From the IMG/VR virus record IMGVR_UViG_3300047666_000603, positions 1-64,000 of that record: a stretch of 64,000 bases of DNA; one strand, given 5' to 3'. This DNA is from a virus. Under the pieces are notes generated by a model. It searched no databases. It was not told the DNA's origin and was given only the letters and a program-made list of their open reading frames with translations. Below, piece after piece: positions 1 to 64,000 of this stretch (position 1 is the stretch's first letter; each line of letters starts with the position of its first letter). Both the position numbers and the translations under genes were made by a program.

Positions 1-124
1 TGAGTATTGTGATGGTTGATGGTGTTTTTTCATTCTTAGAAGCTCATGTTTTAGGTTGTTTAATCCTTGCCGCGATTTTTCTTCTATTGCTGTTAGAATG
101 TTTAGGAATGGGGCGGAGTAGTTT

Positions 125-523
125 TTACTTTCCTCTGACAGCTTTCTTGCTTGTGTAGCTTTCATACCAAAATTTAATAGGTGTGTTATTTTCTTTTATG
201 ATTCCGTAGTCTAGGGCCATTCTGTATGCTGCGCTATCTCTTTGTAGTCTTTGTGTTTGCAGGTTTATTTCATTACGAAATTGCTCTAATGTCCATGTGC
301 TTTTCCATCTATTGCATCTGGCGCAGCTTGGGTTAAAGTTGGTTTCTTCGTGTTCACCTTTAGTGACACCCCACCTTTTACAGTCTTCTTCCGTACCATT
401 ATGCCAATGTGGTTTTATGTGGTCTATTTGCATTTGCTTATATTCCAATTCTACACCGCAATAGGCGCAACATTTGTTGTACTTATTCCAAACACGATTT
501 CTTATTTCTTTCTTTATATGCAT
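125..523 (-). CDS. HNH endonuclease
   Basis: CAYCG...IDHIKP...NPSCARCNRWK zinc-binding HNH pattern. Confidence 0.85.
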   Translation of the reverse strand: MHIKKEIRNRVWNKYNKCCAYCGVELEYKQMQIDHIKPHWHNGTEEDCKRWGVTKGEHEETNFNPSCARCNRWKSTWTLEQFRNEINLQTQRLQRDSAAYRMALDYGIIKENNTPIKFWYESYTSKKAVRGK

Positions 524-785
524 ATCGTAAAAAAAAATTAGATGGAGAGCAGTTTCTTTATGTCTTCATTTATGTAGTCGTATGCTCTTTCTATTTCATT
601 AAATTCTGATGTTCCCTCTGTTCTTTTTCTCATGTCTTGGGCTATTCTTTGTCTATAACCTAGTAGTCTCATTAAGTTGGGTATGAGGTGTTCTGTTTCT
701 ACTTGGGAGGCTGATTGTATCTTAGCCCATTTGTCGTTGTATGCTGATTCCATTGTTTTTGTGTTGTTTTAGATGTTGCGGGGAT

Positions 786-1121
786 TTAATAATGCCTTAC
801 AAGTGTGTACACGCCTCCTCTCTCAGCTTCTTTGCCCATAATCAGTGCGCGAAGAAATTCAAAGCTATCGCTATCAAATTCCATAACACTCTCAGACCAT
901 TGGCCTCCATGAATACTATACGCTTGGCGTATTAAACTAACACATTCATGTTTTGTGTTTTCACACAGGAACAGGCGTGTTTTCATTCCATATCCTGATT
1001 CATCTCTGTATTCGTAGCACTCTACAATTCCATCTCGGCATGAAAGGAATGAGTTTACATCTGATTCTTTTGTTTCTTCTTTGTCGAGGAATAGTTTATC
1101 TCCTCTATTTAGTTTATCCAT
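786..1121 (-). CDS. hypothetical phage protein
   Basis: 111-aa ATG ORF in tightly packed minus-strand run. Confidence 0.55.
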   Translation of the reverse strand: MDKLNRGDKLFLDKEETKESDVNSFLSCRDGIVECYEYRDESGYGMKTRLFLCENTKHECVSLIRQAYSIHGGQWSESVMEFDSDSFEFLRALIMGKEAERGGVYTLVRHY

Positions 1122-2550
1122 TTGTTTATAATTTGCGGGGATTACTTAACCCTTAGTTTCTGAGGGTTTGAGTATGGGGTGTAGTCTTTATCGTATTTCC
1201 ATAGTTTAGGTGTATTAGCTCCCCGTCTTTCTGGATTGTTAAGAAAAAATCCACATCCATTGTCAAATATCCAATTAATCCAGTCACAACTCGTTGGTCT
1301 TAAATCGTAAACAATTCTTTTAACACTTCCATTTCTATATAGGCCAAGTATCTCATCTCCCAAGTTTGGATGGTATTGGTTTATATCCTTCCAACTGTCG
1401 TTTAAATTTTCTATGAGCTTCATTTCTTTGTGTTTTTACTTATTGCGGGAGGTCTTAACGGGGATTTCTCCCATCCAAATCATTCTATCGTATTCCTCAT
1501 TCATTTTATGAGTAATGCGTATTCCAATGGAGTGTGGACTAGCGTAGTCTTCCACTAGGGAGTCTATGTCTTTCTGAGCCTCTTCTAGTTGCTTTTGTTG
1601 CTTTAGATAGAGGGGATGGGATTTAATGTATTTCTCTATGTGTTTTCTTAGTAGCTTCATTTCTTTGTGTTTTTAATTTTTGCGGGGATTGATGTGGGGT
1701 ATTTAGCTGTGAGTACCGCGTGATGAGGACAAAACCATAAAAACCCTTTGTAATAACCCTTGTAATTCCTGTAGTAATTCCACTTAGTCTCCTCTCCACA
1801 CATTATACACTCCCCTGTAATTTCTGACCCTGTAATTTCTATTTCTTTAGTCTTCATCGGGGCTTATTGGGTGAATATACACATTATTTTCTTCTATTCC
1901 GTATTTATTTATAGCGTCTGTTTTCGCATAGAAATATTCTTCCACGAAATTTTTTATGTCGCTTCTGTCTGGTATCTGATCGCAATAGGATGCTATTAGG
2001 CATTCGTGTCTAAAGTCGTCTATTATTCTGCTTAATGTGTCTATGTCCTCTTTCATATCTTTAATATTTCCTTTATTTTACCCTTTACCCCTATAGGAAT
2101 ATCCCTAATTTCAGAAACGGTTAGTAATACTTCTTGCGCTTCCGCCAACTTATTTCTAAGACTCATTACCTCTGTAAATAGCAACTCTTTCTCTAAGGTA
2201 TCTACTGTTTTGTGATGACAGTCGTATTGATTCATTTTTTTTTATTATCAAGGTTCACTACTTCTGGGTATATTTCCCCTATATTATCAGGAGTCACCAT
2301 TTGCTTTCCGTTATAGAAAGCCCATTCGTTTTTAGGAGACTCACTCTTCACTTTGTTAAGTATTTTCACAAACTTTTCATATGTCATTTCGTCCAATCTT
2401 TTTCTAATGTTATTTCTATTTCGTAATGGGAGCTTTCTATTTCTCCGCAGCCAAGATAGTATTCTTTTCCCGTTTGACGAAGAAGAATGCCAGTTATTAT
2501 TCTTTCTAGCTGTGAGGGGTCTGTCTTGAGGTATACGATTTGTCCTAGCT

Positions 2551-2913
2551 TCATTTCTTATGGGTTTTAGATTTATGACAAGGCTTACAAAGCACTTGGT
2601 AGCCCTCAACATCCTCACAGAATAACCTTTCTACAAAGCCTTTTAGGTCGTCTCCGTTACGTAGGCTGCCAGCTTCAATTTTGTGATCTACGTTTATATT
2701 CTTTTGCGGGTGATGCTTCTTACATTCCGCGCACAAAAACTCCCATTTCTGCCTCTTATTATTGCCTTTGTAGGGTCTACGGGCTTGCTCACGGGCTTGT
2801 TTAATGGGAAGCCAATACATTGTGCGGCGGCGGAGTGTTGAGCGTATCATCCCCCAGAAAGCCGCGTTACTCATTGTGCCGCCATTTCTTGTTTTTTCTA
2901 CACGTCTACCCAT
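2551..2913 (-). CDS. HNH-type endonuclease
   Basis: CAECKK...VDHK...QVLCKPCHKSKT. Confidence 0.75.
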   Translation of the reverse strand: MGRRVEKTRNGGTMSNAAFWGMIRSTLRRRTMYWLPIKQAREQARRPYKGNNKRQKWEFLCAECKKHHPQKNINVDHKIEAGSLRNGDDLKGFVERLFCEDVEGYQVLCKPCHKSKTHKK

Positions 2914-3363
2914 TTATCATTCATTTAAAACTTATATTTGTATGCCGAACTTCTACTTTCTTCAATCTCTTCCTTGCTTCTTGTTTTGATATTTAGCTTA
3001 GGCACTTCAAACCTACTCCCGCACTCACTACACTTCTTACCAACCTCAACTATTACCTTGTCGCATTTAGGACACCATGTTTGAAATCGCTTGTAGTTAG
3101 ATTTCATTTTCCTTATTAAACTCTGAATACGCCTTTTTAAATCCAATAGCCTCACCACTTCTTCTTATCATTGTTGTTCCAATAGTATACATCGGAACAA
3201 TAAAAACCCAAAACTGCCAAGAAATAAAGTTATAGTTAATCATCAGACTACCTGAAAAGAGTATTATTAATGATCCTAGAAACTCACTCTTGCTTAAACT
3301 ATTGAGTATCTTTCTCATAATTTTATTGCTGTCCATTTATTCTTATTTACTGTTGTGCGATTA

Positions 3364-3981
3364 TTATTTAACAAAACTTAAAACCCTATCTATCTCTACT
3401 TTCTCTTGTCTTGAGGGAGCCACTAACTCATAATCACTACTTAAAGCCTCATATTTCTCTTTGTATTCTTCCTTTCTTTTTCTCTCTCGAACGAGGTTTG
3501 CCTCTACAACTCCCTTTTCCTCCGCCATTTTAGCTAAAAGAATCATTTGCTCGTCCATCTTACGCTCCATCCTATTTATTTTCTGCTCGATAATTTTTGT
3601 GTCCTCAAGGATGATTTGGCTCATATCTTTTGACTTGTCTGTTAATTGCCTCCTAAATTGCTTTATGTGAGGAAGGAAGTCTTCATAATGCTGTTGCATA
3701 GTGCGGGAGGATGGGTCTTTTAGCTCCTTGGAGTTATTCCAAGACTTAATGCTATGTATAATTGTAGCGTGATTTTGCCCAAAAACTTTTCCTGTCATTA
3801 TTAATGTGAGCCAAAGTTCTTTGTGTATTATTGCTGTAAGCACTTGCCTAGCTAATATTACGCGTCTCTTGCGGCAAACGGAAAGCATATCCACCCCGTA
3901 ATTCCTTCCCATCTCCCGCACTAAAACCTTTAGATTCAATAAAAGCTTCTTCTCCGTAACATCCTCCATTATGTTTTCCAT
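3364..3981 (-). CDS. DnaA domain IV-like HTH protein with C-terminal coiled coil
   Basis: RKRRVILARQV...TGKVFGQNHATIIHSIK resembles the DnaA C-terminal signature (R..ARQ..IG..FG.RDHSTV.HA); no AAA+ domain. Confidence 0.7.
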   Translation of the reverse strand: MENIMEDVTEKKLLLNLKVLVREMGRNYGVDMLSVCRKRRVILARQVLTAIIHKELWLTLIMTGKVFGQNHATIIHSIKSWNNSKELKDPSSRTMQQHYEDFLPHIKQFRRQLTDKSKDMSQIILEDTKIIEQKINRMERKMDEQMILLAKMAEEKGVVEANLVRERKRKEEYKEKYEALSSDYELVAPSRQEKVEIDRVLSFVK

Positions 3982-5457
3982 TTATTGTTTGTTTAATGTT
4001 TCTCTAATTTCCGTTAATGTTATTTGGTTTTTAAACTCACCATTAACGTATATTGTCTTTAATTCCCCGCCCTCATCTTCACGAGAAACAGATTGTATTA
4101 AAAAATAATCTTCACCATCTTTTTCGACTCTAAGGAGTCCTTTAGCTGATTTTTTGTCACCACTATCTGTTATTGGGTCTTTAAAAATTTCTCTTCCCTC
4201 TCCGCTCACCTCTATATAAGTGGCCTTCATAGCAAACCCATAAGTGTCTCTTGTGTTAAATTGGTAGGTGAATGAGCCGATACCTAATATAATATTGGTG
4301 CTTGCAAACCCCTTTTCAGCCAATCTAAGGCATATTTGTTGCGCTCTATCCACTGTTATACTATCCCCATATATAGCTCCTATATGAGGGTCTAACACCT
4401 TAAATCCCTGCTCATTAATAGTACCACCAAAGATGTCCCAAAGTAATTCTATTACTCCTTTATGTTCTGGTTTTAAACCATTACCTCCGTATGATTCTCT
4501 TTCCTGTTTACTTGAACCTCTACCACAAATAATATCAACAGGATCACCACTATCAGGACGGATAACCACTTTCCCATCACGGGAAAGAATTTCATCTTTA
4601 AGAACGGGTAAATACTCTGTAAGTACTTTCCATAAGTTCCAAGTGTCGCTTACAACAGAAAGAATGCCTACAGGAAATTGATTAAGCAAATACCTAAAAG
4701 TTCCTATCTCATCATCTTTCGTTCCTGCGCTCATAACGCTATGCTCTGTTGCGTTAACTGAATGAACAACATCACCCACCTCGTCGTAGTATTTTCGCGC
4801 CCCATGAATAGTGGGCAACCCGTCAGACCCTTTAAATGATGTAGCGTGGCCTAATCCACTAGAAATTGAAGCGTCAATAGAGTCCATCCCACGCATTGAG
4901 AAATCATGCCCCTGAAAATCCACAAACCCTAAATTGCCTGAGTCTGTTGTTTCGGCCCAAAATAAAAGCGTACCCTTATATATATTCGCAATAGTAGCGG
5001 AGGTTATGGGCTTCCATAAGAGGTTGCTAATTAGCGTCTCAAGATAATTTGTAATCCAATAAAAATCAGGGTGCGTATTTACAACCGTAAGAACAGGGAT
5101 GCCAATAGGCACAATCTCACCCTCTTTTATCCCCTTCACTTCAATGGGTAAATAGCCTAAATCATGCAGGCTCTCGAAGTGAGAAACGTCATAATTAGTA
5201 AATAGGTGCGCGGAAAACTCTCGCTTCAACTCCCCACAAACCTCTTCTTTTGGTTTTGAAAAGAATCCTTCGTTAAACATCTCATTAATCTTCCTTACAA
5301 CCATTTGTTGACCAAAGCTCACCACTCCGCTCAATCCTGCTTTTAAAGCGTGTCTATTACTTCTAGGTGTAAAATTGCTATACACTAATGTTGTTCCTTT
5401 CGGGTACATTAAGTGATGTCCTAATTTGTACGAGTCTGTTGCTAGTAATGGATTCAT
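3982..5457 (-). CDS. nicotinamide phosphoribosyltransferase family (Nampt/Namat-like)
   Basis: TDSYKLGH, HDFSMRG, ATEHSVM, SVVSDTWN, VIRPDSGDP, IYGDSIT, FAMKAT, KDPITDSGDKKSAKG. Confidence 0.93.
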   Translation of the reverse strand: MNPLLATDSYKLGHHLMYPKGTTLVYSNFTPRSNRHALKAGLSGVVSFGQQMVVRKINEMFNEGFFSKPKEEVCGELKREFSAHLFTNYDVSHFESLHDLGYLPIEVKGIKEGEIVPIGIPVLTVVNTHPDFYWITNYLETLISNLLWKPITSATIANIYKGTLLFWAETTDSGNLGFVDFQGHDFSMRGMDSIDASISSGLGHATSFKGSDGLPTIHGARKYYDEVGDVVHSVNATEHSVMSAGTKDDEIGTFRYLLNQFPVGILSVVSDTWNLWKVLTEYLPVLKDEILSRDGKVVIRPDSGDPVDIICGRGSSKQERESYGGNGLKPEHKGVIELLWDIFGGTINEQGFKVLDPHIGAIYGDSITVDRAQQICLRLAEKGFASTNIILGIGSFTYQFNTRDTYGFAMKATYIEVSGEGREIFKDPITDSGDKKSAKGLLRVEKDGEDYFLIQSVSREDEGGELKTIYVNGEFKNQITLTEIRETLNKQ

Positions 5458-5837
5458 TTGTATATTTCTTTTTTAAATTCTGTTAGTATTTCAATAGACT
5501 CATTTAACCCCGCCTTATCATCAAGAAGAATATTAAAGAATGGTTTATCTCCGTTACCGATTATTACAGGCGACCTATTTACGTAGTCAAAATTTATATC
5601 TAACGAATGTAGTATAAATTCCTTGTATTTCAAAGAAGAATTGTCAGAAACAGTGTAAATACAAAGAACAATGTCTTCTTTTTTAAACGATTTTATAAGG
5701 CTTTGAACCCTCGCGCACCTTTCCTCTATGTATTCTGATATTGTTAATGGGAAAATAGTGTCATCAAAATCAAGACCTATAATTATTTTACGGTGTTCAG
5801 AGAACGTTCTAATCAATTTTTCTGTCTCGTACCTCAT
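5454..5837 (-). CDS. HAD-superfamily phosphatase-like protein
   Basis: IGLDFDDTI (DxDxT motif I), KPFFNILLDDKAG. Confidence 0.7.
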   Translation of the reverse strand: MRYETEKLIRTFSEHRKIIIGLDFDDTIFPLTISEYIEERCARVQSLIKSFKKEDIVLCIYTVSDNSSLKYKEFILHSLDINFDYVNRSPVIIGNGDKPFFNILLDDKAGLNESIEILTEFKKEIYK

Positions 5838-6625
5838 ATCACTTTTGTTTGAGATACTAATGGGTTACTTATTTCTTTCACTGAATTTGTTGTTAGTATT
5901 CCCTTAAAATGTTTACCCAATTCATCGAACCCCTTACTAAATATACCATGTGTCACCCATAGAAATAAGTCCCCTCGAAATCCAGACATGGTTAATTGCT
6001 TAGATATTTCCACAAAAGTTCTACCTCCATCGCAAATATCATCTACAATTAAAGCCCTTTCAAATTTAGGTGTCTTACTTAATTTTGTGTGGGTGATTTC
6101 CCCACTTAATGATCTAATCTTTTCGCAAGACACAAAGTCTATGTCTAAATTTCCTGACGTGATTTTATTTAAAAACTCACAAAACGCCCAAACTTTTTTG
6201 TAAGCCCCAAAGTCAGGTGAAATTATGCTTATTCCATATTCCAATCCATTAGTTATCTTCACCACCTCATCAAGAATCATGGGAAATACGTCCATTTGCT
6301 CAAGATTGTCCACGGCGTTCTCTAAAGCCATTGAATGAGGGTCTATCGTAATCACCTTACTAAACCCTTGAGCGTTTATTAATGGGGCTAAAACATCCTT
6401 TACATAGTTTATTCCACCATCTTCAAAAGCCCTGTCGCTTCTACCGCCCATTATGTACGGGGCGTAAAGAGTTATTTTTTCTAATCCGTATCTTTTTAGC
6501 GCAACGCTTTTTACTATCATGTGTTGAAAATCTTCCCAAGAGGCCAATCTTGTTTGTATTTCACTATCATCATCGTCTTCCGCTCTATAAAGTAACTGTC
6601 CGTCTGGAAATTCTGTTAGTATCAT
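5834..6625 (-). CDS. ribose-phosphate pyrophosphokinase family (Prs/Adps-like)
   Basis: FPDGQ, PYIMGGRSDR, IDPHS, SPDFGA, IVDDICDGGRTF, VTHGIFSKG. Confidence 0.9.
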   Translation of the reverse strand: MILTEFPDGQLLYRAEDDDDSEIQTRLASWEDFQHMIVKSVALKRYGLEKITLYAPYIMGGRSDRAFEDGGINYVKDVLAPLINAQGFSKVITIDPHSMALENAVDNLEQMDVFPMILDEVVKITNGLEYGISIISPDFGAYKKVWAFCEFLNKITSGNLDIDFVSCEKIRSLSGEITHTKLSKTPKFERALIVDDICDGGRTFVEISKQLTMSGFRGDLFLWVTHGIFSKGFDELGKHFKGILTTNSVKEISNPLVSQTKVI

Positions 6626-6627
6626 AT

Positions 6628-7158
6628 CTATTTGTTTAAATAACGCGGGAGTTCATATCCAACCCAAAACCCCGCTCTGTTTGCAAATGTATAACATATC
6701 ACCCGTAATACAAAGGTTTTCCAGTTATTTTCACACCTCGGCATTAATAAAAACGTTGCTCCTATGCTGAAATTCCTCAATGTTCTTAAAGCGTGATAGG
6801 CATCTGTTCCTCCCACGAATACAGTGGTGCTTCCAATGAATGCGGGGCCGTCACTCACCTCTCTATTCTTGTATTTGTTCTTCCAAGAAATGTCGGGGTT
6901 GTGCCAAGCGTCATTAACATCCCCGTAGAACGCCTCATAGCTTGCGTAGTCCCATTTCGTGATTTCCGCTGTGCCATCTGCCCATCCCGCTAGAAACATA
7001 GCTGAGGAAGCCCAAATGTCTTTCTTATCTAGCTTCCACCAATTGTCTTGGGCGGAAAGTGATGTTGAAAATAAAATACCAACCAAAATCAAAATTATTG
7101 CTAATAGCAAAAATTTAATGTCAAGCAACCCCTCCTCTATCGGGTCTTTGTCTTTCAT
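6628..7158 (-). CDS. putative membrane/exported protein
   Basis: N-terminal hydrophobic segment ending LSA-Q and further hydrophobic stretches. Confidence 0.55.
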   Translation of the reverse strand: MKDKDPIEEGLLDIKFLLLAIILILVGILFSTSLSAQDNWWKLDKKDIWASSAMFLAGWADGTAEITKWDYASYEAFYGDVNDAWHNPDISWKNKYKNREVSDGPAFIGSTTVFVGGTDAYHALRTLRNFSIGATFLLMPRCENNWKTFVLRVICYTFANRAGFWVGYELPRYLNK

Positions 7159-7511
7159 TTCTCTATGTTTTTAGGTGGGGTGGGAAGAGGCATCCAATGG
7201 GTAGGTATTACTCCACACTCCCCGTTATCCCATAAATCATCATCTGTTTCGCTGTAATAAGCAGCATCAGTCCAGTTGTCACGATTATTACATACTAAAA
7301 ACTTCCAATTTTTAAGAACCTCTTTATTTGTTGGGAGCCTATCCTCAACGCTTATCCATTTATTTTTTTTCCTTAAGCTATCGAAATAATGATTTATAGC
7401 TTTAGGTATTACGGACGAGTGGTGACAAGCTTTTGTAGCTAATTCATCATAATGCTCTAAAGCATCCCTTCGCAAATCTTCTAGTGGTGTTTGACACGCT
7501 CTTTCTTCCAT
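7155..7511 (-). CDS. DUF551-like protein
   Basis: WISVEDRLP...PTHWMPLPTPP. Confidence 0.8.
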   Translation of the reverse strand: MEERACQTPLEDLRRDALEHYDELATKACHHSSVIPKAINHYFDSLRKKNKWISVEDRLPTNKEVLKNWKFLVCNNRDNWTDAAYYSETDDDLWDNGECGVIPTHWMPLPTPPKNIEK

Positions 7512-7533
7512 TACATTAATTTTTGATAAAAAA

Positions 7534-8016
7534 TTACACTTGTTGTCTTGATGAAAATAATTCTTCTTTTAATAACGAAATCTTCTGCACACAACTATCC
7601 CTGTAGGACTTACACGTTTGGTAATATCCGTATACGTAATTATACCCCCGCTCTGAAAATATATGCGTTAAAAGAAACGGAGCTATTAACATTCTAGCTT
7701 TATATTTTGCATCATCCACGCTATATCTGTTGCCCGTTGTCTCATTAACCTCACAGCGTAGCCTCTCGTATTCAGAGTTAAATGCTTGTTGATGATTCAT
7801 TTCCGCGAGGTGCTGTATTTCTTTTGCTTTGGCTAATATCTCCCCGATGTGAAATGAGAGGCCGTTGAAGCTATCTTTGACATCACACAATACATGAGGA
7901 TTGTCTTTGTTCTCATTGTATTCTGCTATTGTAGCCTCTAGCTTCCCCTTCACCTTCTCTCCCGTTACATAGGAGAATAAATTGTCTGCCCTCTGTTGTA
8001 ATGTTAATTCACTCAT
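7534..8016 (-). CDS. hypothetical helical protein
   Basis: 160-aa ORF overlapping the upstream ORF stop. Confidence 0.55.
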   Translation of the reverse strand: MSELTLQQRADNLFSYVTGEKVKGKLEATIAEYNENKDNPHVLCDVKDSFNGLSFHIGEILAKAKEIQHLAEMNHQQAFNSEYERLRCEVNETTGNRYSVDDAKYKARMLIAPFLLTHIFSERGYNYVYGYYQTCKSYRDSCVQKISLLKEELFSSRQQV

Positions 8017-8243
8017 AGATTTTCTTTATGTGCCTTTGGCTTGTGATAGATGTTCTTTATATCTTCGTATTTGTAAAGATGAAGGGCTTGGGTGTATTCA
8101 AATGTTTCTCTCTGATCGTCAGACATTTGTGTGTATACACTCTCTCTTCTTATGTTTAAGGCTTTCGCGGCAGAAGAAACACTACTCCCGTCATTCATCA
8201 TTTCAATGAGCCTTTTAAAATCATCATCACTAATTGCTGCCAT
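8013..8243 (-). CDS. small HTH DNA-binding protein
   Basis: GSSVSSAAKALNIRRESVY helix-turn-helix; start taken at MAAISDD. Confidence 0.6.
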   Translation of the reverse strand: MAAISDDDFKRLIEMMNDGSSVSSAAKALNIRRESVYTQMSDDQRETFEYTQALHLYKYEDIKNIYHKPKAHKENL

Positions 8244-8613
8244 TATTTCTTCTTTAGTTTGTCTAATGGGAAAGCAAATTTGCTGCCCATACAAAACACA
8301 ATTGCTGTGTTCTCTTTCTCGTTTATTTCTACAATGCGGCCTTCTGCGGGTGGATACACTCTCTCCCAATCAAGCACCACCATCTCTCCCTTATTCACCC
8401 TTCTTTGGTGTTATAGCTAATTCGTCCAACACTTCTTTCACACGTCGAGAAAAGTTCTCGTTGAGGTTTTTAATGGCGAGGCGGTTAAAGTCTATTTTAT
8501 TAAACATTTTCTCAATGTCCTTTCGGTTGTCTAAAGCCTTCACTAACGATCCCGTTGATATAACCAATGCGGCTAGTGATATAATAAATGTAAATGCTAT
8601 CATTTGTTTTTAA

Positions 8614-9009
8614 TTAGTTTGCTAGAAAATATTCAATAATGTAAAGACGAGGAGCCACTGTTATTTTAATGAAACCCTCTAAGTCTATAAAAAACATAAT
8701 TACCCCTATTATAAAAGAAAATCCGCTTAAAATATAAAGCGGAACACCTAGCTCATCGCTAATTTCTTTCCCTAAGAAATTAATAGTGTAATTATCTCTA
8801 GTTTCTCTTTTTGCTACCGATCTCATAATCAAAGGTAATCCAAACATAAGAAGTAAGGAGATGAAACATCCTAATACGTGTAAAACTGTATGCCACGTAT
8901 AAAATTCCTGCAATAAAATAGGGGCTTGATCTACAACAAATTCTCCTGTTGCTTCTGCTGCGGCCATTGCTTTTTCAATAATGGGCTTTAATTGTTCTTC
9001 GATTGTCAT
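8614..9009 (-). CDS. membrane protein (2 TM)
   Basis: two long hydrophobic segments. Confidence 0.6.
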   Translation of the reverse strand: MTIEEQLKPIIEKAMAAAEATGEFVVDQAPILLQEFYTWHTVLHVLGCFISLLLMFGLPLIMRSVAKRETRDNYTINFLGKEISDELGVPLYILSGFSFIIGVIMFFIDLEGFIKITVAPRLYIIEYFLAN

Positions 9010-10492
9010 CTGTTTTTATTTTGTTTTTGCTAAGTTAATCATTCTTATCAACACTGGCAAGGATTTTATTTAATTCTGTCTCTAAATGCCAAACTTTCAC
9101 CGTCGGGTCTGAATACAATATAGAGAGTGCTTTGTCTTTTGCGGAAGCTTCGTTTGTCGTCACTTGCTTGGAAATGAGGGCCGAAGCCAATGTTCCTCCG
9201 TTGCGGTAGTGATAGGCGTAGCGAAATCCTCGCTTGAGCCAATTATTTATCTCCTGTTCCATTTTCTTCTTCTTTTCTCATGGCTTTTTCCGCAACCTCA
9301 TTAAAAATATACGACACCACTATTAATATAAGAGATGTTCCCGTACATTTAGCATAAAACAATGGGTCACCCCATATCATCGCTATTACAAACCCAATAA
9401 AAGCAAATACGGAAACTATCATAACTATTCCTGTTACGAAAAACACTGTTTTATACGTTTTCATTTTCTTCTTCTCTTATTGTTAAAAACCCTTTTCCTT
9501 CTAGCTCACCAAAACACATTGATACGTTCATACTTCCGTGTGTTTCGTTTAAAACTCTCGTTAAGTCTTCTAGTTCTATTTCCCCATCAGGAATCATCAC
9601 GGTTAGTATTACGTACATTCCCAATGATGAAAGGGTGAGGTTGTTTAATGCGTCTAGCGGGATGGAGACGGTTAGCTCTGTATTCTCTGTCTTTATTTCG
9701 CTCATTACTCTTCTCTTAGTTGTTTTATTGCTTCTTTTATGTGTTTTGGGAGGTGGCCGAGTAGGTGCATTTCCGCCACTACATTATCACCATCACCGCA
9801 CTCATCAACTCTTTCAATCCAATACGGGAGGAAATAGGCTTGCTTAAACTCACCATCCACCTCAAAAGTGACAATACTACCCGCTTGCTCAAACATATCA
9901 AACTGATCTTTTTTTAGCTGTAGCTTCATCTATCTAGTATTTTCCTGAGTTAAGGTGTCCTTTGTAGATGTTTATTGCGCCACTAGTACTGTATGCCGCA
10001 AACATATCACCATCCATGTCACACTTACCTAGAAAAACTATTTTATTAAGTGCATTGGGAGTATCACCAGTTTCACACCATCCCTCAGTGGTGCTTTGAT
10101 AATGCGTAAACTCTAATGGCTTTTCAGATTCCTGAACTACTTCTCCGATTCTAATTACTTCTCTCATTTGTTTTTTTATTATCGGCCACAGAGCCTATAT
10201 TACTTAATATCGGCCCTAGAGCCTATTTATTTTAATTTAGAGCCACTTTCTCTCACGAGTGAGGTGATTGTATTCCTCATTGTCTTTAACTCGTCTAGGA
10301 GCGTCTGAATGTCGTTTCCATAATCCGCCGCCTTATTCGTATAAGCAATCAAAGCGGTTTCTAGGGATGGGTAATAATATTCCACCTTTGTAATTACAGG
10401 CTTTCCCGTGTCAGGATTTATTTCCCCCTCTTCATAGAATTTAAGAATGACATTGTAGCTGTCTCTTTCTATTGTGTAGTTGCTGTCGATTT

Positions 10493-10912
10493 TCATTTAT
10501 TGTTTATTAGTTCATGTATATTCCCCATCACTTCACATTTATTCGCATCGTCCTCGATTGGGTGGCCTCTGTATTTTATCCCTTCTTCTGGCGCGAACCG
10601 AAAGCATCCGTCTTTAAAGTATATGTTTCTTTCTTCTCCCGCCATCCAGCCATATTTCTGCCAATTATCAGGAATACTCACCACATCACCTTCATATATT
10701 TCATTCCCATTCTTGTCGTGTAAACCCGTATATTGGCCGACTGTTTTTTTTGAAACCCTGCATATGTGGTCAAAAGAATACTCATTAGCATTTGTGGGGA
10801 ATATAAATGCTAAATCTTTATTTGGGGAGTCTATACCATCAGTGATTAAGTCTCCATATTCCCATTTCTTTAATACGGGGGATAGTCCACGAAATTTTAT
10901 TTCTCTACTCAT
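10493..10912 (-). CDS. YopX family protein
   Basis: MSREIKFRG...VGQYTGLHDKNGNEIYEGDV...EVMGNIHE. Confidence 0.9.
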   Translation of the reverse strand: MSREIKFRGLSPVLKKWEYGDLITDGIDSPNKDLAFIFPTNANEYSFDHICRVSKKTVGQYTGLHDKNGNEIYEGDVVSIPDNWQKYGWMAGEERNIYFKDGCFRFAPEEGIKYRGHPIEDDANKCEVMGNIHELINNK

Positions 10913-11426
10913 TACTTATTGTTTTCAGCAAATTTAAGGGATTAGATTCATTCTTGCAAGAGAAAACAGAGAATTAATTCCTTATTCTTATTTAGACTAA
11001 ATAAAAATAGCCCCATAATTGAACTTTAATTTTCCCATAAACTTAGATGTGGCGGCGGAGGCGATAGCCGACGGTGGCGCAGAGAAGTTTATTATTACGT
11101 AGCTTGTAACACTTGCTATTCCCGCACTGTGTATAACAAGCACTAATTATGTTAAAAAGTTTTTGTATATTTAACATACTATGTCAGGAATGTTGGCTAA
11201 CTTTGCAGAGTGTATCTTTTCTACCGCTAAACCCAACGTTAATTAGTGTGTATTTCTAACGCAAATCCACTAACGTTTTTTTTGTTGTGTTGGGTGTTAC
11301 CCAGTGTGTGAGAATAAGTTGGCAATACAGGATGCTTGCGCCCCACCCCCTCGTTTATTTATTTTCAATGTAGTGTTGGTTCTTCCAAATATATTTACGT
11401 ATATTTACGGAAACAAAACAGTAGCA

Positions 11427-12038
11427 ATGAAAAAAGTAACAAAGAAATTACAGCAGTTTATTGATTCAATTTCAACCATTGGAGACAGTACTATACCTGA
11501 TGATGATGGTAAGATTTACTATTCTAAAGTGGACGGCTCCTATTTAACAAGAGTTGGTATGGAAAACGATTTAAACTACCTATTGAAATTAGGAGTAAGT
11601 GAGCAAATACAGAGCGGGTATGGGGAGCCATCCACCGCTTGTATTGGATTTAACCCAACAGAGCAAAAATGGTACGGGTGGAGTCATAGAGCAATATATG
11701 GGTTTGGCGTTGGTAGTGAATGTAAAAAAGGATCGTGCGGATATTCCGCAAGCAATAAAAAAGATTTTGCAGAAGAAAATTTAAGGTGGTATTGCGACAC
11801 AGACATGGATGAAACGTATAAAGTAGACATTTCTGCAAAAGAGGCAATACAAGAAGGTAAGTTAGGTGTTAAAGTTGAATATACATATAACAATAAAGTG
11901 CCAAACGAATCTATGAGAAGCACCACTCATTTTGTTTTTGAGCCGTATCCAAAGAAATGGGGGAAAGGAGAATGGACTGCAAACTCACTTAATGAAGCAA
12001 GAGAAATGGCTGTAGATTTCGCTAAAGGAGTTTCCTAA
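11427..12038 (+). CDS. hypothetical phage protein
   Basis: ATG at 11427 after tandem TATATTTACG; IGFNPTEQKWYGWSHRA. Confidence 0.65.
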   Translation: MKKVTKKLQQFIDSISTIGDSTIPDDDGKIYYSKVDGSYLTRVGMENDLNYLLKLGVSEQIQSGYGEPSTACIGFNPTEQKWYGWSHRAIYGFGVGSECKKGSCGYSASNKKDFAEENLRWYCDTDMDETYKVDISAKEAIQEGKLGVKVEYTYNNKVPNESMRSTTHFVFEPYPKKWGKGEWTANSLNEAREMAVDFAKGVS

Positions 12039-12272
12039 CCCCCGCCAAAAATAAACAACAATAGTAATGATATAAAGACACCATTAAGCGCAAAAGAAGC
12101 TGAACATCTATTGACTCAATTTCACGTGCAAAAGCCATTAGGTGATTAATTTCCCCCAACACCAATAAAAGTCTTCCTATTAGGATTGTACAAAGGGAGT
12201 ACTTATATTGTGGGGGTTAGTTTGTCCAGTTTTTTAACTAATAAACTGGACTTTAACATAACATAAATAACT

Positions 12273-12494
12273 ATGAAAGAACAAGATACAAAGAACAACG
12301 TACTGGACAAATTACCCATAGGTGAGGCTGTAGAACGGTCTTCTTTTTGGTTTAATCAGTTAGGTGATTTTGAAAAATGGCTTAAATACTGCAAAATGAT
12401 TGGTGTAAACACAAGGGAATCTTACAGAACAAATTTTAATCAATATGAAATACTAGATTTATATGAATACCATAAAGCAATAAATAATCTATAA
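12273..12494 (+). CDS. small ORF of eroded cassette A0
   Basis: KLPIGEAVERS spans a degenerate site (GTT>GCT at 12327); stop overlaps TAAC. Confidence 0.55.
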   Translation: MKEQDTKNNVLDKLPIGEAVERSSFWFNQLGDFEKWLKYCKMIGVNTRESYRTNFNQYEILDLYEYHKAINNL

Positions 12495-12607
12495 CACCAA
12501 CAGAAGTCCTTTCCCTTAACGTGGCATTATTAATAAATGTAAATAATTAAGTGCGCAAGTGAATAAAAATATGCGTACATTAACCGATGATAATAAAAAC
12601 GTGAGCA

Positions 12608-12838
12608 ATGAATAAGCCTGAAAATAGTTTAGATGTAGAGGATAAAATAGTTGATATAGTAACAGACCTTTTAAGGGATGATATAACCAAAACAGAAGCA
12701 ATAGATAAGCTATTGATTTTACACAATGTTGTGGGGCGAAGCGAACAGTTAAAGGCTTTTGCTGAACACCTTGATGAAATGCATGGGGGTGAAGAATTTG
12801 CGGTAAATGAAGTTGAACCTTATTTAAAAAGCCTTTAA
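12608..12838 (+). CDS. cassette A1 ORF
   Basis: starts in hairpin loop; crosses GTT core in frame (HN-V-VGRSEQL). Confidence 0.65.
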   Translation: MNKPENSLDVEDKIVDIVTDLLRDDITKTEAIDKLLILHNVVGRSEQLKAFAEHLDEMHGGEEFAVNEVEPYLKSL

Positions 12839-12846
12839 TTGCCTAC

Positions 12847-12958
12847 AACGCTGAGTGTATGGCACGTTGCCAGCACTAACTTAATTAATAACACAAAGAT
12901 TAAAGATATGGTAAAAGATAATTTAGAAAACGAACAGCAATGTGATATACACATTGTT
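12847..12958 (+). repeat. attC-like hairpin site A2
   Basis: AAC-gctga-GTGTATGGCACGTTGC ... GCAATGTGATATACAC-att-GTT. Confidence 0.8.
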
Positions 12959-13126
12959 AGGCATAGTTGCGAGATGATAACCGAAGAGTATGTTTATAAA
13001 AACGACTTTAGATTTCAACGAACACAGAAACACGGTATTTGGTTTGTGACCTACGAAAACCACTTAATAACATTTGGACAATATAGACATGATTTAGAAG
13101 AATGGATTGATAGCAATTATGCCTAA
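12908..13126 (+). CDS. cassette A2 ORF
   Basis: ATG inside loop of site A2; CDIHI-V-RHS crosses core; stop in TAAC. Confidence 0.65.
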   Translation: MVKDNLENEQQCDIHIVRHSCEMITEEYVYKNDFRFQRTQKHGIWFVTYENHLITFGQYRHDLEEWIDSNYA

Positions 13127-13211
13127 CGGTTTGGCTAAGATTACTAGCCTAAGTAATGAACTAATCAATTAAAAACTAAGCATCATAAGGCTATTAATTT
13201 TAGCCGTTGTT
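13125..13211 (+). repeat. attC-like hairpin site A3
   Basis: AAC-ggttt-GGCTAAGATTACTAGCCT ... AGGCTATTAATTTTAGCC-gtt-GTT. Confidence 0.8.
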
Positions 13212-13234
13212 ATGGTGCGTTAATTAACTTGAAA

Positions 13235-13432
13235 ATGACAAAAGAAGAAAGGAATTTAGACCCACACAGACCTGCAAGATGCGCTATGTGGCTGTATGCT
13301 GACCAATATACTCAGCAGAAAGGTGGTAGTATGGATTTTTGGGATAAGCTATCTGATAGTGATAAAAACACTTGTAGAAGAATGGTAGAACAAATTTCTT
13401 GCACAAGACCTGAATCTGATGATGAGCGGTAA
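13235..13432 (+). CDS. cassette A3 ORF
   Basis: ORF lies wholly between GTT 13209 and AAC 13441. Confidence 0.6.
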   Translation: MTKEERNLDPHRPARCAMWLYADQYTQQKGGSMDFWDKLSDSDKNTCRRMVEQISCTRPESDDER

Positions 13433-13440
13433 TGCACCAT

Positions 13441-13485
13441 AACACCAAGAGAAGTGCCGTTACTTAATGGCATTTCTCGGCTGTT
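13441..13485 (+). repeat. conserved short anchor hairpin (array A end)
   Basis: AACACCAA-GAGAAGTGCCGTTA-ct-TAATGGCATTTCTC-GGCTGTT; near-identical to 35679-35724. Confidence 0.85.
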
Positions 13486-13533
13486 GGGCCGAGTTTTAAT
13501 TCGGAATTTCTTTTATTTTCCATTTCCTCTACG

Positions 13534-13541
13534 TATATTTG
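13534..13541 (+). promoter_or_regulatory. Bacteroidota-type -7 promoter element
   Basis: TATATTTG 17 bp before RNA ligase ATG; also at 25202, 34536 (+) and 22850, 56425, 59315 (-). Confidence 0.6.
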
Positions 13542-13558
13542 GCAAAAATCTAAAACTT

Positions 13559-14452
13559 ATGGAGTTCAAAAAGTATATGCATCTTGAGCGTTTTGACGCA
13601 ACAGAGGTGGAAAACATTGAAATAGGAACGTGCTATGTGTTCCCTAAAATAGACGGCACAAACGCTTCTGTTTGGCTTAATGACGCTGCTATTATCGCGG
13701 CGGGAAGTAGAACAAGAACACTTTCATTAGAAAAAGACAATGCGGGGTTTTATGAGTTTGCTAGTCAATGTTCTGAGATAGCTGATTTTTTAGACTCCCA
13801 CCCAACGCTTAGGCTTTACGGTGAATGGCTAGTTCCGCACAGCCTCAAAACATACAGAGAAAACGCTTGGAGAGATTTCTACGTATTTGATGTAATGGAT
13901 GATAGCGGAAGGTATTTACCTTATAATGAATACAAGTTGCTGTTAGATGAGTTTGATTTAAACTACATCCCGCCAATTAAAATCATCAAAAACGGAACAT
14001 ACGATGATTTTGTATTTCAAATGAACAGCAACAATAACTACCTTATTGAAGACGGCAAGGGAATGGGAGAAGGTGTTGTGCTAAAGAACTACTCATTTGT
14101 AAATAAGTACGGAAGAACGACGTGGGCTAAAATAGTAAGTTCTGAATTTAAAGCAAAGCATCACAAAGAAATGGGTGCGCCCGAAGTGGAATATAAGATG
14201 GTGGAGAGTGATATTGTAGATAAATTCGTCACTCAAGCATTATGCGAAAAAGTAAAGGCTAAAATAGAAATGGAGACAGGTGATTGGAAGTCGCAATACA
14301 TCCCCCGACTATTAAACACTGTTTACTACGATTTAGTTAGGGAGGAAATGTGGGAGATAGTAAAGGAATTCAAGAAGCCTAAGATTGATTTTAAAACCCT
14401 TCAACACTTTACAAATAACAAGACAAAAGAACACTTACCTAAAGTATTTTAA
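13559..14452 (+). CDS. RNA ligase (Rnl2-like nucleotidyltransferase)
   Basis: motif I PKIDGTN, LYGEW, FYVFDV, EGVVLK, WAKIV; adjacent to PNKP. Confidence 0.85.
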   Translation: MEFKKYMHLERFDATEVENIEIGTCYVFPKIDGTNASVWLNDAAIIAAGSRTRTLSLEKDNAGFYEFASQCSEIADFLDSHPTLRLYGEWLVPHSLKTYRENAWRDFYVFDVMDDSGRYLPYNEYKLLLDEFDLNYIPPIKIIKNGTYDDFVFQMNSNNNYLIEDGKGMGEGVVLKNYSFVNKYGRTTWAKIVSSEFKAKHHKEMGAPEVEYKMVESDIVDKFVTQALCEKVKAKIEMETGDWKSQYIPRLLNTVYYDLVREEMWEIVKEFKKPKIDFKTLQHFTNNKTKEHLPKVF

Positions 14453-14454
14453 AA

Positions 14455-15348
14455 ATGATAAGAGCATACATAGGAATTTCAGCGAGTGGGAAAACAACCC
14501 TTTGCAAGGGCGATATGAAATTAAATACTAATTCTGTTAGAGTTAATAGAGATGATTTACGTTTTGCTGTTTACGGTCTTGATTACGATTCTTACGGTGA
14601 TTATTTTAAGCGTGATGATTTTTACAGGTGTGAGCAGTTTATATCTGATTTAGCGGATAGAATTGTTTCTCGCGCCATATCTAAGGGAAAAGATGTTTAC
14701 ATAGACAACACTCATCTAAAGCAAAAATATCTAAAGAAATATTACACTTACGGAGTGGATGTTGAGCTTGTTTGGTGTGATGTAGATATTGATCTTGCGC
14801 TTCATAGAAACGTAAATAGAAAAGACCATTTTGTTGACTCTGAAATAATCAAAAAGCAAAATGACTCTTATGAAATTATAAAGAAGAATTGGAAATCACC
14901 CGATGAAGTTGCGGAAAGAAAGATACATAATAACTCATTAAAAAAGAAGTGTTACGTATTTGACATTGATGGAACGCTTGCAGATAAAGGAGATAGAAAC
15001 CCCTATGATTATTCGCGTGTTTCAGAAGATGGTCTTAGAAATTCAGTTCTTGACGCTTATTTAGCCCATTCTTTTGACGGAAAAGAGATGATTATTTGTA
15101 GCGGAAGAGATAGTTCATGCAGAACAGAAACAGAGGATTGGTTAACGAAGAACCAAGTTTATTACACCACTCTTTACATGAGGCAAGAGGGAGACTCAAG
15201 GGCTGATTGGAAAGTGAAAGAGGAGATGTGGGATGAGATATGTAAAGATTATTATATAGTGGCTATGTATGATGATAGAAATCAAGTTGTAGACCACGCT
15301 AGGAGTCTTGGTTTTGATGTATTTCAAGTACAGGAGGGAAACTTTTAA
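14455..15348 (+). CDS. pseT: polynucleotide 5'-kinase/3'-phosphatase
   Basis: P-loop GISASGKTT, RDDLR, IDNTHL; HAD domain FDIDGTLA, SGR, DDRNQVV. Confidence 0.9.
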   Translation: MIRAYIGISASGKTTLCKGDMKLNTNSVRVNRDDLRFAVYGLDYDSYGDYFKRDDFYRCEQFISDLADRIVSRAISKGKDVYIDNTHLKQKYLKKYYTYGVDVELVWCDVDIDLALHRNVNRKDHFVDSEIIKKQNDSYEIIKKNWKSPDEVAERKIHNNSLKKKCYVFDIDGTLADKGDRNPYDYSRVSEDGLRNSVLDAYLAHSFDGKEMIICSGRDSSCRTETEDWLTKNQVYYTTLYMRQEGDSRADWKVKEEMWDEICKDYYIVAMYDDRNQVVDHARSLGFDVFQVQEGNF

Positions 15349-17111
15349 TGATGGTAACAATATTTGATAGTTTGTACGACGACAAGCCTGTGTATTCTGA
15401 GGCTAATGATGTTTTAAGTGCTTTTGCTGTTCGCGGCAAGCATTACAGCACAATAGAGAGAATAAGAAACAGCAAAGAGAAGGGGGAGAGGGATGAGTTG
15501 AAGAAAACATTGCCCATTGTTTGCTTCGGTGGGAGATTTACAGCTAGGAAGAAAGCGGCCTTAGAGAAAGCATCCCAACTCATAATCTTAGACTTCGATG
15601 AGGGGGAAAACCTAAAAACTGTAAGAGAGAGAATGGAGAAATGGAATTGCACATATTCCTGCTTTTCCTCTCCAAGCGGCGGGGATAGATTCAAGGCTCT
15701 CGTGAAGATAGATGAGGTGAAGGATGATGAGGAATTTAAGGAGTATTTTGATTTCTTTGAGCGCAATTACAGCGTAGACATAAGTGGGAAGGACATTTCT
15801 CGTGCTTGTTTTTCTACATACGACCCCGATATATACATAAACGCAAACGCTAAAGTATTTACAAAAGAAATGCTAAAGAAATATGCCCCAAAGCCGCCAA
15901 GGAAACAAACAGACCAAAAGCTAATAGAGCTTGTGAGTAATTGGATACGGCTTGCTCCCCAAGGAACGAGACAACATAATTGCTGTAAAGCTGGATTTTA
16001 TGCGGGAGGTTTAACAAAGATGGGGCAATTAGAACAAACCTCAGCACTCGCGGCATTACATCAAGCAGCCCAAGATAGGGGCGGGGAAATAGATCAGAGC
16101 ATAAGAGCAATAAACGAGAGCTTCGAGCAAGGAAAGTTGCGGCCAATTCTAAACATAAACGAACTGGACAATGTAGTGAGGGGAATGAAGAAGAAGGTGG
16201 TGGATGTAAAGAGCCTGATTGTTTCCCCTGATAAGATGAACCAACAATCAGAAGACCTATACGAAGGAAGGCTTGAAATGGGAAGGGGAATAGGAATAGC
16301 CAACTTCGATAAGTTTGTGAGGTTTAGACAGAACTCATTTACGTTTATAGTAGGGAAGCGTGGAGTGGGGAAAACAGCCACCACCCTCTACCTATTATGT
16401 CTTGACGCGGCAAAGAACAACACCAAGTATTTAGTGTGCGGAATAGAGAACAGCAGCTTCTCGCTAAGAAACCAACTCATTAGTTTCTATTTAAGGGAAA
16501 GAGCCGCCGAAGCATACAAAACAAACAAAATAGGACTGAGAGCAGCGGAGGAATTTATAGACAGCCATTTCGTTTTCATACAATACGATGAGGCATGGGA
16601 GATAGCAGACATATTGAGCATAGCAAAACAGTTAGACGAGGAGCATAACTTCGGAGGGCTGTTCATAGACCCCTACAACGCTGTTACAGTTCCTAACGTA
16701 CCAAATACATTTAAGTACCACGTAGACTCTGCAAATGCTTGTAGAATGTTTAGCGACAGGCATTTTAGTGTATTGCTTACAGCCCACCCCAACAGCGCAG
16801 GGCAAAGAGAGGCGGGAACCCCCTCTGACGTGATGGCTGAACATGGCGGCACATTTCCCAATAAAGCGCACATGACAATGGTAGTGGATAGGAACGCGAA
16901 AGCAGAGGGTGAGGAGAAATACACGACAAGAGTGAGTGTAGATAAAGTGAGAGACAAGGATATATTTGGGGGAGACGAAACCGCAACGGAATTTCCAATA
17001 GTGATGAGGCTAAACCCGATAAACGCAACATTCATAGCCCACCTCCCGATTCACGGAGAATCAAACTATGAGTTTAAAACATACGACTTAATGTCGGAAG
17101 TAAAGAAATAA
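15348..17111 (+). CDS. primase-helicase (VirE-N/BT4734-like primase + SF4-like helicase)
   Basis: LIILDFD, FSSPSGG, KDISRACFSTYDP; Walker A GKRGVGKT, FIDPYN, TAHP. Confidence 0.8.
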   Translation: MMVTIFDSLYDDKPVYSEANDVLSAFAVRGKHYSTIERIRNSKEKGERDELKKTLPIVCFGGRFTARKKAALEKASQLIILDFDEGENLKTVRERMEKWNCTYSCFSSPSGGDRFKALVKIDEVKDDEEFKEYFDFFERNYSVDISGKDISRACFSTYDPDIYINANAKVFTKEMLKKYAPKPPRKQTDQKLIELVSNWIRLAPQGTRQHNCCKAGFYAGGLTKMGQLEQTSALAALHQAAQDRGGEIDQSIRAINESFEQGKLRPILNINELDNVVRGMKKKVVDVKSLIVSPDKMNQQSEDLYEGRLEMGRGIGIANFDKFVRFRQNSFTFIVGKRGVGKTATTLYLLCLDAAKNNTKYLVCGIENSSFSLRNQLISFYLRERAAEAYKTNKIGLRAAEEFIDSHFVFIQYDEAWEIADILSIAKQLDEEHNFGGLFIDPYNAVTVPNVPNTFKYHVDSANACRMFSDRHFSVLLTAHPNSAGQREAGTPSDVMAEHGGTFPNKAHMTMVVDRNAKAEGEEKYTTRVSVDKVRDKDIFGGDETATEFPIVMRLNPINATFIAHLPIHGESNYEFKTYDLMSEVKK

Positions 17112-17397
17112 ATGTTATATTGGCATATGGAAAACAAAGAAATTTCGGTTCTTTTGAAAGAAAGACTACAAGACATTGAAAAAAAATTAAAAGGTAGAGA
17201 TTTTTATTTAATTAAATATGTAAAAGAAGAGGTTATGATGTCCTATTCTGATGGATATAAAGACGCTTCTGATGTTGCTAGAAAGATTTTTTACAAATGA
17301 AAGAATTATTATCAATAGTTATTCCAATATTGCTTGCTGTTTTGTTATTTTGGTTTTGTTTTATTAGAACCCAAGATTGGGACGGGGGAGATGTATT

Positions 17398-18270
17398 ATG
17401 AAAGAAAAATTACTTGTAAGTTTCAGCGGCGGCGAAACATCTGCGTATATGGTGTGGTGGGTAAAGAAACACTGGGCTAATAAATACGATATAAAGTTTG
17501 TATTCGCCAACACTGGTGAGGAAAACGAAGAAACACTTTTGTTTACTAAAAAGTGCCAAGAATATTTTAATATTGATTTAGTTTGGGTGGAGGCTGTATT
17601 TCATAAAGAAAAAGGAAAAGGAACTACTCATAAGGTGGTTCCTTTTGAAGCGGCGGAAAGAAGTAATAAACTATTTATGGATATGGCTGCGGTATATGGG
17701 ATACCAAACCAAATGTTTCCCCACTGCAACAGGGAGCTAAAACTAGCCCCAATTAAGTCTTACTTGAGAAGTGTTGGGTGGAAAAAATATCAAACAGCTA
17801 TAGGGATAAGAAATGATGAAATAGATAGGGTTAACGTAAATAGAGAAAAATATAGGCTTTTATATCCGTTAGTTACAGATCAACCAATGACAAAGCCTAA
17901 AATAAACTTTTGGTGGTCACAACAACCATTCAGGTTAAATTTAAAGGGTTATCAAGGAAACTGCAAAACGTGTTGGAAAAAGGGTGATAATAAATTGTAT
18001 CAAATAGCAAAAGAAAATAGACGGTTTTTTGACTCATTTAAAGAAGTTGAAAAAACTTACACTAATTTTGTTCCAGAAGGAAGAAGTGCTACGGATGAAA
18101 AGATTACATTTTTTAGAAGGGGGAGGTCTACGGAGCAGATATTAAAAGAAGCGGAAAATTTTAACGGTGTAGTAAGAGATGATTCCGCCGAAATAAATTA
18201 TCAAACATCAATACTAGATTACGATGAAAGTGAAAGTTGTGATATTTATGCAATGTGTGGGGATAATTAA
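17398..18270 (+). CDS. PAPS-reductase-like (adenine nucleotide alpha-hydrolase) protein
   Basis: VSFSGGETS, FANTGEE, CNRELK, GIRNDE, GNCKTCWKK. Confidence 0.75.
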   Translation: MKEKLLVSFSGGETSAYMVWWVKKHWANKYDIKFVFANTGEENEETLLFTKKCQEYFNIDLVWVEAVFHKEKGKGTTHKVVPFEAAERSNKLFMDMAAVYGIPNQMFPHCNRELKLAPIKSYLRSVGWKKYQTAIGIRNDEIDRVNVNREKYRLLYPLVTDQPMTKPKINFWWSQQPFRLNLKGYQGNCKTCWKKGDNKLYQIAKENRRFFDSFKEVEKTYTNFVPEGRSATDEKITFFRRGRSTEQILKEAENFNGVVRDDSAEINYQTSILDYDESESCDIYAMCGDN

Positions 18271-18387
18271 AACAGCACTATGAGCGAACAAAGAAGAAGA
18301 CGACGTAAGATGCAAAGGGAATACGAGAAGTATATGCGAGAAATACGTAGGGATGCTTTTAAGAGAGCCGAGGAGCAGAAGGAAGAG

Positions 18388-18455
18388 AAATGATTTTTAA
18401 CACTAAGCTAAGTTCCGTTATTTCAATGGAATTTAGCGGCTGTTAGAAGTTGTTT
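18388..18455 (+). repeat. solo (empty) anchor site of the cassette system
   Basis: AACACTAA-GCTAAGTTCCGTT...AATGGAATTTAGC-GGCTGTT; outer flanks AAATGATTTTTAAC/GTTAGAAGTTGTTT pair with each other (WC or G-T at all 14 positions). Confidence 0.8.
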
Positions 18456-18462
18456 CTTTTTT

Positions 18463-18498
18463 CAATAACAAGGAGCAAAACAGAGAGTGTTACTTTTG
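18463..18498 (+). promoter_or_regulatory. putative late promoter CAATAAC-N21-TACTTTTG
   Basis: one of 7 copies with identical spacing ahead of virion/lysis genes. Confidence 0.7.
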
Positions 18499-18518
18499 GC
18501 TAAACAAAACCGAAAGAA

Positions 18519-20666
18519 ATGTCTGTCACAAGTACTTCTGCGAAAATAAAGTTTACCATAGGTAGTTTTGACTACGATACAACGTTAGTTCTTCCCGCCA
18601 CAACCGAAGAAAATAAACTCACATTAGAGTTTGAGGAATTAGTAACAAGTCAGCTTACGGGTTGGGGTGATATTCCTAGAGATGTATACGTTCTATTAGA
18701 TGTAAAGTTTGAGGGAGAGGATTGGTACAAGAACCCTCAATACGACAGCCCAAGCACAACCCTAGTCCCAACAGACCCCGATATTACAATTGTTCCAGAC
18801 GCAAATCCAGCAACGGTAGAGACTGTAACGATAAACAACCTTGTGCCTATGGTGACAGATATAAGTGGAGACATTTCTATTGGAACATACATAGTGAACG
18901 CTAAGTTTGTTTATTGGGCTAATGACACGGCATTTGGCTCTAGTGTTACAGCATTTACGGCAGACTTATCATGGGAGAGTAAGGAGCCAACACTTTCAGA
19001 GTGGTACGACACCCAAACCCCAAAACTACAAATAACAGACGGTCAAAGCTACGTAATAGACGGGGTGACGGCAGATAGAGACACGGAGTTTGTTCTTTCC
19101 CCACCACAAAACAGAGCGGAAGTGGTAAACACCTTTGACAACATTCAAAAGGTGTCTTACACAAGTTTTTGGACGGGAGGTAATGAGATGACCTATACGA
19201 TTCTTCTCACCTACACATTCACCACCTACATCATTGAAAACGTACAGCAAGACTACAGTGCATTTACGGTGTACAATATAGACAACTGCAAAATATTTAA
19301 TTGCCTCAAAGACCAATACGACATTTGGCAAGCGGCAACTTGCGGAACAAAGAATGAAGTGGTGGCTAAGGACATGTTGTACAAAGCAACCTCAATAGCC
19401 TTACAAATAACACAAGGGTTAGGATGCAATAGCGATGAATTGAGTGCGCTTATAGAAGACTTCAACACATTAGTAGACTGCGACTGCGGCTGCTTAGATG
19501 AAACACCAACACAACTTGGAAGCACAAGCACTGTAACGGCCACAAACCGACAAACTGTAACAGCAGACACAGCCACCACAACCATAGACCTAAGCGCGGG
19601 AAGTAACGTAACAATAAACGTAAGCGCAACTACAGAATTAGACATCACTAATATTGAGCAGTTTACAAACTACAGATTAATATTTGTAGCCTCAGCAGGA
19701 GGGGAAGTGATTTCATTCCCATCAGCCGACTTTGAGGATGACAACGGTGTAGTGGGTGATATAACGTTAGATGTGCGCGGCGTTCTTATACTTGATTTTT
19801 ACGCATACCTATCCACTAAGCTAACATTAGTGAGTAGAAGTGATGCTGATGATTACGATAGAGATTTACAGCAAGTTTCCGCTACAACAGCAGCAACATC
19901 TGTAGATTTGAACGAGGGAAACATAGTTAATGTAGCTCTTGCTGTAGGGGGAGGCACAACAGAAATGAGTGTCACAAATATAAAGGAAAACGACGAATAT
20001 ATGTTTATATTTAGTCGGGGTTTTTCTACGCAAGAAGCAACATTCTCTTCCGATTTCAATGGCCCAAATGCCACTGTACCTTCTGTAACACCACTACTTG
20101 ATGATAAAGTGGTTCTTTCATTTATAGCCACATCATCTAGTGAATTGACACTAACATCGAGAAGTGATGAAGTTACAAGCGCGGTGGAGACAGTGGTGGG
20201 AACGGCAACAGAAATAGACATTGACTCCGCAGATGCTCAAAATCCTATTGTTTCTTTAGCGGTGGAAGTAACAGCATCATTAGCTCTAGCCGACTCCGCA
20301 TTGCAGAGTGGTGATAACGTGAGTGTGTTAACGAATGATGCGGGGTATATTGTTGGTTCTTTTCAAGATGTTGGAGCGCAAACAAGCCCTTACACCATTA
20401 ATTTTGCAAGCGGTAGTATAGCGTATTTAAGTTTTGCTAATGCCGCCATAACTATAGATGCTTCTAGCATAATTGAGGGAAGTGAGTATAAGATAATAAT
20501 TAGAAATTCAGGCGCAGGCTCACAAGACGTAACCCTAACAACAGACCCTTTTTGGTCTTTTGCAGCCATTTCCGTTGGTTCAACGCAAGTATTGGGGATT
20601 ACTTTTGTTTGTGTTGATATTGGGGGTACAAATTACCTAGTTCCAACAGGTCAGCAAATAAACTAA
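18519..20666 (+). CDS. virion structural protein with repeated beta-rich C-terminal domains
   Basis: first gene after late motif; acidic and Thr-rich; CDCGC; repeats TIDLSAGSNV / SVDLNEGNIV / TINFASGSIA. Confidence 0.55.
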   Translation: MSVTSTSAKIKFTIGSFDYDTTLVLPATTEENKLTLEFEELVTSQLTGWGDIPRDVYVLLDVKFEGEDWYKNPQYDSPSTTLVPTDPDITIVPDANPATVETVTINNLVPMVTDISGDISIGTYIVNAKFVYWANDTAFGSSVTAFTADLSWESKEPTLSEWYDTQTPKLQITDGQSYVIDGVTADRDTEFVLSPPQNRAEVVNTFDNIQKVSYTSFWTGGNEMTYTILLTYTFTTYIIENVQQDYSAFTVYNIDNCKIFNCLKDQYDIWQAATCGTKNEVVAKDMLYKATSIALQITQGLGCNSDELSALIEDFNTLVDCDCGCLDETPTQLGSTSTVTATNRQTVTADTATTTIDLSAGSNVTINVSATTELDITNIEQFTNYRLIFVASAGGEVISFPSADFEDDNGVVGDITLDVRGVLILDFYAYLSTKLTLVSRSDADDYDRDLQQVSATTAATSVDLNEGNIVNVALAVGGGTTEMSVTNIKENDEYMFIFSRGFSTQEATFSSDFNGPNATVPSVTPLLDDKVVLSFIATSSSELTLTSRSDEVTSAVETVVGTATEIDIDSADAQNPIVSLAVEVTASLALADSALQSGDNVSVLTNDAGYIVGSFQDVGAQTSPYTINFASGSIAYLSFANAAITIDASSIIEGSEYKIIIRNSGAGSQDVTLTTDPFWSFAAISVGSTQVLGITFVCVDIGGTNYLVPTGQQIN

Positions 20667-20669
20667 TAA

Positions 20670-21332
20670 ATGCTTATAAACGAAATATACGAGGTGTTTA
20701 GGCAGATGGTAAACTCCCAACAGTCGGGAGGGTATTTCAACGCCACAAATTTCAACAACTATTGCGACTACGCACAGAACGCTGTAATAAACGAACTAAG
20801 CGAAATAGCCGACTACAACCAAAGGGTGATAAGCCTTTCCTCGGACGTTTTAAAAACAGCCACAATAAACGTTGTAGACGGTATAGCAGCTCTACCAAGC
20901 GACTATTTCATATACTTGGATGCAAACGCTATGTTCTACGACAATGATGCTAAGAAGTTCGAGGAATACCCCGCAGACTATGTGGGCAAAAGCGAGAGAG
21001 GTGAAAGACTTAGAAGCAAGATAGTAGACCCACAATCAGACTACCCTATAATTACAGAGGGGTTTGGAGGGCTTTTAGTAGAGCCGAGTGAAGTGAGTAG
21101 GATAAAATTAACATATTACTTTCAGCCTGACGCGCCAGTGTGGGCGGGAACAGACACCGTACCTCCCGTATTTGACCCCAACACAAGCACAGACTTCGTA
21201 TTGGGTGATAAGTTCAAGAACATATTAGTGAATAAAATCCTTTCCTACGCGGGAATAGAAATACGAGAGCCTTATTTGCTCCAAGCGACAACACAAAGCC
21301 TTATAAAACCAACAGGAAACCCCACTAACTAA
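20670..21332 (+). CDS. head-tail ring/tubular protein (crAss-like)
   Basis: INEIYEVFRQMVNSQQSGGYF..FN...AQ; ILSYAGIEIRE. Confidence 0.6.
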   Translation: MLINEIYEVFRQMVNSQQSGGYFNATNFNNYCDYAQNAVINELSEIADYNQRVISLSSDVLKTATINVVDGIAALPSDYFIYLDANAMFYDNDAKKFEEYPADYVGKSERGERLRSKIVDPQSDYPIITEGFGGLLVEPSEVSRIKLTYYFQPDAPVWAGTDTVPPVFDPNTSTDFVLGDKFKNILVNKILSYAGIEIREPYLLQATTQSLIKPTGNPTN

Positions 21333-21958
21333 TGGCAACACCACACCCTATATCTCTAAGCAAAATAGGTGAGAGAGTTAAGAGGCTGTTAAGCGCAGGA
21401 AAAGACCTTGTAGAAAACAGGGTGACACAAAGGGATGCTGAATTAGCTGTAGCCGAAGCAAGGGATGAATCAATAGTGGAGTACTTAGGGCAGCTGAAAG
21501 CTGCGGGAGAACCCGCTATGCCATTTGATTTTATAAGCGAGAAAACCGTAACAGCAGAGAAGTCGGGGAACCTACACAAAGCAACCCTACCCACACGTCC
21601 TTTATCAATAGGAGGAAAAGCAAGCGGAATATTTACAGTGGTGTTTGAACAAGACCCCTCACACGAAATATTCCCAACAACAATAAGCCACAACACAATG
21701 TTTAAAGGCCAACCCGCAGAGAACATGGAGAGTGATGCTTATTACACACCATTCGAGGACACTTTAAGAATATGGGGGTTAGAAACCGATAGCTGCAATA
21801 TAATAGTTCAATACGTACAAGTGGGAGAACAGTTTGATGCAGATGAATATTTCGCTGTGCCACCCGAACTTATTGATACGATAGTGGCTAAAGCCGTTAA
21901 AATGCTCTCAATGCAACTTTCCCAAGAAGACCCATTTACCGACGCGAAGAACCTTTAA
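21332..21958 (+). CDS. putative ring/adaptor virion protein
   Basis: coupled to previous gene; C-terminal FAVPPELIDTIV. Confidence 0.5.
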   Translation: MATPHPISLSKIGERVKRLLSAGKDLVENRVTQRDAELAVAEARDESIVEYLGQLKAAGEPAMPFDFISEKTVTAEKSGNLHKATLPTRPLSIGGKASGIFTVVFEQDPSHEIFPTTISHNTMFKGQPAENMESDAYYTPFEDTLRIWGLETDSCNIIVQYVQVGEQFDADEYFAVPPELIDTIVAKAVKMLSMQLSQEDPFTDAKNL

Positions 21959-22821
21959 CTAATCACTTGCCCTTTAAATAGGTTGAAGTTCATTACAATA
22001 TCCCCACTTTCTACAAGTATTATAATATGTTCTGCGTAACGCGCACGACTCTTTGTTTGATAAACAAGGGCCACCTTTCCATTAAACGGTAGTTTAGGAT
22101 TATGAAGCCTAGCTAATCTTTGGTGTTTCGCGGGAACACAGTCATACTTTATTTGAGCCGCCTTATTACCCGTAATAATAATACCATTACGCTCATACTC
22201 CAAACCCTCAAACTCATCCATCTTATAGAACTTACCGTAGGCTTCTCCATCAACAGACGCCACTCTGCTTTTCATTACAGCCCAATACTGCACTTCTTTC
22301 TGCCAAAACTCAACACGTCTTCCGTGTATGTATTCTATTTCAGAGCCAACAGGAATATCATCCTCATTGCTATTCACCACCTCAAGAATGTTTGGATTCT
22401 CCGCATTATACAAAGCAATCCCATTCTTCTCCTCTATCTTATGCTCTTTCGTTTTACCCAACACCCAATTATCACTATAAGCCGTTGTAATATCCGCACC
22501 AACAAAAGCAACCCCACCATCCTTAAAATGATAAATAGGCTTGTCTTCATACTCACCAAAATGCTCATCACCAATAAAACTACTATCAACAACAGTGTTA
22601 GCCACCCATAGATGAGAGCCTATTGGATACTTAGCCCCTTCCGTTCTACCTATAACCTCCACATGATTTGAGAAGTTAGTGTATTTACCCACACCTGTAC
22701 GCGGCCTCATTTCAATTTCAATACCTGTGTCTCCAAGTTCAAACTTATCAAAGCCATCCTTCACCTCTACGGAGAAGTATTTCTCGTTAACATCTTCTAA
22801 GTTTTCAACAATCCTTGTCAT
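21955..22821 (-). CDS. GroES-like co-chaperonin-domain protein
   Basis: repeated (E)KNGI.L / ERNGIII...V...GSEI beta motifs reminiscent of GroES. Confidence 0.4.
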   Translation of the reverse strand: MTRIVENLEDVNEKYFSVEVKDGFDKFELGDTGIEIEMRPRTGVGKYTNFSNHVEVIGRTEGAKYPIGSHLWVANTVVDSSFIGDEHFGEYEDKPIYHFKDGGVAFVGADITTAYSDNWVLGKTKEHKIEEKNGIALYNAENPNILEVVNSNEDDIPVGSEIEYIHGRRVEFWQKEVQYWAVMKSRVASVDGEAYGKFYKMDEFEGLEYERNGIIITGNKAAQIKYDCVPAKHQRLARLHNPKLPFNGKVALVYQTKSRARYAEHIIILVESGDIVMNFNLFKGQVIS

Positions 22822-23023
22822 ATAGCTATAAGTGTTTTATATTTACGTGCAAATATAAACAAAATGAACGAAGAAACAAAGGACTTAAAAATGTGGTGTG
22901 TAGAACAGGCACTAACCGCTGCGGGCAAACAATACACAGGCCCGAACGAGGGATTCCCCGAATACCATAACAACACAACTCTCATCGAATTAGCAATCAA
23001 AATATACGACTTTCTCAAAGAAG

Positions 23024-23479
23024 ATGGACACACAGACACTAATTAACGCGATAGGGGATATTCATTTCCCTAATGAAAAAGCAATACTTAAAGTGAGGGC
23101 TTCGGTCTGGTATAAAAGCCTATCAATTAAGGAGAAATCACAAACCGAAGAGGACGTAAGGAGGCTACTCGATCAAACACAAAAAGCTCTTTTAGGGGTG
23201 CATGAGGTTTACTCCACCCCATTTGACCGCATCACCATACTTTCAATGTTCCATGAGCCAGTGAATCTAATATGGAAAGAGGACAAAACGGTATTAAACG
23301 GTAAGCGGGTGAAGCGGCATTACTTCTCATTAGACAACGTAGACTACAAGCCAAAAACAATAGCAGACTTTGTTAGTTTGATAGATAGCTTGGAAAGGCA
23401 TAAGCTCACTCCTAAGTTTTCGGGGGATAAAAGCTCGGCAGCATTACTATGGAACAAGAGCCGCAATAACACTCAATAG
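23024..23479 (+). CDS. hypothetical protein
   Basis: 151-aa ORF in compact operon. Confidence 0.5.
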   Translation: MDTQTLINAIGDIHFPNEKAILKVRASVWYKSLSIKEKSQTEEDVRRLLDQTQKALLGVHEVYSTPFDRITILSMFHEPVNLIWKEDKTVLNGKRVKRHYFSLDNVDYKPKTIADFVSLIDSLERHKLTPKFSGDKSSAALLWNKSRNNTQ

Positions 23480-23724
23480 CCATGAAGGGAGTAATTTCGG
23501 GAAAACAGAACAGCATGGAGGAAATCTACGTACACTACACAGACGAAGATGGGGAAGAACACACATCCATACATTTCGTAGACCCCGAACTAGCGAACTA
23601 CATACAGGCGTTAGAGAATGACATAGAGGCGTTATCTACGGAAGTGGAGGGCGCAGAGGATACAGCGGAGTATTGGAAACGAATGTTAACCGTCCACATC
23701 ACAAGCGGAATAAAAGCTAACTAA

Positions 23725-24036
23725 ATGGATTGTAAAGAGTTAAAAGTATTTTACGAAAAGGTGACGGAAAGCCCTCACTTTATGGTGTACCTCACATTGC
23801 AGAATAAGTTAAGGCAAGTGTGTGAGAGTTTCGATGGAGTGTTCATTGACATCACCTCCGACGACAAAACCTTTGACAACCTAATGAAGTTTAACAAGCA
23901 AGCATTAGACGTGTTAGAGGACATGGAGAAGATATGGAGCAAGATAGATTCATCAAAACAAGCGGAACTTCGAGCAAGCCAAAGGGAGGCGGGAGAAGCA
24001 TCATTAGAAAGTATGCTAAAGAAATTCAGAGAATGA
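23725..24036 (+). CDS. hypothetical helical protein (possible small terminase)
   Basis: 103-aa helical ORF upstream of packaging genes; function guessed only. Confidence 0.35.
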   Translation: MDCKELKVFYEKVTESPHFMVYLTLQNKLRQVCESFDGVFIDITSDDKTFDNLMKFNKQALDVLEDMEKIWSKIDSSKQAELRASQREAGEASLESMLKKFRE

Positions 24037-24141
24037 GCATTTTTACAGGAGTGAACACAACGTCAGATGATGAGTTTGACGAGATAGTGTATTTCCTATA
24101 CGGAGAATTTGAACATTGCGAAACAACCTATATTACAACAC

Positions 24142-25191
24142 ATGAGTAGTAAGAGAGTTCGTCTGAAACAAGATGAAGTAGAAGTTGTCGATAATTACAG
24201 GAGAATAAAAGAGGAAGCGAAAGCGGAGGGTATTCCTGTTTCAGCCATAAGTTCTGGTTGGATAAAGAATAAGAGCGCAAGCCTACATTTCAAGAACCCT
24301 TTATTTGAAGGGAGCGGCGTAAAACCCGAAGAAGTGAAAAAAAAGTTTCGCGAGGAGATGATGCAATACTCCCCGAAATACGAAGCAATAGTTAGGCCCA
24401 AGTTAAAAGAGCCGCACCTATTTGTTTTAAGCATAGCAGACCTCCATATAGGTAAGCTATCCACTCCAACAAGCACTAGGGAGAAATACGGAACGAAAGT
24501 GGCTGTAAAGAGAGCTAAGGAGGCTACAAACGCATTACTCAATCGCGCACTAGGATACGACATAGATCAAATACTACTTCCATGCGGAAATGACCTACTT
24601 CATGTGGACAACTCAAACAAAACCACCACAAGAGGAACCCCGCAAGATGTAGATGGGAATTGGCACGATAACTTCACCGCAGCAAGAAAACTGTATGTAG
24701 AGATAATAGAACAACTCATGCAAGTGGCAGACGTACACATTTGCCACATACCGTCAAACCACGATTACGTAACAGGGTATTGCCTAACAGATGCACTTTA
24801 CTGTTGGTTTAATAAGTCGGACAACGTAACATTCGACCTAGACATGAACCACAGAAAGTATTATCAATACAGCAATAATCTAATTGGTGTTAGTCATGGT
24901 GATGGAGCGAAGATGCCCGAACTCCCGCTTCTTATGGCAAACGAATCAGCAAAACAATGGGCAGACACAGACTACAGATACTTTTATTTAGGCCACATAC
25001 ATCATAAGGATGTATTTAAGTTTAGAAGCGGAAAAGACTACCAAGGAGTGACGGTGGAGTATTTAAGAAGCCCAAGCGCGGCGGATAGGTGGCACAGCGA
25101 CAATGGCTATCAACACGCTAAAACAGCAATAGAAGCATTTATACATAGCCCAAATGAAGGTCAGGTGGCGAGAATAACCTACAACTTCTAG
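24142..25191 (+). CDS. calcineurin-like metallophosphoesterase
   Basis: ADLHIG, GNDLLH, SNHD, HGD, GHIHH. Confidence 0.85.
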   Translation: MSSKRVRLKQDEVEVVDNYRRIKEEAKAEGIPVSAISSGWIKNKSASLHFKNPLFEGSGVKPEEVKKKFREEMMQYSPKYEAIVRPKLKEPHLFVLSIADLHIGKLSTPTSTREKYGTKVAVKRAKEATNALLNRALGYDIDQILLPCGNDLLHVDNSNKTTTRGTPQDVDGNWHDNFTAARKLYVEIIEQLMQVADVHICHIPSNHDYVTGYCLTDALYCWFNKSDNVTFDLDMNHRKYYQYSNNLIGVSHGDGAKMPELPLLMANESAKQWADTDYRYFYLGHIHHKDVFKFRSGKDYQGVTVEYLRSPSAADRWHSDNGYQHAKTAIEAFIHSPNEGQVARITYNF

Positions 25192-25294
25192 TTTTTATTC
25201 GTATATTTGGAGGGTTAATTACAACGGTTTAAATATAGTGTCGTGGCGCACCCAATAAATGCCACTAAACTTAAAAATTGGTAAATATTTGATT

Positions 25295-25510
25295 ATGAAA
25301 AACAGACTTAAATTTAACCTGCGCTATGCACTATATTTTGTGTTGTGTGTAGTGCTTTTATCTAGCTGCGTTGAACGTAGGTGCTATGATGAAGAGCATA
25401 TACTGTTAATAACCGAAAATGCCTTTTTAGAAGGATATAAAGCAGCATTAATGAAGCAGCACCAAGATAGTGCGTGGAATAATGTGAAACAGCAATACAA
25501 GTTTGACTAG
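25295..25510 (+). CDS. cassette B1 ORF, predicted lipoprotein
   Basis: MKNRLKFNLRYALYFVLCVVLLSS-C lipobox. Confidence 0.65.
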   Translation: MKNRLKFNLRYALYFVLCVVLLSSCVERRCYDEEHILLITENAFLEGYKAALMKQHQDSAWNNVKQQYKFD

Positions 25511-25560
25511 TATTACACACAATGGACAAGGCTAAACGAAGTAATTTAAAAAGATTTGAA

Positions 25561-25827
25561 ATGATAAAACTAAAAGCAGAAGTAAACAAAAGTGCAGTAA
25601 TGAGAGAATTACAAGCAAAAGCAATTGAAAGATTTAAAGACTCTTGGCAACCTGAATTACAAGTACAAGCCTACATGAATGGAGCGCATGACCTTTTTAA
25701 ATTATTGCGTTTAGGTGATGTTAGCGTTTCGTTTACGGATAGATTATTTGAAATAGCTTATGATTACGAATCTTCCGTAAGCGAACGAATGGAACAAATA
25801 AAGACCTTATTAGTAAATGAACGCTAA
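25561..25827 (+). CDS. cassette B2 ORF
   Basis: about 60% encoded within the hairpin site; LGD-V-SVS crosses core; stop in TAAC. Confidence 0.6.
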   Translation: MIKLKAEVNKSAVMRELQAKAIERFKDSWQPELQVQAYMNGAHDLFKLLRLGDVSVSFTDRLFEIAYDYESSVSERMEQIKTLLVNER

Positions 25828-25880
25828 CACCAAGCTATAAAGCGTTTCAATGCTTTTATAGCGTCTGTTGTGATTTAATA

Positions 25881-25916
25881 CAATAACAAGCCCTCACTAG
25901 CAATCGCTTAAATTTG
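25881..25916 (+). promoter_or_regulatory. putative late promoter CAATAAC-N21-TAAATTTG
   Basis: upstream of portal. Confidence 0.7.
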
Positions 25917-25934
25917 CCCCTAAAGCAAATTTTT

Positions 25935-28277
25935 GTGGCTAAAACATCAGGTTATATAGGGGCGTTTCCGAGCGAAATTGATAGTCCCGAACAGAAAGCA
26001 AAAGAAGAATGGGGGTTAAAGTACGCTCAAGCCATTGTATCTTCGTCTGAAAGATCAGATGAAACCTACACTGATAGAAAGGATAGATGGGAAGAGAACA
26101 GGCGATACGGTCGCGGCCTCCAAGATATAGATAAGCTAAAACCAAAAGCAATACCCACAGAGAACGAGTGGGCAACCCTTCCATACGACATAGGAACACC
26201 CGTTCCAAAGCAAATCCGTGTCATACAAGAAACCATTTACTCCCACCCATACAAACCAAAGGTGGAAGTATTTGACAGCCACAGCCACAGCAGACTAGAG
26301 CGAAGAAAGAACGAACTTCTAGCCAAGATGCAGCTTAGTAAAGAAGTGGCTAACATGAAAGCAGAGGGCATCCTACCTGAGCAATTGAGTTTTCAAAAGC
26401 TAGATGGTGCGCCAAAAGACGCGCATGAAGTGGAGATGTACCTAAAAACCAACGCTAAAACCATTGAGGAAATAGCAATAGAGAAGTTGGTGAGGCGGTC
26501 TTTTGCTAGATGTAATATGCCTGCTATTGAGAAGAGGTTTGTTAGAGATGCTGCCGAAATTCAATGGATGGCTTCGTATACAGGTATAGATGACAATGGT
26601 AACTTCTACGCTGAATATATAGACCCAATGCTATCTGGTTCAAGCTACGTGGAGAACGAAGACTTCTCTGACATGACTTGGGCATATCACGTAAGCTACA
26701 TAACGGTTGGTGAGTTCCGAGACAAGATGCCCCACCTAAATGACGACCAAGTTCTAAGTGTCATTCGGCAGAACGTAGGAAACAGACTAAAAGACGACTA
26801 CAACCTAGAGTTAGGAACACGAAACTACTTCAACCTTTCATCCGACGAGAGAAACGCACTTGACAGCGTACTCATTGAAGTACTTAATTTTGAAACCCTA
26901 CAATCAGACAGAGTAACTTACGTAGAGAAAAAACTAAGCACAGGCGGTTTTGACATAAAGAAAAGAAGTGCTGATTACGAAGGGCCAAAAGACCCCGACT
27001 CAAAAAAGAAAACACATAAAGGAATTATAGAGAGAATATACAAAGGATGCTTCATAATGAAGACACAGTATATGCTCAAGTGGGGATTAAAGGAAGGCGT
27101 AGCATACAAGGTGAGAAAAGGCAAGATGATACACAAGCCTTTGTTTGGATATGTATTCTACGCACCGGGTATCCTAAACATGGTGAACAAGTCATTAGTG
27201 GAAGAAGTGAGACCTCACATTGACACAATGGGTATTCTTCAACTAAAGATGCTTCACTTTATTGCTTTAGCAGACCCACCCGGTCACGCAATAGACATAA
27301 CATCAGTTGTAGAGGCAATCAAAGGAATGGGAATGGAAGGCTTAAAGCCTAAGGACATTGCCGAGATGAAGTCATGGACGGGAAACTACTACTACGCCTC
27401 CCGCGATGAAATGGGTAACGCCATAGTACAACCGGGTATGAAGCCAATAGAGTTTCAGCCAAGCACACTAGACCAAGCCGTAGAACGATTTGCAATGCTC
27501 TACAACAATGAATTGCAGAAAGTGAAGGAAATCTTAGGCGTGAATGACGCGGTGGATGGAAGCACTCCCGACAAGAAAGCATTAGTGGGTGTTCAAAACC
27601 AAGCAATAGCCGCACACAAGACAAGCGTAAGATACTTGCAGCAAGCTTACCTACATATGGTGCAGGAAATAGCCCAACGCTGCGCCTACTACCAACAACT
27701 CGCCATAAAGGAAGGAACTATAAGCGATGAGATGAAAGACCTCCTCAGCGAACCTGAATTTGCTGTATTAGATGCAAAGAAGATTGGGGAGCTTATGTAT
27801 AACATCAAAATGGAACTACTCCCCGACGCGCAGCAGCAAGCAGAACTTCGGGAACAACTAAACATAGCATTACAGCAAGGAATGATAAGCGTCGATGACG
27901 TTATAATGATACAGCGAGTAGCTAAGGAGAGCTTGGAGAAAGCCGAGGAGATATTTCAAATGCGCGTAGAAAGGAAGCGTGTACAGCAGCAAGAAGCCTC
28001 ACAACAGCAAATGCAAGCAGAGCAGCAAGCCGCAATGCAAATACTACAAGCCGAAGCCCAAAGAGATATGCAAATCAACGCTGCTAAAATGGAGATGGAA
28101 AACGCGAAAGGCGAAATAGAAATTGCAGCCATACGGGAAAAAGGAATAGAGGCGCGGATGTCTATGACGGAAGAATACGACCGCAAAGAAAAACTAGCAG
28201 AAAAACAAGCTGAACTAGAAGCTCAATACGGAGACACAAAATCAGAATCGAAGAACACCCCTGCAACACCTAGATAA
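25935..28277 (+). CDS. portal protein
   Basis: ~780 aa; FPSEIDSPEQKAKEEWG..YA start, ILGVNDAVDGSTPD..ALVGVQ, Q-rich coiled tail; adjacent to TerL; GTG start assumed. Confidence 0.85.
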   Translation: MAKTSGYIGAFPSEIDSPEQKAKEEWGLKYAQAIVSSSERSDETYTDRKDRWEENRRYGRGLQDIDKLKPKAIPTENEWATLPYDIGTPVPKQIRVIQETIYSHPYKPKVEVFDSHSHSRLERRKNELLAKMQLSKEVANMKAEGILPEQLSFQKLDGAPKDAHEVEMYLKTNAKTIEEIAIEKLVRRSFARCNMPAIEKRFVRDAAEIQWMASYTGIDDNGNFYAEYIDPMLSGSSYVENEDFSDMTWAYHVSYITVGEFRDKMPHLNDDQVLSVIRQNVGNRLKDDYNLELGTRNYFNLSSDERNALDSVLIEVLNFETLQSDRVTYVEKKLSTGGFDIKKRSADYEGPKDPDSKKKTHKGIIERIYKGCFIMKTQYMLKWGLKEGVAYKVRKGKMIHKPLFGYVFYAPGILNMVNKSLVEEVRPHIDTMGILQLKMLHFIALADPPGHAIDITSVVEAIKGMGMEGLKPKDIAEMKSWTGNYYYASRDEMGNAIVQPGMKPIEFQPSTLDQAVERFAMLYNNELQKVKEILGVNDAVDGSTPDKKALVGVQNQAIAAHKTSVRYLQQAYLHMVQEIAQRCAYYQQLAIKEGTISDEMKDLLSEPEFAVLDAKKIGELMYNIKMELLPDAQQQAELREQLNIALQQGMISVDDVIMIQRVAKESLEKAEEIFQMRVERKRVQQQEASQQQMQAEQQAAMQILQAEAQRDMQINAAKMEMENAKGEIEIAAIREKGIEARMSMTEEYDRKEKLAEKQAELEAQYGDTKSESKNTPATPR

Positions 28278-30433
28278 TGCCATATACAAAAGCACAAATA
28301 GAATGCAGAGAAGCGCATAAGAAATTTGAGCGTAGATATGAAGTGAAGAAACACGTTCCTGATGCTATATGGGATTTCCCATACATACGTCCTGAGCCAC
28401 CTTCCGCTCCCGCCAAAATACACAACTACGGAAAGGCAAAAGGTGAGCGGAAGTTTCCTTATTACACAGATGAGTTTGTAGATAAAATGGAAGCCCTTGC
28501 GAGAGAGGACGTTCTTTCAGAAGAGTATATAAGCTTTGTGGAAGGGGAATGGAGTAGACGTGTAAAGGGATTCTTTTTTTACAACGGGAACTCTCTTGAA
28601 TACGTAACAGGACACCACTACTGCACACTGCAATACTGGAAAATACCTGTAACCAAGAAAGTGAGAGGTGTGAGCCGTAAAGGAAGGTACAAGCCTGACT
28701 TTATAGATATGCAGCGGGATATTTGGTACGCTATAGACTATGCCCGAAAGTGCGATGTGTCTACAGGTGTGTGCTTAGTCGGCTTCCGTCGATCAGGAAA
28801 AACAGCTACAGCATTAGCGGAAGGCTATTGGGACTCCACAGAGAACCCTGAAAGCGTATTCGCCATACAAAGTAAACCGGGTAACGATTCCAAGAAGCAA
28901 TTTAAGAAGCTAGTGGATAGTTGGAAGCTAGTTCCCATTTGGTTCAAGCCGAAAGATACAGAGGAAACAACCCAAACCACACGCCTAGTATTTGGAGAAA
29001 AGAAACAGAAAGGACGTAGCATTGAAGACCGTGTATACCAAGAAGTACTTAACTCCGTAATATACGCAGAGAACTCAAAGGAAGAAGCACTCGATGGTGA
29101 GTATGTCAGCTTTGTGTTTCAGGATGAGCTTGGGAAAAGCCCACGAACACTGAACGTAGAAGAAAGGTGGAATATTACAAAGGAAGCCTTATTTGATGGT
29201 AGTGATGTAATTGGGAAAGCCTTCTTAACATCAACCGTAGAAGATCAGAATAAATATGGTAGCGCACACTTCAAGAGAATATTTGACGACTCCGACCCAA
29301 ACAAGCTACTACCAAACGGCCTAACAAACTCAACACTATTCAGACTATTCCTTCCTGCTTATTACGGGTTTCGCGGGGAAGAGAAAAACAAGAAAATAAG
29401 CTTCGTAGACGAATGGGGATACACAAACGTAAAAGAATCTAAGGAATACCACCAAAAGATGTACGACTCTAAGAAAGGAGACTCACTGCTTTCTTACAGA
29501 CGTAAATACCCCATGTCTATAAATGACTGTTGGATTACGAGCGATGCTAAGAACAACTTTAGCAGCCAACGCTTAATGGAGCAGAAGATATGGAATGACG
29601 GAGTGAACTCTACAGAATGGGTGAGAGGTAATTTCATGTGGAAGCAAGGAAGGAAATGGACGGAAGTTGATTTTTATCCCGATGAACAACAAGGAAGGTG
29701 GTTAGTAGCTTGGCAACCCGACGAACACGACCGCAACCAATGGGATTTATACAACGGAACACAGAAACGACCTAAGCGTTCTTTCTGCTTTACGGGAATT
29801 GACCCATTTAGTCACGGGAAAGTGGTGGATGATGAGCAAGGCTCTAACGGCGCAGCAGTGACAATACTAAAAAGCTACGGAGGAACAGACCTTAAAGAAT
29901 CTGTCGTATGCGTTTACAATTACAGACAAGCAGACCCTAACGCGCAGATAGAGGACATGATAATGCAATGCGTGTATTATTCTTCTCCCGCGCTAATTGA
30001 AAGCAACGTAGGATTTGCAATAAACGGATTCCAAGACAAAGGCTACTATGGATTCTGTGAGATGAACCCATTAGAGACCCGTCAGGAGATTATCAGGAAA
30101 GGAAAGAAGGGATATGCCACAACGTCAAAAGAAAGCGTAGAAAACCTTATAAGCAACGTAGCAAGCTATATATTGGATAGGGTGGGGAAGCGAGAAGATG
30201 GTGAGTGCGGATATTTCCCACCGCAGCTCGTAGACCAATGCCTAAACTTCAACCCTGAAAAACGCGGCCCCTATGACCTTGTAATGGCATTAGGGATAGC
30301 TGTAATACTTCTCCGCAACGAAAAACAAAGCACCAACATAGGTTGGGATTTTAGCGATTGGGTTCCTAGAGCAAGTGTTTCCACCTACGAAAGAGTGAAA
30401 ACAGGGCTAAAAAAGAGTCAAATCATCGGCTAG
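28277..30433 (+). CDS. terL: terminase large subunit
   Basis: RRSGKT Walker A, FQDELGK Walker B, TSTV, GIDP nuclease, IESN, YDLVMA. Confidence 0.9.
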   Translation: MPYTKAQIECREAHKKFERRYEVKKHVPDAIWDFPYIRPEPPSAPAKIHNYGKAKGERKFPYYTDEFVDKMEALAREDVLSEEYISFVEGEWSRRVKGFFFYNGNSLEYVTGHHYCTLQYWKIPVTKKVRGVSRKGRYKPDFIDMQRDIWYAIDYARKCDVSTGVCLVGFRRSGKTATALAEGYWDSTENPESVFAIQSKPGNDSKKQFKKLVDSWKLVPIWFKPKDTEETTQTTRLVFGEKKQKGRSIEDRVYQEVLNSVIYAENSKEEALDGEYVSFVFQDELGKSPRTLNVEERWNITKEALFDGSDVIGKAFLTSTVEDQNKYGSAHFKRIFDDSDPNKLLPNGLTNSTLFRLFLPAYYGFRGEEKNKKISFVDEWGYTNVKESKEYHQKMYDSKKGDSLLSYRRKYPMSINDCWITSDAKNNFSSQRLMEQKIWNDGVNSTEWVRGNFMWKQGRKWTEVDFYPDEQQGRWLVAWQPDEHDRNQWDLYNGTQKRPKRSFCFTGIDPFSHGKVVDDEQGSNGAAVTILKSYGGTDLKESVVCVYNYRQADPNAQIEDMIMQCVYYSSPALIESNVGFAINGFQDKGYYGFCEMNPLETRQEIIRKGKKGYATTSKESVENLISNVASYILDRVGKREDGECGYFPPQLVDQCLNFNPEKRGPYDLVMALGIAVILLRNEKQSTNIGWDFSDWVPRASVSTYERVKTGLKKSQIIG

Positions 30434-30677
30434 GCATTAGCGAATAAGCATCCGCAATTGAATAGCCAAGCCCATTAAACAGCTTGGACATCGTAATGAA
30501 CGTGGTGGTTATCTTCTTGTTCTCAATATTACAGATGTGATAGGCTGTCACACCCGACAACACCTCTAACTCTCTCATACTAATCCCCTCAGCGTTTCTA
30601 AGCGTTCTCAAAAGAGTGGCTAAATCAGCCGCATCCACCTTAAACTCTACTGTTTCTTTGTAGTCTTTCTTACTCAT
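30423..30677 (-). CDS. XRE-family HTH regulator
   Basis: LRTLRNAEGISMRELEVLSGVTAYHICNIEN. Confidence 0.8.
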   Translation of the reverse strand: MSKKDYKETVEFKVDAADLATLLRTLRNAEGISMRELEVLSGVTAYHICNIENKKITTTFITMSKLFNGLGYSIADAYSLMPSR

Positions 30678-30697
30678 AGATATAATTTATCAAATTT

Positions 30698-30733
30698 CAA
30701 TAACAAATAGAGAACAAATATACACTTATTTTG
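30698..30733 (+). promoter_or_regulatory. putative late promoter CAATAAC-N21-TTATTTTG
   Basis: upstream of scaffold/MCP. Confidence 0.65.
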
Positions 30734-30754
30734 CATTAAACCAAATTATTGTAT

Positions 30755-31894
30755 ATGAGCGAAGTGCAAGAACAAGTAAGTAATCCATTTGCAGGGATGG
30801 TTCACGGCACAAGAACAGCCCCATCAGCACCATTAGCGGAAGCACCGTCAACAGTAGTGGATGATGAAGAAGTGGTAGAGGACACACCCGACGTGGTGGT
30901 GGACATATCCGAAGAGGCTACAGAAGAAGTGAAGGCGGAAGAGCCTAAAGAAGAAGTGGTGGCGGATGACGTAGTGACGTTAGACTTCGGGCAAAAAGTA
31001 GAACCACAAGAAGTAACAACAGAAACAATAGACGCATACAAAGAGCGACTAAGCACACTAGAGGCGGAATTAGCTAAGGCAAAAGAAACACCCAAGCTAG
31101 ACCCCCGCATAGAGAAATTAAACGACATCATCCGCAACGGAGGCGACATAAACCAATCCGTATGGGAGATGCAATCAAAAGACTACTCTGACATTTCATT
31201 GCAAGAAGTGGAGAACACTTTAAGCATAGTGAAAGACAAGTTGAAGTATTTAGATGGGGATGACGCTGACATGGTGAACATCTACCTAGACGACAAATAC
31301 CCAACACTAAGAGGTAAGAAAGACGCTGACGACTTTGACACAGATGAAGAGTTTGGCGCACAAAAGAAACGAGAAGAAACATTACTGCGGAAAGAGGCAA
31401 AAGAATTTGTTCCAAAGCTGAAAGACTTTCAGGAAGGGATGAGATTGCCAAACGCACCGCAACATAAACAACAAGAGGAATACGAACAAGCAGTGAGGGC
31501 TTATCGGACAGAAGCTATAACGAAAGTTAGTGAAATTAACTCGTTTGACATACAGCTTACAGATGACCTTACAGTGAGGATTCCAATTACAGGGGATGCC
31601 GCTAAATATGCTGACTCCATTGCCACTGAGCCTGAGAATCAAGCACAGTATTTTAATAGGTATAGGAATGAGGATGGAAGCGTGAATTTCCAAAAGCTTA
31701 AAGTAGAGACCTACCGCAGCCAAAACCAAGAGCAGATTGATAAAGCCTTGTTCGATCAGGGCCGAAGTTACGGGAAGAAGGAAGCAATACAGGAACTACA
31801 AGGTGACAACGGAGGCATGACAAGGAAAGCAGCCCCCACCACCAAAAAAACTAACAACCCGTTTTCGGGTATGAAACATTCAAAAAGAAACTAA
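30755..31894 (+). CDS. capsid scaffolding-like protein
   Basis: highly acidic, coiled, directly before MCP; NPFAGM/NPFSGM at both ends. Confidence 0.6.
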   Translation: MSEVQEQVSNPFAGMVHGTRTAPSAPLAEAPSTVVDDEEVVEDTPDVVVDISEEATEEVKAEEPKEEVVADDVVTLDFGQKVEPQEVTTETIDAYKERLSTLEAELAKAKETPKLDPRIEKLNDIIRNGGDINQSVWEMQSKDYSDISLQEVENTLSIVKDKLKYLDGDDADMVNIYLDDKYPTLRGKKDADDFDTDEEFGAQKKREETLLRKEAKEFVPKLKDFQEGMRLPNAPQHKQQEEYEQAVRAYRTEAITKVSEINSFDIQLTDDLTVRIPITGDAAKYADSIATEPENQAQYFNRYRNEDGSVNFQKLKVETYRSQNQEQIDKALFDQGRSYGKKEAIQELQGDNGGMTRKAAPTTKKTNNPFSGMKHSKRN

Positions 31895-31897
31895 CAG

Positions 31898-33349
31898 ATG
31901 GGATATACACCAGTAGGTATAGGGGGAAACTCCCCACAAGGGGTTGGTCTAGCAAGGACTGACTTTAACTTTTTAGGAGCGCAGACTCTAAACGGATTTT
32001 CCGTACTGCATCCTGACGTAGACCCAACGTTGACAAAACGTTATGGGCATCAAGACGACATGATCTCAATGTTTGACAAATTGGGTCTTGCACGTCGAGT
32101 AACGAATAGTACAATCTTCCGTCACTACGAAGAAGAGCGACTACGACCACCTGTGGTTATGGACGCTAGTAGCGTTGGAGGCGCTGGAGCAACAGTGCAG
32201 ATTCCAATTTTAGCGGCTGACCAGTTTAGTATTCCGCAATCAGCTCCGTACATCGGATCAGGAACAACTAATGCTGTAGCACCTCGACTTGGTGATGTAG
32301 GGTTTTTCTCTAACAACGTAGAGGCTGTAGTAACTGCTGTAGCTGCTGATGGCACTACGTTTGATGCAACACCAACACAAACAGGCGAAGTAATTCCAGA
32401 AATCACATCTGGCGATGAGTTTGTCATCACTTCCGCTGTATCTAATGAAGCGGGTACATTCGCAGATAGAGGTTCATTCTCAAGTCGTGTAATCTACTAC
32501 CAAAACAACACACAAATCTTCACTGAGCGTCACGAAATTTCTGGCTCTGCATTAGGTGAAGAAACGTGGATTGACTTTGATGGTAAGTACGGACAAGGAA
32601 AGTACTGGTACTACTACGATATGGACAGAACGTTGAGACGACACAAAAGCTCGTTTGCTAACGGTTGCATCTTCGGAAAGGACATCACTAACGTTACGTT
32701 GGCGGGAATCGCTGGATTTGAGCAAGCTAAGAAAACAAAAGGTTTGATCCCAACAATTCAAGCTTCGGGTATTAATGAAGCCTTTACAACAGGAGCCTTG
32801 ACGCTAGCTGATGTTGAGAATGTTCTTGATGACTTGTCAGAGCAAAGTGCTGCTAACGAGTATATGCTTCTTTGTTCTCAAGGGTTCCGTAAGGACATTA
32901 ACAAACTCGCAAGAGAAGGTGATGGGCTTACTTTCAATCAGGATTCTAGGTCTTCTATAATCTTCGCAGACTTCAATGGCGGTGTTCAAGCTGTAGACTT
33001 TGATATAGATACTGTGAAACACCTAGGATACACATTGAACATTAAAACTCAACGTGCATTCAGTGATCCAACCCAACAAGGAGCAATCACAGCATACAAT
33101 AGTTTTGCTGTCGGAATGCCAATGGGAGAGGTGAACATCTACGAAGAACTAGGTGGAAGCTATGTAAAAACACCTGCAATGCAAGTGGTATACAAAGGAT
33201 CAGGCCCAGAAGGAGGAGATCGTTCAATGGACGAATACGTACAAACTCCAAGAGAGACAGGTAAAGACAACTTAGTACACGTAATGGTGACAGAGGGTGG
33301 TGTTGAAACAAACGCCATTAACCACTGCTTCACAATGCAAGGTTCCTAA
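31898..33349 (+). CDS. major capsid protein
   Basis: 483 aa; RYGHQD, NNTQIFTERHEISGS, TKGLIPTI; followed by strong terminator. Confidence 0.8.
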   Translation: MGYTPVGIGGNSPQGVGLARTDFNFLGAQTLNGFSVLHPDVDPTLTKRYGHQDDMISMFDKLGLARRVTNSTIFRHYEEERLRPPVVMDASSVGGAGATVQIPILAADQFSIPQSAPYIGSGTTNAVAPRLGDVGFFSNNVEAVVTAVAADGTTFDATPTQTGEVIPEITSGDEFVITSAVSNEAGTFADRGSFSSRVIYYQNNTQIFTERHEISGSALGEETWIDFDGKYGQGKYWYYYDMDRTLRRHKSSFANGCIFGKDITNVTLAGIAGFEQAKKTKGLIPTIQASGINEAFTTGALTLADVENVLDDLSEQSAANEYMLLCSQGFRKDINKLAREGDGLTFNQDSRSSIIFADFNGGVQAVDFDIDTVKHLGYTLNIKTQRAFSDPTQQGAITAYNSFAVGMPMGEVNIYEELGGSYVKTPAMQVVYKGSGPEGGDRSMDEYVQTPRETGKDNLVHVMVTEGGVETNAINHCFTMQGS

Positions 33350-33366
33350 GTAGTAATAAATGCAAT

Positions 33367-33397
33367 GGCGCGGGGAAAGACCTCGCGCCTTTTTTTT
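33367..33397 (+). terminator. intrinsic terminator
   Basis: GGCGCGGGG-aaaga-CCTCGCGCC + T8. Confidence 0.85.
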
Positions 33398-33414
33398 ACA
33401 TATACAATCAACAA

Positions 33415-34473
33415 ATGGCAAACTTAGTCTATAGATTAGGACAATCAGGCAGACAGAAGAGAAGCAACCCATCAGATTTAGGTTATTACGCAACAGGTTC
33501 AAGAGACGGAGGAAATCAAGACCTCGCACCACCTATGCCCTATTCGAGAAGGTTTAAAGCAATTCACACTGTAAGAGTAGAGAAAGACGGGAAAATAATT
33601 CCCCGCAAAGTGGCCTACAGCCCCGACGAAGAAAGTATTTTTATGGATGATTGGGTGGATAAAAACTCAAAAGTTGTAAAGATTAAGTTCAAGAAGGGGA
33701 TGCTCATGGTGGATGAGGATAATGAACCACAACTTATTGAACTGTTAAGTTTATTGGACGGGAATGAATCAAAACCAAATAGGGACACTAAAACCCCTGT
33801 TTTATTCCATCAGATTAACAAATCAAAGAAAGCAGAGGAAGTTTTGTTAAACGAAGAGCGTGTAGCAAAAGAACTAGCCGTATATTGGGACTTACCATAC
33901 ACAAGAAAGCAAGCAATTGCAAATTGGGTGGGGATAAGAACAGCAAACCAAGACCCGAATATGTGGCAGCACAGCCTATTCCTATGGGCGAAACACAACG
34001 TCAAGAAGTTTAAAGAAGTTTATCACAACCCCGACCTAGAGTACATGGATTTCATTTCACGAGCAGAGAACATCGGCTTATTGAAGTTTAACACAAATAC
34101 ATGGAAATACGGAGAAGTGAAGATGCTAGTAGTGAGTAGGAATGATATGCGCTACGAGAAGCTAGTGGAAAGGCTCTTAAACGAACCCTCGCTGTACAAG
34201 TCTATTGCTGACGACGTACTTCGGGCAGAAGGTAAAAGCAACCTCATAGTAGCAGGGAAGGAGAAATTTGACTTTGATGCAATGACAGCCGAAGACCTTT
34301 TGGACAAAGCTAAGAAGCATGACTTAGTGAAATACAAAGGAGGAACAGGATTCTACATTGTGGACACAGGTAAAGCTGTGGGTAAATCAACCAAGGAGGA
34401 CGCTATTAAGTCAATAGAGACAGACCCTTATTTGAGACAACAAATAGAGGAACAGTTCAAAAAGCTCATCTAA
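33415..34473 (+). CDS. conserved-type phage protein following MCP
   Basis: 352-aa ORF; SIFMDDW..IKFKKGMLMV. Confidence 0.55.
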   Translation: MANLVYRLGQSGRQKRSNPSDLGYYATGSRDGGNQDLAPPMPYSRRFKAIHTVRVEKDGKIIPRKVAYSPDEESIFMDDWVDKNSKVVKIKFKKGMLMVDEDNEPQLIELLSLLDGNESKPNRDTKTPVLFHQINKSKKAEEVLLNEERVAKELAVYWDLPYTRKQAIANWVGIRTANQDPNMWQHSLFLWAKHNVKKFKEVYHNPDLEYMDFISRAENIGLLKFNTNTWKYGEVKMLVVSRNDMRYEKLVERLLNEPSLYKSIADDVLRAEGKSNLIVAGKEKFDFDAMTAEDLLDKAKKHDLVKYKGGTGFYIVDTGKAVGKSTKEDAIKSIETDPYLRQQIEEQFKKLI

Positions 34474-34500
34474 TAAAAAGGAGGTGATGTTCTAAAATAA

Positions 34501-34532
34501 AAAGCCCTGCATTTGTTTGCGGGGCTTTTTTT
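34501..34532 (+). terminator. intrinsic terminator (possibly bidirectional)
   Basis: AAAGCCCTGC-atttgttt-GCGGGGCTTT + T run. Confidence 0.8.
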
Positions 34533-34602
34533 GTTTATATTTGCTCATAACGTTAAATGTAAAAAGCATTTTAATGATTTTTAAATAATGTTGTAAGTAG
34601 TT

Positions 34603-34714
34603 GCTGCGGTATGCAAGAGTAAATGACTTCTAATTGTCGCCCTGCAAAGGTTGGTCAAAGCAGCGTCCGCAAAACGTGCCGCAAGGTTCGAGGGTTCGAA
34701 TCCCTCTCGTAGCA
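34603..34714 (+). ncRNA. atypical tRNA-like RNA (GCA loop, 34-nt D-loop insert), cassette C1 cargo
   Basis: acceptor GCTGCGG/TCGTAGC, T-arm GAGGG-TTCGAAT-CCCTC, D-arm TGCAAG..TGGTCAAAGCA, arm GCGT-CCGCAAA-ACGT, variable arm GCC-GCAA-GGT. Confidence 0.7.
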
Positions 34715-34973
34715 GCTATTACTTACAACGTTTAGTATAAAAATAGTAAGGGGTGGAGGTTGAAATCTCCCGACTCATAGGTAGCTATAATCTTGTCCAT
34801 ATCCTATGCCAAGCCCGTAGGTTATAGACCCCTTATTTTATTTACACATTGTTGTATGTCTTTTTTAATTGCATACAACTACAAAGCTATGTGGCGTGGC
34901 TACAACAACGCTGAAATAAACAAACAAGTCGCCCAGCCATGCCATATAGGTAATGTTGTGGTGCGTTTTTATT

Positions 34974-35195
34974 ATGAACTTGAAATATGCAATACAAGTA
35001 AAAAAAACAGGGAAGTGGTTAAACTTAGATTTTCATGACGGGTCTGAAATAATAACTGTAAATGACTTTACGAAGGCTTATCATTTCGATGACTCAGAAG
35101 CGGCTGAAAAATTCCTTTCTTATCATAGGCTTGATAAAGGGAATCACGAGATGTTTAAGCTCGAAGTATTTGCTAGGCCGATTGAATGGTCTTAA
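34974..35195 (+). CDS. cassette C3 ORF
   Basis: 73-aa ORF between GTT 34955 and mutated core TAC 35201. Confidence 0.6.
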   Translation: MNLKYAIQVKKTGKWLNLDFHDGSEIITVNDFTKAYHFDDSEAAEKFLSYHRLDKGNHEMFKLEVFARPIEWS

Positions 35196-35303
35196 TGCCC
35201 TACGGCTATGATAAGAACTGGCCGAACAAAAACACTAGATTCAAGCCGTAACGCTGCCGCGGCTTGTTTTTATCAATTGTTGGCAGCAGTTAAATTTTTT
35301 AAG

Positions 35304-35669
35304 ATGATTCGAATTATTAAAGACAAAACAGAACTGAGAAAAGGAAACTTAATTTTTGTTGATAGCATAGTATTCCCACCAAATTTTATTACCGCTAAAC
35401 CGCAAATTCTAGGTGATGGATGGGAAGAGGATATAAATAAAGAGTGGGAAAATTGCGCCTTTCTAAATGCTAAAGAGCAATACATGAAAGATTTATTCGG
35501 CAATGAAATGGAGAAAAACGAGGTGAAAGTTGAGCAATTGGAAAAAGAAGATTTCGACACATTTCCAAAGTGGAAGATGAGTTACAAAAAGGAAACTAAA
35601 GAGGCTTCTTTTATACACCAAGTTCAAAACAATTATGAGGATTGGACTGGTGAAAAGCTCATCCCTTAA
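35304..35669 (+). CDS. cassette C4 ORF (ELR.GN...HQ.QN..TGE family)
   Basis: ELRKGNLI...FIHQVQNNYEDWTGEKL; resembles 61200-61607. Confidence 0.65.
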   Translation: MIRIIKDKTELRKGNLIFVDSIVFPPNFITAKPQILGDGWEEDINKEWENCAFLNAKEQYMKDLFGNEMEKNEVKVEQLEKEDFDTFPKWKMSYKKETKEASFIHQVQNNYEDWTGEKLIP

Positions 35670-35741
35670 TTGCATCCCAACACCAAGAGAAGTGCCGTTT
35701 TTTCAATGGCATTTCTCGACTGTTGTGAGCATATTCTTTAC

Positions 35742-35777
35742 CAATAACAAACACCCTTTGTCTTCTTTGTAATTTAG
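35742..35777 (+). promoter_or_regulatory. putative late promoter CAATAAC-N21-TAATTTAG
   Basis: upstream of tail genes. Confidence 0.7.
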
Positions 35778-35795
35778 CGGGAAAATTAGCCCGTT

Positions 35796-36548
35796 ATGCC
35801 CACCACTGTAGGAGACGTAGTAAGTCAATATTTAATAGAGCAGGATAATAACTCCCAACATGGGCGACCTCGGCTTATAAACATAGCAATAAGCGGCCTA
35901 AAAGAGCTTCATTTTGACGTTACAGGCGCACCCGTATTCACGCAACTAACATTAGACAGCAATAAGACTGCGGCTGTTCCTACGGGCTTAATAAACGTCA
36001 TAGGGATGTTTATGAACTCAGTTAACTACGGGCTATTGGAAATTGTAGAATCAAAACAACTCCCGCCAAACCTTATAAACAGCCAAGGAAGCACCGTTAT
36101 AGCAGACAAATCCACATTCGGAAACGACCCTTCTTTTGGTTTTGGAGGAGGAATGGGAGGAAGCAACGTAGGCTCGGATTTTCAGGGCGGAGAATTTCGC
36201 GGGGGAGTGTATAGTGGCGTAGGCTCCAACCCATACAAATACAATTGGAACAGAAGCACAAACAGATTTGAGTTCTCAAGCAACGTCACCAACCCTATAT
36301 TAGAATACCTCGGCCAATTAGGAACAACAGACGGGAAGCACTGTGTACCTGAGTTCGCTGTGGACGCACTAATACAATGGATTCGATACGTAGACACCCG
36401 CAACAAAGGAATAAGCCCTAGTGAGAAGCGATATAACCAACAATCATGGGTGAACGCAAAGAACTTAGTGCTACGGAGGATGGCAAATATTACACCAGCG
36501 GGTTTACGTGAAGGCTTTAGAAAAAATTATTCACTAACAGTTAAGTAA
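35796..36548 (+). CDS. tail ring/tubular protein
   Basis: AISGLKELHFDV...ILEY...VPEFAVDALIQWI; precedes muzzle-like gene. Confidence 0.6.
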   Translation: MPTTVGDVVSQYLIEQDNNSQHGRPRLINIAISGLKELHFDVTGAPVFTQLTLDSNKTAAVPTGLINVIGMFMNSVNYGLLEIVESKQLPPNLINSQGSTVIADKSTFGNDPSFGFGGGMGGSNVGSDFQGGEFRGGVYSGVGSNPYKYNWNRSTNRFEFSSNVTNPILEYLGQLGTTDGKHCVPEFAVDALIQWIRYVDTRNKGISPSEKRYNQQSWVNAKNLVLRRMANITPAGLREGFRKNYSLTVK

Positions 36549-36549
36549 A

Positions 36550-36759
36550 ATGGCAGATGTTAACGCAAACGCAATTCCGCTCACAGCAAGCACAACCAAA
36601 ATAATGTTTATTGATTATGATGCCCCAACAGGTAATGGGGTGACAACCGTAACAATAGATGCTGTAGCGTACACCGTTCTAGACGATGGTAATGAAAACA
36701 ACAGTTGGGTGGTGATAGATGGATTTGTAGCGGGAGGAAGAATAGTGGCAACCATATAA
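36550..36759 (+). CDS. small virion protein
   Basis: 69-aa beta-rich ORF within tail operon. Confidence 0.45.
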   Translation: MADVNANAIPLTASTTKIMFIDYDAPTGNGVTTVTIDAVAYTVLDDGNENNSWVVIDGFVAGGRIVATI

Positions 36760-36763
36760 GAAT

Positions 36764-39700
36764 ATGCAAGAGAGTAAGTCAAACATAATAGACAATAAAT
36801 TATTCTTCGCTGGAAAAATGAATTTGGACTTAACGCCCGAACTCCAAAAGAACGGGGAGTACGGCGCAGCGTTAAATATAAACCCTGTAAATTATGCAGG
36901 GGGCTTTGTCGGCACTCTAACAAACGTAACAGGTAATGAAGAGGTGGATTACACCTTTACAGGACTAACAGCAGACCCATTCATAAAAGTGGTGGGAAGT
37001 AAGCTAGATGAGAAGCGTAGACGTGTCTATTATTTAATATATGCTCAGAATGCTGGAAGCGACCAATACGCATACATTGTCTATTACTCTTACGACACGC
37101 AAGATATTACAACAGTGTTTAGCTCATCCAACCTTCTTGAGTTCGACCCCAACTTCACTATTTCAGACGTAAACATAATTTACGACGATGAATTGGGTGA
37201 CACCCTTATGTGGGTGGATAGAAACACAGAGCCAAAGAGATACAATGTAACAGCGGGAGATAATAGATTCAACAACTACACAGCGGCCACAACAGGATTT
37301 ACAGTGGGCGACATTGTATTTGCAAACGGAGATGAAAGCATTTCCGCGATAAGACAGTTTATTCCCTGCCGCGCATTAACAACAACCAACGACTACCCCG
37401 CAATAGACTATACAACGGGAGAATTAGACACGGTAGACTGGGAAACCCTACCTGTAGGACAATGCTACCCACCATTCTTAGTTGACACCCTATTCTATCA
37501 GAAAGTACCTAGCCCTTATTGGAGTCCAAATGGAACATTTAGGTATGATGATGGAACGGAAGAAGTGGAGGGTGTAGCTACATTTCTAAGAAGAAAGAGT
37601 TATCAGTTTGCTTACGCCTATATTTATTTTGATGGATCATTAAGCGAGGTGAGTCCTTTTAGTGAATCTGTTCTTTCTCAAGAATTGACAAGTGCTATAT
37701 TTACTATTGGAGAGGTAACAGCCAACCCTGACTACCCAACACCATCAGGGATAGACGTTAAAGTTCCAATACATTCATTTAGGTACACGGATGTTGATGA
37801 TGTGGCTTCTGTGACGGAATTTCCCCATGTAATGATAGCGCGGGTTAAGCTGCTTATTCGGGAAGTTCCTACAGATAGAACACCTACGGATTGGCTTGAG
37901 TGGTTAGATATTCCATACGATGAGTTGTATAAATACAACCTGTCAAGCTCAAACATATCAGAGGGGTTTCCTGTGGCGGGAGATGCGGGAACGTATTATT
38001 ACGATTGGTTTTCGGGAAGCTATTCTTCCGCGCCATCAGGAGAAACAAGCCAAATCACCACTATAACAGCTAGATATGACGGAACTCAAACCCTCATTCC
38101 TGTAGATGTAAAATGGGCGTCAACAAACTCTTACGCTTCGCCAAAAAAAGCAAACAGCCAAGACATCTCTGAGAATAGGACAGTGATGGGCGGAACTACA
38201 GACGGAATGAACGTGAGTAGGGATGTGGTGAGTAGTATAAGTGATAACATTAGTTTGGATTTATTTACCCAAACCCCTAATATATCAGTAAACCCAACAC
38301 AAACAGAAATAAACAAATACAACACATCGACAACAAGTCAGTCTTATAACTCTGGTACAGGCTTGTACACTGGTGTTTTTGATTTGCAAGTCCCGCTAGT
38401 TATTGTTAATTTTGATATTCTTTTTCAAGTTGATTTTACTCTTGAGTGGAAAACAATCCAATCAGGCACTGTAACAAGCATAACCTTATACAATATTCAA
38501 ACTAGCGTGTCTGGTATACCTGATGAGTTTGCGACATATAAAGAATTTTTAGAATCAACAATTAACGACCAAACCCCGTTCACCGCAATTGTAGATGATG
38601 CAACAGGAGAATTAACTATTACAAGGGTGTTTAGCTCAACTTTTTCTAACGCATACGATGTAGATATAGTTAGCAACGTGGGCTTTTTCTCTGTAGATAC
38701 TTATCTCCCATTTAGAACATACAAAAACCACTCAACACAACAATTTGGATTTGTATTCAGAGATGAGTTGGGTAGGCCAACACCTGTAATAACGGGGGAT
38801 TGGGCAACCCTATATATCCCTCACTTTATTAACCAAACCAACCAACCACAAATATATGGTGGCTGGATAAAAGGAATAAGTAATTTCACCACGCCTCCCG
38901 AAGCTAGGGTGATGGATATTGTAAGGAAGCGTAGCGAAAGCTTTCAAAACTTCATTCAATTTGCATTAAGCAGTAGCAACACAGTGCAAGAGAATTGGAA
39001 TTGGGATAGACCATACGTAATAGGCTTTGAAAACCTAGAGATAGATGACTCTGTCCCTAGCGTTATACCAAGCAACAAAAACCTTTACATAAGTCTAAAC
39101 TCAGTGAATGGTGGGGATGGAAACGCCTACAACAGCCTTTTTGATAGCGATATACTTTCATTCCTACCACAAGAAGGTGATGTGCTTAGATTTTTGTACA
39201 GGACTGATCAGGATGGAATTATAATTGAAGAGTATAACGCCTCATTTAATATTAGTAAATACGACGATAGAACTAATACAATAGTTATTAACTTCGAGGA
39301 TTTAGAGGAAAACGAGCCTGATTTAGCTGCCTACCTAGAGGGCTTTATTACAGTGTCTTTTGAATGGACTGTTAGAGTGCTGTGTGAGGTGATACAAAAG
39401 CCGACACAATCAGACAATGAGTTTTATTGGGAAACATCCGCACAACTAAGCTGTACGGATGGAGCTGTAGATATAGATGGAACAGCCTTTCAAGGAAACA
39501 TCACTATATTTGGAGATACATACCTAAAGCTAAGGGGGTATTGCGTGACTTACAACTCAGAAAACCCTGCGATAAGTTTTTTCATAAACTTCGTGTTACA
39601 AGACTTAAACTTCAATGACTTTGCTCCAACATGGAACACAGGACAAGGCCGACCTAACAAACAAGTGAGAAGCTTGCGTAGAGGGCAAAATGAGTACGTT

Positions 39701-41002
39701 GAGGTGACTAGAGACAACCTACTGAGGTATTCAGAGCAAAGCATACAGAACACCGATATAAGACGCTACAACCTCTTCTATGATGAAAACATACAAGAAG
39801 TAGATAACGTATACGGAAGAATAGAGAAGATAGACGCAGACGGTGATGTGCTAAACATCTACCAAGAAGATAAGATGAGTAGGGTGTTGGTGGGGCGTTC
39901 CGTGACAACAGAACTTTCGGGCGACCAAAGAATCATAGCAAGCCAAAACAACGTATTCTCAGACGTAATATACAACAGCTTCAATGGAGGAATAAGCATA
40001 GATGGAGACAGCTTCACAAAAAGCGGCTACCAAAAATACTTCACAGACTCCAAGAGAGGAAAAGTGTACCGTCAAAGTATGGATGGGGTGACACCTATTA
40101 GCGAAGTGGGAATGAGTGGTTACTTCAAAGACATCTTCCGCAAAGTAAGAAACAGCTTCACAACACCCGTAGTGAGAGGGATAGTGGATGAGAGAACAGA
40201 CGAATACATTCTAAGCATAACATACAGTGAGGCAGTGGATGTAGAAGTGGTGAGCGCAAACTCAGGTATATTCACATTCCAAAAGCCTGATAGCGCGGTG
40301 GGCTTCATCACATTTGGTGAGGGGCAGCTTATTCTCATAGACCCATCAGCACTCACCACGAAATACTCCCCATCAGAACTAGCGATAGCAGCAAATGAAA
40401 CAGCCGCAGGAGTAATAACAGTGAGTCAAAATCCATTAGACCTACTCGTACCGGGTGACATTGTAAGAGCAAGCATACCAAAGAACGAAACCCTTGTATA
40501 TAGTGAGAGAACAAAAGGATGGACAACATTCTTAGGATACACAGCAGAGTGGCTAGAGGGCGGAATACAGAGTTATCACACCTTCTTTAACGGAGAGATG
40601 TGGTTTCACGACCTCGGCAACACAGACTACAACACATTCTTTGGAACATTACAAGACAGTAGTGTAGTGGTGTATGGAAACAAAGCCCCTGAATTGACAA
40701 AATATTGGAGGAACATTTCCGCAAAAACCAAAGCACAAAACATAGAAATAGGAGAGGGTGGAATTACAACATCAGAAGAGCAAGTGAGCCACCTCCCTGC
40801 TACAATGTTTGAAAATCGCGAAGGTTCACAACACGCTCCATTCTTAGGGGAGGGAACAGGAACAGGCGTAAACATAGGGGATAAATTAAGAGGCCGTTGG
40901 GTAAAGACACTCATCACCCTACCTAGTGACGCAGAGGACAACCAAGAGTTCAAGCTATTTGGTGTAGCCTTCATAAGCGGAGAGAGTGGATTAACTTATT
41001 AG
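36764..41002 (+). CDS. tail stabilization/muzzle protein (P22 gp10-like, crAss-type)
   Basis: FFAGKMNLDL..GEY.AALNI start, YQFAYAYIYFDG..S.VSPFS, YFTDSKRGKV, KGWTTFLGY, LRGRW. Confidence 0.75.
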   Translation: MQESKSNIIDNKLFFAGKMNLDLTPELQKNGEYGAALNINPVNYAGGFVGTLTNVTGNEEVDYTFTGLTADPFIKVVGSKLDEKRRRVYYLIYAQNAGSDQYAYIVYYSYDTQDITTVFSSSNLLEFDPNFTISDVNIIYDDELGDTLMWVDRNTEPKRYNVTAGDNRFNNYTAATTGFTVGDIVFANGDESISAIRQFIPCRALTTTNDYPAIDYTTGELDTVDWETLPVGQCYPPFLVDTLFYQKVPSPYWSPNGTFRYDDGTEEVEGVATFLRRKSYQFAYAYIYFDGSLSEVSPFSESVLSQELTSAIFTIGEVTANPDYPTPSGIDVKVPIHSFRYTDVDDVASVTEFPHVMIARVKLLIREVPTDRTPTDWLEWLDIPYDELYKYNLSSSNISEGFPVAGDAGTYYYDWFSGSYSSAPSGETSQITTITARYDGTQTLIPVDVKWASTNSYASPKKANSQDISENRTVMGGTTDGMNVSRDVVSSISDNISLDLFTQTPNISVNPTQTEINKYNTSTTSQSYNSGTGLYTGVFDLQVPLVIVNFDILFQVDFTLEWKTIQSGTVTSITLYNIQTSVSGIPDEFATYKEFLESTINDQTPFTAIVDDATGELTITRVFSSTFSNAYDVDIVSNVGFFSVDTYLPFRTYKNHSTQQFGFVFRDELGRPTPVITGDWATLYIPHFINQTNQPQIYGGWIKGISNFTTPPEARVMDIVRKRSESFQNFIQFALSSSNTVQENWNWDRPYVIGFENLEIDDSVPSVIPSNKNLYISLNSVNGGDGNAYNSLFDSDILSFLPQEGDVLRFLYRTDQDGIIIEEYNASFNISKYDDRTNTIVINFEDLEENEPDLAAYLEGFITVSFEWTVRVLCEVIQKPTQSDNEFYWETSAQLSCTDGAVDIDGTAFQGNITIFGDTYLKLRGYCVTYNSENPAISFFINFVLQDLNFNDFAPTWNTGQGRPNKQVRSLRRGQNEYVEVTRDNLLRYSEQSIQNTDIRRYNLFYDENIQEVDNVYGRIEKIDADGDVLNIYQEDKMSRVLVGRSVTTELSGDQRIIASQNNVFSDVIYNSFNGGISIDGDSFTKSGYQKYFTDSKRGKVYRQSMDGVTPISEVGMSGYFKDIFRKVRNSFTTPVVRGIVDERTDEYILSITYSEAVDVEVVSANSGIFTFQKPDSAVGFITFGEGQLILIDPSALTTKYSPSELAIAANETAAGVITVSQNPLDLLVPGDIVRASIPKNETLVYSERTKGWTTFLGYTAEWLEGGIQSYHTFFNGEMWFHDLGNTDYNTFFGTLQDSSVVVYGNKAPELTKYWRNISAKTKAQNIEIGEGGITTSEEQVSHLPATMFENREGSQHAPFLGEGTGTGVNIGDKLRGRWVKTLITLPSDAEDNQEFKLFGVAFISGESGLTY

Positions 41003-41016
41003 AGCGTCATTCCTTT

Positions 41017-41052
41017 CAATAACAAACAACAGTGTGATAGTGGTTAATTTCG
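41017..41052 (+). promoter_or_regulatory. putative late promoter CAATAAC-N21-TAATTTCG
   Basis: upstream of ejection-protein operon. Confidence 0.7.
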
Positions 41053-41070
41053 CATAAAAGCAAATATACT

Positions 41071-41802
41071 ATGTCTCCTACCGTAATTCCTCTTGCAATT
41101 CAGGGCGCAACGTCATTAGCTCAAACAGTGGGTGGGCTAATAGGCGGAAATAAAGCACGTAAAGAATACGAGAACGCAGAAGTTCCCAACTATTTCGATA
41201 CAGCAGCCTATCAAACAGCAGAGAGTTCTGCAAATCAAGCATATAGATACGCCCAAGAAGGACTACCCGAAGCATCAAGACGGATGCAGGAGGATATGAT
41301 AGGGCGAAGCGGCGCAGCCTCATTAGCCTCTCAAGGCAGTTTACGCTCAGGAATAGCGGGTGTAGGCCAAACAGCACAATCAATGTCTGATAGTTATCGA
41401 CAGCTATCAAGTATGGACGCACAGCAGAGAATAGCCAATCGCGGCCAATATTTTAGTCAACTCGGCAATCTTCAAGACGCTCAAAACGTACAAGCAGACA
41501 GAGAGTATGGGCAGTTCCTAAACCAACAAGCGGGGAGGCTATCAAGAATGACAGCTAACAGGAACACAATGAACCAAGGGATACAAGGAATAAGCCAAGC
41601 GGGAACATTAGCATTTCAAGCAGGGTTAACACCAAAAGAGTTTGGAGGTTTTCTAGGAAGCGGAAATGGCGGACAGCAATCAATGGGTGGTGGAGTAAAC
41701 CAAAACGCACAAGGGGGAATGGGCGGATTCTTTAACCCAATGAACACGCTACTCGGACAAGGATTACAACAGCAAGGGGTATTCCAACTAGGTAAGTATT
41801 AA
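41071..41802 (+). CDS. internal virion/ejection protein
   Basis: G/A/Q-rich with hydrophobic N-terminus; podovirus position after muzzle. Confidence 0.6.
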   Translation: MSPTVIPLAIQGATSLAQTVGGLIGGNKARKEYENAEVPNYFDTAAYQTAESSANQAYRYAQEGLPEASRRMQEDMIGRSGAASLASQGSLRSGIAGVGQTAQSMSDSYRQLSSMDAQQRIANRGQYFSQLGNLQDAQNVQADREYGQFLNQQAGRLSRMTANRNTMNQGIQGISQAGTLAFQAGLTPKEFGGFLGSGNGGQQSMGGGVNQNAQGGMGGFFNPMNTLLGQGLQQQGVFQLGKY

Positions 41803-41805
41803 GAA

Positions 41806-43368
41806 ATGGCAGACGAAGCAAGATTACAACCGTTAATCCAACAAGCCTACGGAACAGGTGTTCAAGGATTAGACACAAGCGGAATACAAGACGTATTTAC
41901 TAAAGATGTAGCTAAGAAGGAGAAAGAATACAAGTCTGCCTTAGATATAGGTAGTGATCTTGGCGCACAATATTACACAAAGATAGGTGACGGGTTAGAT
42001 TCTATAATAGATGAAGCAACAAGCGGAAACCTAACAGTGGGTAGCCCTGCTTGGCTCAATAAAGTGGGGAAGCTAAGGAACGCCGCCATTCAAACAAAAC
42101 AAATACAGGACACCTCAGAAGAAATGGGGAACATATTAAGAGATAAGCCTGACACAAACATATTTTACTACACCAATGAGAACGGTGAGCAAGTGGCGGG
42201 AGGATATGACGACTACCTCACCCAAGTGGATAGCCTTCTCAGCCAAGACTACGAAAACGTAGGTGAGTTGCAAAACAAACACTCTACATTACTTCAAGGC
42301 TTTAAACCTATGAGGCAGGGGTTCACTGAAGGGTATGATAGCCTAAGAAATGGCGCACAGGAATTAAGCGTCCTACTGCATAAAGGTGGTGGTACTGAAA
42401 GAAGTGTTCCTGTAACATCAAGGGCGGGTAACTCATACACAGCGAGAACAACGTCAACACTTTCTACCGAACAGGTGGAGGGAGCTGTAGCAACATTTGT
42501 AGATCAACACGAAGAATTTCTAACAGATGATTATTACGTAAAGAAGCGTAATGGACAAACAGACGCAACTAGTCCTAAGGAGTACGTTCAAGGGGCTATA
42601 GATAGAATGCTTATAAAGACAGCCGCGAGTGAGCAGAAAGGAACAATACCCACACCGAAGGATGATAAAAGTAAAAGCCTATCAATAAGAAGGTCTGGGA
42701 GCGGATGGGAAAACGATGATTTCATGTTTGAAAGGATAAGTGAAACAGAAGTGGCTGTAAACTCAAAAGGAAATACGGAGCCTAATAAGGTTTGGAGGGG
42801 TATTGATGAGTTGGGGGGTGAGGATGGAGCGCAAGGGGAAAAGAAGAGTTTAACCTCTGTTGTTTTTAAAGATGGAAAGTTTTACGCTAAATTGGTTGGT
42901 GAAAACCTATTAGAACCCGTTTTAGTTGATTTTGATAAGAATGGAAAACTACTAGCTGATTTTTATGGTGTAACAAAAGAGTCTGCTAAAGAAATTTTAG
43001 GAATGAGTGATTCGGGAGATGCCACACCGAATAATGAAACTATTATGGGTTTAGGTGATCCATTTCCCACTAATCAAGAAATAGACCCTAACGTTGTTGA
43101 TAATAAGGCGTGGGGGCAAGAGGTGGATGATAAGATAAGAAGTACTTCTCGTAAATCTAACACTAAAGATGCATCAAAATGGTTGCTAAATATAGACGGT
43201 GTTACAAATATTGAAACAAGTTTAGGATACATCACTACTGTTACAGTAGATGGGAAAACGTATAATTTAGGAACTGTTCGTGGGGCAGATGAATTAAATA
43301 CAGTTCTTAGAAGGAAAGCACCAACAGGAACAGGTGATACAAAATTAGTGGGAGGAAATGTAAGGTAA
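41806..43368 (+). CDS. internal virion/ejection protein
   Basis: 520 aa, between small and giant ejection proteins. Confidence 0.5.
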   Translation: MADEARLQPLIQQAYGTGVQGLDTSGIQDVFTKDVAKKEKEYKSALDIGSDLGAQYYTKIGDGLDSIIDEATSGNLTVGSPAWLNKVGKLRNAAIQTKQIQDTSEEMGNILRDKPDTNIFYYTNENGEQVAGGYDDYLTQVDSLLSQDYENVGELQNKHSTLLQGFKPMRQGFTEGYDSLRNGAQELSVLLHKGGGTERSVPVTSRAGNSYTARTTSTLSTEQVEGAVATFVDQHEEFLTDDYYVKKRNGQTDATSPKEYVQGAIDRMLIKTAASEQKGTIPTPKDDKSKSLSIRRSGSGWENDDFMFERISETEVAVNSKGNTEPNKVWRGIDELGGEDGAQGEKKSLTSVVFKDGKFYAKLVGENLLEPVLVDFDKNGKLLADFYGVTKESAKEILGMSDSGDATPNNETIMGLGDPFPTNQEIDPNVVDNKAWGQEVDDKIRSTSRKSNTKDASKWLLNIDGVTNIETSLGYITTVTVDGKTYNLGTVRGADELNTVLRRKAPTGTGDTKLVGGNVR

Positions 43369-43369
43369 T

Positions 43370-46300
43370 ATGGAAGATGAATTAGATGTTGTTTTAAAAG
43401 ATTATGTTACTACGGCTAATAGTGGTAAGTATGACTCTTGGGAGGCTATCAATGAAAAGTTTCCCGAACTAAAAGACTACGACCAACAAGCCTTAAAGGA
43501 TTATGTAAGCACAGCCAATAGTGGGGAGTATAATTCTTGGGAGGAAATAAACACTAAGTTCCCTGAAATTTTTGAAAGCCAAGGAGGGGCTGATGTGGGA
43601 AAGCCGCAGGGCGAAATGGATTCTACGCAGTTGTCGGAAGAGTCCGTTTCGGATGGTGGTGGATTGACGGAGACAGTTGGTGCTTCGGAGTCACAAGAAC
43701 CTCCAAAGCAAAAAAAGGATAAATACCTTACAGGGGTTTTGGGTGATATGGTGGATTCTATGGATAGCCCAATGTCTTCCGTGGGGTGGTTGGGGATGGG
43801 TGACTTTATTGATGATATGGCTAGAGCTGTAGGCTCTGGTTTAGCGCAAGGAGATAAATCATCCGCAGCTAAAAAACTAGCAGAAAATACAGATGAAGAA
43901 ACAATAGATAGGTTTATAGCAGCCTCGGAAACTGTAAATAGTATAGAGCCTTCAGATGAAATGAAGAACTACCAAAGAATATACGAGGAAGAGGGTAGTG
44001 GGTTTTATGGTGTAATAAAGGGGTTAGCTAAAAACCCTAGCGTGGTTTCTGAAATAATGGTAAGTTCTCTTGTCGCTATGGGGTCAAATCCCGAATCAGT
44101 AGAAGCTTTTGTTGAGGGTGTCGGCACAGGTACAGCGGGAGGTGCGGTGGTAGGTTCTGTTGTGCCGGGTCTTGGAACAGCCGCAGGTGCAGCCGTTGGA
44201 TTTACAGGCTCTATTCCTATTGCTATTGGTGCTGCCACTGCCACTTTAGAATACGGAGCTACTTTTGCCGAACTTCTTGAAGAAGAAATAGGCGCGGATA
44301 TAACGAAGGAAAGCGTAAAGTCCGTACTTCAAGATAAAGACGCTCTTAATAGAATGAAAAGAAAGGCCGTAATTCGCGGCGTTACTATTGGTGTTATAGA
44401 CGCTTTGACAGGAAAACTAGCGGGTAGCGTCGGTGTTAAGATAGCAACAAAAGGAACTAGGGCGGCAAGAGTTGGAGGGGCGGCTACCGCTACAGTTATA
44501 GAAGGTGTTGGTGGTTCTACAGGGGAGGCAACAGCAAGAGCGGCTATTGGTCAGGAAATGGATGTTTCAGATATAGCGTTAGAAGGTATAGCGGAATTTC
44601 CAATGGCTATTCCTAACCTAGCGGCAGAAACAGCCCGTCAAAAAATAACAGTGAAGGACGCGGCAAAAGCCATTTCACCAAAGGCAAAATACACTGTGGC
44701 CGACGAAGAAGTGAGTAGAGCTGAATTTATGGAGCTAATAAAGGGAGCTACACCCGAAGAGATTGCTCAAATGCCGCTACAGGTGGACAACGACCTTGAG
44801 CTAGAGCAGCAGCTAAATGAGACTTTTAATAAAGCAAGAATAACCACAGATACAAAACAAGCTTACCCTAACCTCTCAGAAAGCGATGTAGATAAGGTGG
44901 TGGGATTGCAACGGGAAATAGATGCGTTAGAAGATAATAAAACAGAAGCGGGGAAGACGAAGAAGTCAGAACTAAGGGGTCAAGTAAAGGAAATAATAGC
45001 ACCCAAAGAAACACAAGAGGGTGAATCACGATCAGACCCTAAAGTAGATAGGTTGAATGAACTGGATGAAAAGGCAAAGTCAAAAGTTTCACAGAAAGGG
45101 CTTATTGGAAAACTTGAGGACTTCGTTTTAGGAAAGGAAGAGAGGGGCTTAACTGAACAAGAGCGAACTGAGAAAGGTCAGCTTAAAGGAGAGGTTCGTC
45201 AATCTGCTTACGAATCAAATCCAGATGAATACAACTCTAGGATGGATGATTTAAACAGAATAGATGATGATTTGAACTCAAATGAGGAGTTTATCAATAC
45301 AAGGAAGAGGGCTGATGAACTTCAATACAAGGGTAATGAAGGAAAATTATCAAGACGGGAAGATAAAGAGTATGATGCCATAATTGATAAGCTTGGTAAG
45401 TTTTATGCGCCCCACGACAAGGCTTCCGCTGAGTTTGATGCATGGGTCAATGAAACAGCAAACAAGAACGCAAAAACAACAAAGGAAGAATTTAAAGCGG
45501 GTGACACGGTAGAGCTAGAGGTAACACCGCAAAAAGAACAAACAAATGAAAAGCAACAAGAAGAAGGTGGCGTACAGCCCCAAGAAGAAGCCAAGCAAGC
45601 CAACGAAGAAGATGGGCGGCAAGAAGAAATAACAACGCAAGCAGATGGCAAAGAAAAAACAGAACCCCTGTTGGAAGGGATGGGAGATGATAGGAACCAA
45701 GAAAAAGGGGGGCAAGACGGTTCCCAACTGCGTCCCCAAGAAACCGAAGTAGCACCCGCCAAGCAAGTAGAAACACTCCGCGCAAAAGAACAAGCAGAAC
45801 TACTAAAGGCTATACCCAATATAGAGGAAGCAAGAGTGGATGGTGAGGTAGATAGAGCCAAACTATCAGAGGCAGACAGAAAGACTTTTGATAAAATCTA
45901 TGATAAGTACGACAAGCTAATTAGTCCTTTATTGGAGGAATCCGCACCTAAAAAGCAAAAAACAGAGCAAGAAGAAATAGATAACCTACCCGTTGTAGAG
46001 GACGTTCCTGACGGAGCCGTGGTGGAAGGTGAGATAGAAATGAAGGAAGCCGTGGTTGAGGAAGCCGCCACCAAAGAGACAGAAATAGCAGAGCCTACAA
46101 CGAAATCAATTCCAACACTTAAAGAAGGAAATGAGGCCACCGTTCCCTTAACGGAAAATGTAGAGGCAAAGATAAAGGTTAAGGAACTTCCTGACGGAGA
46201 ACTTGCGTATTCTATAACAATAGAAAGAGACGGGCAAGTGATAGAGGATAAGGACGGGAACACAGAGATGGAATTTCTCACCAAAGAAGAAGCCGCCACG

Positions 46301-49300
46301 CATATAACTAAGAAGCAGAAGGGGTTTAAGTTAGCTAAACAACCAAAAACAACCAAGCCTGTTACGGTGGAGCAAGTGAAAGACACCTATATAGAGGGTG
46401 ATGAGGTGGAGTTTAGTGTATTTGGGGGAACAGAAAAGGGAACCATCCTACCAAACGGAAGAGTAAAGTCTAAGAGTGGAACAAACTACAGGATAGGAAG
46501 CGGAATAGGTCAAGCCACGATAAATGAAAACCTAGACAGTGCTTTTCAAAAAGGCGCAAGACAGGCTATTAAGTTCCTTGATGATGTAGATAAAAAACTA
46601 GCAAAACAGAGTAGGGAAACATTAGGAATGAACCTACCCATTGCTATTGCTCAATCCGCTGTAAAGGTAGCTAAAGCGGCTATTAAGGCGGGGGCAACAG
46701 TGGCTAATGCAATTGAAAAGGCAATTCAGACAGTGAGGGATTCGGATTGGTACAAAAACCTATCAACCAAGGAGCAAACACAGGCCGAAGAGGATGTGAA
46801 GAAACTATTCAACGCCCCACCGAAATCAGTGCCAACAAAAGCCGAGGCTAAGAAAATAGTTGATGGGGCTGTGCAGCAATCAGAAGAAGCATTGAGAAGC
46901 CCAACCGTAAACCCATTAAACAAGAAGGGAAGGCAGAACATCGTTAATAAGCTACGTTCATGGTTCACGGACAGGCAGGGAACCGTTAAGCAGTTTATAA
47001 GAAGAATGAACCTCCCAAACGCAGAGGCTTTCCTTATAAATGCAAAAGGCGCAAGCGGATATGCAAGCAAACTTTATGAGGGGTTTCATAAGTCAATTTA
47101 CGGGGGGCTAAAATCAGACCTAGCAGAGACGCTAGATAGAATAATATTCCTACGCAGGGTGGTGCAGATTGACGACTCACGAGATGCAGCGGGAGAACTC
47201 CGCGTAAAACACCCAAACAACATCAATAGAGAAATAGCAATTGTTGAACTTGAAAACTTAAAGGAAGAGCTAGGAGACGAGAAGTACAACAGCCTATTAG
47301 AAAGAAGTGACGCTTATTTCGATTCCTTTAGAGAGGTGTTGAAGATGTCATACAAAGAAGGCTTGATAGATGAGGAGACATACAATAAGTTTAAGGACAA
47401 CAACTACCAACCGCGTAAGTTTATTAAATACATATTTGACCCCAATGTAGGTGAATCACAGAAAAACGCAGCCCTACAGAGATTGGCTAGGGAGAATGGG
47501 GTGAGGCAAGAAGTAATAAAGTCGTTAGCAGACGGTAGTACAGAGGAGATATTCTTAGACTCTCGTTTTCTTTTACAGGCAAGTATAAACTCCCTTACAA
47601 AAAGAATAGCACAAAATAAAGCCAATAGAAAGCTAATAGACGACTACAATAAACTTTCCGAAGAAGAGAAGGCCGAAGCCCCTGAAATGAGACAGAGGAA
47701 GCCTATAGCCAAAACAAAGCAAGGTAACTTAGTTTACCCACAAAATCCTGATGGATATTCAGTGGTGTATTATTACGAAGGCGGTCAGCAGAAGTCATTC
47801 TTCTTGCAAGATGATTTGTACGAGCAATGGTATGACTTTAGTAGTAGTATGAACTCCGATTGGGAGAAAGTTATCAGTACGATTTCAGGCAGTAGGCTAT
47901 TGAAAGCTATGGCTACGGGGTTAAATCCTTTATTTATCGCAGCAAACATCCCCCGTGACTTTGGACACATACTTCTTTTTACAGACGCGTATGATAGCGC
48001 AAAAGTATTGGGGGTTCCCATTCTTCCTATTAACGCTTTAAAATTAGCGCGAGACGGAGCTAAGGATTTCTTTGGTTTAATAGCGGGAAATAAAGCCACA
48101 ACAGACCTTCTTAGTCAAGCGGCGGAAGATGGTATGTTAATGGATTTCCTTTCTATACAAGGGAAACCTAAAGGCGGTAAGGTTGCTCGATCTGTTGGTG
48201 GGGCAAGAAAAATATTACGTGGAGCAGCAGATATGGCGGCATATCTAGGAGAGAAGTCTGAGATTGCATTTAGGCTTTCGGTTTATCGAAGACAAATAAA
48301 AGAACTCTCTAAGGAATTTAAAAAAGAAAATGGATCAGACCCGCAGGGGGTGGACTTAGAAAACATTAGGGGTAGGGCAGCGGCTAAAGCGCGAAGTATA
48401 ATTGACTTTAATCAGGGTGGAACTGTTACTAAATCAGCAGAGGCGGCTCTTCCATACATAAGCGCAGCCACACAGGGGGCGAGAGTGGCAGCAGACTACA
48501 TGACAAACCCGAAATCAATTAAAGATTTCATGACTAAATCAGCGCAAGCGGCGGGGTTTGTGGCGGGTATCACTTTATATAATCTATCTTATGGAGAAGA
48601 AGATTGGGAAAACGTACCAGATTGGGAAAAGTTAAGGTATTTTATTTTCCTCCTCCCTTGGAAGGATAAGGATGGAAATAGAGAATACCTACGTCTAGCT
48701 AAAACTCAGCAAGCCATTCCCTTATTTAACATAGTAGAGCATACCACAGAATCACTCATAAGAGAATCAAGGGGTACGGACACGGAGGCAAGCTACCAAA
48801 TGAGAGAGGATAGAATGGTGGAGTCACTGAAAGAGTTTATGCCTGTAAACCCATCGGATGTAGCGTCAAGAAACCCGCTAATCAGTTCAGCAGCATCGTA
48901 CATAACAAACTACGATCTTTATAAAGATAGACCTGTGACAAGAGACTTCAATAAGGTTCTCCCTTACTATGAGGGTGCTAATGACCCGCGAATAGAGGAG
49001 TTTTATAAAGCGATAGGGAGAGAAACAGGAATGTCTCCCGCAAGAGGGAAAGCAGCAATAGAGAAGATAATTACAAGTCCGACAACAAATCCATTAGTGG
49101 GTCTTGCATACGCGGCGGGTGAGTCAATAGTGGCAGATAAGGATGCTGAAAAACAACTACAGAAGTTTGCTAAAAAAACTTTTGAAGGTGTGTCTAGGAA
49201 GTTTTACAGGTCAACATATCCTGAGTGGAAGTCATTTAAGGAAAAGGAAATTGTTGAATTTTACAAGCTAGAAAACGCCACAGAAAAGAGGAGGATAAAC

Positions 49301-49699
49301 AAAGAGCTAAAAGACATTGCAACGGGTTATTTCTTAGACGATAAAAAGACGCAAGACGAGAAGCGTGGGAAGGTGAGGGAAGTGATAGATAAAGTAGACC
49401 CCGAAGACAAGAAAAGCTACGTAAACAGGTTTAAAGCATACGTGAAAGGTGACGGGCTACCTTACGATTATTTTAATATTTCATTTGAGGAAGACGCGGA
49501 AATACAAGCGAGGCTATTTAGAATTAAATTCGGGCCGTATTCACGACTAAACGCAGAAGACAAGAAAGAAATATTTGGGAACCTAAGCAAGGCAGGAATG
49601 AGTAGCCCTAAGAAAATGGTAATAAAACTCAAGAGACTAGAGCTAGAGGAGCCTGTAAAAGAGAATAGAACGTTAATTCAGAAAATGACAGGCCAATAA
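43370..49699 (+). CDS. giant ejection / large polyvalent protein with LPD38-like C-terminal domain
   Basis: 2109 aa; Gly/Ala hydrophobic hairpin, E/K/Q-rich linker, IDFNQGG...LYN...WENVPDWEKLRYFIF. Confidence 0.65.
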   Translation: MEDELDVVLKDYVTTANSGKYDSWEAINEKFPELKDYDQQALKDYVSTANSGEYNSWEEINTKFPEIFESQGGADVGKPQGEMDSTQLSEESVSDGGGLTETVGASESQEPPKQKKDKYLTGVLGDMVDSMDSPMSSVGWLGMGDFIDDMARAVGSGLAQGDKSSAAKKLAENTDEETIDRFIAASETVNSIEPSDEMKNYQRIYEEEGSGFYGVIKGLAKNPSVVSEIMVSSLVAMGSNPESVEAFVEGVGTGTAGGAVVGSVVPGLGTAAGAAVGFTGSIPIAIGAATATLEYGATFAELLEEEIGADITKESVKSVLQDKDALNRMKRKAVIRGVTIGVIDALTGKLAGSVGVKIATKGTRAARVGGAATATVIEGVGGSTGEATARAAIGQEMDVSDIALEGIAEFPMAIPNLAAETARQKITVKDAAKAISPKAKYTVADEEVSRAEFMELIKGATPEEIAQMPLQVDNDLELEQQLNETFNKARITTDTKQAYPNLSESDVDKVVGLQREIDALEDNKTEAGKTKKSELRGQVKEIIAPKETQEGESRSDPKVDRLNELDEKAKSKVSQKGLIGKLEDFVLGKEERGLTEQERTEKGQLKGEVRQSAYESNPDEYNSRMDDLNRIDDDLNSNEEFINTRKRADELQYKGNEGKLSRREDKEYDAIIDKLGKFYAPHDKASAEFDAWVNETANKNAKTTKEEFKAGDTVELEVTPQKEQTNEKQQEEGGVQPQEEAKQANEEDGRQEEITTQADGKEKTEPLLEGMGDDRNQEKGGQDGSQLRPQETEVAPAKQVETLRAKEQAELLKAIPNIEEARVDGEVDRAKLSEADRKTFDKIYDKYDKLISPLLEESAPKKQKTEQEEIDNLPVVEDVPDGAVVEGEIEMKEAVVEEAATKETEIAEPTTKSIPTLKEGNEATVPLTENVEAKIKVKELPDGELAYSITIERDGQVIEDKDGNTEMEFLTKEEAATHITKKQKGFKLAKQPKTTKPVTVEQVKDTYIEGDEVEFSVFGGTEKGTILPNGRVKSKSGTNYRIGSGIGQATINENLDSAFQKGARQAIKFLDDVDKKLAKQSRETLGMNLPIAIAQSAVKVAKAAIKAGATVANAIEKAIQTVRDSDWYKNLSTKEQTQAEEDVKKLFNAPPKSVPTKAEAKKIVDGAVQQSEEALRSPTVNPLNKKGRQNIVNKLRSWFTDRQGTVKQFIRRMNLPNAEAFLINAKGASGYASKLYEGFHKSIYGGLKSDLAETLDRIIFLRRVVQIDDSRDAAGELRVKHPNNINREIAIVELENLKEELGDEKYNSLLERSDAYFDSFREVLKMSYKEGLIDEETYNKFKDNNYQPRKFIKYIFDPNVGESQKNAALQRLARENGVRQEVIKSLADGSTEEIFLDSRFLLQASINSLTKRIAQNKANRKLIDDYNKLSEEEKAEAPEMRQRKPIAKTKQGNLVYPQNPDGYSVVYYYEGGQQKSFFLQDDLYEQWYDFSSSMNSDWEKVISTISGSRLLKAMATGLNPLFIAANIPRDFGHILLFTDAYDSAKVLGVPILPINALKLARDGAKDFFGLIAGNKATTDLLSQAAEDGMLMDFLSIQGKPKGGKVARSVGGARKILRGAADMAAYLGEKSEIAFRLSVYRRQIKELSKEFKKENGSDPQGVDLENIRGRAAAKARSIIDFNQGGTVTKSAEAALPYISAATQGARVAADYMTNPKSIKDFMTKSAQAAGFVAGITLYNLSYGEEDWENVPDWEKLRYFIFLLPWKDKDGNREYLRLAKTQQAIPLFNIVEHTTESLIRESRGTDTEASYQMREDRMVESLKEFMPVNPSDVASRNPLISSAASYITNYDLYKDRPVTRDFNKVLPYYEGANDPRIEEFYKAIGRETGMSPARGKAAIEKIITSPTTNPLVGLAYAAGESIVADKDAEKQLQKFAKKTFEGVSRKFYRSTYPEWKSFKEKEIVEFYKLENATEKRRINKELKDIATGYFLDDKKTQDEKRGKVREVIDKVDPEDKKSYVNRFKAYVKGDGLPYDYFNISFEEDAEIQARLFRIKFGPYSRLNAEDKKEIFGNLSKAGMSSPKKMVIKLKRLELEEPVKENRTLIQKMTGQ

Positions 49700-50070
49700 T
49701 GACTAAAAAATGGCTCCGAATCACCCGTAAAGTAGCAATAAGAGATCAAGAACTCAAAGAGAACCCTTGGGGTAGTAAGATATTCTTTGAGGAGCTACGT
49801 AGAGGAGCTGTAACAGATAGGAGTGAAGTGTATATATACCAAAGAGAGCAGAGAGCAGACGGAGCCTTATACACCCCAAGACGTGTAACAGTGAATGAAT
49901 TGCTTAGTGCTGACCTAGCCGTATTAGATGAGGGCGATAGTTTCAGCAGCTACCTCTCCACACAAGTGTTTAATGAGGGTGATAGTGCTGAGACATATAC
50001 AGCAGAAGAAACATACGAAGAAGGGAATAGTGCTACAGTTTATTCTTTACAGAGCAGCTTTTCTATTTAA
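49699..50070 (+). CDS. hypothetical virion protein
   Basis: C-terminal triple repeat DEGDS/NEGDS/EEGNS. Confidence 0.5.
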   Translation: MTKKWLRITRKVAIRDQELKENPWGSKIFFEELRRGAVTDRSEVYIYQREQRADGALYTPRRVTVNELLSADLAVLDEGDSFSSYLSTQVFNEGDSAETYTAEETYEEGNSATVYSLQSSFSI

Positions 50071-50088
50071 GAAATGTTCACCCTTAGA

Positions 50089-50124
50089 CAATAACATAAC
50101 AACCTACTAAGCTATTTATCTTTA
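50089..50124 (+). promoter_or_regulatory. putative late promoter CAATAAC-N21-TATCTTTA
   Basis: upstream of tail fibre. Confidence 0.65.
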
Positions 50125-50143
50125 CACCTAAATTAAGGGGTAA

Positions 50144-52165
50144 ATGGCACAAATATTCGCTTTAAAGCGTCGCGGTGACACGGCTGCAAATTGGACATCT
50201 AACGCGACAGTTTTACTCGAACGTCAACTTGGATTTCAAACAGACGGGGGTGAAGGCTCTCGACCCTTAATGAAATTTGGTGATGGTGCAACAGCGTGGG
50301 GAAGTCTCCCGTTCATAGCGCGAAAGAACAACCTCACCGCCACGACAAGCCCCACAGTAAGCAACGACAACACCCAATATTATGAGGTGGGTTCGCTTTG
50401 GTCAAATGTAAACGCCCCTGCAAGCCCATTAGTATACATTCTCACAAGCGCAACTACGGGAGCGGCTAATTGGCAGCAAATAAACGCGGGTGGAGGAGGA
50501 GGAAGCGCAGCATGGGGGTCAATAACAGGAACACTCTCCGCGCAAACAGACCTACAAGCAGCCCTAGACGCTAAAGTGGCTACAACAGGGAATGAAACAA
50601 TAGCGGGGGTGAAAACCTTCTCGTCATTTCCTGTAACGCCAAGTTCGGCCCCCACAACAGACTACCAAGCGGCAAATAAGAAATATGTAGATGACAGTCC
50701 TAGTACCGCTGCAAACACTAGTTTAGTAGATACTGACTTAGTTGTAGCTCCCTTCACAAATGTTCAAGACTTTGCAGATGGTATTGATTCGGCTGTACTA
50801 AAGGCAAGAGGTACAGGTGTATCTAGTAGCTATGTATCTACCGTCGCAGTGGGGGGAACTACCTTTGCACAGCCAGCAGTCTCAGGAGAGATAAACAGCG
50901 ATGAAGGCTATTTTTCTATTAGCTACGCGGGGGCAACAGGTATAACGGTTACGACGTTATCAGTAGATTCTACTTATATATACATAGATAACACGGGAGC
51001 TTTACAGCAACAAGTTACAGAACCAACTAGACAAGATTGGTCGCGCAAAATGTTCACAATGCGTATTGCGGTCGATGCAGTTGCTGAAACGATTATTGGC
51101 TTTGAGTATCTGAATAATCCGATTGGTCATTACTCGAATAGTATTAGAGATTTATATACAGCTCTTCTTGCTCAGGGTGTACCGTTTAAAGTTGGTCAAA
51201 CTATTACAGGTCGCGCAACTGATTTAGGCTTTAACGCTTCGGCGGGAACTATCATGGAGTTTGGAGGGACGGGCGATATTAACAACGCTAACCTTTTGGA
51301 CATTGACGAGGTGACTAACGCCACTTACGACTTACTCACAAGGACAACAATTGCGTTTGAAAACCTAACAGACCTTGTAAAGTTCTGGGATAACGCGGGA
51401 ACTATTACAGCACTAGGTTCAACAACAGTAGTAGGTCATAGGTTGTACCGTTTCAGTAACGGTCAGTTTGCCATGCAATACGGACAAGGGAACTACGCTA
51501 ACATTTCTTTGGCTCGTGCGGGTGTACTGCTAGAGGATTACGTTCTTAACCCTCGATTAGTTAACGCTACTTTTTTTGGTTGGTGGTTGATCCAAGAAAC
51601 GGCAACGAATACAGGCGGGACAACTTTAACAGATTTTAGGGAGTACAATATTGGTGTGCAAGGTGGTAGTTCTAGCGTATTAGCTGGATGTTTGCTACAA
51701 GGTAACAACCTTTCCGACTTGCTTGACGCTGATGCAGCGATAGTCAACCTCGGAATAACAGCAACAGCAGCAGAAATTGACCTTGTAATTGGTGGTACAA
51801 GCGCGTTTCAAGCTCAGATTGATGCTTTATCAATACCCGACGAAGAAGATATTAGAGGGACGGCTCTGTACAGTGCCAGCGTTTCAGGAACAGTAACGCT
51901 CAACCTAACCACCTTCACGGCCTTTTACGCTATTCTAACAGGTAACACAACTTTAGCAGTAAACAACACGCCCGCAAGTGGTAAAACATTCACTAGATCG
52001 CTTAAAATAGTATCCACGGCAACAGAATCATTGACACTACCCGCCGCATGGAATGTCATAGGAACTTATGCAGCAGACACAACCGTAAACGATTTGCAAA
52101 TTGAGTTCACCAACTTCCCGACAGTGGGTCTAGTCGTAACTGTTTACATCAATCAATTACCATGA
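50144..52165 (+). CDS. tail fibre protein
   Basis: Mtd-N-like start RRGDTAANWTSN..L...GFQTD; WGSITGTLSAQTDLQAALDAK; AANKKYVD. Confidence 0.8.
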   Translation: MAQIFALKRRGDTAANWTSNATVLLERQLGFQTDGGEGSRPLMKFGDGATAWGSLPFIARKNNLTATTSPTVSNDNTQYYEVGSLWSNVNAPASPLVYILTSATTGAANWQQINAGGGGGSAAWGSITGTLSAQTDLQAALDAKVATTGNETIAGVKTFSSFPVTPSSAPTTDYQAANKKYVDDSPSTAANTSLVDTDLVVAPFTNVQDFADGIDSAVLKARGTGVSSSYVSTVAVGGTTFAQPAVSGEINSDEGYFSISYAGATGITVTTLSVDSTYIYIDNTGALQQQVTEPTRQDWSRKMFTMRIAVDAVAETIIGFEYLNNPIGHYSNSIRDLYTALLAQGVPFKVGQTITGRATDLGFNASAGTIMEFGGTGDINNANLLDIDEVTNATYDLLTRTTIAFENLTDLVKFWDNAGTITALGSTTVVGHRLYRFSNGQFAMQYGQGNYANISLARAGVLLEDYVLNPRLVNATFFGWWLIQETATNTGGTTLTDFREYNIGVQGGSSSVLAGCLLQGNNLSDLLDADAAIVNLGITATAAEIDLVIGGTSAFQAQIDALSIPDEEDIRGTALYSASVSGTVTLNLTTFTAFYAILTGNTTLAVNNTPASGKTFTRSLKIVSTATESLTLPAAWNVIGTYAADTTVNDLQIEFTNFPTVGLVVTVYINQLP

Positions 52166-52737
52166 TAGCTATAACGATAACGCAACGAGATAAGTCTTTA
52201 AACGACTTGAGCAACAAGATAGGCTCTGTACTAACCAAAGGAGAACACCCTAACGTATGGTGGGGCGAAGAGCGTGTAGTAGGTGGCTATAAAAATAGAG
52301 AAGACTTACATGAGCTGGATGGGTGGTATAACGTTGTTCAGCCTGTAATAGGTGAGAATCAAAAGCGCGGTGCAATCTACTTCGATGCTGACAATGATGT
52401 TTTCACATACACAAAAATTGAACTCACAGAGCAGGAGATAGACCAACGTTTAGAAATATCAATGCCGCGCCGAGACTTCAAAGTAGCTTTACTTAAAAAT
52501 CACGAAATCACAAATACAGATGTAGATAATCTTTTTTCTATATTAATTGAAAGTGATTCTGAAATGCTTTTAGCCGTTGAGGAGATGAAAATAATGTGGT
52601 ATGAAAGCGAAGTGTTTACCAATACAACACCTGAGTTATTTCAATTCGCGGGAATGATGACCAGCGTTGCGGGTATTGAACTTTCAGAGCAAGACTTGAA
52701 ACAGATATTTATTGACCATCAAAATGCAGATGTGTAA
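52162..52737 (+). CDS. tail fibre-associated protein
   Basis: overlaps fibre stop; GWYNVVQP...YFD. Confidence 0.5.
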   Translation: MIAITITQRDKSLNDLSNKIGSVLTKGEHPNVWWGEERVVGGYKNREDLHELDGWYNVVQPVIGENQKRGAIYFDADNDVFTYTKIELTEQEIDQRLEISMPRRDFKVALLKNHEITNTDVDNLFSILIESDSEMLLAVEEMKIMWYESEVFTNTTPELFQFAGMMTSVAGIELSEQDLKQIFIDHQNADV

Positions 52738-53513
52738 TGAATAGAAGGATGTTAGGAAAAGGCGGTAAATGTATTACTCCATCATACTCATTTTGGACAC
52801 CGGTAAACATGGTGTCAGGCTTAGAGTATTGGTTTGATTCGGCAAACACTTGTGAAATGTCAATTGAATCTGATAATCAAAGTGTTAATACTTGGAACGA
52901 CCAAAGCGGAAACGCTAGAAATGTTACCGCTTTCTCATCGTCAGCATACCCCAAGGCAAATACCGACTCTTTAAATGGTTATAATGTTATAGATTTCACA
53001 CCAAGCGGAACTGTTGCGGCAGCATTTGTAGCAAATAACAGTGTTACAATAACTCAGTCAGATACTATTGTTGTATTTGCCGCATCGACTGGAACACAAG
53101 GCGCGTATGTAGACTCATATAGTACGCCGCAACACGTGTTTTATAATAGAGGGGAAAGATTAGCCGCTGGCGCTCTTTTAAACGCAGGAACATTAAGCGG
53201 GTTATATAGGATTCAGGGAGTAGAATTAAATGGGGTATCTTCAAAAATATATTCAGACGCTGTTCAAGTTGCTTCTGGAAACACTGGCACAAATTCTTTG
53301 AATGGAATAACAATAGGCAGGTATAGAACAAGTGTTGGAGCATCGGTAGCGGCTGTTTTGACTGGGCAAATAGGAGATGTTATTGTTTTTTCAGGGGTAG
53401 ACACATCAAAACGACAATTTTGTGAAGGATACTTATCTTGGAAGTGGGCGGGTGATGGGAGTTACCTACCAATAGGGCATCCGTATAAATCAACAGCACC
53501 ATCAATACCATAA
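52737..53513 (+). CDS. LamG/ConA-like tail protein
   Basis: WFDS...WNDQSGNARN...GQIGDVIVF...EGYLSWKW..LPIGHPYK. Confidence 0.7.
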   Translation: MNRRMLGKGGKCITPSYSFWTPVNMVSGLEYWFDSANTCEMSIESDNQSVNTWNDQSGNARNVTAFSSSAYPKANTDSLNGYNVIDFTPSGTVAAAFVANNSVTITQSDTIVVFAASTGTQGAYVDSYSTPQHVFYNRGERLAAGALLNAGTLSGLYRIQGVELNGVSSKIYSDAVQVASGNTGTNSLNGITIGRYRTSVGASVAAVLTGQIGDVIVFSGVDTSKRQFCEGYLSWKWAGDGSYLPIGHPYKSTAPSIP

Positions 53514-53528
53514 AACAAACCTAAAAAA

Positions 53529-54626
53529 ATGATACTAAATACAAGAATATTTGAATTTGACAGCAGGGTCTTGGTCAACCTCCCTGAGCAAGTGACACAC
53601 TTTCGAGGCTTTTCCGTTGACTTTTCAGCAACTAAAGTAGATGGCTTGTACCAATACACCGCAGACACAAAGCCTGAGGTATTCAACGATTGGCTAACCT
53701 ATTGCATAACCAACGACCTCTCCGTTGTGTGGACGCTCAATATGTCAAGCTTTACCATCGAAAAAGAAATAGATTTTGTCACTCAATTAATTAGCCAAGG
53801 ACTAAAGATTACTCACTTTCAAATGGGTGGTGAGTTCTGGCTTGGTAAGTATTACTTAGGTGATACAAATCAGAAGGGTGTAGTGGAGCAAGTGAGAATA
53901 GCAGACTACCTATTAATGATGGATGACTGGATTCCTTCTTTACGCTTGCATTTCCCTGATGTACAACTAATGATTCTTGGTTGTTCACACCAAAATGGAG
54001 ACAACCAAACAGAGAAGTACAGAAAGCAATGGAACGATGCCGTAATTGAATACAAGGAAGCGAACGACGCGAATGATACAATGGGCTTCACCGTTCATTA
54101 TTACGCAGGGGCCAAACCTGACTTGCAGCCATCAAACGGAGAAGAGGCAATATTTCAGAACATTGACTGGTCTCCTTTTATTTCTCAATTAAGAGAGCCA
54201 TTTCCCGACGTAGATATAATTATTACTGAAAGCGGATGGTATGCATCAGACAAGAGCCAAGAACAGCTTGATAAAATGGTGGAATTTTACGAGTCAGGAG
54301 TAGAGGCAATCGGAGAGAACGGAATCATGGGCCTTCACGTTCTGAACCAACAAAAAGAAAGCTATCACAACTGGTTTGACAGAGATGGAATTACAGATGT
54401 CGGTGATAATTTCCTTGATTATTTCGATTTACAGATTGAAGAAGAGGAAGAAGTTGTTTTAGTAGGTGTTATTCCCAATAAAAAGGGGCAATGGGTCATG
54501 TGGGGAAGGCAGACGTTGATATTTTCAAATGAGCAACGATTTAAAGTGCGTGTTCGATTTGAAACTTGGCCTTTTAGCTCCGACGATTATGGCAAAACAA
54601 TTAACGAATTAAAGGAAATCAGATAA
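53529..54626 (+). CDS. glycoside hydrolase-like TIM-barrel protein
   Basis: WTLN, FQMGGEFW, TVHYY, IIITESG: clan GH-A-like pattern. Confidence 0.55.
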   Translation: MILNTRIFEFDSRVLVNLPEQVTHFRGFSVDFSATKVDGLYQYTADTKPEVFNDWLTYCITNDLSVVWTLNMSSFTIEKEIDFVTQLISQGLKITHFQMGGEFWLGKYYLGDTNQKGVVEQVRIADYLLMMDDWIPSLRLHFPDVQLMILGCSHQNGDNQTEKYRKQWNDAVIEYKEANDANDTMGFTVHYYAGAKPDLQPSNGEEAIFQNIDWSPFISQLREPFPDVDIIITESGWYASDKSQEQLDKMVEFYESGVEAIGENGIMGLHVLNQQKESYHNWFDRDGITDVGDNFLDYFDLQIEEEEEVVLVGVIPNKKGQWVMWGRQTLIFSNEQRFKVRVRFETWPFSSDDYGKTINELKEIR

Positions 54627-54629
54627 CAA

Positions 54630-54923
54630 ATGTTATACGGTATTGGTATACATTGGCTTGAAAATTTAAACATGGACGTAACAGGTGGAGACGTGCTTCA
54701 ATTAGCTATAATACTCGTGTCAATCGGGGTTGTATACGGGGTAACTAAAACAAGACAGGACGCTCAAGAAAAGCGCATGGACACGCTAGAGGCTATGATA
54801 AACACACAAATACAGGTGGATAATTCCATTAAAGATGTGCTAACGAAGTTAGAAGTAGGGCAAGCTGCAATGACGGTGGAGATAAAAAACCTAATTCATA
54901 GACTTAACGCACATGGGAAGTAA
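54630..54923 (+). CDS. holin-like protein (1 TM + coiled coil)
   Basis: hydrophobic segment; lysis region. Confidence 0.45.
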   Translation: MLYGIGIHWLENLNMDVTGGDVLQLAIILVSIGVVYGVTKTRQDAQEKRMDTLEAMINTQIQVDNSIKDVLTKLEVGQAAMTVEIKNLIHRLNAHGK

Positions 54924-55338
54924 ATGTCTTTTTTTCTTCTTCCTCGCGACAAATGTAGCGACAGCACAAAACACCTTCAAGGCAAACACATACACCTATG
55001 AGAAATACGAAGGTAGCTTAAATGTAAAGCTCATATTCAACGAGACGGTGAGTGTATGGAGTGTGATAGACAGCATCCACTACCTACCCCTAGTGACTGA
55101 CAGTGTTTTAATATTGGAGTTTGTAGGAAGCGGAAACTATCACAGAGATGGATATTGCGAAATACAAGCAACATTACAAGGAGAGAGGTTTTACGTATGT
55201 AAAGATAGGGTGTGTTTTTTGCTCACCATCTCCCCGCCACTCTTTAAAAACAAGAAAACAACTCTGAAATACCTCTACAAAAACTGTGTAGTGACGTGGG
55301 ATGAGGGCAATGACGAAGCAAGAATAGAATGGGAATGA
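54913..55338 (+). CDS. secreted protein
   Basis: signal peptide ending ATA-Q. Confidence 0.45.
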   Translation: MGSKCLFFFFLATNVATAQNTFKANTYTYEKYEGSLNVKLIFNETVSVWSVIDSIHYLPLVTDSVLILEFVGSGNYHRDGYCEIQATLQGERFYVCKDRVCFLLTISPPLFKNKKTTLKYLYKNCVVTWDEGNDEARIEWE

Positions 55339-55661
55339 AAACACCTAAAATAGATTTTACAGGCATGGCGCGTAGCCGCTTAAAGGTTACGTTTATATTT
55401 GGAGGGTTTGGAATGGTCGGTGTTTTCTTTACAATGTTTATGATATGGAAAGCGTCAGAGGTAGGGCAGTACGATGTTGTGGCCGCATGGAGTTCGTTAG
55501 GCTCAATATATGTAGCAACTTTAGCGGTGAGTGGCTACTACCTTTCAAGAGAGACGCAACGCCCCTCACTGCTCTCTAATACATTTGTAGGAATGGGTGA
55601 TGTAGAGAAAAGAATATTAGATGGTGAAGACGAGTCAGACCCCGAATCAATTCCTTTGTAA
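55329..55661 (+). CDS. holin-like protein (2 TM)
   Basis: two TM segments directly before endolysin. Confidence 0.55.
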   Translation: MGMKTPKIDFTGMARSRLKVTFIFGGFGMVGVFFTMFMIWKASEVGQYDVVAAWSSLGSIYVATLAVSGYYLSRETQRPSLLSNTFVGMGDVEKRILDGEDESDPESIPL

Positions 55662-56182
55662 TGGCTAGAAATTTCGGCAGACCTATACAGCAAATAATAT
55701 TACACACCACAGCTACAAGCCAAAGCGCGACAGTGGAGTCAATAAAAACATTTTGGGCTACACCTAAACGGAATAAGGTGACGGGTGAAAAGGAGCCATA
55801 CATACCTAATTTGCAGGGTGGATGCGGATGGTCTACACCAATCGGATACCATTATATTATAGGGGTGAATGGTGAGCGACATATATTAGCTCATTTATCA
55901 CAAGTGGTAAATGGTGTTCGCGGCTACAATTGGAACTCATGCCACATCAGCTACATTGGCGGCAGAAATGGTGACGATAGAACTCCCGCGCAAAAAGCAG
56001 AAACAAAAAAACTCATACAAGAACTACGTAGTGATAAAATACTTGGGCCTATACCCGTTATTGGTCACAGAGACACGTATGGGGATGCAAACAGGGATGG
56101 TGTGATAGATAGCAGGGATTGGAAAAAAACTTGCCCTAGCTTCTCTGTGTCTGATTGGCTTGTAGAGGATGGTGTTATTTAA
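55661..56182 (+). CDS. endolysin, N-acetylmuramoyl-L-alanine amidase (T7 lysozyme-like)
   Basis: IILHTTA, IGYHYII, GVRGYN, ISYIGG, GHRD, KTCPSF. Confidence 0.9.
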   Translation: MARNFGRPIQQIILHTTATSQSATVESIKTFWATPKRNKVTGEKEPYIPNLQGGCGWSTPIGYHYIIGVNGERHILAHLSQVVNGVRGYNWNSCHISYIGGRNGDDRTPAQKAETKKLIQELRSDKILGPIPVIGHRDTYGDANRDGVIDSRDWKKTCPSFSVSDWLVEDGVI

Positions 56183-56449
56183 GATGTTAAGCTTTTAGCA
56201 AACCTTTTGGTTGACATTCTTTTTACATTTCCCACATCATCTTCACAAACAAAAACCTCTCCCTTATAGTATTCTCTATACCAATTCGACTCAGGCTCCC
56301 GCTGTAAAAACATACCCCAATAAGCACATCCAAAAGTAAACGAGTTTGTTGGGTCTAGGCAGTAAAGCATAACTTTCTTCTTGAATGGGGTTCTCAATAT
56401 TCCTGTAGTAATATATTTCATACACAAATATAACCATTCCTTTTGTAAT

Positions 56450-56483
56450 AAAAAAGCCCCACGTTAATTAAAACGCAGGGCTT
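56450..56483 (-). terminator. intrinsic terminator
   Basis: minus strand AAGCCCTGCG...CGTGGGGCTT + T run. Confidence 0.7.
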
Positions 56484-56504
56484 ATACAAACATAAACTAA
56501 AACA

Positions 56505-57713
56505 TTATTCCTTCACTCTAAGGCTTTCCACGTTTACCCCGAACTTATCTGCTATTTCTTGAAGCGTAAGCTCAACCACCTTCTCTTCTTTAGCGGGGAG
56601 AATGGATGCCCATTTACCCATATAGAATACAGTGCCTTGACTTTCATTTAAGAAAAACCCACTATCACGATTTAATAAAGGTGTTCCTTCCTTGTGCGTA
56701 AAGGAACAGCCTCCCGCCACAGATATATATTTCACCCCTTCCTCAAACCCTCTTCGTTTTGCTTCTGCTATTAATGCGGAGGTGATTTCTTCTTTGGTGC
56801 ATTTTCTGTAATTACCATCTACTTCCCACCCTAAGTCATTGTTATGCCATTCTCCACATCCATCAAATCCATATCCTTTAATATATCCATCCCCATCTCT
56901 TTCACCATTAAAATTAACCATTCCAGCACCACAGCCATCCGTATACCACTCACCATTCACCAACTCAGGCTTTTTCTCTTCCACTATTTCAGCCCATTTG
57001 CCGTCTTCATATATTCTAACTCCTGAAAATCTACAGTCCTCCTCAGTTGCGCAAAGATAACTCACATCACCGTTATTAAAGAAGTCACCCGTAATTTCAG
57101 ATATTTCACCATCTAAACCTGTAGCTACAACACCCTTAACAAACCCTCTCTTCTTAGCTTCTTTTATCAAAACTTCTGTCACTTCTTGTTCGCTTGCGGG
57201 AACTAACTTAGGAACCCAATAATCATTAGCCATGCAGTAAATTGAATTATCACTTGAGTAATCCACCCAATCGCCATCTCTACCAATACCGTACCCAAGG
57301 GCTGAACCGTTCTTAGTTATTTCTGTAAGGCAAAATATCTGACACCCACTAGTGGTTGTATATTTATACCACTTTCCCACCTCTAATTCAGGCTTCTCAA
57401 ACAACTCAGGAGCTTCTTTCTCTATTCTTTCTTTCCAAGATTGACAGGCAGCCTTATGCCCATCTAACAGGAATTGCTTTTTCACTTTTACTGTATCTTT
57501 CATTTTCTTTTTTGGTTTGTATTCTTTGATTAGGTCGGCACCAGATTGACGTTCATAAGCAAAATAATTTCCATCTGAAGTGTAAACCTCATTATTCATG
57601 GAATCTATAAATTTGTACTCTGATAGGGTGCAAGAATCAACGCGTCTACCCTTCATTTCACCCGTAATATTCCCATCACGTCTTACATACCTTTTACCTT
57701 CTTCTATTTTCAT
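56505..57713 (-). CDS. hypothetical protein with tandem duplicated domain
   Basis: PELEVGKWY...LIKEAKKRGF and PELVNGEWY...LIAEAKRRGF. Confidence 0.65.
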   Translation of the reverse strand: MKIEEGKRYVRRDGNITGEMKGRRVDSCTLSEYKFIDSMNNEVYTSDGNYFAYERQSGADLIKEYKPKKKMKDTVKVKKQFLLDGHKAACQSWKERIEKEAPELFEKPELEVGKWYKYTTTSGCQIFCLTEITKNGSALGYGIGRDGDWVDYSSDNSIYCMANDYWVPKLVPASEQEVTEVLIKEAKKRGFVKGVVATGLDGEISEITGDFFNNGDVSYLCATEEDCRFSGVRIYEDGKWAEIVEEKKPELVNGEWYTDGCGAGMVNFNGERDGDGYIKGYGFDGCGEWHNNDLGWEVDGNYRKCTKEEITSALIAEAKRRGFEEGVKYISVAGGCSFTHKEGTPLLNRDSGFFLNESQGTVFYMGKWASILPAKEEKVVELTLQEIADKFGVNVESLRVKE

Positions 57714-57790
57714 TTGTTTTGATTTATTTTGTTTGTCTTGATAACGGTGCATCCAATACCATTCTGTTACACTCATTACAATATGTGTTT

Positions 57791-58018
57791 TTATTTTGTC
57801 CAACTAGATTTGTTTTCAAGCATTCTTAGAACGGCGGGGAATAGGTGTTGTAATTGATTTACACTCACGCCGTTCTTTTCAGCTAAATCAGCCATGCAAT
57901 TAGCTAAAGTAGCCTCAGATTCCTCGCCATCTTCAAATAACCAGTTCTTCACGTATTTATGAGCGGGGTATATTTCCCTCACTCCTTTGTTATACTTAAA
58001 TTTCAATACATCTTCCAT
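57791..58018 (-). CDS. hypothetical protein
   Basis: ATG ORF upstream of repeat protein. Confidence 0.5.
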   Translation of the reverse strand: MEDVLKFKYNKGVREIYPAHKYVKNWLFEDGEESEATLANCMADLAEKNGVSVNQLQHLFPAVLRMLENKSSWTK

Positions 58019-58020
58019 TA

Positions 58021-58056
58021 CAATAACGTTTAATTTGTTTGTGAGCCGTAAATTTA
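58021..58056 (+). promoter_or_regulatory. putative late promoter CAATAAC-N21-TAAATTTA
   Basis: upstream of spanin-like pair. Confidence 0.65.
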
Positions 58057-58071
58057 CGAAATACATTTGTA

Positions 58072-58437
58072 ATGGACAAGAATAAGCTCAATTTATACGG
58101 AATTATTATTTGTGTTGCCCTGCTATTAGTGGCTGTCGGCACAATAATAAACCAAGACGCTAAAATACACAATCTAAACGTGAGCCTCAAGGTGTATGAG
58201 AAGCAGCAAGAGCAATTAGAGACAGAGAAAGATGTTCTCCGCAAAGAAATTAAACAAAACGAGAAGCAAATAGCCAAGCTAGAGAAAGAACTAAATAAAA
58301 TTCCTACAGATGCAGAGATTATTACTAACAGTCCTATTGTTTACGTCACTTACGATGATGTGTGGCGCACAATCACTCAACCTATCGAAGAGGCAATTAA
58401 TTTCGTTCAACGGGGAGACAGTGTTATTCCTAACTAA
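58072..58437 (+). CDS. i-spanin-like protein
   Basis: N-terminal TM + coiled coil. Confidence 0.6.
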   Translation: MDKNKLNLYGIIICVALLLVAVGTIINQDAKIHNLNVSLKVYEKQQEQLETEKDVLRKEIKQNEKQIAKLEKELNKIPTDAEIITNSPIVYVTYDDVWRTITQPIEEAINFVQRGDSVIPN

Positions 58438-58732
58438 AGATCAAGCTGTAGCCCAAGCTAATTTCAATTTAGGGGCTTTTCAACTCCGCGAGAGATTTAA
58501 AACAGCCCTATTAAGAGAGGAGAAGCTGCATGAATTATGGGCAAGCACCTCCCGCCAATTACAAACACAACAGACCCTCACAAAGAAAACAGAGGAGCAG
58601 CTTGCATTAAGAGAGCAGGAGATGAAGGACATTCAAAAAACCCATAAGAAAGAGAAACGTAAGAAATTCATCCAGAACACAGGGGTGGGGCTTGTAATTG
58701 GAATCGTGGGGACGCTGCTGTTAACCAATTAA
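58310..58732 (+). CDS. spanin-like protein (signal peptide + coiled coil + C-terminal TM)
   Basis: overlaps previous gene by 128 bp in another frame. Confidence 0.5.
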   Translation: MQRLLLTVLLFTSLTMMCGAQSLNLSKRQLISFNGETVLFLTKDQAVAQANFNLGAFQLRERFKTALLREEKLHELWASTSRQLQTQQTLTKKTEEQLALREQEMKDIQKTHKKEKRKKFIQNTGVGLVIGIVGTLLLTN

Positions 58733-58953
58733 GGTGTTTTTGTTTGTTCAAGGCTTTCTAAATACGCATCTATAATGTCATCGTTAATATCAGGGCAATT
58801 CCACTCATTACTAAGGTGGCTTGCAAAATCTTTTAACTGTTCTCTTTGCTCTACAACACTAAATAAAGCCAATACCTGATCCTCTAATTCAATAACAGGC
58901 ATCGTTTCATCGTTGTAATATTCCTTAAACAGTTTTTTTATTTTTTCTTTCAT
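58729..58953 (-). CDS. cassette D2 ORF, similar to A1
   Basis: FS-V-VEQREQLKDFA...YLESL versus HN-V-VGRSEQLKAFA...YLKSL. Confidence 0.6.
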   Translation of the reverse strand: MKEKIKKLFKEYYNDETMPVIELEDQVLALFSVVEQREQLKDFASHLSNEWNCPDINDDIIDAYLESLEQTKTP

Positions 58954-58986
58954 TGGTACAGTCTTTATTATTTTCGTTGGTAGTAA

Positions 58987-59295
58987 TTATATTTGCTTCC
59001 ATTTCCAATTAGAAGAATCCTCTTCTTTACTTTGGCACATAAATACGCTATAAGATTCTCTCCAACTTGTTAAGTAGGTAACACCCTTAGGGTCTTGTAC
59101 TATTAATTCAGTACTTTTAGGAGGCTCTTGGTCTTTAACGCAAATAAAACTATTGCCATCAACGGGTGCGGTTAATGCTTTCTTTAGTTTTTTAAGATAA
59201 TTATCTAAATTGCAATCTTCATTTTGCACACCCTTATTGTATACCTCAAACAGTATCTCTTGTTCTTTTGTTAGTTTTACTTCTCTCATTTTCAT
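58987..59295 (-). CDS. cassette D1 ORF
   Basis: ALTAPVDGNS spans eroded core. Confidence 0.55.
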   Translation of the reverse strand: MKMREVKLTKEQEILFEVYNKGVQNEDCNLDNYLKKLKKALTAPVDGNSFICVKDQEPPKSTELIVQDPKGVTYLTSWRESYSVFMCQSKEEDSSNWKWKQI

Positions 59296-59340
59296 GTTGT
59301 TTTTGTTTGTTAAGCAAATATACATAGAAAAACATTCATA

Positions 59341-59374
59341 AAAAAGAAAAGCCTCACAAATTAATGCAAGGCTT
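59341..59374 (-). terminator. intrinsic terminator
   Basis: minus strand AAGCCTTGCA-ttaatt-TGTGAGGCTT + T run. Confidence 0.7.
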
Positions 59375-59406
59375 CTCTTTTAAACTCTACGTTAAGAGCC
59401 TATCTA

Positions 59407-59607
59407 TCAAGAACCGCAGGAAAGGCAAAACCCGTCCTCAATGTCACAAACATTTTTTTTTCCCTGCAAGTCATTCAGCTTATGTTTAAGCCTTTTAATA
59501 ATGTTAGAGGTGACGTGTCTATCCTCTTCATCCATACTTGAGAGTGAAATTGTTAGTAATTCAATCTTCTTTGCAATAGCTAATTGTTCTTCCATAAATG
59601 CTGTCAT
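59407..59607 (-). CDS. small protein with C-terminal CxxCGS tail
   Basis: ends CDIEDGFCLSCGS. Confidence 0.55.
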   Translation of the reverse strand: MTAFMEEQLAIAKKIELLTISLSSMDEEDRHVTSNIIKRLKHKLNDLQGKKNVCDIEDGFCLSCGS

Positions 59608-60126
59608 TAAATTTTAGTGTTAGAGGGGAAAGGTACGTAATTGTTTTGGTTGTTTGTTATTAGCCCCAGAATTTCTTTCTACGCTCATTCTTTCCCCGTG
59701 ATGTTAAATGCCAACGCCCTTCTGGACATTGATAGACGCGATGTGGCTTGTTGCTTCTCATGTGCTTGTCTCTCTGTATTTCATGCAGACGTAATGTAGC
59801 TTGCTCTTCCGTGGGGAACGTCTCCTTCCCGCAACATTTAACAGCAACATCAAACACCTCCTCACATTCCACCACCTCTGTCTCTCTCCTCATCTTCCTT
59901 ACGAGTTCTTGTAGCCTTCTATTGGGCGTTTTCTTTATTCGCGGGAGAGCTAAGAACTCTTTAAGAGTCATTGTACGCCCTCCAACACTCTACTTTGTAA
60001 CACCTTCCTAATAATAGCCTCCACATGAGAGGGATAGGAATAGAACACTTTAGGGATTGTGTCAGACATTACAAGAGCGTGTATAGCGTCCTTAATTTCA
60101 TTCTCTGTTAGTTCTTTCATTGTTTT

Positions 60127-60519
60127 CTAGTTTAAATATCCGTTCTCTCTTGCCCATTTAGGAGAAACGTGATGTATTTCATGGTGACACGGGCGACATA
60201 ATGCCATAACATTAGTGAAGTCGTTTAGCTTATCCTCCATACGCCCTCCTTTGTGATGGATGTCTGTTGGATTTGGTGTGCCGCATATTTCACAGACACC
60301 ATGCTCTTTCAAATAAGCCTCTCTAAGCACCTTATAAGCTGTTTGCTGCTTCTTTCTCTTGTCGCTGATAGGCTTTATAGGTTTACGCTTTAAGGGGGCT
60401 ACGTTCTGTTGTAATGGCTTCGACTTACTCTTAGCCACACAATCCATACACCCCACCTTACGATTCCATAGGAATTTCTCCTCTCCACAGGTGGGGCATA
60501 TTTTCTTTTTAGCTTTCAA
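60127..60519 (-). CDS. HNH/NinG-like nuclease
   Basis: CEICG..TDIHHKGGR...MALCRPCHHEIH. Confidence 0.75.
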   Translation of the reverse strand: MKAKKKICPTCGEEKFLWNRKVGCMDCVAKSKSKPLQQNVAPLKRKPIKPISDKRKKQQTAYKVLREAYLKEHGVCEICGTPNPTDIHHKGGRMEDKLNDFTNVMALCRPCHHEIHHVSPKWARENGYLN

Positions 60520-61199
60520 CTCTTGTATAATTCAAACTCATAAACCACGTGTAGTTTTCCGTTGTCGCGCTTTATTAGATAATCATGCCTCCCTGTTTCG
60601 ATTATAGTGGCGTTGGTTCTATAATGTCGCTTCAACCTACTATGTATAGATATTTTTACTCTGTCACCCACTTTAAACCTTTCTTGTAGAGGTGTACTAT
60701 ACCCCCAATTATTATCGAATAGATTTAACAACACCCATAATATTCTTATCATGTCTTTTGTTTTAAGTTAAAATAAGTATTCCGCGCAAATTAAAAGCCC
60801 CATAATAGCTCCAAACAAGCCCATCATAAGCCCTTCCTCTGCTTTCATTTCATTGTAGCGTGGAGAATTGAGCCACCACTTAACCCAACGTCTAAACGCT
60901 TGTCTCCTTTGTACTCTCAAGAGCTTCTTCATTGTCGTTGGTCTTAATTTCAAAAGCATTCTCAACGAGGTCACAATAAGACTTATAGCTTTCCACTAAA
61001 CTATCAGCGTATGCCTCATTCTGTTTATTCAATGTAGCCAACATCCTGTCGTAATGCATTGTAAGGGACTTGGCTGTTATTTTTAGCTGCCCCTTAAACA
61101 ACCCTCCGTAAATAGGATGCTCTCTAAGCTCATTCATATTATCCGTAATATACATTAACGAAATGAGTGTAAGGGCTGCCCTCTTGTCTATTTCTTCCT

Positions 61200-61607
61200 T
61201 CATGTTTGTTTTGTTTTAAGCTCTTCGCCCGTTAGGGAATAAAATAGATTTTGAAGCGTGTGAACTTCCTTCACTGTACGTAAGCACCAAGTATTGCCAT
61301 CCACCTCACTAAATGAAAACACTCTTTTTGTGTTCGGTTGGTATAAGAGATCAGCGCGAAGGCTTTGTATTAGAAACGACCTAATATCTCTATGGGTAAT
61401 CTCGTTAAACCCAAACTTCAACAACCACTCTTCTGTTAAGGGGATTGGAATAAGTTCGTCCTCTCCTTTAGTGATTTCTGTTACTGCGGTTACATACACA
61501 TAATTAGGTGCAATAGTTGTAACTCTATAGTTCATTTCGCACAACTCATTGGTAGTAGTGTCTATTGCATTAACCAAATTCCCAATCCTTAATTCTATTG
61601 CTTTCAT
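61200..61607 (-). CDS. ELRIGN-type phage protein
   Basis: ELRIGNLV, PIPLTEEWLLKFGF, VHTLQNLFYSLTGEEL. Confidence 0.7.
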   Translation of the reverse strand: MKAIELRIGNLVNAIDTTTNELCEMNYRVTTIAPNYVYVTAVTEITKGEDELIPIPLTEEWLLKFGFNEITHRDIRSFLIQSLRADLLYQPNTKRVFSFSEVDGNTWCLRTVKEVHTLQNLFYSLTGEELKTKQT

Positions 61608-61812
61608 TTCCCTTGATTTATTGCCTCCATAGGAACGGCGTAAATAATTGTAATTGCAATAGAACACACTATCATCATAGCCTTAGCCTCCAAATTCCAA
61701 TTCAAAACATCTGCATTACCAAAGACAAACATCCCTGATAATACAAACATAATGAATATAACAAACATAAAACAAGCGTACAATGCTATTTTCTTGATTC
61801 TTCTCTTAGTCA

Positions 61813-62379
61813 TTACGATGTGATGTATTTATACTTGTTTGTAGCGTGTTCTATCAACTCTTCTACAGATTGTATGTTTCTTGCTGTTGTTTCATCTGCG
61901 GCGGCGTGTAGGGCTGTCTGTCGGCTTATCATAAGGCTTGTTTTCGGGTCATCCCATTTCAATAGCGGCCCGTCAATATCACCTAGAACATAAGCTGCAA
62001 TAGTGTTGCATCCCTTCCCGTCTATAAGAACGTGTTGGTGTATTCCGTTTACGGTTCCTGCGGCCTTTACAGCAGAGCCTTTAGCCATGCGTTTGAGTTC
62101 TTCTAACGATGTCACCTTCTCTTTAAAACCACCACCTTTATTTCCACCTCCTGTAAAGGCTTCTCTCACTACTTTGCACTTCCACCCATATTCACCCTCA
62201 TTAGCCTCCACTTCTATCTGTTGGCCAACGGCAATATGTTTAGCGTCTTTTTCTTTAGCCCCGATGTTAAGTAAATGCTCACACCCCTCTATTTTAATGT
62301 CATGGAAATACGTTATCCCTTTCGGCCCTGGCCATTCCTTCTTAAATGCTGACTGTGTAATCTTTCCTTTTACTACCAT
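61813..62379 (-). CDS. putative ssDNA-binding (OB-fold) protein
   Basis: beta-rich N-domain, Gly-rich linker, near nuclease. Confidence 0.4.
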   Translation of the reverse strand: MVVKGKITQSAFKKEWPGPKGITYFHDIKIEGCEHLLNIGAKEKDAKHIAVGQQIEVEANEGEYGWKCKVVREAFTGGGNKGGGFKEKVTSLEELKRMAKGSAVKAAGTVNGIHQHVLIDGKGCNTIAAYVLGDIDGPLLKWDDPKTSLMISRQTALHAAADETTARNIQSVEELIEHATNKYKYITS

Positions 62380-62820
62380 TTGTTTATTGTATTTGGGGTT
62401 AATTGTTTAGTAAATATCAATTTCTGTCATGTCACAACTATACTCATCCTCAAGGTACATATCAATAAACTCATTAGCCATATCACCTTTGAGTTCAAAT
62501 TTAGGCTTATTTTGCTCTTTTTCCGCCTTTCTAATAATCATTTTAAGGATGTTTCTGAGGTGTGATAACTCTAATTCATCAACGTTTATTTTTACCCCTT
62601 GTTTTGTTGTCCAAAAATATTCCATATCCTTATTGTATTTGGTTCATCACTTGTTCATACACATAATCAGAGTCATCATTGATCTCGTCAAGTTGTGCTT
62701 CTGTCATTTTCTTGCCGTCATAATCCGCGCTGTAAATGAAAGCGTTAGAAAAATCAGGGTAGTCTGACGTATTAATACCGTCCACCTCTACGTTGTCTAT
62801 TTTACTTTTGTCCATTTTGT

Positions 62821-63177
62821 TTAGTTAAGTGCTTTTTCGATTGCTGCTTCTGCGTTGCCTACTCTAATGTGCTGAGCATTATCAATGTCGTCTCTATTAA
62901 AAACTAAAACCATTTCCTGCAAAGCCTCAAGCAAGTCAGGCGCGGCGGCTATTAGTTTGGCGTTGGCTTCCCACTTCTGAGTCGTTTCATTGTTACCCCA
63001 TCCTTGATTTTCTGAATCTGTGGCATAATCTACATTGCAAATAATTCTACCCGTATTGTCGTGTACGCTTATTTGATTGTGATAAAACTCTTTACTTCCG
63101 TCTTCGAATCGAGAAAATAATGCGCTTTCAAAAGCTCGCCTTTGTTTCCACTCGCCTTTTGTTCCTTTAAATTCCAT
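62821..63177 (-). CDS. hypothetical phage protein
   Basis: FKGTKGEW...ANAKLIAAAPDLLEALQ common phage motif. Confidence 0.7.
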   Translation of the reverse strand: MEFKGTKGEWKQRRAFESALFSRFEDGSKEFYHNQISVHDNTGRIICNVDYATDSENQGWGNNETTQKWEANAKLIAAAPDLLEALQEMVLVFNRDDIDNAQHIRVGNAEAAIEKALN

Positions 63178-63189
63178 GTTTATTGTTTT

Positions 63190-63930
63190 TTATTGTTTAT
63201 AATTTCCATTCTCAGGGCAAGCCGTTTGCCCACAAATATTTTTGCACCAAAACCAAGAAGGCTTCTTCTCCCATTTGGTTTCTGCTTCTATCTTCCCCGC
63301 GACATCATCCACCCAAGCAGCCACCTTATTGTATTCCTTTAAATCAAACACCTCTGTTAGCTTCTCATTATATCTAGCCATGTAAAAGCTCATGCTCTTT
63401 GGGTATTTGCCGTATTTCTCTTTGACATATCTCGCATAGATGTAGAGTTGGCGTTTCTTAGTTTCAAACTTCTTGCCGCGAAACCCATCAATACCAGAGG
63501 TTTTCCAATCCCAAATATAGTAATCTTTCCCGTCAAAAAGAACTAAATCAGCAAATAATTTCACCTTTCTCCCACTAATTGTAACAACACCCTCACCTTC
63601 TATACCCACCACTTCACCCTCAAACTTAGCAAATACATCAGGGAGATGGTCAAGGAAAGCAATACATTCATTCACCCATTTCTCAGCATATTCCTTCCTC
63701 ATATTGTCAAAGGATAGAATAGGCGTTCCAAAATAAAACCAATCCGATGCTTCTGAGTGTAATATAAGCTCTTTGAGGACATTTTCTACAGCTTCATGTA
63801 GAAAGCTTCCGCCCGTAGACCAATCGTTCCCAATTTCAGGTAGTTTTAGGTTATAGGTGCAATGATAGCTGAATGGGCAAGTTTCAAACTTATCAAGACG
63901 GGAATAGCTATATACCTTCTCTTTAATCAT
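63190..63930 (-). CDS. PD-(D/E)XK (RecB/Cas4-like) exonuclease
   Basis: SYSRL..F.TCP, GSFLH, ADLV, DWKTS, QLYIY, C-terminal Cys cluster. Confidence 0.85.
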   Translation of the reverse strand: MIKEKVYSYSRLDKFETCPFSYHCTYNLKLPEIGNDWSTGGSFLHEAVENVLKELILHSEASDWFYFGTPILSFDNMRKEYAEKWVNECIAFLDHLPDVFAKFEGEVVGIEGEGVVTISGRKVKLFADLVLFDGKDYYIWDWKTSGIDGFRGKKFETKKRQLYIYARYVKEKYGKYPKSMSFYMARYNEKLTEVFDLKEYNKVAAWVDDVAGKIEAETKWEKKPSWFWCKNICGQTACPENGNYKQ

Positions 63931-64000
63931 AAGCAACAACTATTTCATTGTAAATAACACCCATATCTCTTAATGTAGGATAAAGAGCATCCCGAACTAA

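Follow-up and report, generated by a model that had tools for sequence, protein, structure and literature searches.

We conclude that islands A, B and C of the phage genome studied here are probably integron-type cassette arrays without an integrase, CALIN-like in organization and built on a Flavobacteriales variant of the attC site. Shown here are the hairpin sites, their homology to bacterial sites, differences in gene content whose breakpoints fall at the cores, and an inverted gene polarity. An integron-like reading had been put forward in a preliminary description made from sequence alone, and it is supported by the homology, the variation at cores, and the missing phage recombinase. The window analysed, 64 kb long, is part of a complete phage genome of 73 kb with terminal repeats. 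Its source is likely a cold-water phage of Flavobacteria-type hosts, in which numerous small accessory genes are kept as exchangeable cassettes.

Two classes of hairpin are involved. Class I, with the consensus YAAC-ACYAAG-stem-CGRCT-GTTR, has four strong copies, all on the + strand (13436-13492, 18394-18451, 25821-25876, and 35674-35731), each lying directly 5' of a core phage gene (RNA ligase, the 18519 gene, portal, and virion protein). Among these copies the stems vary via compensatory changes, and AACACYAAG, the loop, and CGRCTGTT are invariant. A covariance model made from the four copies (R1) scores them at 64.7-81.3 bits in a scan of the window, where the next-best match reaches only 16.3 bits, and no further copy was found when the remaining genome (64-73 kb) was scanned. 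Class II hairpins, which are internal and lie between small genes, follow AAC-5/6 nt-stem-loop-stem-3 nt-GTT. A second model (R2), trained on nine phage sites only (none from the window, four from Polaribacter phage P12002L), matches the window at 12846-12959 (34.8 bits), 13124-13212 (28.4 bits), and 34548-34593 (29.6 bits). Together, these models confirm the AAC...GTT hairpin family claimed for loci A, B, and C, and the claim of an empty site at 18388-18455 also held. Support for a claimed relic, D, is weak, with R1 matches of merely 10.6-14.1 bits (E>0.3), and the suggested tie to the motif Flavo-1 failed, as no such link was found in the Rfam check.

The following features make up island A, which precedes the RNA ligase gene, and the solo site.

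12153..12222, + strand: degenerate class I-like hairpin opening the island (CCCCCAAC ACCAAT ... TGTGGGGG), read by eye; R1 gives no detection at E<=10.
12273..12494, + strand: small ORF of 73 aa with no Pfam family and no preserved arms; the 5' half of a hairpin, truncated (AACACCAAC...), comes next, at 12493.
12608..12851, + strand: small ORF of 76 aa, lacking a Pfam family, with right arm TTAATTGCCTACAAC at its end, for which no matching left arm was found.
12846..12959, + strand: class II (attC-like) hairpin, R2 34.8 bits, with ATG 12908 in a long loop; the frame from this ATG runs via the 3' arm and GTT core into the following unit, and homologous hairpins are present in loci L107 and L156.
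12956..13127, + strand: unit A3, GTTAGGCATAGTTG ... CAATTATGCCTAAC.
13124..13212, + strand: class II hairpin separating A3 from A4, R2 28.4 bits, fold energy -21.6 kcal/mol.
13209..13443, + strand: unit A4, GTTATGGTGCGTTA ... TAATGCACCATAAC, with a 65-aa ORF inside whose stop codon lies within the right arm.
13436..13492, + strand: class I anchor hairpin closing the island, 5' of the RNA ligase gene, R1 74.0 bits.
18394..18451, + strand: solo class I hairpin (empty site), R1 77.8 bits, missing from the relative L155; its flanks pair mutually with G-T allowed (by-eye reading).

Island B lies upstream of the portal gene.

25213..25344, + strand: left outer arm of the island (..TTAATTACAAC) and a long-loop hairpin, fold energy -27.2 kcal/mol, with ATG 25297 of a lipoprotein-like ORF within the loop.
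25342..25522, + strand: unit B1, GTTGTGTGTAGTGCT ... AGTATTACACACAAT, arms pairing at 12/14; its trailing core is decayed (AAT at 25522 instead of AAC).
25522..25827, + strand: ORF B2, 101 aa, no Pfam family, stop codon within ..GCTAAC.
25821..25876, + strand: class I anchor hairpin 5' of the portal gene, an R1 covariance match, conserved in position in the relatives L155 and L156.

Island C lies upstream of the virion protein gene; a canonical terminator with a T-run, separate from the hairpins, occurs at 34494-34535.

34540..34599, + strand: left outer arm of the island (TTTGCTCATAAC) and first hairpin, R2 29.6 and R1 15.7 bits.
34590..34731, + strand: unit C1, arms of ~20 nt, with a tRNA-like RNA as cargo (22.6 bits against Rfam tRNA, under the gathering score of 29; ARAGORN finds no tRNA in it).
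34727..34853, + strand: long hairpin site, 127 nt, fold energy -28.9 kcal/mol, stem seen as a repeat.
34851..34879, + strand: empty 29-bp unit, GTTGTATGTC..TTGCATACAAC; its ends flank a 227-aa ORF in L107, and its right arm recurs 3' of a methyltransferase gene in P12002L.
34877..34957, + strand: class II hairpin, fold energy -23.0 kcal/mol.
34951..35280, + strand: unit C3, with an 80-aa ORF (34953-35195) and a decayed right arm, then a hairpin.
35278..35681, + strand: unit C4, with ORF 35304-35669 inside, GTTGGCAGCAGTTAA ... TTAATTGCATCCCAAC; the pair is imperfect, requiring an indel.
35674..35731, + strand: class I anchor hairpin closing the island, 5' of the virion protein gene, R1 81.3 bits.

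Well-preserved units open with GTT-N7-GTT and close with AAT-N7'-AAC, and the two ends are mutually complementary. The pairs 12956-12970/13113-13127 and 13208-13222/13430-13444 each span 15 nt at 93% complementarity, 25343-25356/25509-25522 match at 12/14, and the 30-nt arms 34578-34607/34712-34741 are 77% complementary. With 20 dinucleotide shuffles of the window as the chance control, we counted 34 inverted repeats of 14 nt (at most one mismatch, within 1.5 kb), versus 29 +/- 10 in the shuffles, so that these repeats are not in general excess. Those initiated by GTT number 4, versus a shuffle mean of 0.45 and a maximum of 2. In loci that bear the motif or are related, GTT-N7-RTT...AAY-N7'-AAC is found 13.9 times per 100 kb, versus 1.06 in the other loci compared. 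In arrays, the partner of a right arm is the left arm of its own unit and not the arm on the other side of the hairpin, and arm mismatches are one-sided (left G facing right T in 18/32 mismatches, left T facing right G never). The claim of complementary unit ends thus held for well-preserved units, given the 15-nt pairs and the enrichment over shuffles, and partly failed for several window units with decayed or missing arms; around the ORFs 12273-12494, 12608-12838, and 34953-35195, a by-eye reading of the sequence found no preserved arm pairs. The claimed match of the outer flanks of island C held as well: they co-vary, with TGCTCATAAC/GTTGTGAGCA in the window and TGCTAAC/GTTAGCA in L155.

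The content of these loci differs among phages. In a relative with 74% portal identity, the docking places are the same but the genes are different; L155 carries three units plus two anchors in syntenic positions, and the same unit grammar occurs with other cargo in L156, L107, and L090, as well as in the prophage L161, where array GC is 0.33 versus 0.41-0.43 in the flanks. The methyltransferase genes of P12002L are flanked by hairpins of the same class and by the same unit ends. The strict class I pattern has matches in 56 contigs of IMG/VR and 9 of GTDB, with ~0.05 chance matches estimated. Co-occurring variant contigs break exactly at cores: a replacement of island B in variant X4 stops at |AAC 25826, divergence begins directly after GTT| 34592 in X3 and in a 21.7-kb X1 contig, and X4 departs after AAC| 34879, running straight into a class I hairpin. 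A direct repeat of 55 nt in L155 likewise stops precisely at AAC. The AAC| and GTT| breakpoints join hairpins of different classes without mutual homology. This comparison used contigs, not raw reads, and assembly by its nature places contig ends at repeats. The expectation that relatives and variants differ at the cores therefore held, with one exception, the PAPS-reductase block 17122-18273, which is an indel between relatives away from any hairpin core. Also, the left end of unit C3 shares 24 identical nt with L156 666-689, where the ORF is different, and this identity (window 34951 versus L156 666) stops at the start codon, not the core; it is therefore compatible with homologous exchange too.

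Homology to bacterial integron-type sites was found. The phage-only R2 model matches a Flavobacteriales chromosomal cassette array (L224, genome G189) at 60.0 and 47.9 bits. The cassettes of this array have 9-10 bp of end complementarity, of the same kind as the phage units, and next to the array is a tyrosine recombinase that fits the integron integrase family best (TIGR02249, 236.5 bits, below the cut-off of 265; NF040815, 227.3 bits, above the cut-off of 220). Among 151 genomes sampled from Flavobacteriales (the order of G001), R2 matches 38, 43 have an IntI-like match at E<=1e-26, and 17 have both; in 6 of these 17 (G154, G114, G022, G085, G075, and G035), one contig carries both, with a hairpin no more than ~12 kb from the recombinase. 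Long bacterial arrays show GTT+7/7+AAC unit ends. However, none of 301 Flavobacteriales genomes reached the curated integron-integrase cut-off, and the recombinases found lack model positions ~180-240 and are therefore IntI-like rather than classical IntI. Of five genomes in which hairpins are clustered, four lack an IntI-like gene at E<=1e-24.

The phage itself seems to have no such enzyme. The earlier remark that no integrase is in view held, as a profile search of the whole 73-kb genome (PF00589) gave no tyrosine recombinase match; no recombinase is among 25 of the 31 Pfam families found for 119 phage ORFs, and PF00589 is likewise unmatched in five other large motif-bearing phage contigs. 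Of the two sources suggested for the recombinase, elsewhere in the phage or in the host, the phage is thus unsupported, and the host or another mechanism remains.

In 52 of 56 phage loci the genes lie on the better-folding strand of the hairpin, whereas in all 11 bacterial loci they lie on the opposite strand. Fold energies, antisense versus sense, are -28.4 versus -15.0 and -30.4 versus -19.5 kcal/mol in bacteria; in phages, sense versus antisense values are -20.6 versus -13.5 and -19.0 versus -12.6. Since the better fold is antisense to the bacterial genes, it is not in bacterial mRNA, and the asymmetry therefore cannot be an adaptation of mRNA; it is a property of the DNA. Some phage cassette genes begin inside the hairpin loop. 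CALINs, including one in P12002L, were already published in 2023 (PMC9892861). What is new here is the placement of genes on the folding strand, opposite to bacterial arrays, with some starts within the loop.

We propose that the class I hairpin would be a resident docking site just 5' of core phage genes, and that a cassette would consist of a class II hairpin plus a body opening with GTT-N7 and closing with N7'-AAC. When the cassette is circularized, both ends would pair and lengthen the hairpin stem, with the AAC/GTT core as the exchange point. An incoming cassette would go in 5' of the resident hairpin, so class I would always be last in an array and the outer flanks would stay complementary. 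As phage genes are on the better-folding strand, the hairpin is within the mRNA; in several cassettes it provides a start codon and an ~18-aa leader, and the right arm holds the stop codon. Two elements of this model are inferred: a host-encoded IntI/Xer-like tyrosine recombinase that uses folded single strands as its substrate, and the existence of cassettes in circular form. The sequential insertion of circular cassettes that had been proposed is not shown with respect to circles, acting enzyme, or insertion order; no cassette circles or excision joints were seen among the contigs aligned (contigs only, no raw reads).

An unlikely alternative is that the hairpins resemble PeSLs, that is, conserved expression signals between whose cores homologous recombination occurs, maybe with mini-circles as in T4-type phages and without a site-specific recombinase. 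A crossover in the conserved centre of a variable palindrome would yield the identical signature of own-end pairing, and the phage has no recombinase yet encodes a PD-(D/E)XK nuclease, Phage_SSB, and a repair exonuclease. Shared modules may stop at the start codon, a 55-nt direct repeat terminating exactly at AAC in L155 resembles Campbell-type homologous insertion, promoter-like TAnnTTTG boxes follow class I hairpins, and mini-circles are published for PeSLs (PMC2839356, PMC4122927). Against this, the same site family makes classical-looking bacterial arrays beside IntI-like recombinases, the trinucleotide cores are invariant with exact breakpoints linking non-homologous hairpin classes, and a P12002L site was recombined by IntI1 at G|TT (PMC9892861).

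Two other explanations appear very improbable. If the hairpins were solely mRNA terminators, processing signals, or translation signals, unit-end pairing would be long-range mRNA structure and the genes would not move via the sites. The well-folded form on the sense strand in phage, conserved G-U-compatible pairs, start codons in loops, stop codons in arms, and anchors between transcription units favor this; the antisense fold in 11/11 bacterial loci, the different genes at hairpin loci in relatives and variants, and the separate terminator argue against it, and simple RNA pairing does not predict the one-sided mismatches. Alternatively, the palindromes themselves may be mobile, as in REP elements or MITEs, via an unknown transposase (RAYT-type, or IS110-type as in L155), with genes as bystanders. 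In support, the solo hairpin is missing in L155, unrelated contigs share a 41-nt hairpin at 97.6% identity, an IS110-family transposase adjoins a hairpin in L155, and hairpins are scattered through many Flavobacteriales genomes. However, simple hairpin insertion predicts the reverse of the observed pairing within units, and no transposase is among 25 of the 31 Pfam families found for the phage. REP/BIME elements with RAYT share short imperfect palindromes, dispersed and clustered intergenically, with conserved ends and variable stems; they differ in that no RAYT-like gene is among those 25 families, and REP elements are not known to bracket genes with self-complementary ends.

The integron-type reading has close precedents. 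Qi et al. (2023) identified a CALIN with two methyltransferase genes in P12002L, one site of which IntI1 was shown to recombine (PMC9892861); like the islands here, this array consists of small genes bounded by AAC...GTT hairpins, has no integrase, and belongs to a lytic phage whose host is one of the Flavobacteriaceae. We equate the published sites with our hairpins on gene context only. That account has two predicted sites in one array per phage, and gene polarity noted as "divergent directions" only; its sections bearing on the array contain no class I anchor, multiple docking loci, inverted polarity, loop-start ORFs, spread over Bacteroidota phage contigs, or link to Flavobacteriales chromosomal arrays. 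Classical integrons share imperfect AAC/GTT hairpins between cassettes, complementary cassette ends, one better-folding strand, co-oriented arrays, empty and solo sites, and bacterial arrays beside an integron-integrase-like tyrosine recombinase. In contrast, the phage lacks IntI, the bacterial partner enzyme falls below the curated cut-off and lacks a mid-model part, end complementarity is 10-14 bp versus about 7, phage genes are on the folding strand with ORFs crossing the core in frame, and arrays occupy several loci with a distinct anchor hairpin each, versus one attI. PeSLs of T4-type phages are similar in being conserved promoter/stem-loop modules that separate small, dispensable genes within hyperplastic regions of lytic phages, with modular shuffling and reported mini-circles; according to the abstracts (PMC2839356, PMC4122927), they differ in relying on homologous recombination of near-identical motifs, without AAC/GTT cores, unit-specific end complementarity, or relatives beside host-chromosome recombinases.

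TAnnTTTG is a promoter consensus, and promoter-like boxes of this form were read by eye from the sequence 3' of the class I hairpins.

Phages that co-occur with this one join the same modules in different combinations, with the seams at the AAC and GTT cores of a family of hairpins; at the level of contigs, this is shown. The hairpins form two classes, each with a covariance model: R1, built from the four class I (anchor) hairpins, and R2, built from class II (attC-like, inter-unit) hairpins. The class I copies all lie on the plus strand and score 64.7 to 81.3 bits with R1 (the next match has 16.3 bits); their flanks, AACACYAAG and CGRCTGTT, and their loop are invariant, and their stems vary by compensating substitutions. 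Class II sites, among them those listed, lie inside the cassette arrays (islands) and are recovered by R2, which was trained on nine sites, all from phage DNA outside the window.

Hairpins and units in the window (islands: A, 12.15-13.49 kb; B, 25.22-25.88 kb; C, 34.54-35.73 kb)
13436, plus strand: class I hairpin
18394, plus strand: class I hairpin
25821, plus strand: class I hairpin
35674, plus strand: class I hairpin
12846-12959: class II site
13124-13212: class II site
34548-34593: class II site
34877-34957: class II site
12956-13127: unit with own-end pairing, well preserved
13209-13443: unit with own-end pairing, well preserved
25342-25522: unit with weaker own-end pairing
34590-34731: unit with weaker own-end pairing
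35278-35681: unit with weaker own-end pairing

The outer AAC and GTT boxes pair within an imperfect palindrome, which meets a criterion for attC sites, and the bases next to the cores are Y before AAC and R after GTT. In classical attC sites, the recombined strand is marked by extrahelical bases and an unpaired central spacer. The internal loop of the present sites is asymmetric (5 nt versus 3 to 4 nt on the phage sense strand, 4 versus 5 to 6 on the bacterial coding strand). Bulged bases are not clearly evident; set arm positions instead show fixed G-T mismatches. Arm mismatches are one-sided, with a left G facing a right T in 18/32 mismatches and the reverse never seen, for which we offer no explanation. 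Each of the three islands holds two to five sites within 1.4 kb. The criterion for a cluster of attC sites lacking an integrase (at least two close attC sites and no integrase nearby) is thus met only if the sites count as attC, and we count them so because R2 shows them to be homologous to bacterial arrays, not on the basis of the standard attC model. The preliminary description had suggested a comparison with Rfam, including the Flavo-1 motif; across the whole window, neither Flavo-1 nor any other family matched at gathering scores. At E ≤ 10, the hairpin cores of both classes in 12000-13600 and 34400-35850 are free of matches, apart from one to SorY (13452-13514; 14.4 bits against a gathering score of 111). 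A relic array claimed at 58.7-59.3 kb on the minus strand was not supported by the R1 search, and R1 found no class I copies in the last 9 kb of the genome.

Well-preserved units, that is, the cassette bodies between hairpins, start with GTT-N7-GTTN and finish with N'AAT-N7'-AAC, the two ends of the same unit being complementary. The preliminary claim that a unit's ends pair with each other and not with those of its neighbor held for the well-preserved units; some units are decayed. Own-end pairing also occurs in two relatives of the phage (L155 and L156), in the Polaribacter phage P12002L, and in bacterial arrays. Long-range inverted repeats overall are not enriched (34 versus 29 ± 10 in shuffles); those initiated by GTT are (4 versus 0.45), and in motif-bearing and related loci the unit-end pattern reaches 13 times its density in the remaining loci compared. 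These pattern-based tests superseded one anchored on ORFs, which only 2/127 ORFs passed and which was replaced because longest-ORF calls begin 5' of the left arms. Beyond the window, the minus-strand early region at 66.2-67.8 kb adds at least five units of the same grammar, and the full 73-kb genome holds more units than had first been noticed.

The source record is a 73,238-bp IMG/VR genome with direct terminal repeats, and its portal protein is ~25% identical to those of Cellulophaga, Flavobacterium, Maribacter, and Tenacibaculum phages. Megablast found no near-identical relatives among 50,697 phage records, blastn with hairpin-sized queries gave no significant match, and a single-protein query found no portal relatives in IMG/VR. 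An alignment-based metagenome scan for the portal yielded five loci, with useful flanks only in L155 and L156. L155 (74% portal identity) is syntenic with the window from 15.3 to 36.8 kb and keeps a class I-like hairpin directly before the portal gene, as does L156, and before the homologue of gene 35796. The small genes between these conserved genes are wholly different in L155, again in units with self-complementary ends, and the outer flanks of island C covary (TGCTCATAAC/GTTGTGAGCA in the window, TGCTAAC/GTTAGCA in L155). The same arm can accompany other cargo: the 24-nt left end at 34951 in the window is identical to that at 666 in L156, and the empty 29-bp unit at 34851 shares its ends with the unit of a 227-aa ORF in another motif-bearing locus (L107), its right arm also lying 3' of a methyltransferase gene in P12002L.

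Population variants were sought in Logan contigs from four metagenome runs (X1 to X4) aligned to window positions 16000-35999. These data are contigs only, which can be expected to end at repeats and to miss rare forms, and parts of the window without X2-X4 cover were not interpreted. The X4 variant is mostly 95 to 99% identical to the window. Island B is replaced in it by ~1 kb of other sequence (record coordinates): the match ends at 25209 and restarts at 25826, where the class I AAC begins. X4 also passes straight from the AAC at 34879 to a class I-type hairpin; the two cassettes of 34880-35678 are thus absent there in that form. The hairpin at 34554-34592 is common to X3 and a 21.7-kb X1 contig, and both diverge immediately after the GTT at 34592. 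The prediction of breakpoints at AAC/GTT cores thus held at 25826, 34592, and 34879. It did not hold for the block at 17122-18273 (a 62-aa ORF and the PAPS reductase gene), which is missing in X4 and L155 and does not end at hairpin cores.

Among IMG/VR contigs, 56 carry a strict class I pattern, as do 9 from GTDB. The GTDB contigs are assigned to Flavobacteriales, Flavobacterium, Sediminicola, Fluviicola, Sunxiuqinia, and Bacteroidia, except for two of the nine from a Planctomycetaceae MAG and one from an unnamed bacterium. One class I contig is a prophage, whose two-cassette array has a GC content of 0.33 versus 0.41 to 0.43 in the flanks. None of 20 loci of RNA-ligase relatives matched R1; the hairpins are therefore not linked to the RNA ligase gene. 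An initial loose DNA pattern was rejected as mostly chance, with the real motif in 12/80 loci.

Clusters of attC sites without an integrase have already been published for phages, including a Flavobacteriaceae phage (PMC9892861). Qi et al. reported 17 such phage clusters in 2023, one of them, with two methyltransferase genes, in the virulent phage P12002L, where attC-calling pipelines found two sites and one site was recombined by IntI1 at G|TT (PMC9892861). In the P12002L genome we find the methyltransferase genes surrounded by class II hairpins and by unit ends like those described here, on the genes' own strand. The two published sites may be these hairpins; their identity is not confirmed. 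Among 301 genomes from the order of a Sediminicola MAG (Flavobacteriales), none reached the curated integron-integrase cutoff, and three gave strong partial matches. One of these three lies at a Flavobacteriales chromosomal array (L224), where the best family of a 381-aa tyrosine recombinase is integron integrase (236.5 bits versus a cutoff of 265), and the protein passes the XerA/integron-integrase model NF040815. Six co-oriented small ORFs follow it, separated by AAC...GTT hairpins, each cassette having 9 to 10 bp of end complementarity. R2, trained on phage sites only, scores 60.0 and 47.9 bits at two of these sites. Of 151 genomes sampled from the order, 38 have R2 matches, 43 an IntI-like gene (E ≤ 1e-26), and 17 both; in 6 of the 17, a hairpin and the gene lie no more than ~12 kb apart on one contig. 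Other genomes of the order have long arrays without an IntI-like gene. Class I is rare in bacterial loci (two weak matches). A tblastn search with the L224 recombinase against the phage loci of this study matched only L147, a chance-pattern locus. A complete integron requires an integrase gene (IntI, a tyrosine recombinase with an IntI-specific extra domain) with an attI site and a Pc promoter beside it; the phage genome is without this gene and so offers no definable attI.

The phage system also differs from classical integrons in its polarity. In classical attC cassettes, the bottom strand folds better and is the recombination substrate, the gene is encoded on the other strand, and the hairpin follows the ORF on its 3' side; the phage cassettes do not fit this placement of the gene. 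Genes are opposite the model strand in 11/11 bacterial loci, as in classical integrons, and on the same strand in 52/56 phage loci and at every window site. Folding is asymmetric in both settings (-28.4 versus -15.0 kcal/mol at L224; -20.6 versus -13.5 at window position 13441). The better-folding strand is thus a property of the site family, which is shown for folding only; the substrate strand is not established. As this strand is noncoding in bacteria, the asymmetry is not an adaptation of mRNA, and a reading of the hairpins as RNA elements alone is weakened. The G-T pairs were likewise rejected as proof of RNA function, since bacterial arrays have the same asymmetry on the noncoding strand. 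From its strand placement, we infer that the phage hairpin is cotranscribed with the gene.

In class II hairpins with long loops, an ATG opens a hydrophilic leader of ~18 aa whose frame continues across the 3' arm and GTT core into the unit; the stop codons of units are placed in the right arm.

Loop-encoded ATG and leader
12908, window: class II loop
25297, window: class II loop
L107, L156, L188, L198, L208, L112, L186: class II loops at other loci

ORFs pass in frame across the minimal junction AAC-CGAT-GTT in three loci (L107, L090, and L216). Such frames through the site, like the inverted polarity, are not among the features of classical integrons. Leaders in L188, L198, L208, and L112 are alike (M-x-K-E-Q-N-L-E ... 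L/C-x-I-x-x, then V at the GTT core). A leader may be a functional signal peptide or merely the translation of a conserved site; either is possible.

We propose that circular units (hairpin plus body) would insert at AA|C of a resident hairpin, which would leave the anchor beside the core gene and the outer flanks of the array complementary. The class I hairpins are the putative docking sites, in the role of attI. The preliminary description had placed the recombinase elsewhere in the phage or in the host. The phage part failed: PF00589 gives no matches in the 73-kb genome, no recombinase is among 25 of the 31 Pfam families found in its 119 ORFs, and a tyrosine recombinase is also absent from five other large motif-bearing contigs. 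Because of these absences of a tyrosine recombinase, a host IntI/Xer-like enzyme is the leading candidate, and the host part remains an inference.

The main rival is homologous exchange inside conserved hairpin cores, as modeled on the PeSLs of T4-type phages (PMC2839356, PMC4122927), and it would give the same signature. A PeSL combines a strong early promoter with a terminator stem-loop. By eye, and judged by the general promoter-box consensus, promoter-like boxes lie 3' of class I hairpins. PeSL copies are near-identical, whereas class I copies share flanks and differ in their stems. Class I hairpins also have no following T-run, and a canonical terminator is found elsewhere in the phage.

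A bolder reading, which in its joint form we would neither back nor dismiss, is that Bacteroidota phages have an integron system of their own. Here the folded recombination site would be turned round and lie within the mRNA, doubling as an expression module whose loop supplies the start codon and a short leader peptide and whose arm supplies the stop codon. Cassettes would dock at several anchor hairpins ahead of core genes. The crossover core could fall inside a reading frame, so that protein halves would be shuffled besides whole genes. Since the sites are common to Flavobacteriales chromosomal arrays, the pools of accessory genes in phage and host would be coupled by an IntI/Xer-like recombinase of the host.

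Our searches of the open-access literature returned no account of a Flavobacteria-type integron variant or of the phage hairpins described here, nor of the site variant common to Flavobacteriales arrays, multilocus anchor hairpins, inverted polarity, loop-encoded starts, or in-frame junctions. Lytic phages swap small accessory genes, many of which prove to be antidefense genes, and this swapping is mostly ascribed to loose homologous or illegitimate recombination. The swap points here are a defined family of folded-DNA sites common to many Bacteroidota phages, a prophage, and Flavobacteriales chromosomes. This offers a testable mechanism by which marine and polar phages may acquire methyltransferases, Lar-like proteins, and ORFans, and extends integron-type biology to the Bacteroidota, a phylum with very few integrons according to standard tools (PMC9024848). 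Should the sites recombine, they would be a natural system for in-frame module exchange. In practice, R1 and R2 together detect such arrays in metagenomic phage contigs.

The cargo of the window cassettes consists mostly of ORFans (eight without any Pfam family); one unit outside the window is weakly Lar-like, and the cargo of P12002L is methyltransferases. Antidefense roles are suggested, as an inference from this cargo. The islands neighbor genes for RNA ligase, polynucleotide kinase, primase/helicase, PAPS reductase, a repair exonuclease, the portal, and virion proteins, and metagenomes containing this DNA carry ice and brine labels. Pfam families among the 119 ORFs of the whole genome include the Tad6 Thoeris inhibitor, NAPRTase/NAMPT (NAD salvage), PD-(D/E)XK nuclease, two HNH endonucleases, a Lar-like protein, and YopX, none assigned to individual ORFs. 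A canonical intrinsic terminator (GC stem plus T-run) lies at 34494-34535, 3' of the gene at 33415-34473; the phage thus possesses terminators of the usual kind, separate from the cassette hairpins. Unit C1 carries as cargo a tRNA-like RNA (34603-34714) with a T-arm-like GGTTCGAATCC, enclosed by a 20-nt closing stem; Rfam tRNA scores 22.6 bits, under the gathering score of 29, and ARAGORN calls no tRNA gene.

In L155, an IS110-family transposase (DEDD_Tnp_IS110 plus Transposase_20; 19942-20997) directly follows a hairpin GTT in a variable island of this lytic-type relative, and the inserted block is flanked by a 55-nt direct repeat (19146-19200 and 21196-21258) ending exactly at AAC. A Flavobacteriales MAG contig (L160, 5362-7332) has three tandem copies, ~830 bp apart, of a block of two units and a class I hairpin; these may reflect amplification or a (long-read) assembly effect and are not used as evidence. 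Near 21956, an X4 contig starts with the final 30 nt of a class I hairpin, followed by a GCGC-GTTTTAAT-GCGC hairpin, and joins at 21956, possibly an extra docking site in the variant or a graph artifact at a repeat. A second small hairpin with the loop GTTTTAAT often lies 3', and sometimes 5', of class I hairpins.

Second small hairpin beside class I, loop GTTTTAAT
13486-13510, window
L107, L090, L112, L084, L039, L043: other loci

Short class II sites have the same octamer as their loop. Empty units resemble this hairpin, and loaded units resemble such a hairpin split into GTTN...N'AAT.

What the first reader, a model, noticed from the sequence alone, without database searches (positions are those of the whole stretch)
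12518..25828. Inverted cassette logic: genes start inside the recombination hairpin and read through the core
ORFs A1 (12608), A2 (12908), B1 (25295), B2 (25561) and D2 (58953, minus) have their ATG within the loop of the upstream hairpin and cross the right arm and GTT. In A1, A2, B2 and D2 the GTT is an in-frame Val codon (HN-V-VGRS, HI-V-RHS, GD-V-SVS, FS-V-VEQ). Non-canonical stem pairs are predominantly G-T on the sense strand. Inference: the hairpin travels with the downstream gene with crossover at the left AAC, so genes are inverted relative to canonical integrons and the sense strand plays the role of the folded bottom strand. If crossover is at GTT instead, shuffling would create in-frame N-/C-terminal protein chimeras.
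Basis: partly seen in the sequence, partly recalled or inferred. Interest (0 to 1): 0.8.

Follow-up and report, generated by a model that had tools for sequence, protein, structure and literature searches.

The report
Phage genes assembled in frame at hairpins
In this marine phage, small genes are built from interchangeable front and back halves that meet in frame at a valine codon beside a conserved DNA hairpin, a gene-shuffling layout resembling bacterial integrons but wired the other way round.

Summary
The window is 64 kb of a complete 73-kb phage genome of the marine Flavobacteriaceae-phage type. The observation largely holds. A2, B1 and B2 start inside hairpins that beat 299-300 of 300 shuffles. 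D2 is marginal. A1's stem has decayed, and its left AAC is at 12582, not 12518.

Relatives support all five:
- The junction valine is GTT and in frame in 16 of 16, 15 of 15 and 7 of 8 loci. GTT makes up 25% of this phage's valine codons.
- The A1 and B2 front halves each recur on a dozen or more unrelated back halves. The A2 and B2 back halves recur behind unrelated front halves.
- Hairpins stay with their downstream flank in 20 pairs of loci and with their upstream flank in 0.
- The sense strand is the more stable fold in 14 of 14 structures.

The genome has no tyrosine recombinase, serine recombinase or Y1 transposase. The same hairpins lie where attC sites were reported in Polaribacter phage P12002L (PMC9892861). 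The recombination mechanism is unproven, and an RNA-level role is a live rival. First-reader notes on this same genome raised the same idea; none came from other DNA.

The parts
12582..12730 (+). A1 leader hairpin: left AAC 12582-12584, left arm about 12590-12606, ATG 12608 in the loop, translated right arm 12709-12724, junction GTT 12728-12730
Evidence: Homologous hairpins are significant in 8 of 8 related loci. Coordinates.
12608..12838 (+). ORF A1 (76 aa): MEDKIF-type leader joined at Val41 to a body
   Evidence: The leader is shared by 30 of 32 aligned rows, and the bodies differ.
12728..12849 (+). A1 body module, from GTT to the next AAC; arms 12728-12737 and 12841-12849
   Evidence: Read. 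The piece 12641-12850 in run X5 ends here.
12847..12958 (+). A2 leader hairpin: AAC 12847-12849, stems 12855-12864 / 12943-12952, about 78-nt loop holding ATG 12908, GTT 12956-12958
   Evidence: 1 of 300; 0 of 200.
12908..13126 (+). ORF A2 (72 aa): QC-type leader (16 codons) joined at Val17 to a conserved body
12956..13127 (+). A2 body module with 15-nt inverted arms 12956-12970 / 13113-13127; the stop codon lies in the right arm
13125..13208 (+). Hairpin between A2 and the next module (AAC 13125-13127, GTT 13206-13208)
   Evidence: Found as a separate piece 13124-13227 / 13125-13213 in runs X4 and X5.
13209..13443 (+). Module with its own complete ORF (13235-13432) between arms 13208-13222 / 13430-13444: the layout without a leader fusion
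13441..13485 (+). Compact hairpin closing array A; same type at 18399-18444, 25826-25868 and 35679-35724
25223..25344 (+). B1 leader hairpin: AAC 25223-25225, perfect 10-bp stem 25231-25240 / 25329-25338, 87-nt loop holding ATG 25295, GTT 25342-25344
   Evidence: 0 of 300.
25295..25510 (+). ORF B1 (71 aa): predicted lipoprotein whose signal peptide is encoded across the right arm, the GTT and the body arm
   Evidence: Translation. The lipobox was read by eye against the recalled consensus.
25343..25522 (+). B1 body module, arms 25343-25356 / 25509-25522 (86% complementary)
25532..25714 (+). B2 leader hairpin: 22-nt arms 25532-25553 / 25693-25714, ATG 25561 just after the left arm, closing GTT 25709-25711
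   Evidence: 0 of 300.
25561..25827 (+). ORF B2 (88 aa from 25561): 53-aa MIKLK-type leader joined at Val to a 34-aa body
   Evidence: 29 of 31 homologues begin at this Met.
25720..25828 (+). B2 body module, from in-frame GTT 25720-25722 to AAC 25826-25828; arms 25716-25728 / 25820-25832
58855..58978 (-). D2 leader hairpin: AAC 58978-58976, left arm 58970-58955, ATG 58953, right arm 58876-58860, GTT 58857-58855
   Evidence: 25 of 300. A homologous 17-bp stem is seen in L025.
58729..58953 (-). ORF D2 (74 aa): its body is a paralogue of the A1 body behind a different leader

Best explanation
A1, A2, B1, B2 and D2 are real mosaic genes of a hairpin-delimited module system that is widespread in phages of marine Flavobacteriia.

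Two kinds of module alternate along the sense strand:
- Leader modules run from AAC to GTT. A stem encloses a loop that holds the untranslated leader, the start codon and an N-terminal peptide of 13 to 53 residues. The right arm of the stem is itself translated.
- Body modules run from GTT to AAC. Their own 10 to 15-nt inverted arms enclose the C-terminal part of the protein. The stop codon lies in or next to the right arm.

Leader and body meet at a GTT that is read as valine in phase 0, so any leader can be joined to any body without breaking the frame.

Shown here:
- The modules reassort among phages, with breakpoints at the AAC and GTT junctions.
- A hairpin stays with the DNA downstream of it.
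- The stems co-vary.
- The sense strand is the strand that folds best.

Inferred:
- Reassortment is driven by a structure-specific reaction at the folded sense strand, analogous to integron attC recombination but with the site attached to the downstream gene.
- An enzyme not yet identified, from the phage or the host, carries it out.
- The result is fast combinatorial variation of small accessory proteins, possibly anti-defence proteins.
For: Hairpins are real:
- A2, B1 and B2 beat 299, 300 and 300 of 300 shuffles.
- The compact form matches an exact 22-base pattern in 43 IMG/VR contigs.
- Upstream hairpins are significant in 10 of 15 A2-body loci, with compensatory changes between the non-coding left arm and the coding right arm. 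They are significant in 8 of 8 MEDKIF loci.

Starts lie in the loop:
- The B1 signal peptide spans the right arm and the GTT.
- 29 of 31 B2 homologues start at the Met of 25561.
- Several bodies behind the QC-type leader contain no Met at all.
- The loop part of the MEDKIF leader has pN/pS 0.20, with pS 0.36.

The junction is constrained at the nucleotide level:
- GTT in phase 0 in 16 of 16, 15 of 15 and 7 of 8 loci.
- GTT is 180 of 722 Val codons in 16 large genes of this phage.

Reassortment:
- The A2 body (75-95% identical) sits behind leaders of 13-48 codons of at least 8 kinds.
- The MEDKIF leader precedes a dozen or more bodies.
- The MIKLK leader precedes a dozen or more bodies, and the B2 body follows 5 other leaders.

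Body arms are complementary:
- 22 distinct pairs have at least 12 of 15 Watson-Crick pairs. A G.T wobble sits at arm position 11 in 17 of them.
- About 13 of 30 loci have a near-perfect partner upstream and none downstream.

Linkage: 20 pairs share hairpin plus right flank, against 0 sharing hairpin plus left flank.

Strand: G.T against A.C is 17:1 and 19:1. The sense strand is more stable in 14 of 14 structures.

Other metagenomes hold module-sized pieces ending at 12728/12730, 12850, 13124/13125 and 13440/13441.

The outer ends of arrays pair with each other (and by hand for array B).
Against: - No recombinase was found. PF00589, PF01797 and PF00239 give nothing in six frames. Only 28 ORFs went through Pfam and 10 through PHROGs.
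- The A1 and D2 stems are weak in the window.
- 5 of 15 A2-body loci have no left arm within 80 nt of the start.
- One of those loci, L095, has an in-frame stop in the right arm. Met23 of A2 is nearly invariant. The A2 body may therefore also be made from an internal start.
- The 17:0 linkage of the compact hairpin may partly reflect a conserved core gene on its right.
- Loci were fetched with patterns that fix parts of the hairpins, so they are an ascertained sample.
- The two deletion-like joints have short sides (24 and 25 letters), which the tool warns are unreliable.
- Nothing here separates folded DNA from folded RNA.
Confidence: 0.6

Rival explanations
1. The hairpins act in the mRNA, not in DNA. 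They would be processing sites, stability elements or translational controls that wrap the start region and close each cistron. The mosaic pattern would then be a by-product of ordinary homologous or microhomology recombination between these conserved sequences, as proposed for the promoter-stem-loop cassettes (PeSLs) of T4-type phages.
For: - Hairpins always read in the sense of the genes, on either genome strand.
- The wobble pairs are G.T on the sense strand, 17:1 and 19:1.
- The sense advantage is larger with RNA than with DNA parameters.
- Start codons sit in the loops.
- No recombinase was found.
- Conserved hairpins of 40-110 nt are islands of similarity between otherwise unlike phages, which is enough for recombination by homology.
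- The PeSL precedent comes from the abstract of PMC2839356.
Against: - Homology-driven exchange does not by itself explain why each body has its own unique pair of complementary arms, or why the outer ends of arrays pair.
- The junction is fixed to one trinucleotide and one phase.
- No Rfam family matches.
- No RNA run holding this DNA was listed, so nothing could be tested on transcripts.
Confidence: 0.28
2. This is an ordinary cluster of integron attC sites without an integrase (CALIN). Canonical cassettes (ORF followed by its own attC) would be moved by a host integron integrase acting on the bottom strand with crossover at G|TT. Reading through the site would be incidental.
For: - The same hairpin type lies between the methyltransferase genes of Polaribacter phage P12002L. 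Qi et al. 2023 (PMC9892861, passages read) report a CALIN there, with one site recombined into attI1 by IntI1 in E. coli.
- AAC and GTT bound every site.
- Each body's start is complementary to the stretch before the next AAC, as in integron cassettes.
Against: - Hairpins never co-segregate with the upstream ORF (0 of 20 informative pairs).
- The more stable strand is the sense strand.
- The complementary arms are 13-15 nt, not 7.
- The purine/pyrimidine pattern of the integron core sites is met only in some sites (read).
- The loop carries a translated, conserved leader.
Confidence: 0.07
3. It is chance plus ORF-calling artefact. The true starts would lie downstream of the GTT, and the open frames upstream would be accidental.
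For: - Met23 of A2 is nearly invariant, and one locus has a stop in the leader.
- The A1 and D2 stems are not significant in the window.
Against: - B1 needs the loop start for its signal peptide.
- Several bodies have no Met.
- Leaders of 40-53 residues stay open and are conserved as protein.
- 29 of 31 B2 homologues start at the loop Met.
Confidence: 0.03

Closest known systems
Integron gene cassettes and attC sites, in particular clusters of attC sites without integrase (CALINs) reported in virulent phages (Qi et al. 2023, PMC9892861; passages read)
   Same: - Imperfect hairpins bounded by AAC and GTT.
- Small promoter-poor genes in one orientation.
- Each unit's first bases are complementary to the bases before the next AAC.
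- The outer ends of arrays look like one split site.
- The hairpins of Polaribacter phage P12002L that lie where that paper draws its attC sites are of this very type.
   Different: - There is no integrase.
- The site stays with the downstream gene, not the upstream one (20:0).
- The sense strand folds best.
- The arms are 13-15 nt, with a fixed G.T wobble.
- The loop can hold the start and N-terminal domain of the next gene, which is fused in frame at the GTT.
- I could not see that paper's supplementary coordinates, so the identity of its attC1 and attC2 with the hairpins at 30035 and 30935 rests on position between the methyltransferase genes only.
PeSL regulatory cassettes of T4-type phages (Arbiol et al. 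2010, PMC2839356, abstract read; Comeau et al. 2014, PMC4122927, search listing only)
   Same: Short conserved stem-loop motifs between small non-essential genes in variable regions of a lytic phage. Exchange between them shuffles modules.
   Different: - PeSLs are a promoter plus a terminator lying between genes.
- Here the element overlaps coding sequence, fixes a reading phase and joins protein halves.
- The bodies carry their own complementary arms.
- No promoter was shown here.
Polymorphic proteins with a constant N-terminal part and swappable C-terminal parts demarcated by a short conserved motif (for example CdiA at VENN; recalled, not checked here)
   Same: A conserved N-terminal part and unrelated C-terminal parts joined at a fixed short motif, with recombination at that motif.
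   Different: - These proteins are tiny (56-132 aa).
- Both halves vary.
- The junction is defined by a nucleic-acid hairpin and a single codon.

Membership tests
Integron / CALIN | Integron integrase (tyrosine recombinase) next to the array; not required for a CALIN | tested here: not met
   PF00589 gives no match at E<=1 in six frames of the whole 73-kb genome. The control rings in 14 of 14 genomes.
Integron / CALIN | Sites are imperfect palindromes with inverse core RYYYAAC and core GTTRRRY (consensus recalled) | tested here: inconclusive
   AAC and GTT are constant. The flanking purine/pyrimidine pattern fits some sites (the A2 arms) and not others (read).
Integron / CALIN | The start of a cassette is complementary to the inverse core of its own site | tested here: met
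   22 distinct arm pairs have at least 12 of 15 Watson-Crick pairs. Partners are found upstream and not downstream.
Integron / CALIN | The site travels with the ORF upstream of it (crossover at G|TT) | tested here: not met
   0 pairs share hairpin plus left flank; 20 pairs share hairpin plus right flank.
Integron / CALIN | The reactive folded strand is the bottom strand, antisense to the cassette ORFs | tested here: not met
   Only stability could be tested. The sense strand is more stable in 14 of 14 structures. G.T against A.C is 36:2. Reactivity itself is not testable here.
Integron / CALIN | Called by attC models (HattCI, IntegronFinder) and recombined by IntI | not testable with these tools
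   These programs are not on hand. Qi et al. report both for a site of P12002L, where the same hairpin type is present.
PeSL (T4-type phages) | Early promoter joined to a terminator stem-loop between genes | not tested
   The stem-loop is present. Promoter activity is unknown, and the promoter scan on offer does not cover Bacteroidota-type promoters, so it was not run.
IS200/IS605-type hairpin-guided elements | Y1 HUH transposase | tested here: not met
   PF01797 gives no match in six frames.
Any Rfam RNA family | Match at the gathering score | tested here: not met
   0 matches in the 64-kb window.

The most novel reading that the evidence does not exclude
A phage-borne system without an integrase shuffles protein-coding modules the way exon shuffling does. 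Sense-strand hairpins act as portable joints that carry a start codon and an N-terminal domain in their loop. A phase-0 GTT at the foot of the hairpin lets any such front half be recombined with any back half. Marine phages would thereby generate libraries of small chimeric proteins, perhaps anti-defence proteins, by structure-guided recombination of opposite polarity to integrons.
Probability: 0.45. Interest if true: 0.9.

Novelty: new variant of a known kind. Interest (0 to 1): 0.8.

Why it matters
Integrons are the textbook case of recombination at folded DNA hairpins, and they move whole genes. Here the same kind of site appears to move halves of genes while keeping the reading frame, in lytic phages that carry no integrase.

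If a dedicated reaction is behind this, it would be a new route to protein innovation in viruses. It would explain part of the hypervariable small-gene regions of marine phages. It would also give a natural, phase-keeping joint for combinatorial protein libraries.

The result re-reads the attC-like sites already reported in a cultured Polaribacter phage, which makes the question testable at the bench. Array A lies directly downstream of a Tad6-family Thoeris inhibitor. The shuffled proteins may therefore belong to the arms race with host defence, but that is only context.

Tried and rejected
- Close relatives among deposited phages: only weak, short hits. The first attempt was over the size limit.
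- Loci fetched through the RNA ligase and exonuclease genes held no such hairpins and were not used further.
- A loose scan for GTT...AAC arms gave only modest enrichment: 7 found against 1.7 expected at 11 of 12. At 11 of 15 over all loci it gave mostly noise, 950 hits. I replaced it with arms next to oriented hairpins.
- An array-A outer partner for the arm after 13483 was not found within 3 kb.
- Pfam and PHROGs on the small ORFs gave nothing above threshold.
- Sequencing runs: no RNA holder was listed, so nothing can be said on expression.
- In one search, parts of the stretch without cover in X4 and X5 are not evidence of absence.
- The two skipping joints (12751 to 12836, 12959 to 13124) have sides of 25 and 24 letters. 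I treat them as hints only.
- The search for related loci with the A2 alignment in viral contigs gave only 2 loci. The metagenome scan gave 19.
- Literature searches found the PeSL papers and Qi et al. 2023. They found no description of leaders inside hairpin loops or of in-frame module exchange in phages. Subscription journals are not covered. The supplements of Qi et al. were not opened.

Full report
WHAT THE DNA IS

The window is the first 64 kb of a 73,238-bp virus record with a 127-bp terminal overlap, so the assembly is circular. Its genes include:
- RNA ligase, polynucleotide kinase, primase-helicase, PAPS reductase and an exonuclease;
- NAPRTase and a Tad6-family Thoeris inhibitor;
- a PD-(D/E)XK nuclease and an HNH protein.

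The only nucleotide similarity to deposited phages is weak, to Tenacibaculum and Cellulophaga phages. No tRNA and no Rfam family were found.

THE HAIRPIN FAMILY

Four compact hairpins of one type lie on the plus strand at 13441-13485, 18399-18444, 25826-25868 and 35679-35724. They share conserved flanks and a conserved loop, while their 9-bp stems differ in a compensatory way. An exact pattern with 22 fixed bases drawn from them matches 43 IMG/VR contigs.

All hairpins of the family have one plan. AAC opens the left strand and GTT closes the right strand. The top of the stem ends in a GTT on the left that pairs with AAT on the right through a G.T wobble.

Some members have the short loop replaced by 50-150 nt.

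THE SECOND KIND OF UNIT

The 13-15 nt after a GTT are complementary to the 13-15 nt before the next AAC, 90-580 nt downstream.
- In the window this holds for 12956-12970 / 13113-13127, 13208-13222 / 13430-13444, 25716-25728 / 25820-25832 and 34590-34607 / 34712-34729.
- In 30 distinct loci with a compact hairpin, about 13 have a near-perfect partner upstream. None has one downstream (mean best match 11.2 against 9.4 of 15).
- Among 22 distinct arm pairs, 17 have a G.T wobble at position 11.

The region is therefore a chain of alternating AAC...GTT hairpins and GTT...AAC bodies.

CHECK OF THE OBSERVATION

In brief:
- The A2, B1 and B2 hairpins are far beyond chance.
- D2 is marginal.
- The GTT is an in-frame Val in A1, A2, B2 and D2. 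In B2 the in-frame GTT is the second of two.
- The sense-strand G.T bias is strong: 36 G.T against 2 A.C, under a criterion blind to the difference.
- All 14 structures tested fold better on the sense strand with either parameter set.

ARE THE STARTS REALLY IN THE LOOPS?

Evidence that they are:
- B1's first 25 residues form a lipoprotein-type signal peptide, read by eye against the recalled lipobox consensus. It is encoded across the right arm, the GTT and the body arm, so B1 must start in the loop.
- Of 31 B2 homologues, 29 begin at the Met of 25561.
- In 16 of 16 distinct loci with the A2-type hairpin, a loop ATG opens a frame that runs through the right arm and the GTT into the body.
- Several of those bodies, among them two zinc-ribbon-like ones, contain no Met.
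- The loop part of the A1-type leader has pS 0.36 and pN 0.07 across 9 sequences, ratio 0.20. This is the signature of a translated, selected peptide.
- The right-arm part has lower pS and a ratio of 0.57, as expected if the stem also constrains it.

Evidence against a universal need for the leader:
- One A2-body locus has a stop in the right arm.
- Met23 of A2 is nearly invariant.
- Two database proteins start at or after Met23.

THE JUNCTION

The junction Val is GTT in 16 of 16, 15 of 15 and 7 of 8 loci of three sets. The first two sets share two loci. GTT is only 180 of 722 Val codons in this phage's large genes. The codon is therefore fixed by the nucleic acid, not by the protein.

REASSORTMENT

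Three protein searches that were not biased by hairpin type give the same picture.
- A2 (37 clusters): the body from Val17 to the end is 75-95% identical. The part before it varies from about 13 to about 60 residues and falls into at least 8 unalignable kinds.
- A1 (32 rows including D2): 30 rows share the MEDKIF-type leader almost unchanged and then carry a dozen or more unrelated bodies. A1's own body recurs behind two other leaders, in P0040 and in the window's D2.
- B2 (31 clusters): 24 share the 53-residue MIKLK-type leader and carry a dozen or more bodies, many of them Cys-rich. B2's body recurs behind 5 other leader kinds in 7 clusters.

In every case the switch is at the Val.

WHICH SIDE DOES THE HAIRPIN GO WITH?

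I compared 60-nt left flank, hairpin and 60-nt right flank among distinct loci.

| Hairpin type | Records | Hairpin + right flank shared, left differs | Hairpin + left flank shared, right differs | Hairpin alone shared |
|---|---|---|---|---|
| Compact | 35 | 17 pairs | 0 | 92 pairs (low threshold, because the pattern fixes half the bases) |
| QC-type leader | 19 | 1 pair | 0 | 18 pairs |
| MEDKIF leader | 7 | 2 pairs | 0 | 19 pairs |

Further evidence:
- In the 15 A2-body loci, the upstream right arm is always of the same class, while the downstream hairpins are of at least 8 kinds.
- Contigs from four other ice-metagenome runs match module-sized pieces that end at 12728/12730, 12850, 13124/13125, about 13213 and 13440/13441.
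- One near-identical contig (1 difference in 210) follows A1 to 12850 and then diverges.

The left AAC is thus the commonest and most recent breakpoint. The GTT and the top of the stem are further breakpoints.

ARRAYS LOOK LIKE INSERTIONS INTO ONE SITE

- The bases before the first AAC of the array at 34550 pair with the bases after the last GTT at 35722 (11 of 13).
- The solo site at 18399 has self-complementary flanks.
- For array B, I paired 9 of 9 positions by hand.
- No such partner was found for array A.

COMPARISON WITH KNOWN SYSTEMS

Integron integrase, serine recombinase and Y1 transposase are absent in six frames.

Polaribacter phage P12002L has two hairpins of this type between its methyltransferase genes. 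The body arms enclose one methyltransferase gene, and another GTT lies inside gp37. This is where Qi et al. 2023 drew a CALIN. They report that one of its sites recombined with attI1 under IntI1 in E. coli (passages read; supplements not seen).

The system shares with integrons the AAC/GTT-bounded hairpin, the complementarity of a unit's two ends and the split-site look of arrays. It fails the tests of linkage to the upstream ORF and of bottom-strand preference. It adds the translated leader in the loop.

PeSLs of T4-type phages (abstract read) are the nearest functional analogue for shuffling without a dedicated recombinase.

MECHANISM

- Shown: the anatomy, the phase rule, the covariation, the strand bias, the reassortment and its polarity.
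- Inferred: a structure-specific reaction on the folded sense strand makes the exchanges. That strand would be single-stranded as lagging-strand template if genes and forks run the same way.
- Live rival: the stems work in the mRNA, and exchanges come from recombination between conserved sequences. I cannot separate the two here.

VERDICT

- The integron label fits as an analogy, not as membership.
- In-frame, hairpin-guided exchange of protein halves is not described in the papers my searches reached.

Noticed in passing
window 34590-34729: A module bounded by 18-nt arms has no ORF but holds a canonical-looking tRNA T-arm. ARAGORN and Rfam at gathering score find nothing. In related loci the same upstream hairpin is followed by a small ORF instead.
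   Followed up: partly
window 11304-12038, 3982-5457 and 5834-6625: There is a Tad6-family type I Thoeris inhibitor (Pfam 1.9e-37) directly upstream of array A. Further upstream are an NAPRTase (2.5e-39) and weak phosphoribosyl-transferase hits. This gives an anti-defence and NAD-salvage context.
   Followed up: no
window 12748 (out-of-frame GTT inside A1) and alignment A3: Eight proteins with the B2-type leader continue after the junction Val with the same six residues that open the A1 body, and then diverge. This suggests a second, nested junction about 20 nt after the first. A perfect 12-nt inverted repeat 12749-12760 / 12827-12838 lies there.
   Followed up: partly
protein P0063: In one 132-aa protein the MEDKIF-type leader is fused to a body with a precomputed Pfam hit, PF16473, apparently only the C-terminal part of that domain. 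Junction exchange may therefore also truncate genes.
   Followed up: no
window 13436-13499, run X5: Summed contig depth is 342 over the compact hairpin, against 0-30 beside it. The hairpin is a high-copy element shared by many contigs of that ice metagenome, and assemblies break at it.
   Followed up: no
locus L080 (Polaribacter phage P12002L) record 29250-31120, minus strand: The body arms enclose the methyltransferase gene gp35 (12 of 14 pairs). A GTT-arm inside gp37 pairs with the stretch before the next hairpin (13.5 of 14, with the G.T at position 11). The architecture thus exists in a cultured phage.
   Followed up: partly
window 13454-15348: RNA ligase and polynucleotide kinase genes follow array A directly. 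This is probably a tRNA-repair pair, and a link to the hairpins is pure speculation.
   Followed up: no
locus L095 about 1220-1236 and locus L094: L095 is an A2-body locus with an in-frame stop inside the right arm. L094 has lost the left arm by exchange inside the loop. Both are decayed states of the leader hairpin.
   Followed up: partly

What the first reader, a model, noticed from the sequence alone, without database searches (positions are those of the whole stretch)
18388..18455. Empty docking site and conserved anchor hairpin
Arrays A, B and C all end in a short hairpin with consensus AAC-ACYAA-G...C-GNCT-GTT (13441-13485, 25826-25869, 35679-35724). This 5/4-nt spacer class is distinct from the 5/3-nt internal sites. 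A fourth copy stands alone here, and its outer flanks pair with each other at all 14 positions, as expected for a site that holds no cassette. Three of the four anchors sit 11-18 bp before a late-promoter motif, at module boundaries. Inference: this is the resident attI-equivalent platform.
Basis: partly seen in the sequence, partly recalled or inferred. Interest (0 to 1): 0.85.

Follow-up and report, generated by a model that had tools for sequence, protein, structure and literature searches.

The report
Unoccupied cassette-docking hairpin in a phage
This small folded site between two phage genes belongs to a widespread, apparently undescribed family of hairpins in phages of Bacteroidota at which accessory genes are swapped in and out, and here it seems to hold no insert.

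Summary
AACACYAAG-N20-45-CTGTT occurs four times in the window, all on the + strand (0.06 expected). The copy at 18399-18444 is the only one whose flanks pair with each other: 14 of 14 positions, 9 Watson-Crick and 5 G.T.

The hairpin is not private to this phage. A stricter pattern finds 69 stretches in IMG/VR and 11 hairpin-forming loci in bacterial genomes or MAGs, mostly Bacteroidota prophages. No Rfam family matches. The stem covaries strongly.

Comparison supports the docking behaviour:
- Among 20 pairs of sites with identical hairpins, upstream homology stops 0-1 nt before AAC in 15.
- The hairpin stays with shared downstream DNA in 10 pairs, and never the reverse.
- About half of the anchors (31 of 59; controls 1 and 0) have a left flank complementary to bases after an upstream GTT, as integron cassette ends are.
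- A roughly 98%-identical strain appears to carry extra DNA at this very site.

It is not an attI homologue. It is a folded site like the cassette sites, occurs several times per genome, and the genome encodes no tyrosine recombinase.

The enzyme is unknown. Whether the fold acts as RNA or as single-stranded DNA is undecided, and an RNA processing or terminator role remains a serious rival.

Earlier notes of this scan describe similar TAAC...GTTA hairpin cassettes in at least 118 other genomes.

The parts
18399..18444 (+). Solo compact 'anchor' hairpin: AACA/TGTT base, 4x3 internal loop, 13-bp stem, 5-nt loop
   Evidence: Pattern match. Fold. Best hit of covariance model R1, 69.4 bits.
18385..18398 (+). 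Left flank (x'), 5' strand of the outer closing helix. It overlaps the stop codon of the small ORF.
   Evidence: Read. Pairs with 18445-18458 at 14 of 14 positions (9 WC, 5 G.T). Run of 14. Outer stem predicted.
18445..18458 (+). Right flank (x), 3' strand of the outer closing helix. It carries the conserved GTT box at +8..+10 and runs into a T run.
   Evidence: Strain X4 has T18451C, which turns the G.T at pair 7 into G-C.
18280..18393 (+). Small basic ORF (37 aa) that ends 5 nt before the hairpin
   Evidence: Read. A homologous small ORF stands before the same downstream gene in L104.
18463..18498 (+). Late-promoter-like motif CAATAACAA-N19-TACTTTTG ahead of the 715-aa gene (ATG at 18519)
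   Evidence: The same composite motif stands before the genes at 25914, 30749, 35796 and 41071, and in L102 and L104. Promoter activity is inferred.
13441..13485 (+). Anchor copy 1, at the end of array A
13489..13504 (+). Second small hairpin with the GTTTTAAT loop, as found after most family members
13212..13440 (+). Last unit of array A (ORF 13229-13432). Its first 11 nt complement its last 11 nt.
   Evidence: GTT at 13209 and AAC at 13441, 11 pairs of which 10 are WC.
25826..25869 (+). Anchor copy 3, before the late promoter and the portal gene
   Evidence: In strain X4 the replaced stretch 25209-25826 ends at the first base of this AAC. An anchor stands at the same place before the portal gene of L104.
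35679..35724 (+). Anchor copy 4, before the late promoter and a virion gene
   Evidence: Its right flank (35725-35731) pairs at 7 positions with the left flank of the first site of array C (34542-48).
13125..13211 (+). Long 'internal' AAC...GTT site (12-bp stem, 51-nt loop)
12847..12958 (+). Internal AAC...GTT site. The unit after it has 12 complementary end pairs.
   Evidence: About 72% similar to sites in L009 and five other loci.
25223..25344 (+). First site of array B (11-bp stem, 86-nt loop), just after a TATATTTG box
   Evidence: Its left flank pairs with the right flank of copy 3 at 7 of 8 positions.
34549..34592 (+). Divergent compact site right after an intrinsic terminator and a TATATTTG box
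   Evidence: R1 hit of 22.7 bits. Sequence. Shared by many contigs in four metagenome runs.
34593..34726 (+). Unit whose cargo is a tRNA-like sequence. Its ends pair at 9 positions.
   Evidence: ARAGORN calls no tRNA.
34877..34957 (+). Divergent site with a long loop
   Evidence: R1 hit of 26.5 bits. Sequence.

Best explanation
The hairpin at 18399-18444 is a compact member of a conserved, strand-specific family of folded sites in phages of Bacteroidota. These sites mark the points at which accessory gene units are joined to each other and to core genes.

Each site stays with the DNA downstream of it, and exchange happens in or next to its 5' AAC. A unit therefore has the layout [AAC-hairpin-GTT, x, cargo, x'], where x and x' are complementary. 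If the unit were a circle, x and x' would close the site into one long helix.

At 18.4 kb the site is in that closed form: its own two flanks pair. So it is a resident junction that currently holds no insert, placed between a small ORF and the late promoter of a 715-aa gene.

The most likely mechanism is structure-specific recombination of the folded gene-sense strand, as at integron attC sites but in mirror orientation, with the site upstream of its gene. The enzyme is not encoded in this genome and is unknown.

Shown: the family, the fold, the junction position, the complementary ends, and the variability of the locus.
Inferred: the recombination chemistry, the strand used, and the 'empty' state.

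The closed helix followed by a T run may also stop or process transcripts. This is an inference only.
For: Family and fold:
- 69 stretches in IMG/VR match a 22-base pattern.
- The 59-sequence alignment gives 18 pairs. 94.4% of cells are paired against 80.7% in shuffles (0 of 500 reach it), and 145 cells changed on both sides against 52.9.
- G.U is frequent and A.C rare.

Junction at AAC:
- Of 20 pairs with identical hairpins, upstream homology ends 0-1 nt before AAC in 15.
- 10 pairs, in 5 independent groups, share 79 nt or more downstream but nothing upstream. No pair shows the reverse.
- L011 and L050 are 99.2% identical for 4569 nt starting at the AAC, with nothing shared upstream.

Cassette ends:
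- 13 of 59 anchors have 9-16 ungapped pairs between their left flank and the bases after a GTT 90-750 nt upstream. Both controls give 0 of 59.
- With bulges allowed, 31 of 59 reach -14 kcal/mol or lower, against 1 and 0 of 59 in the controls.
- 12 of those 13 share a G.T at pair 8, as the solo site does.
- The same signature is seen in this genome, in L104 (13 of 13 pairs) and in L009.

This locus:
- The own-flank run of 14 is the longest of 67 sites.
- Strain X4 has another hairpin plus at least 360 nt of other DNA after the left flank.
- L102 has the hairpin behind a different upstream gene, and L104 has none.
- The outer ends of arrays B and C pair at 6-7 consecutive positions.
Against: - No recombinase. 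PF00589 is absent from the whole genome, while the control rang in 14 of 14 genomes. It is present in only 6 of 42 other records with anchors, and in none was adjacency shown. None turned up among 10 large ORFs of 5 prophage loci.
- No circle, excision product or clean insertion was seen. L011 against L050 is a module swap, not a simple insertion.
- The X4 evidence rests on short-read contigs that break at the repeat, so the inserted state is pieced together from separate contigs of similar depth.
- With RNA energy parameters the sense strand folds better in 50 of 59 sites. With DNA parameters it does so in only 24 of 59. This fits an RNA-level role at least as well as a DNA-level one.
- Short conserved blocks (AACACYAAG) could give the same junctions through microhomology.
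- Between 28 and 46 of the 59 anchors, depending on the test, show no closing partner.
Confidence: 0.5

Rival explanations
1. The element acts at the RNA level. The hairpin, with its lower stem, internal loop and upper stem, would be an intercistronic processing, stabilising or terminating signal of the sense transcript. Each accessory ORF would be closed by a long-range helix, as rRNA precursors and T7 early mRNAs are for RNase III (that comparison is recalled, not tested). Gene swapping at the sites would then be a side effect of recombination at short conserved blocks, as proposed for PeSLs of T4-type phages.
For: - Sense-strand G.U bias: with RNA parameters the sense strand is more stable in 50 of 59 sites (p = 2e-9), with no difference under DNA parameters.
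- G.U is conserved at fixed positions.
- All copies are co-oriented with the genes.
- The stop codon of the upstream ORF lies -2 to 13 nt away in most sites.
- Each of the four copies here is followed by a promoter-like motif.
- The solo site is a long helix followed by six Ts.
- PeSLs are composite promoter and stem-loop motifs that mediate indels between close phages (PMC2839356, abstract and section 13; PMC4122927, abstract).
Against: - There is no consistent T run after the family. The T-rich columns at +9 to +12 belong to the loop of the second hairpin.
- In many relatives only 20-50 nt separate the hairpin from the next start codon, so an efficient terminator there would silence that gene.
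- Only 1-5 copies occur per genome, too few for a general terminator.
- The conserved blocks are 8-9 nt, short for homologous exchange.
- The junction is one-sided, 10 pairs against 0.
- Only about half of the units keep a closing helix. That fits decay of a by-product better than a selected RNA structure.
Confidence: 0.28
2. The hairpin is the 5' leader of the downstream transcription unit. The conserved upstream AAT(T/G) would be a Bacteroidota -7-type promoter box, transcription would start at AAC, and the 5' stem-loop would protect or regulate the mRNA.
For: - A conserved motif lies at a fixed distance upstream: T at -8 in 57 of 59 sites.
- At 34538-34545 a canonical TATATTTG lies at -13 to -6 before a divergent site, right after a strong terminator.
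- The hairpin is inherited with the downstream gene.
- In many loci there is no room for another promoter before the next gene.
Against: - The upstream motif has A at -9 (47 of 59), where the host box has T, and there is no -33 box.
- The motif is explained instead as one strand of the closing helix. It pairs with a conserved GTT after the partner site.
- Homology starts at AAC, so the supposed promoter would belong to unrelated upstream DNA each time.
- Three of the four copies here are followed by a separate promoter-like motif.
Confidence: 0.08
3. The solo site is an ordinary intrinsic terminator of the small upstream ORF, and its likeness to the three other copies and the pairing of its flanks mean nothing more.
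For: A long helix followed by TTTCTTTTTT. It lies between a stop codon and a promoter-like motif.
Against: - Sequence conservation across at least 55 distinct sites in other phages, with covariation.
- The simple terminator scan does not pick the site out and finds fewer candidates than in shuffles.
- L104 has the same two genes with no hairpin between them.
- Junction and cassette-end statistics.
Confidence: 0.04

Closest known systems
Integron attC sites and integrase-less attC clusters (CALINs), including those reported in phages (PMC9892861, abstract only; attC features from passages of PMC5027507)
   Same: - An imperfect single-strand hairpin with conserved AAC and GTT triplets at its base, an unpaired spacer above the base and a variable terminal loop.
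- The sequence is otherwise free but the structure is kept.
- Units have complementary first and last bases.
- Sites stand in arrays of small accessory genes.
- The junction falls in or at the AAC.
   Different: - There is no IntI or any tyrosine recombinase in the genome.
- The site lies upstream of its gene, and the junction is at the AAC of the gene-sense strand. In integrons it is the bottom strand, with attC downstream of the gene.
- The flank consensus RYYYAAC is not met at -2 (Y in 22 of 59).
- There are extra conserved boxes with a fixed G.T wobble: CGTT/AATG at the top of the stem, and AAT/GTT at pairs 8-10 of the closing helix.
- The compact anchors are only 44-48 nt long.
- Recognition by IntI1 was not tested.
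attI of integrons
   Same: A resident site at the edge of an array, next to which cassettes accumulate. In arrays B and C a resident promoter-like box (TATATTTG) stands before the first site, as Pc stands before attI.
   Different: As I recall, attI is a double-stranded site next to intI, one per platform. Here the anchor is a folded hairpin of the same build as the cassette sites. There are at least four per genome, they have no neighbouring recombinase, and they stand at the promoter-distal end of the array.
PeSLs (promoter-early stem-loops) of T4-type phages (PMC2839356, abstract and section 13; PMC4122927, abstract)
   Same: Small conserved intergenic stem-loop motifs with G-T pairs, between the stop of one gene and the start of the next. 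They are concentrated among small accessory genes and lie at the ends of indels and replacements between close relatives.
   Different: - PeSLs are defined by a sigma-70 promoter plus a terminator stem-loop, and exchange is ascribed to homologous recombination.
- Here no canonical promoter lies inside the element.
- The junction is at one fixed triplet.
- The units have complementary ends, which the parts of the PeSL papers that I read do not describe.
Folded single-strand sites used by Xer recombinases (CTX phage attP), recalled and not looked up
   Same: A hairpin of one DNA strand serves as the substrate of a host tyrosine recombinase, so the element needs no recombinase of its own.
   Different: No dif-like arms were recognised. 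There is no evidence here for Xer involvement, and the recombinase claim in earlier scan notes was not borne out in my loci.

Membership tests
Integron (attC / cassette array) | IntI-type tyrosine recombinase encoded beside the array | tested here: not met
   PF00589 gives no match at E <= 0.1 in the 73,238-bp genome, while the control rings in 14 of 14 genomes. It is found in 6 of 42 other anchor-bearing records, with adjacency shown for none.
Integron (attC / cassette array) | Imperfect hairpin with conserved AAC and GTT triplets paired at its base | tested here: met
   AACA/TGTT is invariant in 59 of 59 sequences, although the search pattern imposes it. The divergent R1 hits and the long sites keep AAC...GTT.
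Integron (attC / cassette array) | Unpaired central spacer, extrahelical bases and variable terminal structure | tested here: inconclusive
   A 4x3-nt internal loop above the base and a variable loop are present. No consistent extrahelical bases were seen.
Integron (attC / cassette array) | R-box consensus RYYYAAC / GTTRRRY | tested here: not met
   R at -4 in 31 of 59; Y at -3 in 41 of 59; Y at -2 in 22 of 59; Y at -1 in 58 of 59.
Integron (attC / cassette array) | The first bases of a cassette complement its last bases, because the site is split on integration | tested here: met
   13 of 59 anchors ungapped against 0 of 59 in two controls. 31 of 59 against 1 and 0 with bulges allowed. Units in this genome have 9-12 end pairs.
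Integron (attC / cassette array) | attC lies downstream of its ORF, with crossover at G|TT of the top strand | tested here: not met
   The hairpin is inherited with downstream DNA, and the junction lies 0-1 nt before the 5' AAC.
Integron (attC / cassette array) | Recombined by an integron integrase | not testable with these tools
   This needs an attC x attI assay.
attI | A single double-stranded site adjoining intI | tested here: not met
   There are four strong and four weaker copies in the genome, all folded, and no intI. The definition of attI is recalled.
PeSL | Composite of a host-type promoter and a stem-loop | tested here: inconclusive
   The upstream AAT(T/G) motif is unlike the host -7 box at -9 and is better explained by pairing. 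Separate promoter-like motifs follow the hairpins.
PeSL | Lies at the ends of indels and replacements between close relatives | tested here: met
Intrinsic terminator | G+C-rich stem directly followed by a U run | tested here: inconclusive
   The solo site has a T run after the outer helix. The family has none directly after CTGTT. The scan is uninformative.
Any Rfam family | Match to a curated covariance model | tested here: not met
   No match at gathering score in the window. No match at E <= 1 in five loci totalling 48,334 bases.

The most novel reading that the evidence does not exclude
Phages of Bacteroidota carry an integrase-less, mirror-image counterpart of the integron. Folded sites of the gene-sense strand sit upstream of their genes and are recognised by structure, AAC/GTT cores and fixed G.T wobbles. 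An enzyme supplied by the host or by another element, of unknown kind, would recombine them. Compact anchors such as 18399-18444 would be the resident docking sites through which lytic phages exchange anti-defence cargo such as DNA methyltransferases. This window would then show a natural empty site beside three occupied ones.
Probability: 0.4. Interest if true: 0.88.

Novelty: new variant of a known kind. Interest (0 to 1): 0.72.

Why it matters
If the sites are true recombination sites, lytic phages of a major bacterial phylum have a dedicated way to gain and lose single accessory genes at fixed points next to core genes. That would explain part of phage mosaicism by a mechanism rather than by chance.

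In my loci the commonest neighbours of the anchors are DNA methyltransferases (18 loci). A Thoeris-inhibitor homologue stands just before array A. The system may therefore serve the turnover of anti-defence genes.

The compact anchor is short, conserved and easy to search for. Here it occurs in a closed form beside occupied forms, and in natural pairs with the same downstream DNA but different upstream DNA. This makes the question directly testable, and it gives a handle for finding the missing enzyme.

If the hairpins prove to be RNA signals instead, they are still an undescribed structured RNA family of Bacteroidota phages.

Tried and rejected
Known RNA families: none in Rfam at gathering score or at E <= 1.

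Terminator of a phage RNA polymerase. The CTGTT end reminded me of the T7 class II signal, which I recalled and did not look up. PF00940 gave no match, but its control rang nowhere, so this says little. I dropped the idea for lack of any support.

CRISPR-repeat mimic. The genome-collection scan found single copies, with one triple at about 820-bp spacing, and no repeat arrays.

Decoy for the anticodon loop of tRNA-Lys. This was suggested by the UUUUAA loop and by the RNA ligase and kinase genes. It is rejected because the loops vary (GTTTCAAT, GTTCGCAGAAT and others).

Host-type promoter in the upstream motif. This gave way to the pairing explanation.

Cis-regulator of one gene family. Rejected because the downstream genes are diverse: portal, protease, Erf, helicase, NinG and unknowns.

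General own-flank pairing. It is not a family trait.

Genome-wide counts of AAC...GTT hairpins with 7-bp stems, and of 7-pair end complements, equal chance: 58 against 60, and 37 against 39. Only the long ones stand out.

Sigma-70 and terminator scan: fewer hits than in shuffles, so uninformative.

Relatives:
- Single-protein look-ups of the 715-aa protein and of the portal, and the alignment A3, found no relative in IMG/VR.
- The metagenome scan gave three loci.
- The small array ORFs have almost no homologues in my loci.
- No family recurrently near anchors looks like a recombinase.

No RNA holder was listed for the stretch. Only DNA contigs could be laid.

Literature. Searches found no description of such hairpin-bounded cassettes in Bacteroidota phages. 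The nearest items are PMC9892861 and the PeSL papers. Supplementary files were not consulted.

Full report
What is there. The window is the first 64 kb of a 73,238-bp virus record with 127-bp terminal repeats and 39.8% G+C. Genes on the + strand run from 11.3 to 56.2 kb. They include an RNA ligase, a polynucleotide kinase, a primase-helicase, a PAPS-reductase-like gene, portal, terminase and virion proteins.

The pattern AACACYAAG-N20-45-CTGTT occurs four times, all on the + strand, against 0.06 expected, and nowhere else in the genome. All four copies fold alike: AACA/TGTT base, a 4x3-nt internal loop, a 12-13-bp stem and a small loop. The stems differ between copies through compensating changes.

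The copy at 18399-18444 stands alone, between a 37-aa basic ORF (18280-18393) and a promoter-like motif. Its flanks 18385-98 and 18445-58 pair at 14 of 14 positions, 9 Watson-Crick and 5 G.T. Three copies end 11-18 nt before CAATAACAA. That motif, followed 19-22 nt later by a TAnnTTTG-like box, precedes five + strand genes and one - strand gene.

A widespread family. A stricter pattern of 22 specified bases finds 69 stretches in IMG/VR, of which 55 are distinct with 12-nt flanks. It also finds 20 stretches in the bacterial genome collection. Eleven of those form the hairpin. Eight lie in genomes or MAGs titled as Bacteroidota and three in two other MAG bins. The other nine stretches are non-hairpin chance or coding matches. 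The bacterial loci I checked are prophage regions, with terminase, portal and DnaB genes.

No Rfam family matches.

In the 59-sequence alignment, 94.4% of cells pair against 80.7% in shuffles (0 of 500 reach it). 145 cells changed on both sides against 52.9. Slid controls pair at 28-51%.

Covariance model R1 finds the four strong copies plus four weaker ones in this genome, all co-oriented with the genes. It finds 1-5 copies in five other large phage records.

Upstream and downstream proteins are unrelated from locus to locus. The element is therefore not a regulator of one gene.

Where the mosaic joints lie. Among 60 distinct sites with 200-nt flanks, 20 pairs have identical hairpins:
- Upstream similarity ends 0-1 nt before AAC in 15 pairs, and within 11 nt in 18.
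- Ten pairs, in five independent groups, share 79 nt or more downstream but nothing upstream.
- Eight pairs share neither side.
- Two pairs share both sides.
- No pair shares the upstream side only.

L011 and L050 are 99.2% identical for 4569 nt starting at the first base of AAC, with no similarity in the 3.2 kb or more upstream. L050's site is closed (10 flank pairs) and L011's is not. So the hairpin travels with the DNA downstream of it, and the joint lies in or next to the 5' AAC.

Cassette-type ends.

In this genome the answer is yes for:
- the unit before copy 1 (11 pairs);
- the unit before site 13125 (12 pairs);
- the tRNA-like unit (9 pairs);
- three units of a - strand array at 66.2-67.7 kb (11, 10 and 7 pairs).

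The genome-wide count at the 7-pair threshold equals chance in the same call.

Across the family, 13 of 59 anchors have 9-16 ungapped pairs with a GTT-led partner 90-750 nt upstream. Both controls, a reversed flank and a downstream window, give 0 of 59. With bulges allowed, 31 of 59 reach -14 kcal/mol, against 1 and 0 in the controls, and 26 of 59 reach -16 against 0 and 0.

This also explains the conserved upstream motif (T at -8 in 57 of 59). It is one strand of the closing helix, and 12 of the 13 helices have G(+8).T(-8), as the solo site has.

L104, a phage whose portal is 74% identical, has an anchor at the same place before the late promoter and portal gene. Other small genes lie upstream of it, and the ends of its last unit pair at 13 of 13 positions. 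L009 shows a full array with the same logic.

The outer ends of arrays B and C here pair at 6 and 7 consecutive positions; array A pairs at only 3.

The locus in relatives.
- L102 (715-aa homologue, 51% identical) has the hairpin (72.7 bits) before the same promoter-like motif, but behind a different upstream gene.
- L104 has the small basic ORF running straight into CAATAACAA, with no hairpin.
- DNA contigs of a roughly 98%-identical strain (run X4) lack 17122-18273.
- In X4 the left flank of the solo site continues into a hairpin like copy 4 and at least 360 nt of other DNA.
- In X4 a copy-2-type hairpin stays joined to 18445 onward.
- X4 shows a further hairpin before 21956.
- X4 replaces 25209-25826, ending at the first base of the AAC of copy 3.

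These X4 contigs break at the repeat, so the occupied state is inferred from separate contigs of similar depth.

What it most likely is. The anchors are resident members of a family of folded junction sites, and the solo copy is such a site in closed form, which most likely means it holds no insert.

The pattern mirrors integron cassettes: conserved AAC/GTT at the base of an otherwise free hairpin, a joint at the triplet, units with complementary ends, and arrays of small accessory genes. The attC features come from passages of PMC5027507.

Defining features of integron membership fail, however:
- There is no tyrosine recombinase in the genome, and it is rare in other records.
- The site lies upstream of its gene.
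- The joint is on the sense strand.
- RYYYAAC is not kept.
- The anchor is not an attI-like double-stranded site.

I therefore file it as working like an integron site, not as a member.

The RNA rival is serious. G.U pairs are frequent and A.C pairs rare. With RNA parameters the sense strand is more stable in 50 of 59 sites, but with DNA parameters in only 24 of 59. The solo site, with its lower stem, internal loop, upper stem and T run, looks like a processing or terminator hairpin. PeSLs of T4-type phages show that regulatory stem-loops can sit at indel ends (PMC2839356, abstract and section 13; PMC4122927, abstract).

Against the RNA rival: copy number is low, there is no regular U run, many hairpins lie close to the next start codon, the joint is one-sided, and only about half of the units keep a closing helix.

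Novelty. Phage attC sites and CALINs have been reported (PMC9892861, abstract). My five literature searches found no account of this Bacteroidota-phage family.

The scan itself has noted TAAC...GTTA hairpin cassettes in at least 118 other genomes. Those notes are unchecked leads. Their claim of a Xer-like recombinase found no support in my loci.

New here:
- the compact anchor class and its spread;
- the one-sided joint at AAC;
- the closing-helix statistics with the fixed G.T;
- natural closed and open pairs.

Limits. No experiment was possible.

Noticed in passing
window 11304-12038 (+): The 244-aa protein just before array A matches Pfam Tad6, a type I Thoeris inhibitor (E = 1.9e-37). It is a probable anti-defence gene at the edge of the cassette region.
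   Followed up: no
window 3982-5457 (-), 5834-6625 (-): A NAMPT/NAPRTase-family enzyme and a weak PRPP-synthetase-like neighbour. Together they may form an NAD-salvage pair of the kind phages use against NAD-depleting defences. The function is my inference.
   Followed up: no
window 34603-34714 (+): A tRNA-like sequence with a TPsiC-arm-like GGTTCGAATCC. ARAGORN does not call it. It forms the cargo of a unit with 9 complementary end pairs (GTT at 34590, AAC at 34727).
   Followed up: partly
window 18463, 25881, 30698, 35742, 41017 (+); genome 65825 (-): The composite motif (T)TTCAATAACAA-N19-22-TAnnTTTG-like stands ahead of structural genes. It is also conserved before the orthologous genes in L102 and L104. 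It is probably the late promoter of this phage group.
   Followed up: partly
window 13489-13504; most loci: A second small hairpin directly follows most anchors. It is a 5-6-bp stem capped by CGTT-tt-AATG, so it looks like a closing helix without cargo. Its role is unknown.
   Followed up: partly
genome 66227-67721 (-), beyond the window: A - strand array of four or five long AAC...GTT sites (stems of 12-18 bp) with 63-96-aa ORFs. Some ORFs start inside the site loops.
   Followed up: partly
window 17122-18273: The PAPS-reductase-like gene and the 62-aa ORF before it are absent from the roughly 98%-identical strain in run X4. The breakpoints lie at gene borders, not at a hairpin.
   Followed up: no
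window 21956-21962: In strain X4 a copy-2-type hairpin plus a second hairpin appears to sit just before 21956. The seven bases TAACTAA lie on both sides of the joint. This could be an insertion at a TAAC.
   Followed up: no
window 34497-34533: A strong canonical intrinsic terminator (G+C-rich stem and seven Ts) is followed at once by a TATATTTG box and a divergent site. The 30-50-nt core of that site is shared by many different contigs in four metagenome runs.
   Followed up: partly
loci L011, L014, L019, L022, L037, L046 and others: N6/N4 DNA methyltransferases are the commonest gene family near anchors (18 loci). They often end 10-13 nt before the AAC.
   Followed up: partly
window 23074-23170 and 46714-46810: A 97-nt direct repeat, 77% identical, lies 23.6 kb apart inside coding regions.
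   Followed up: no
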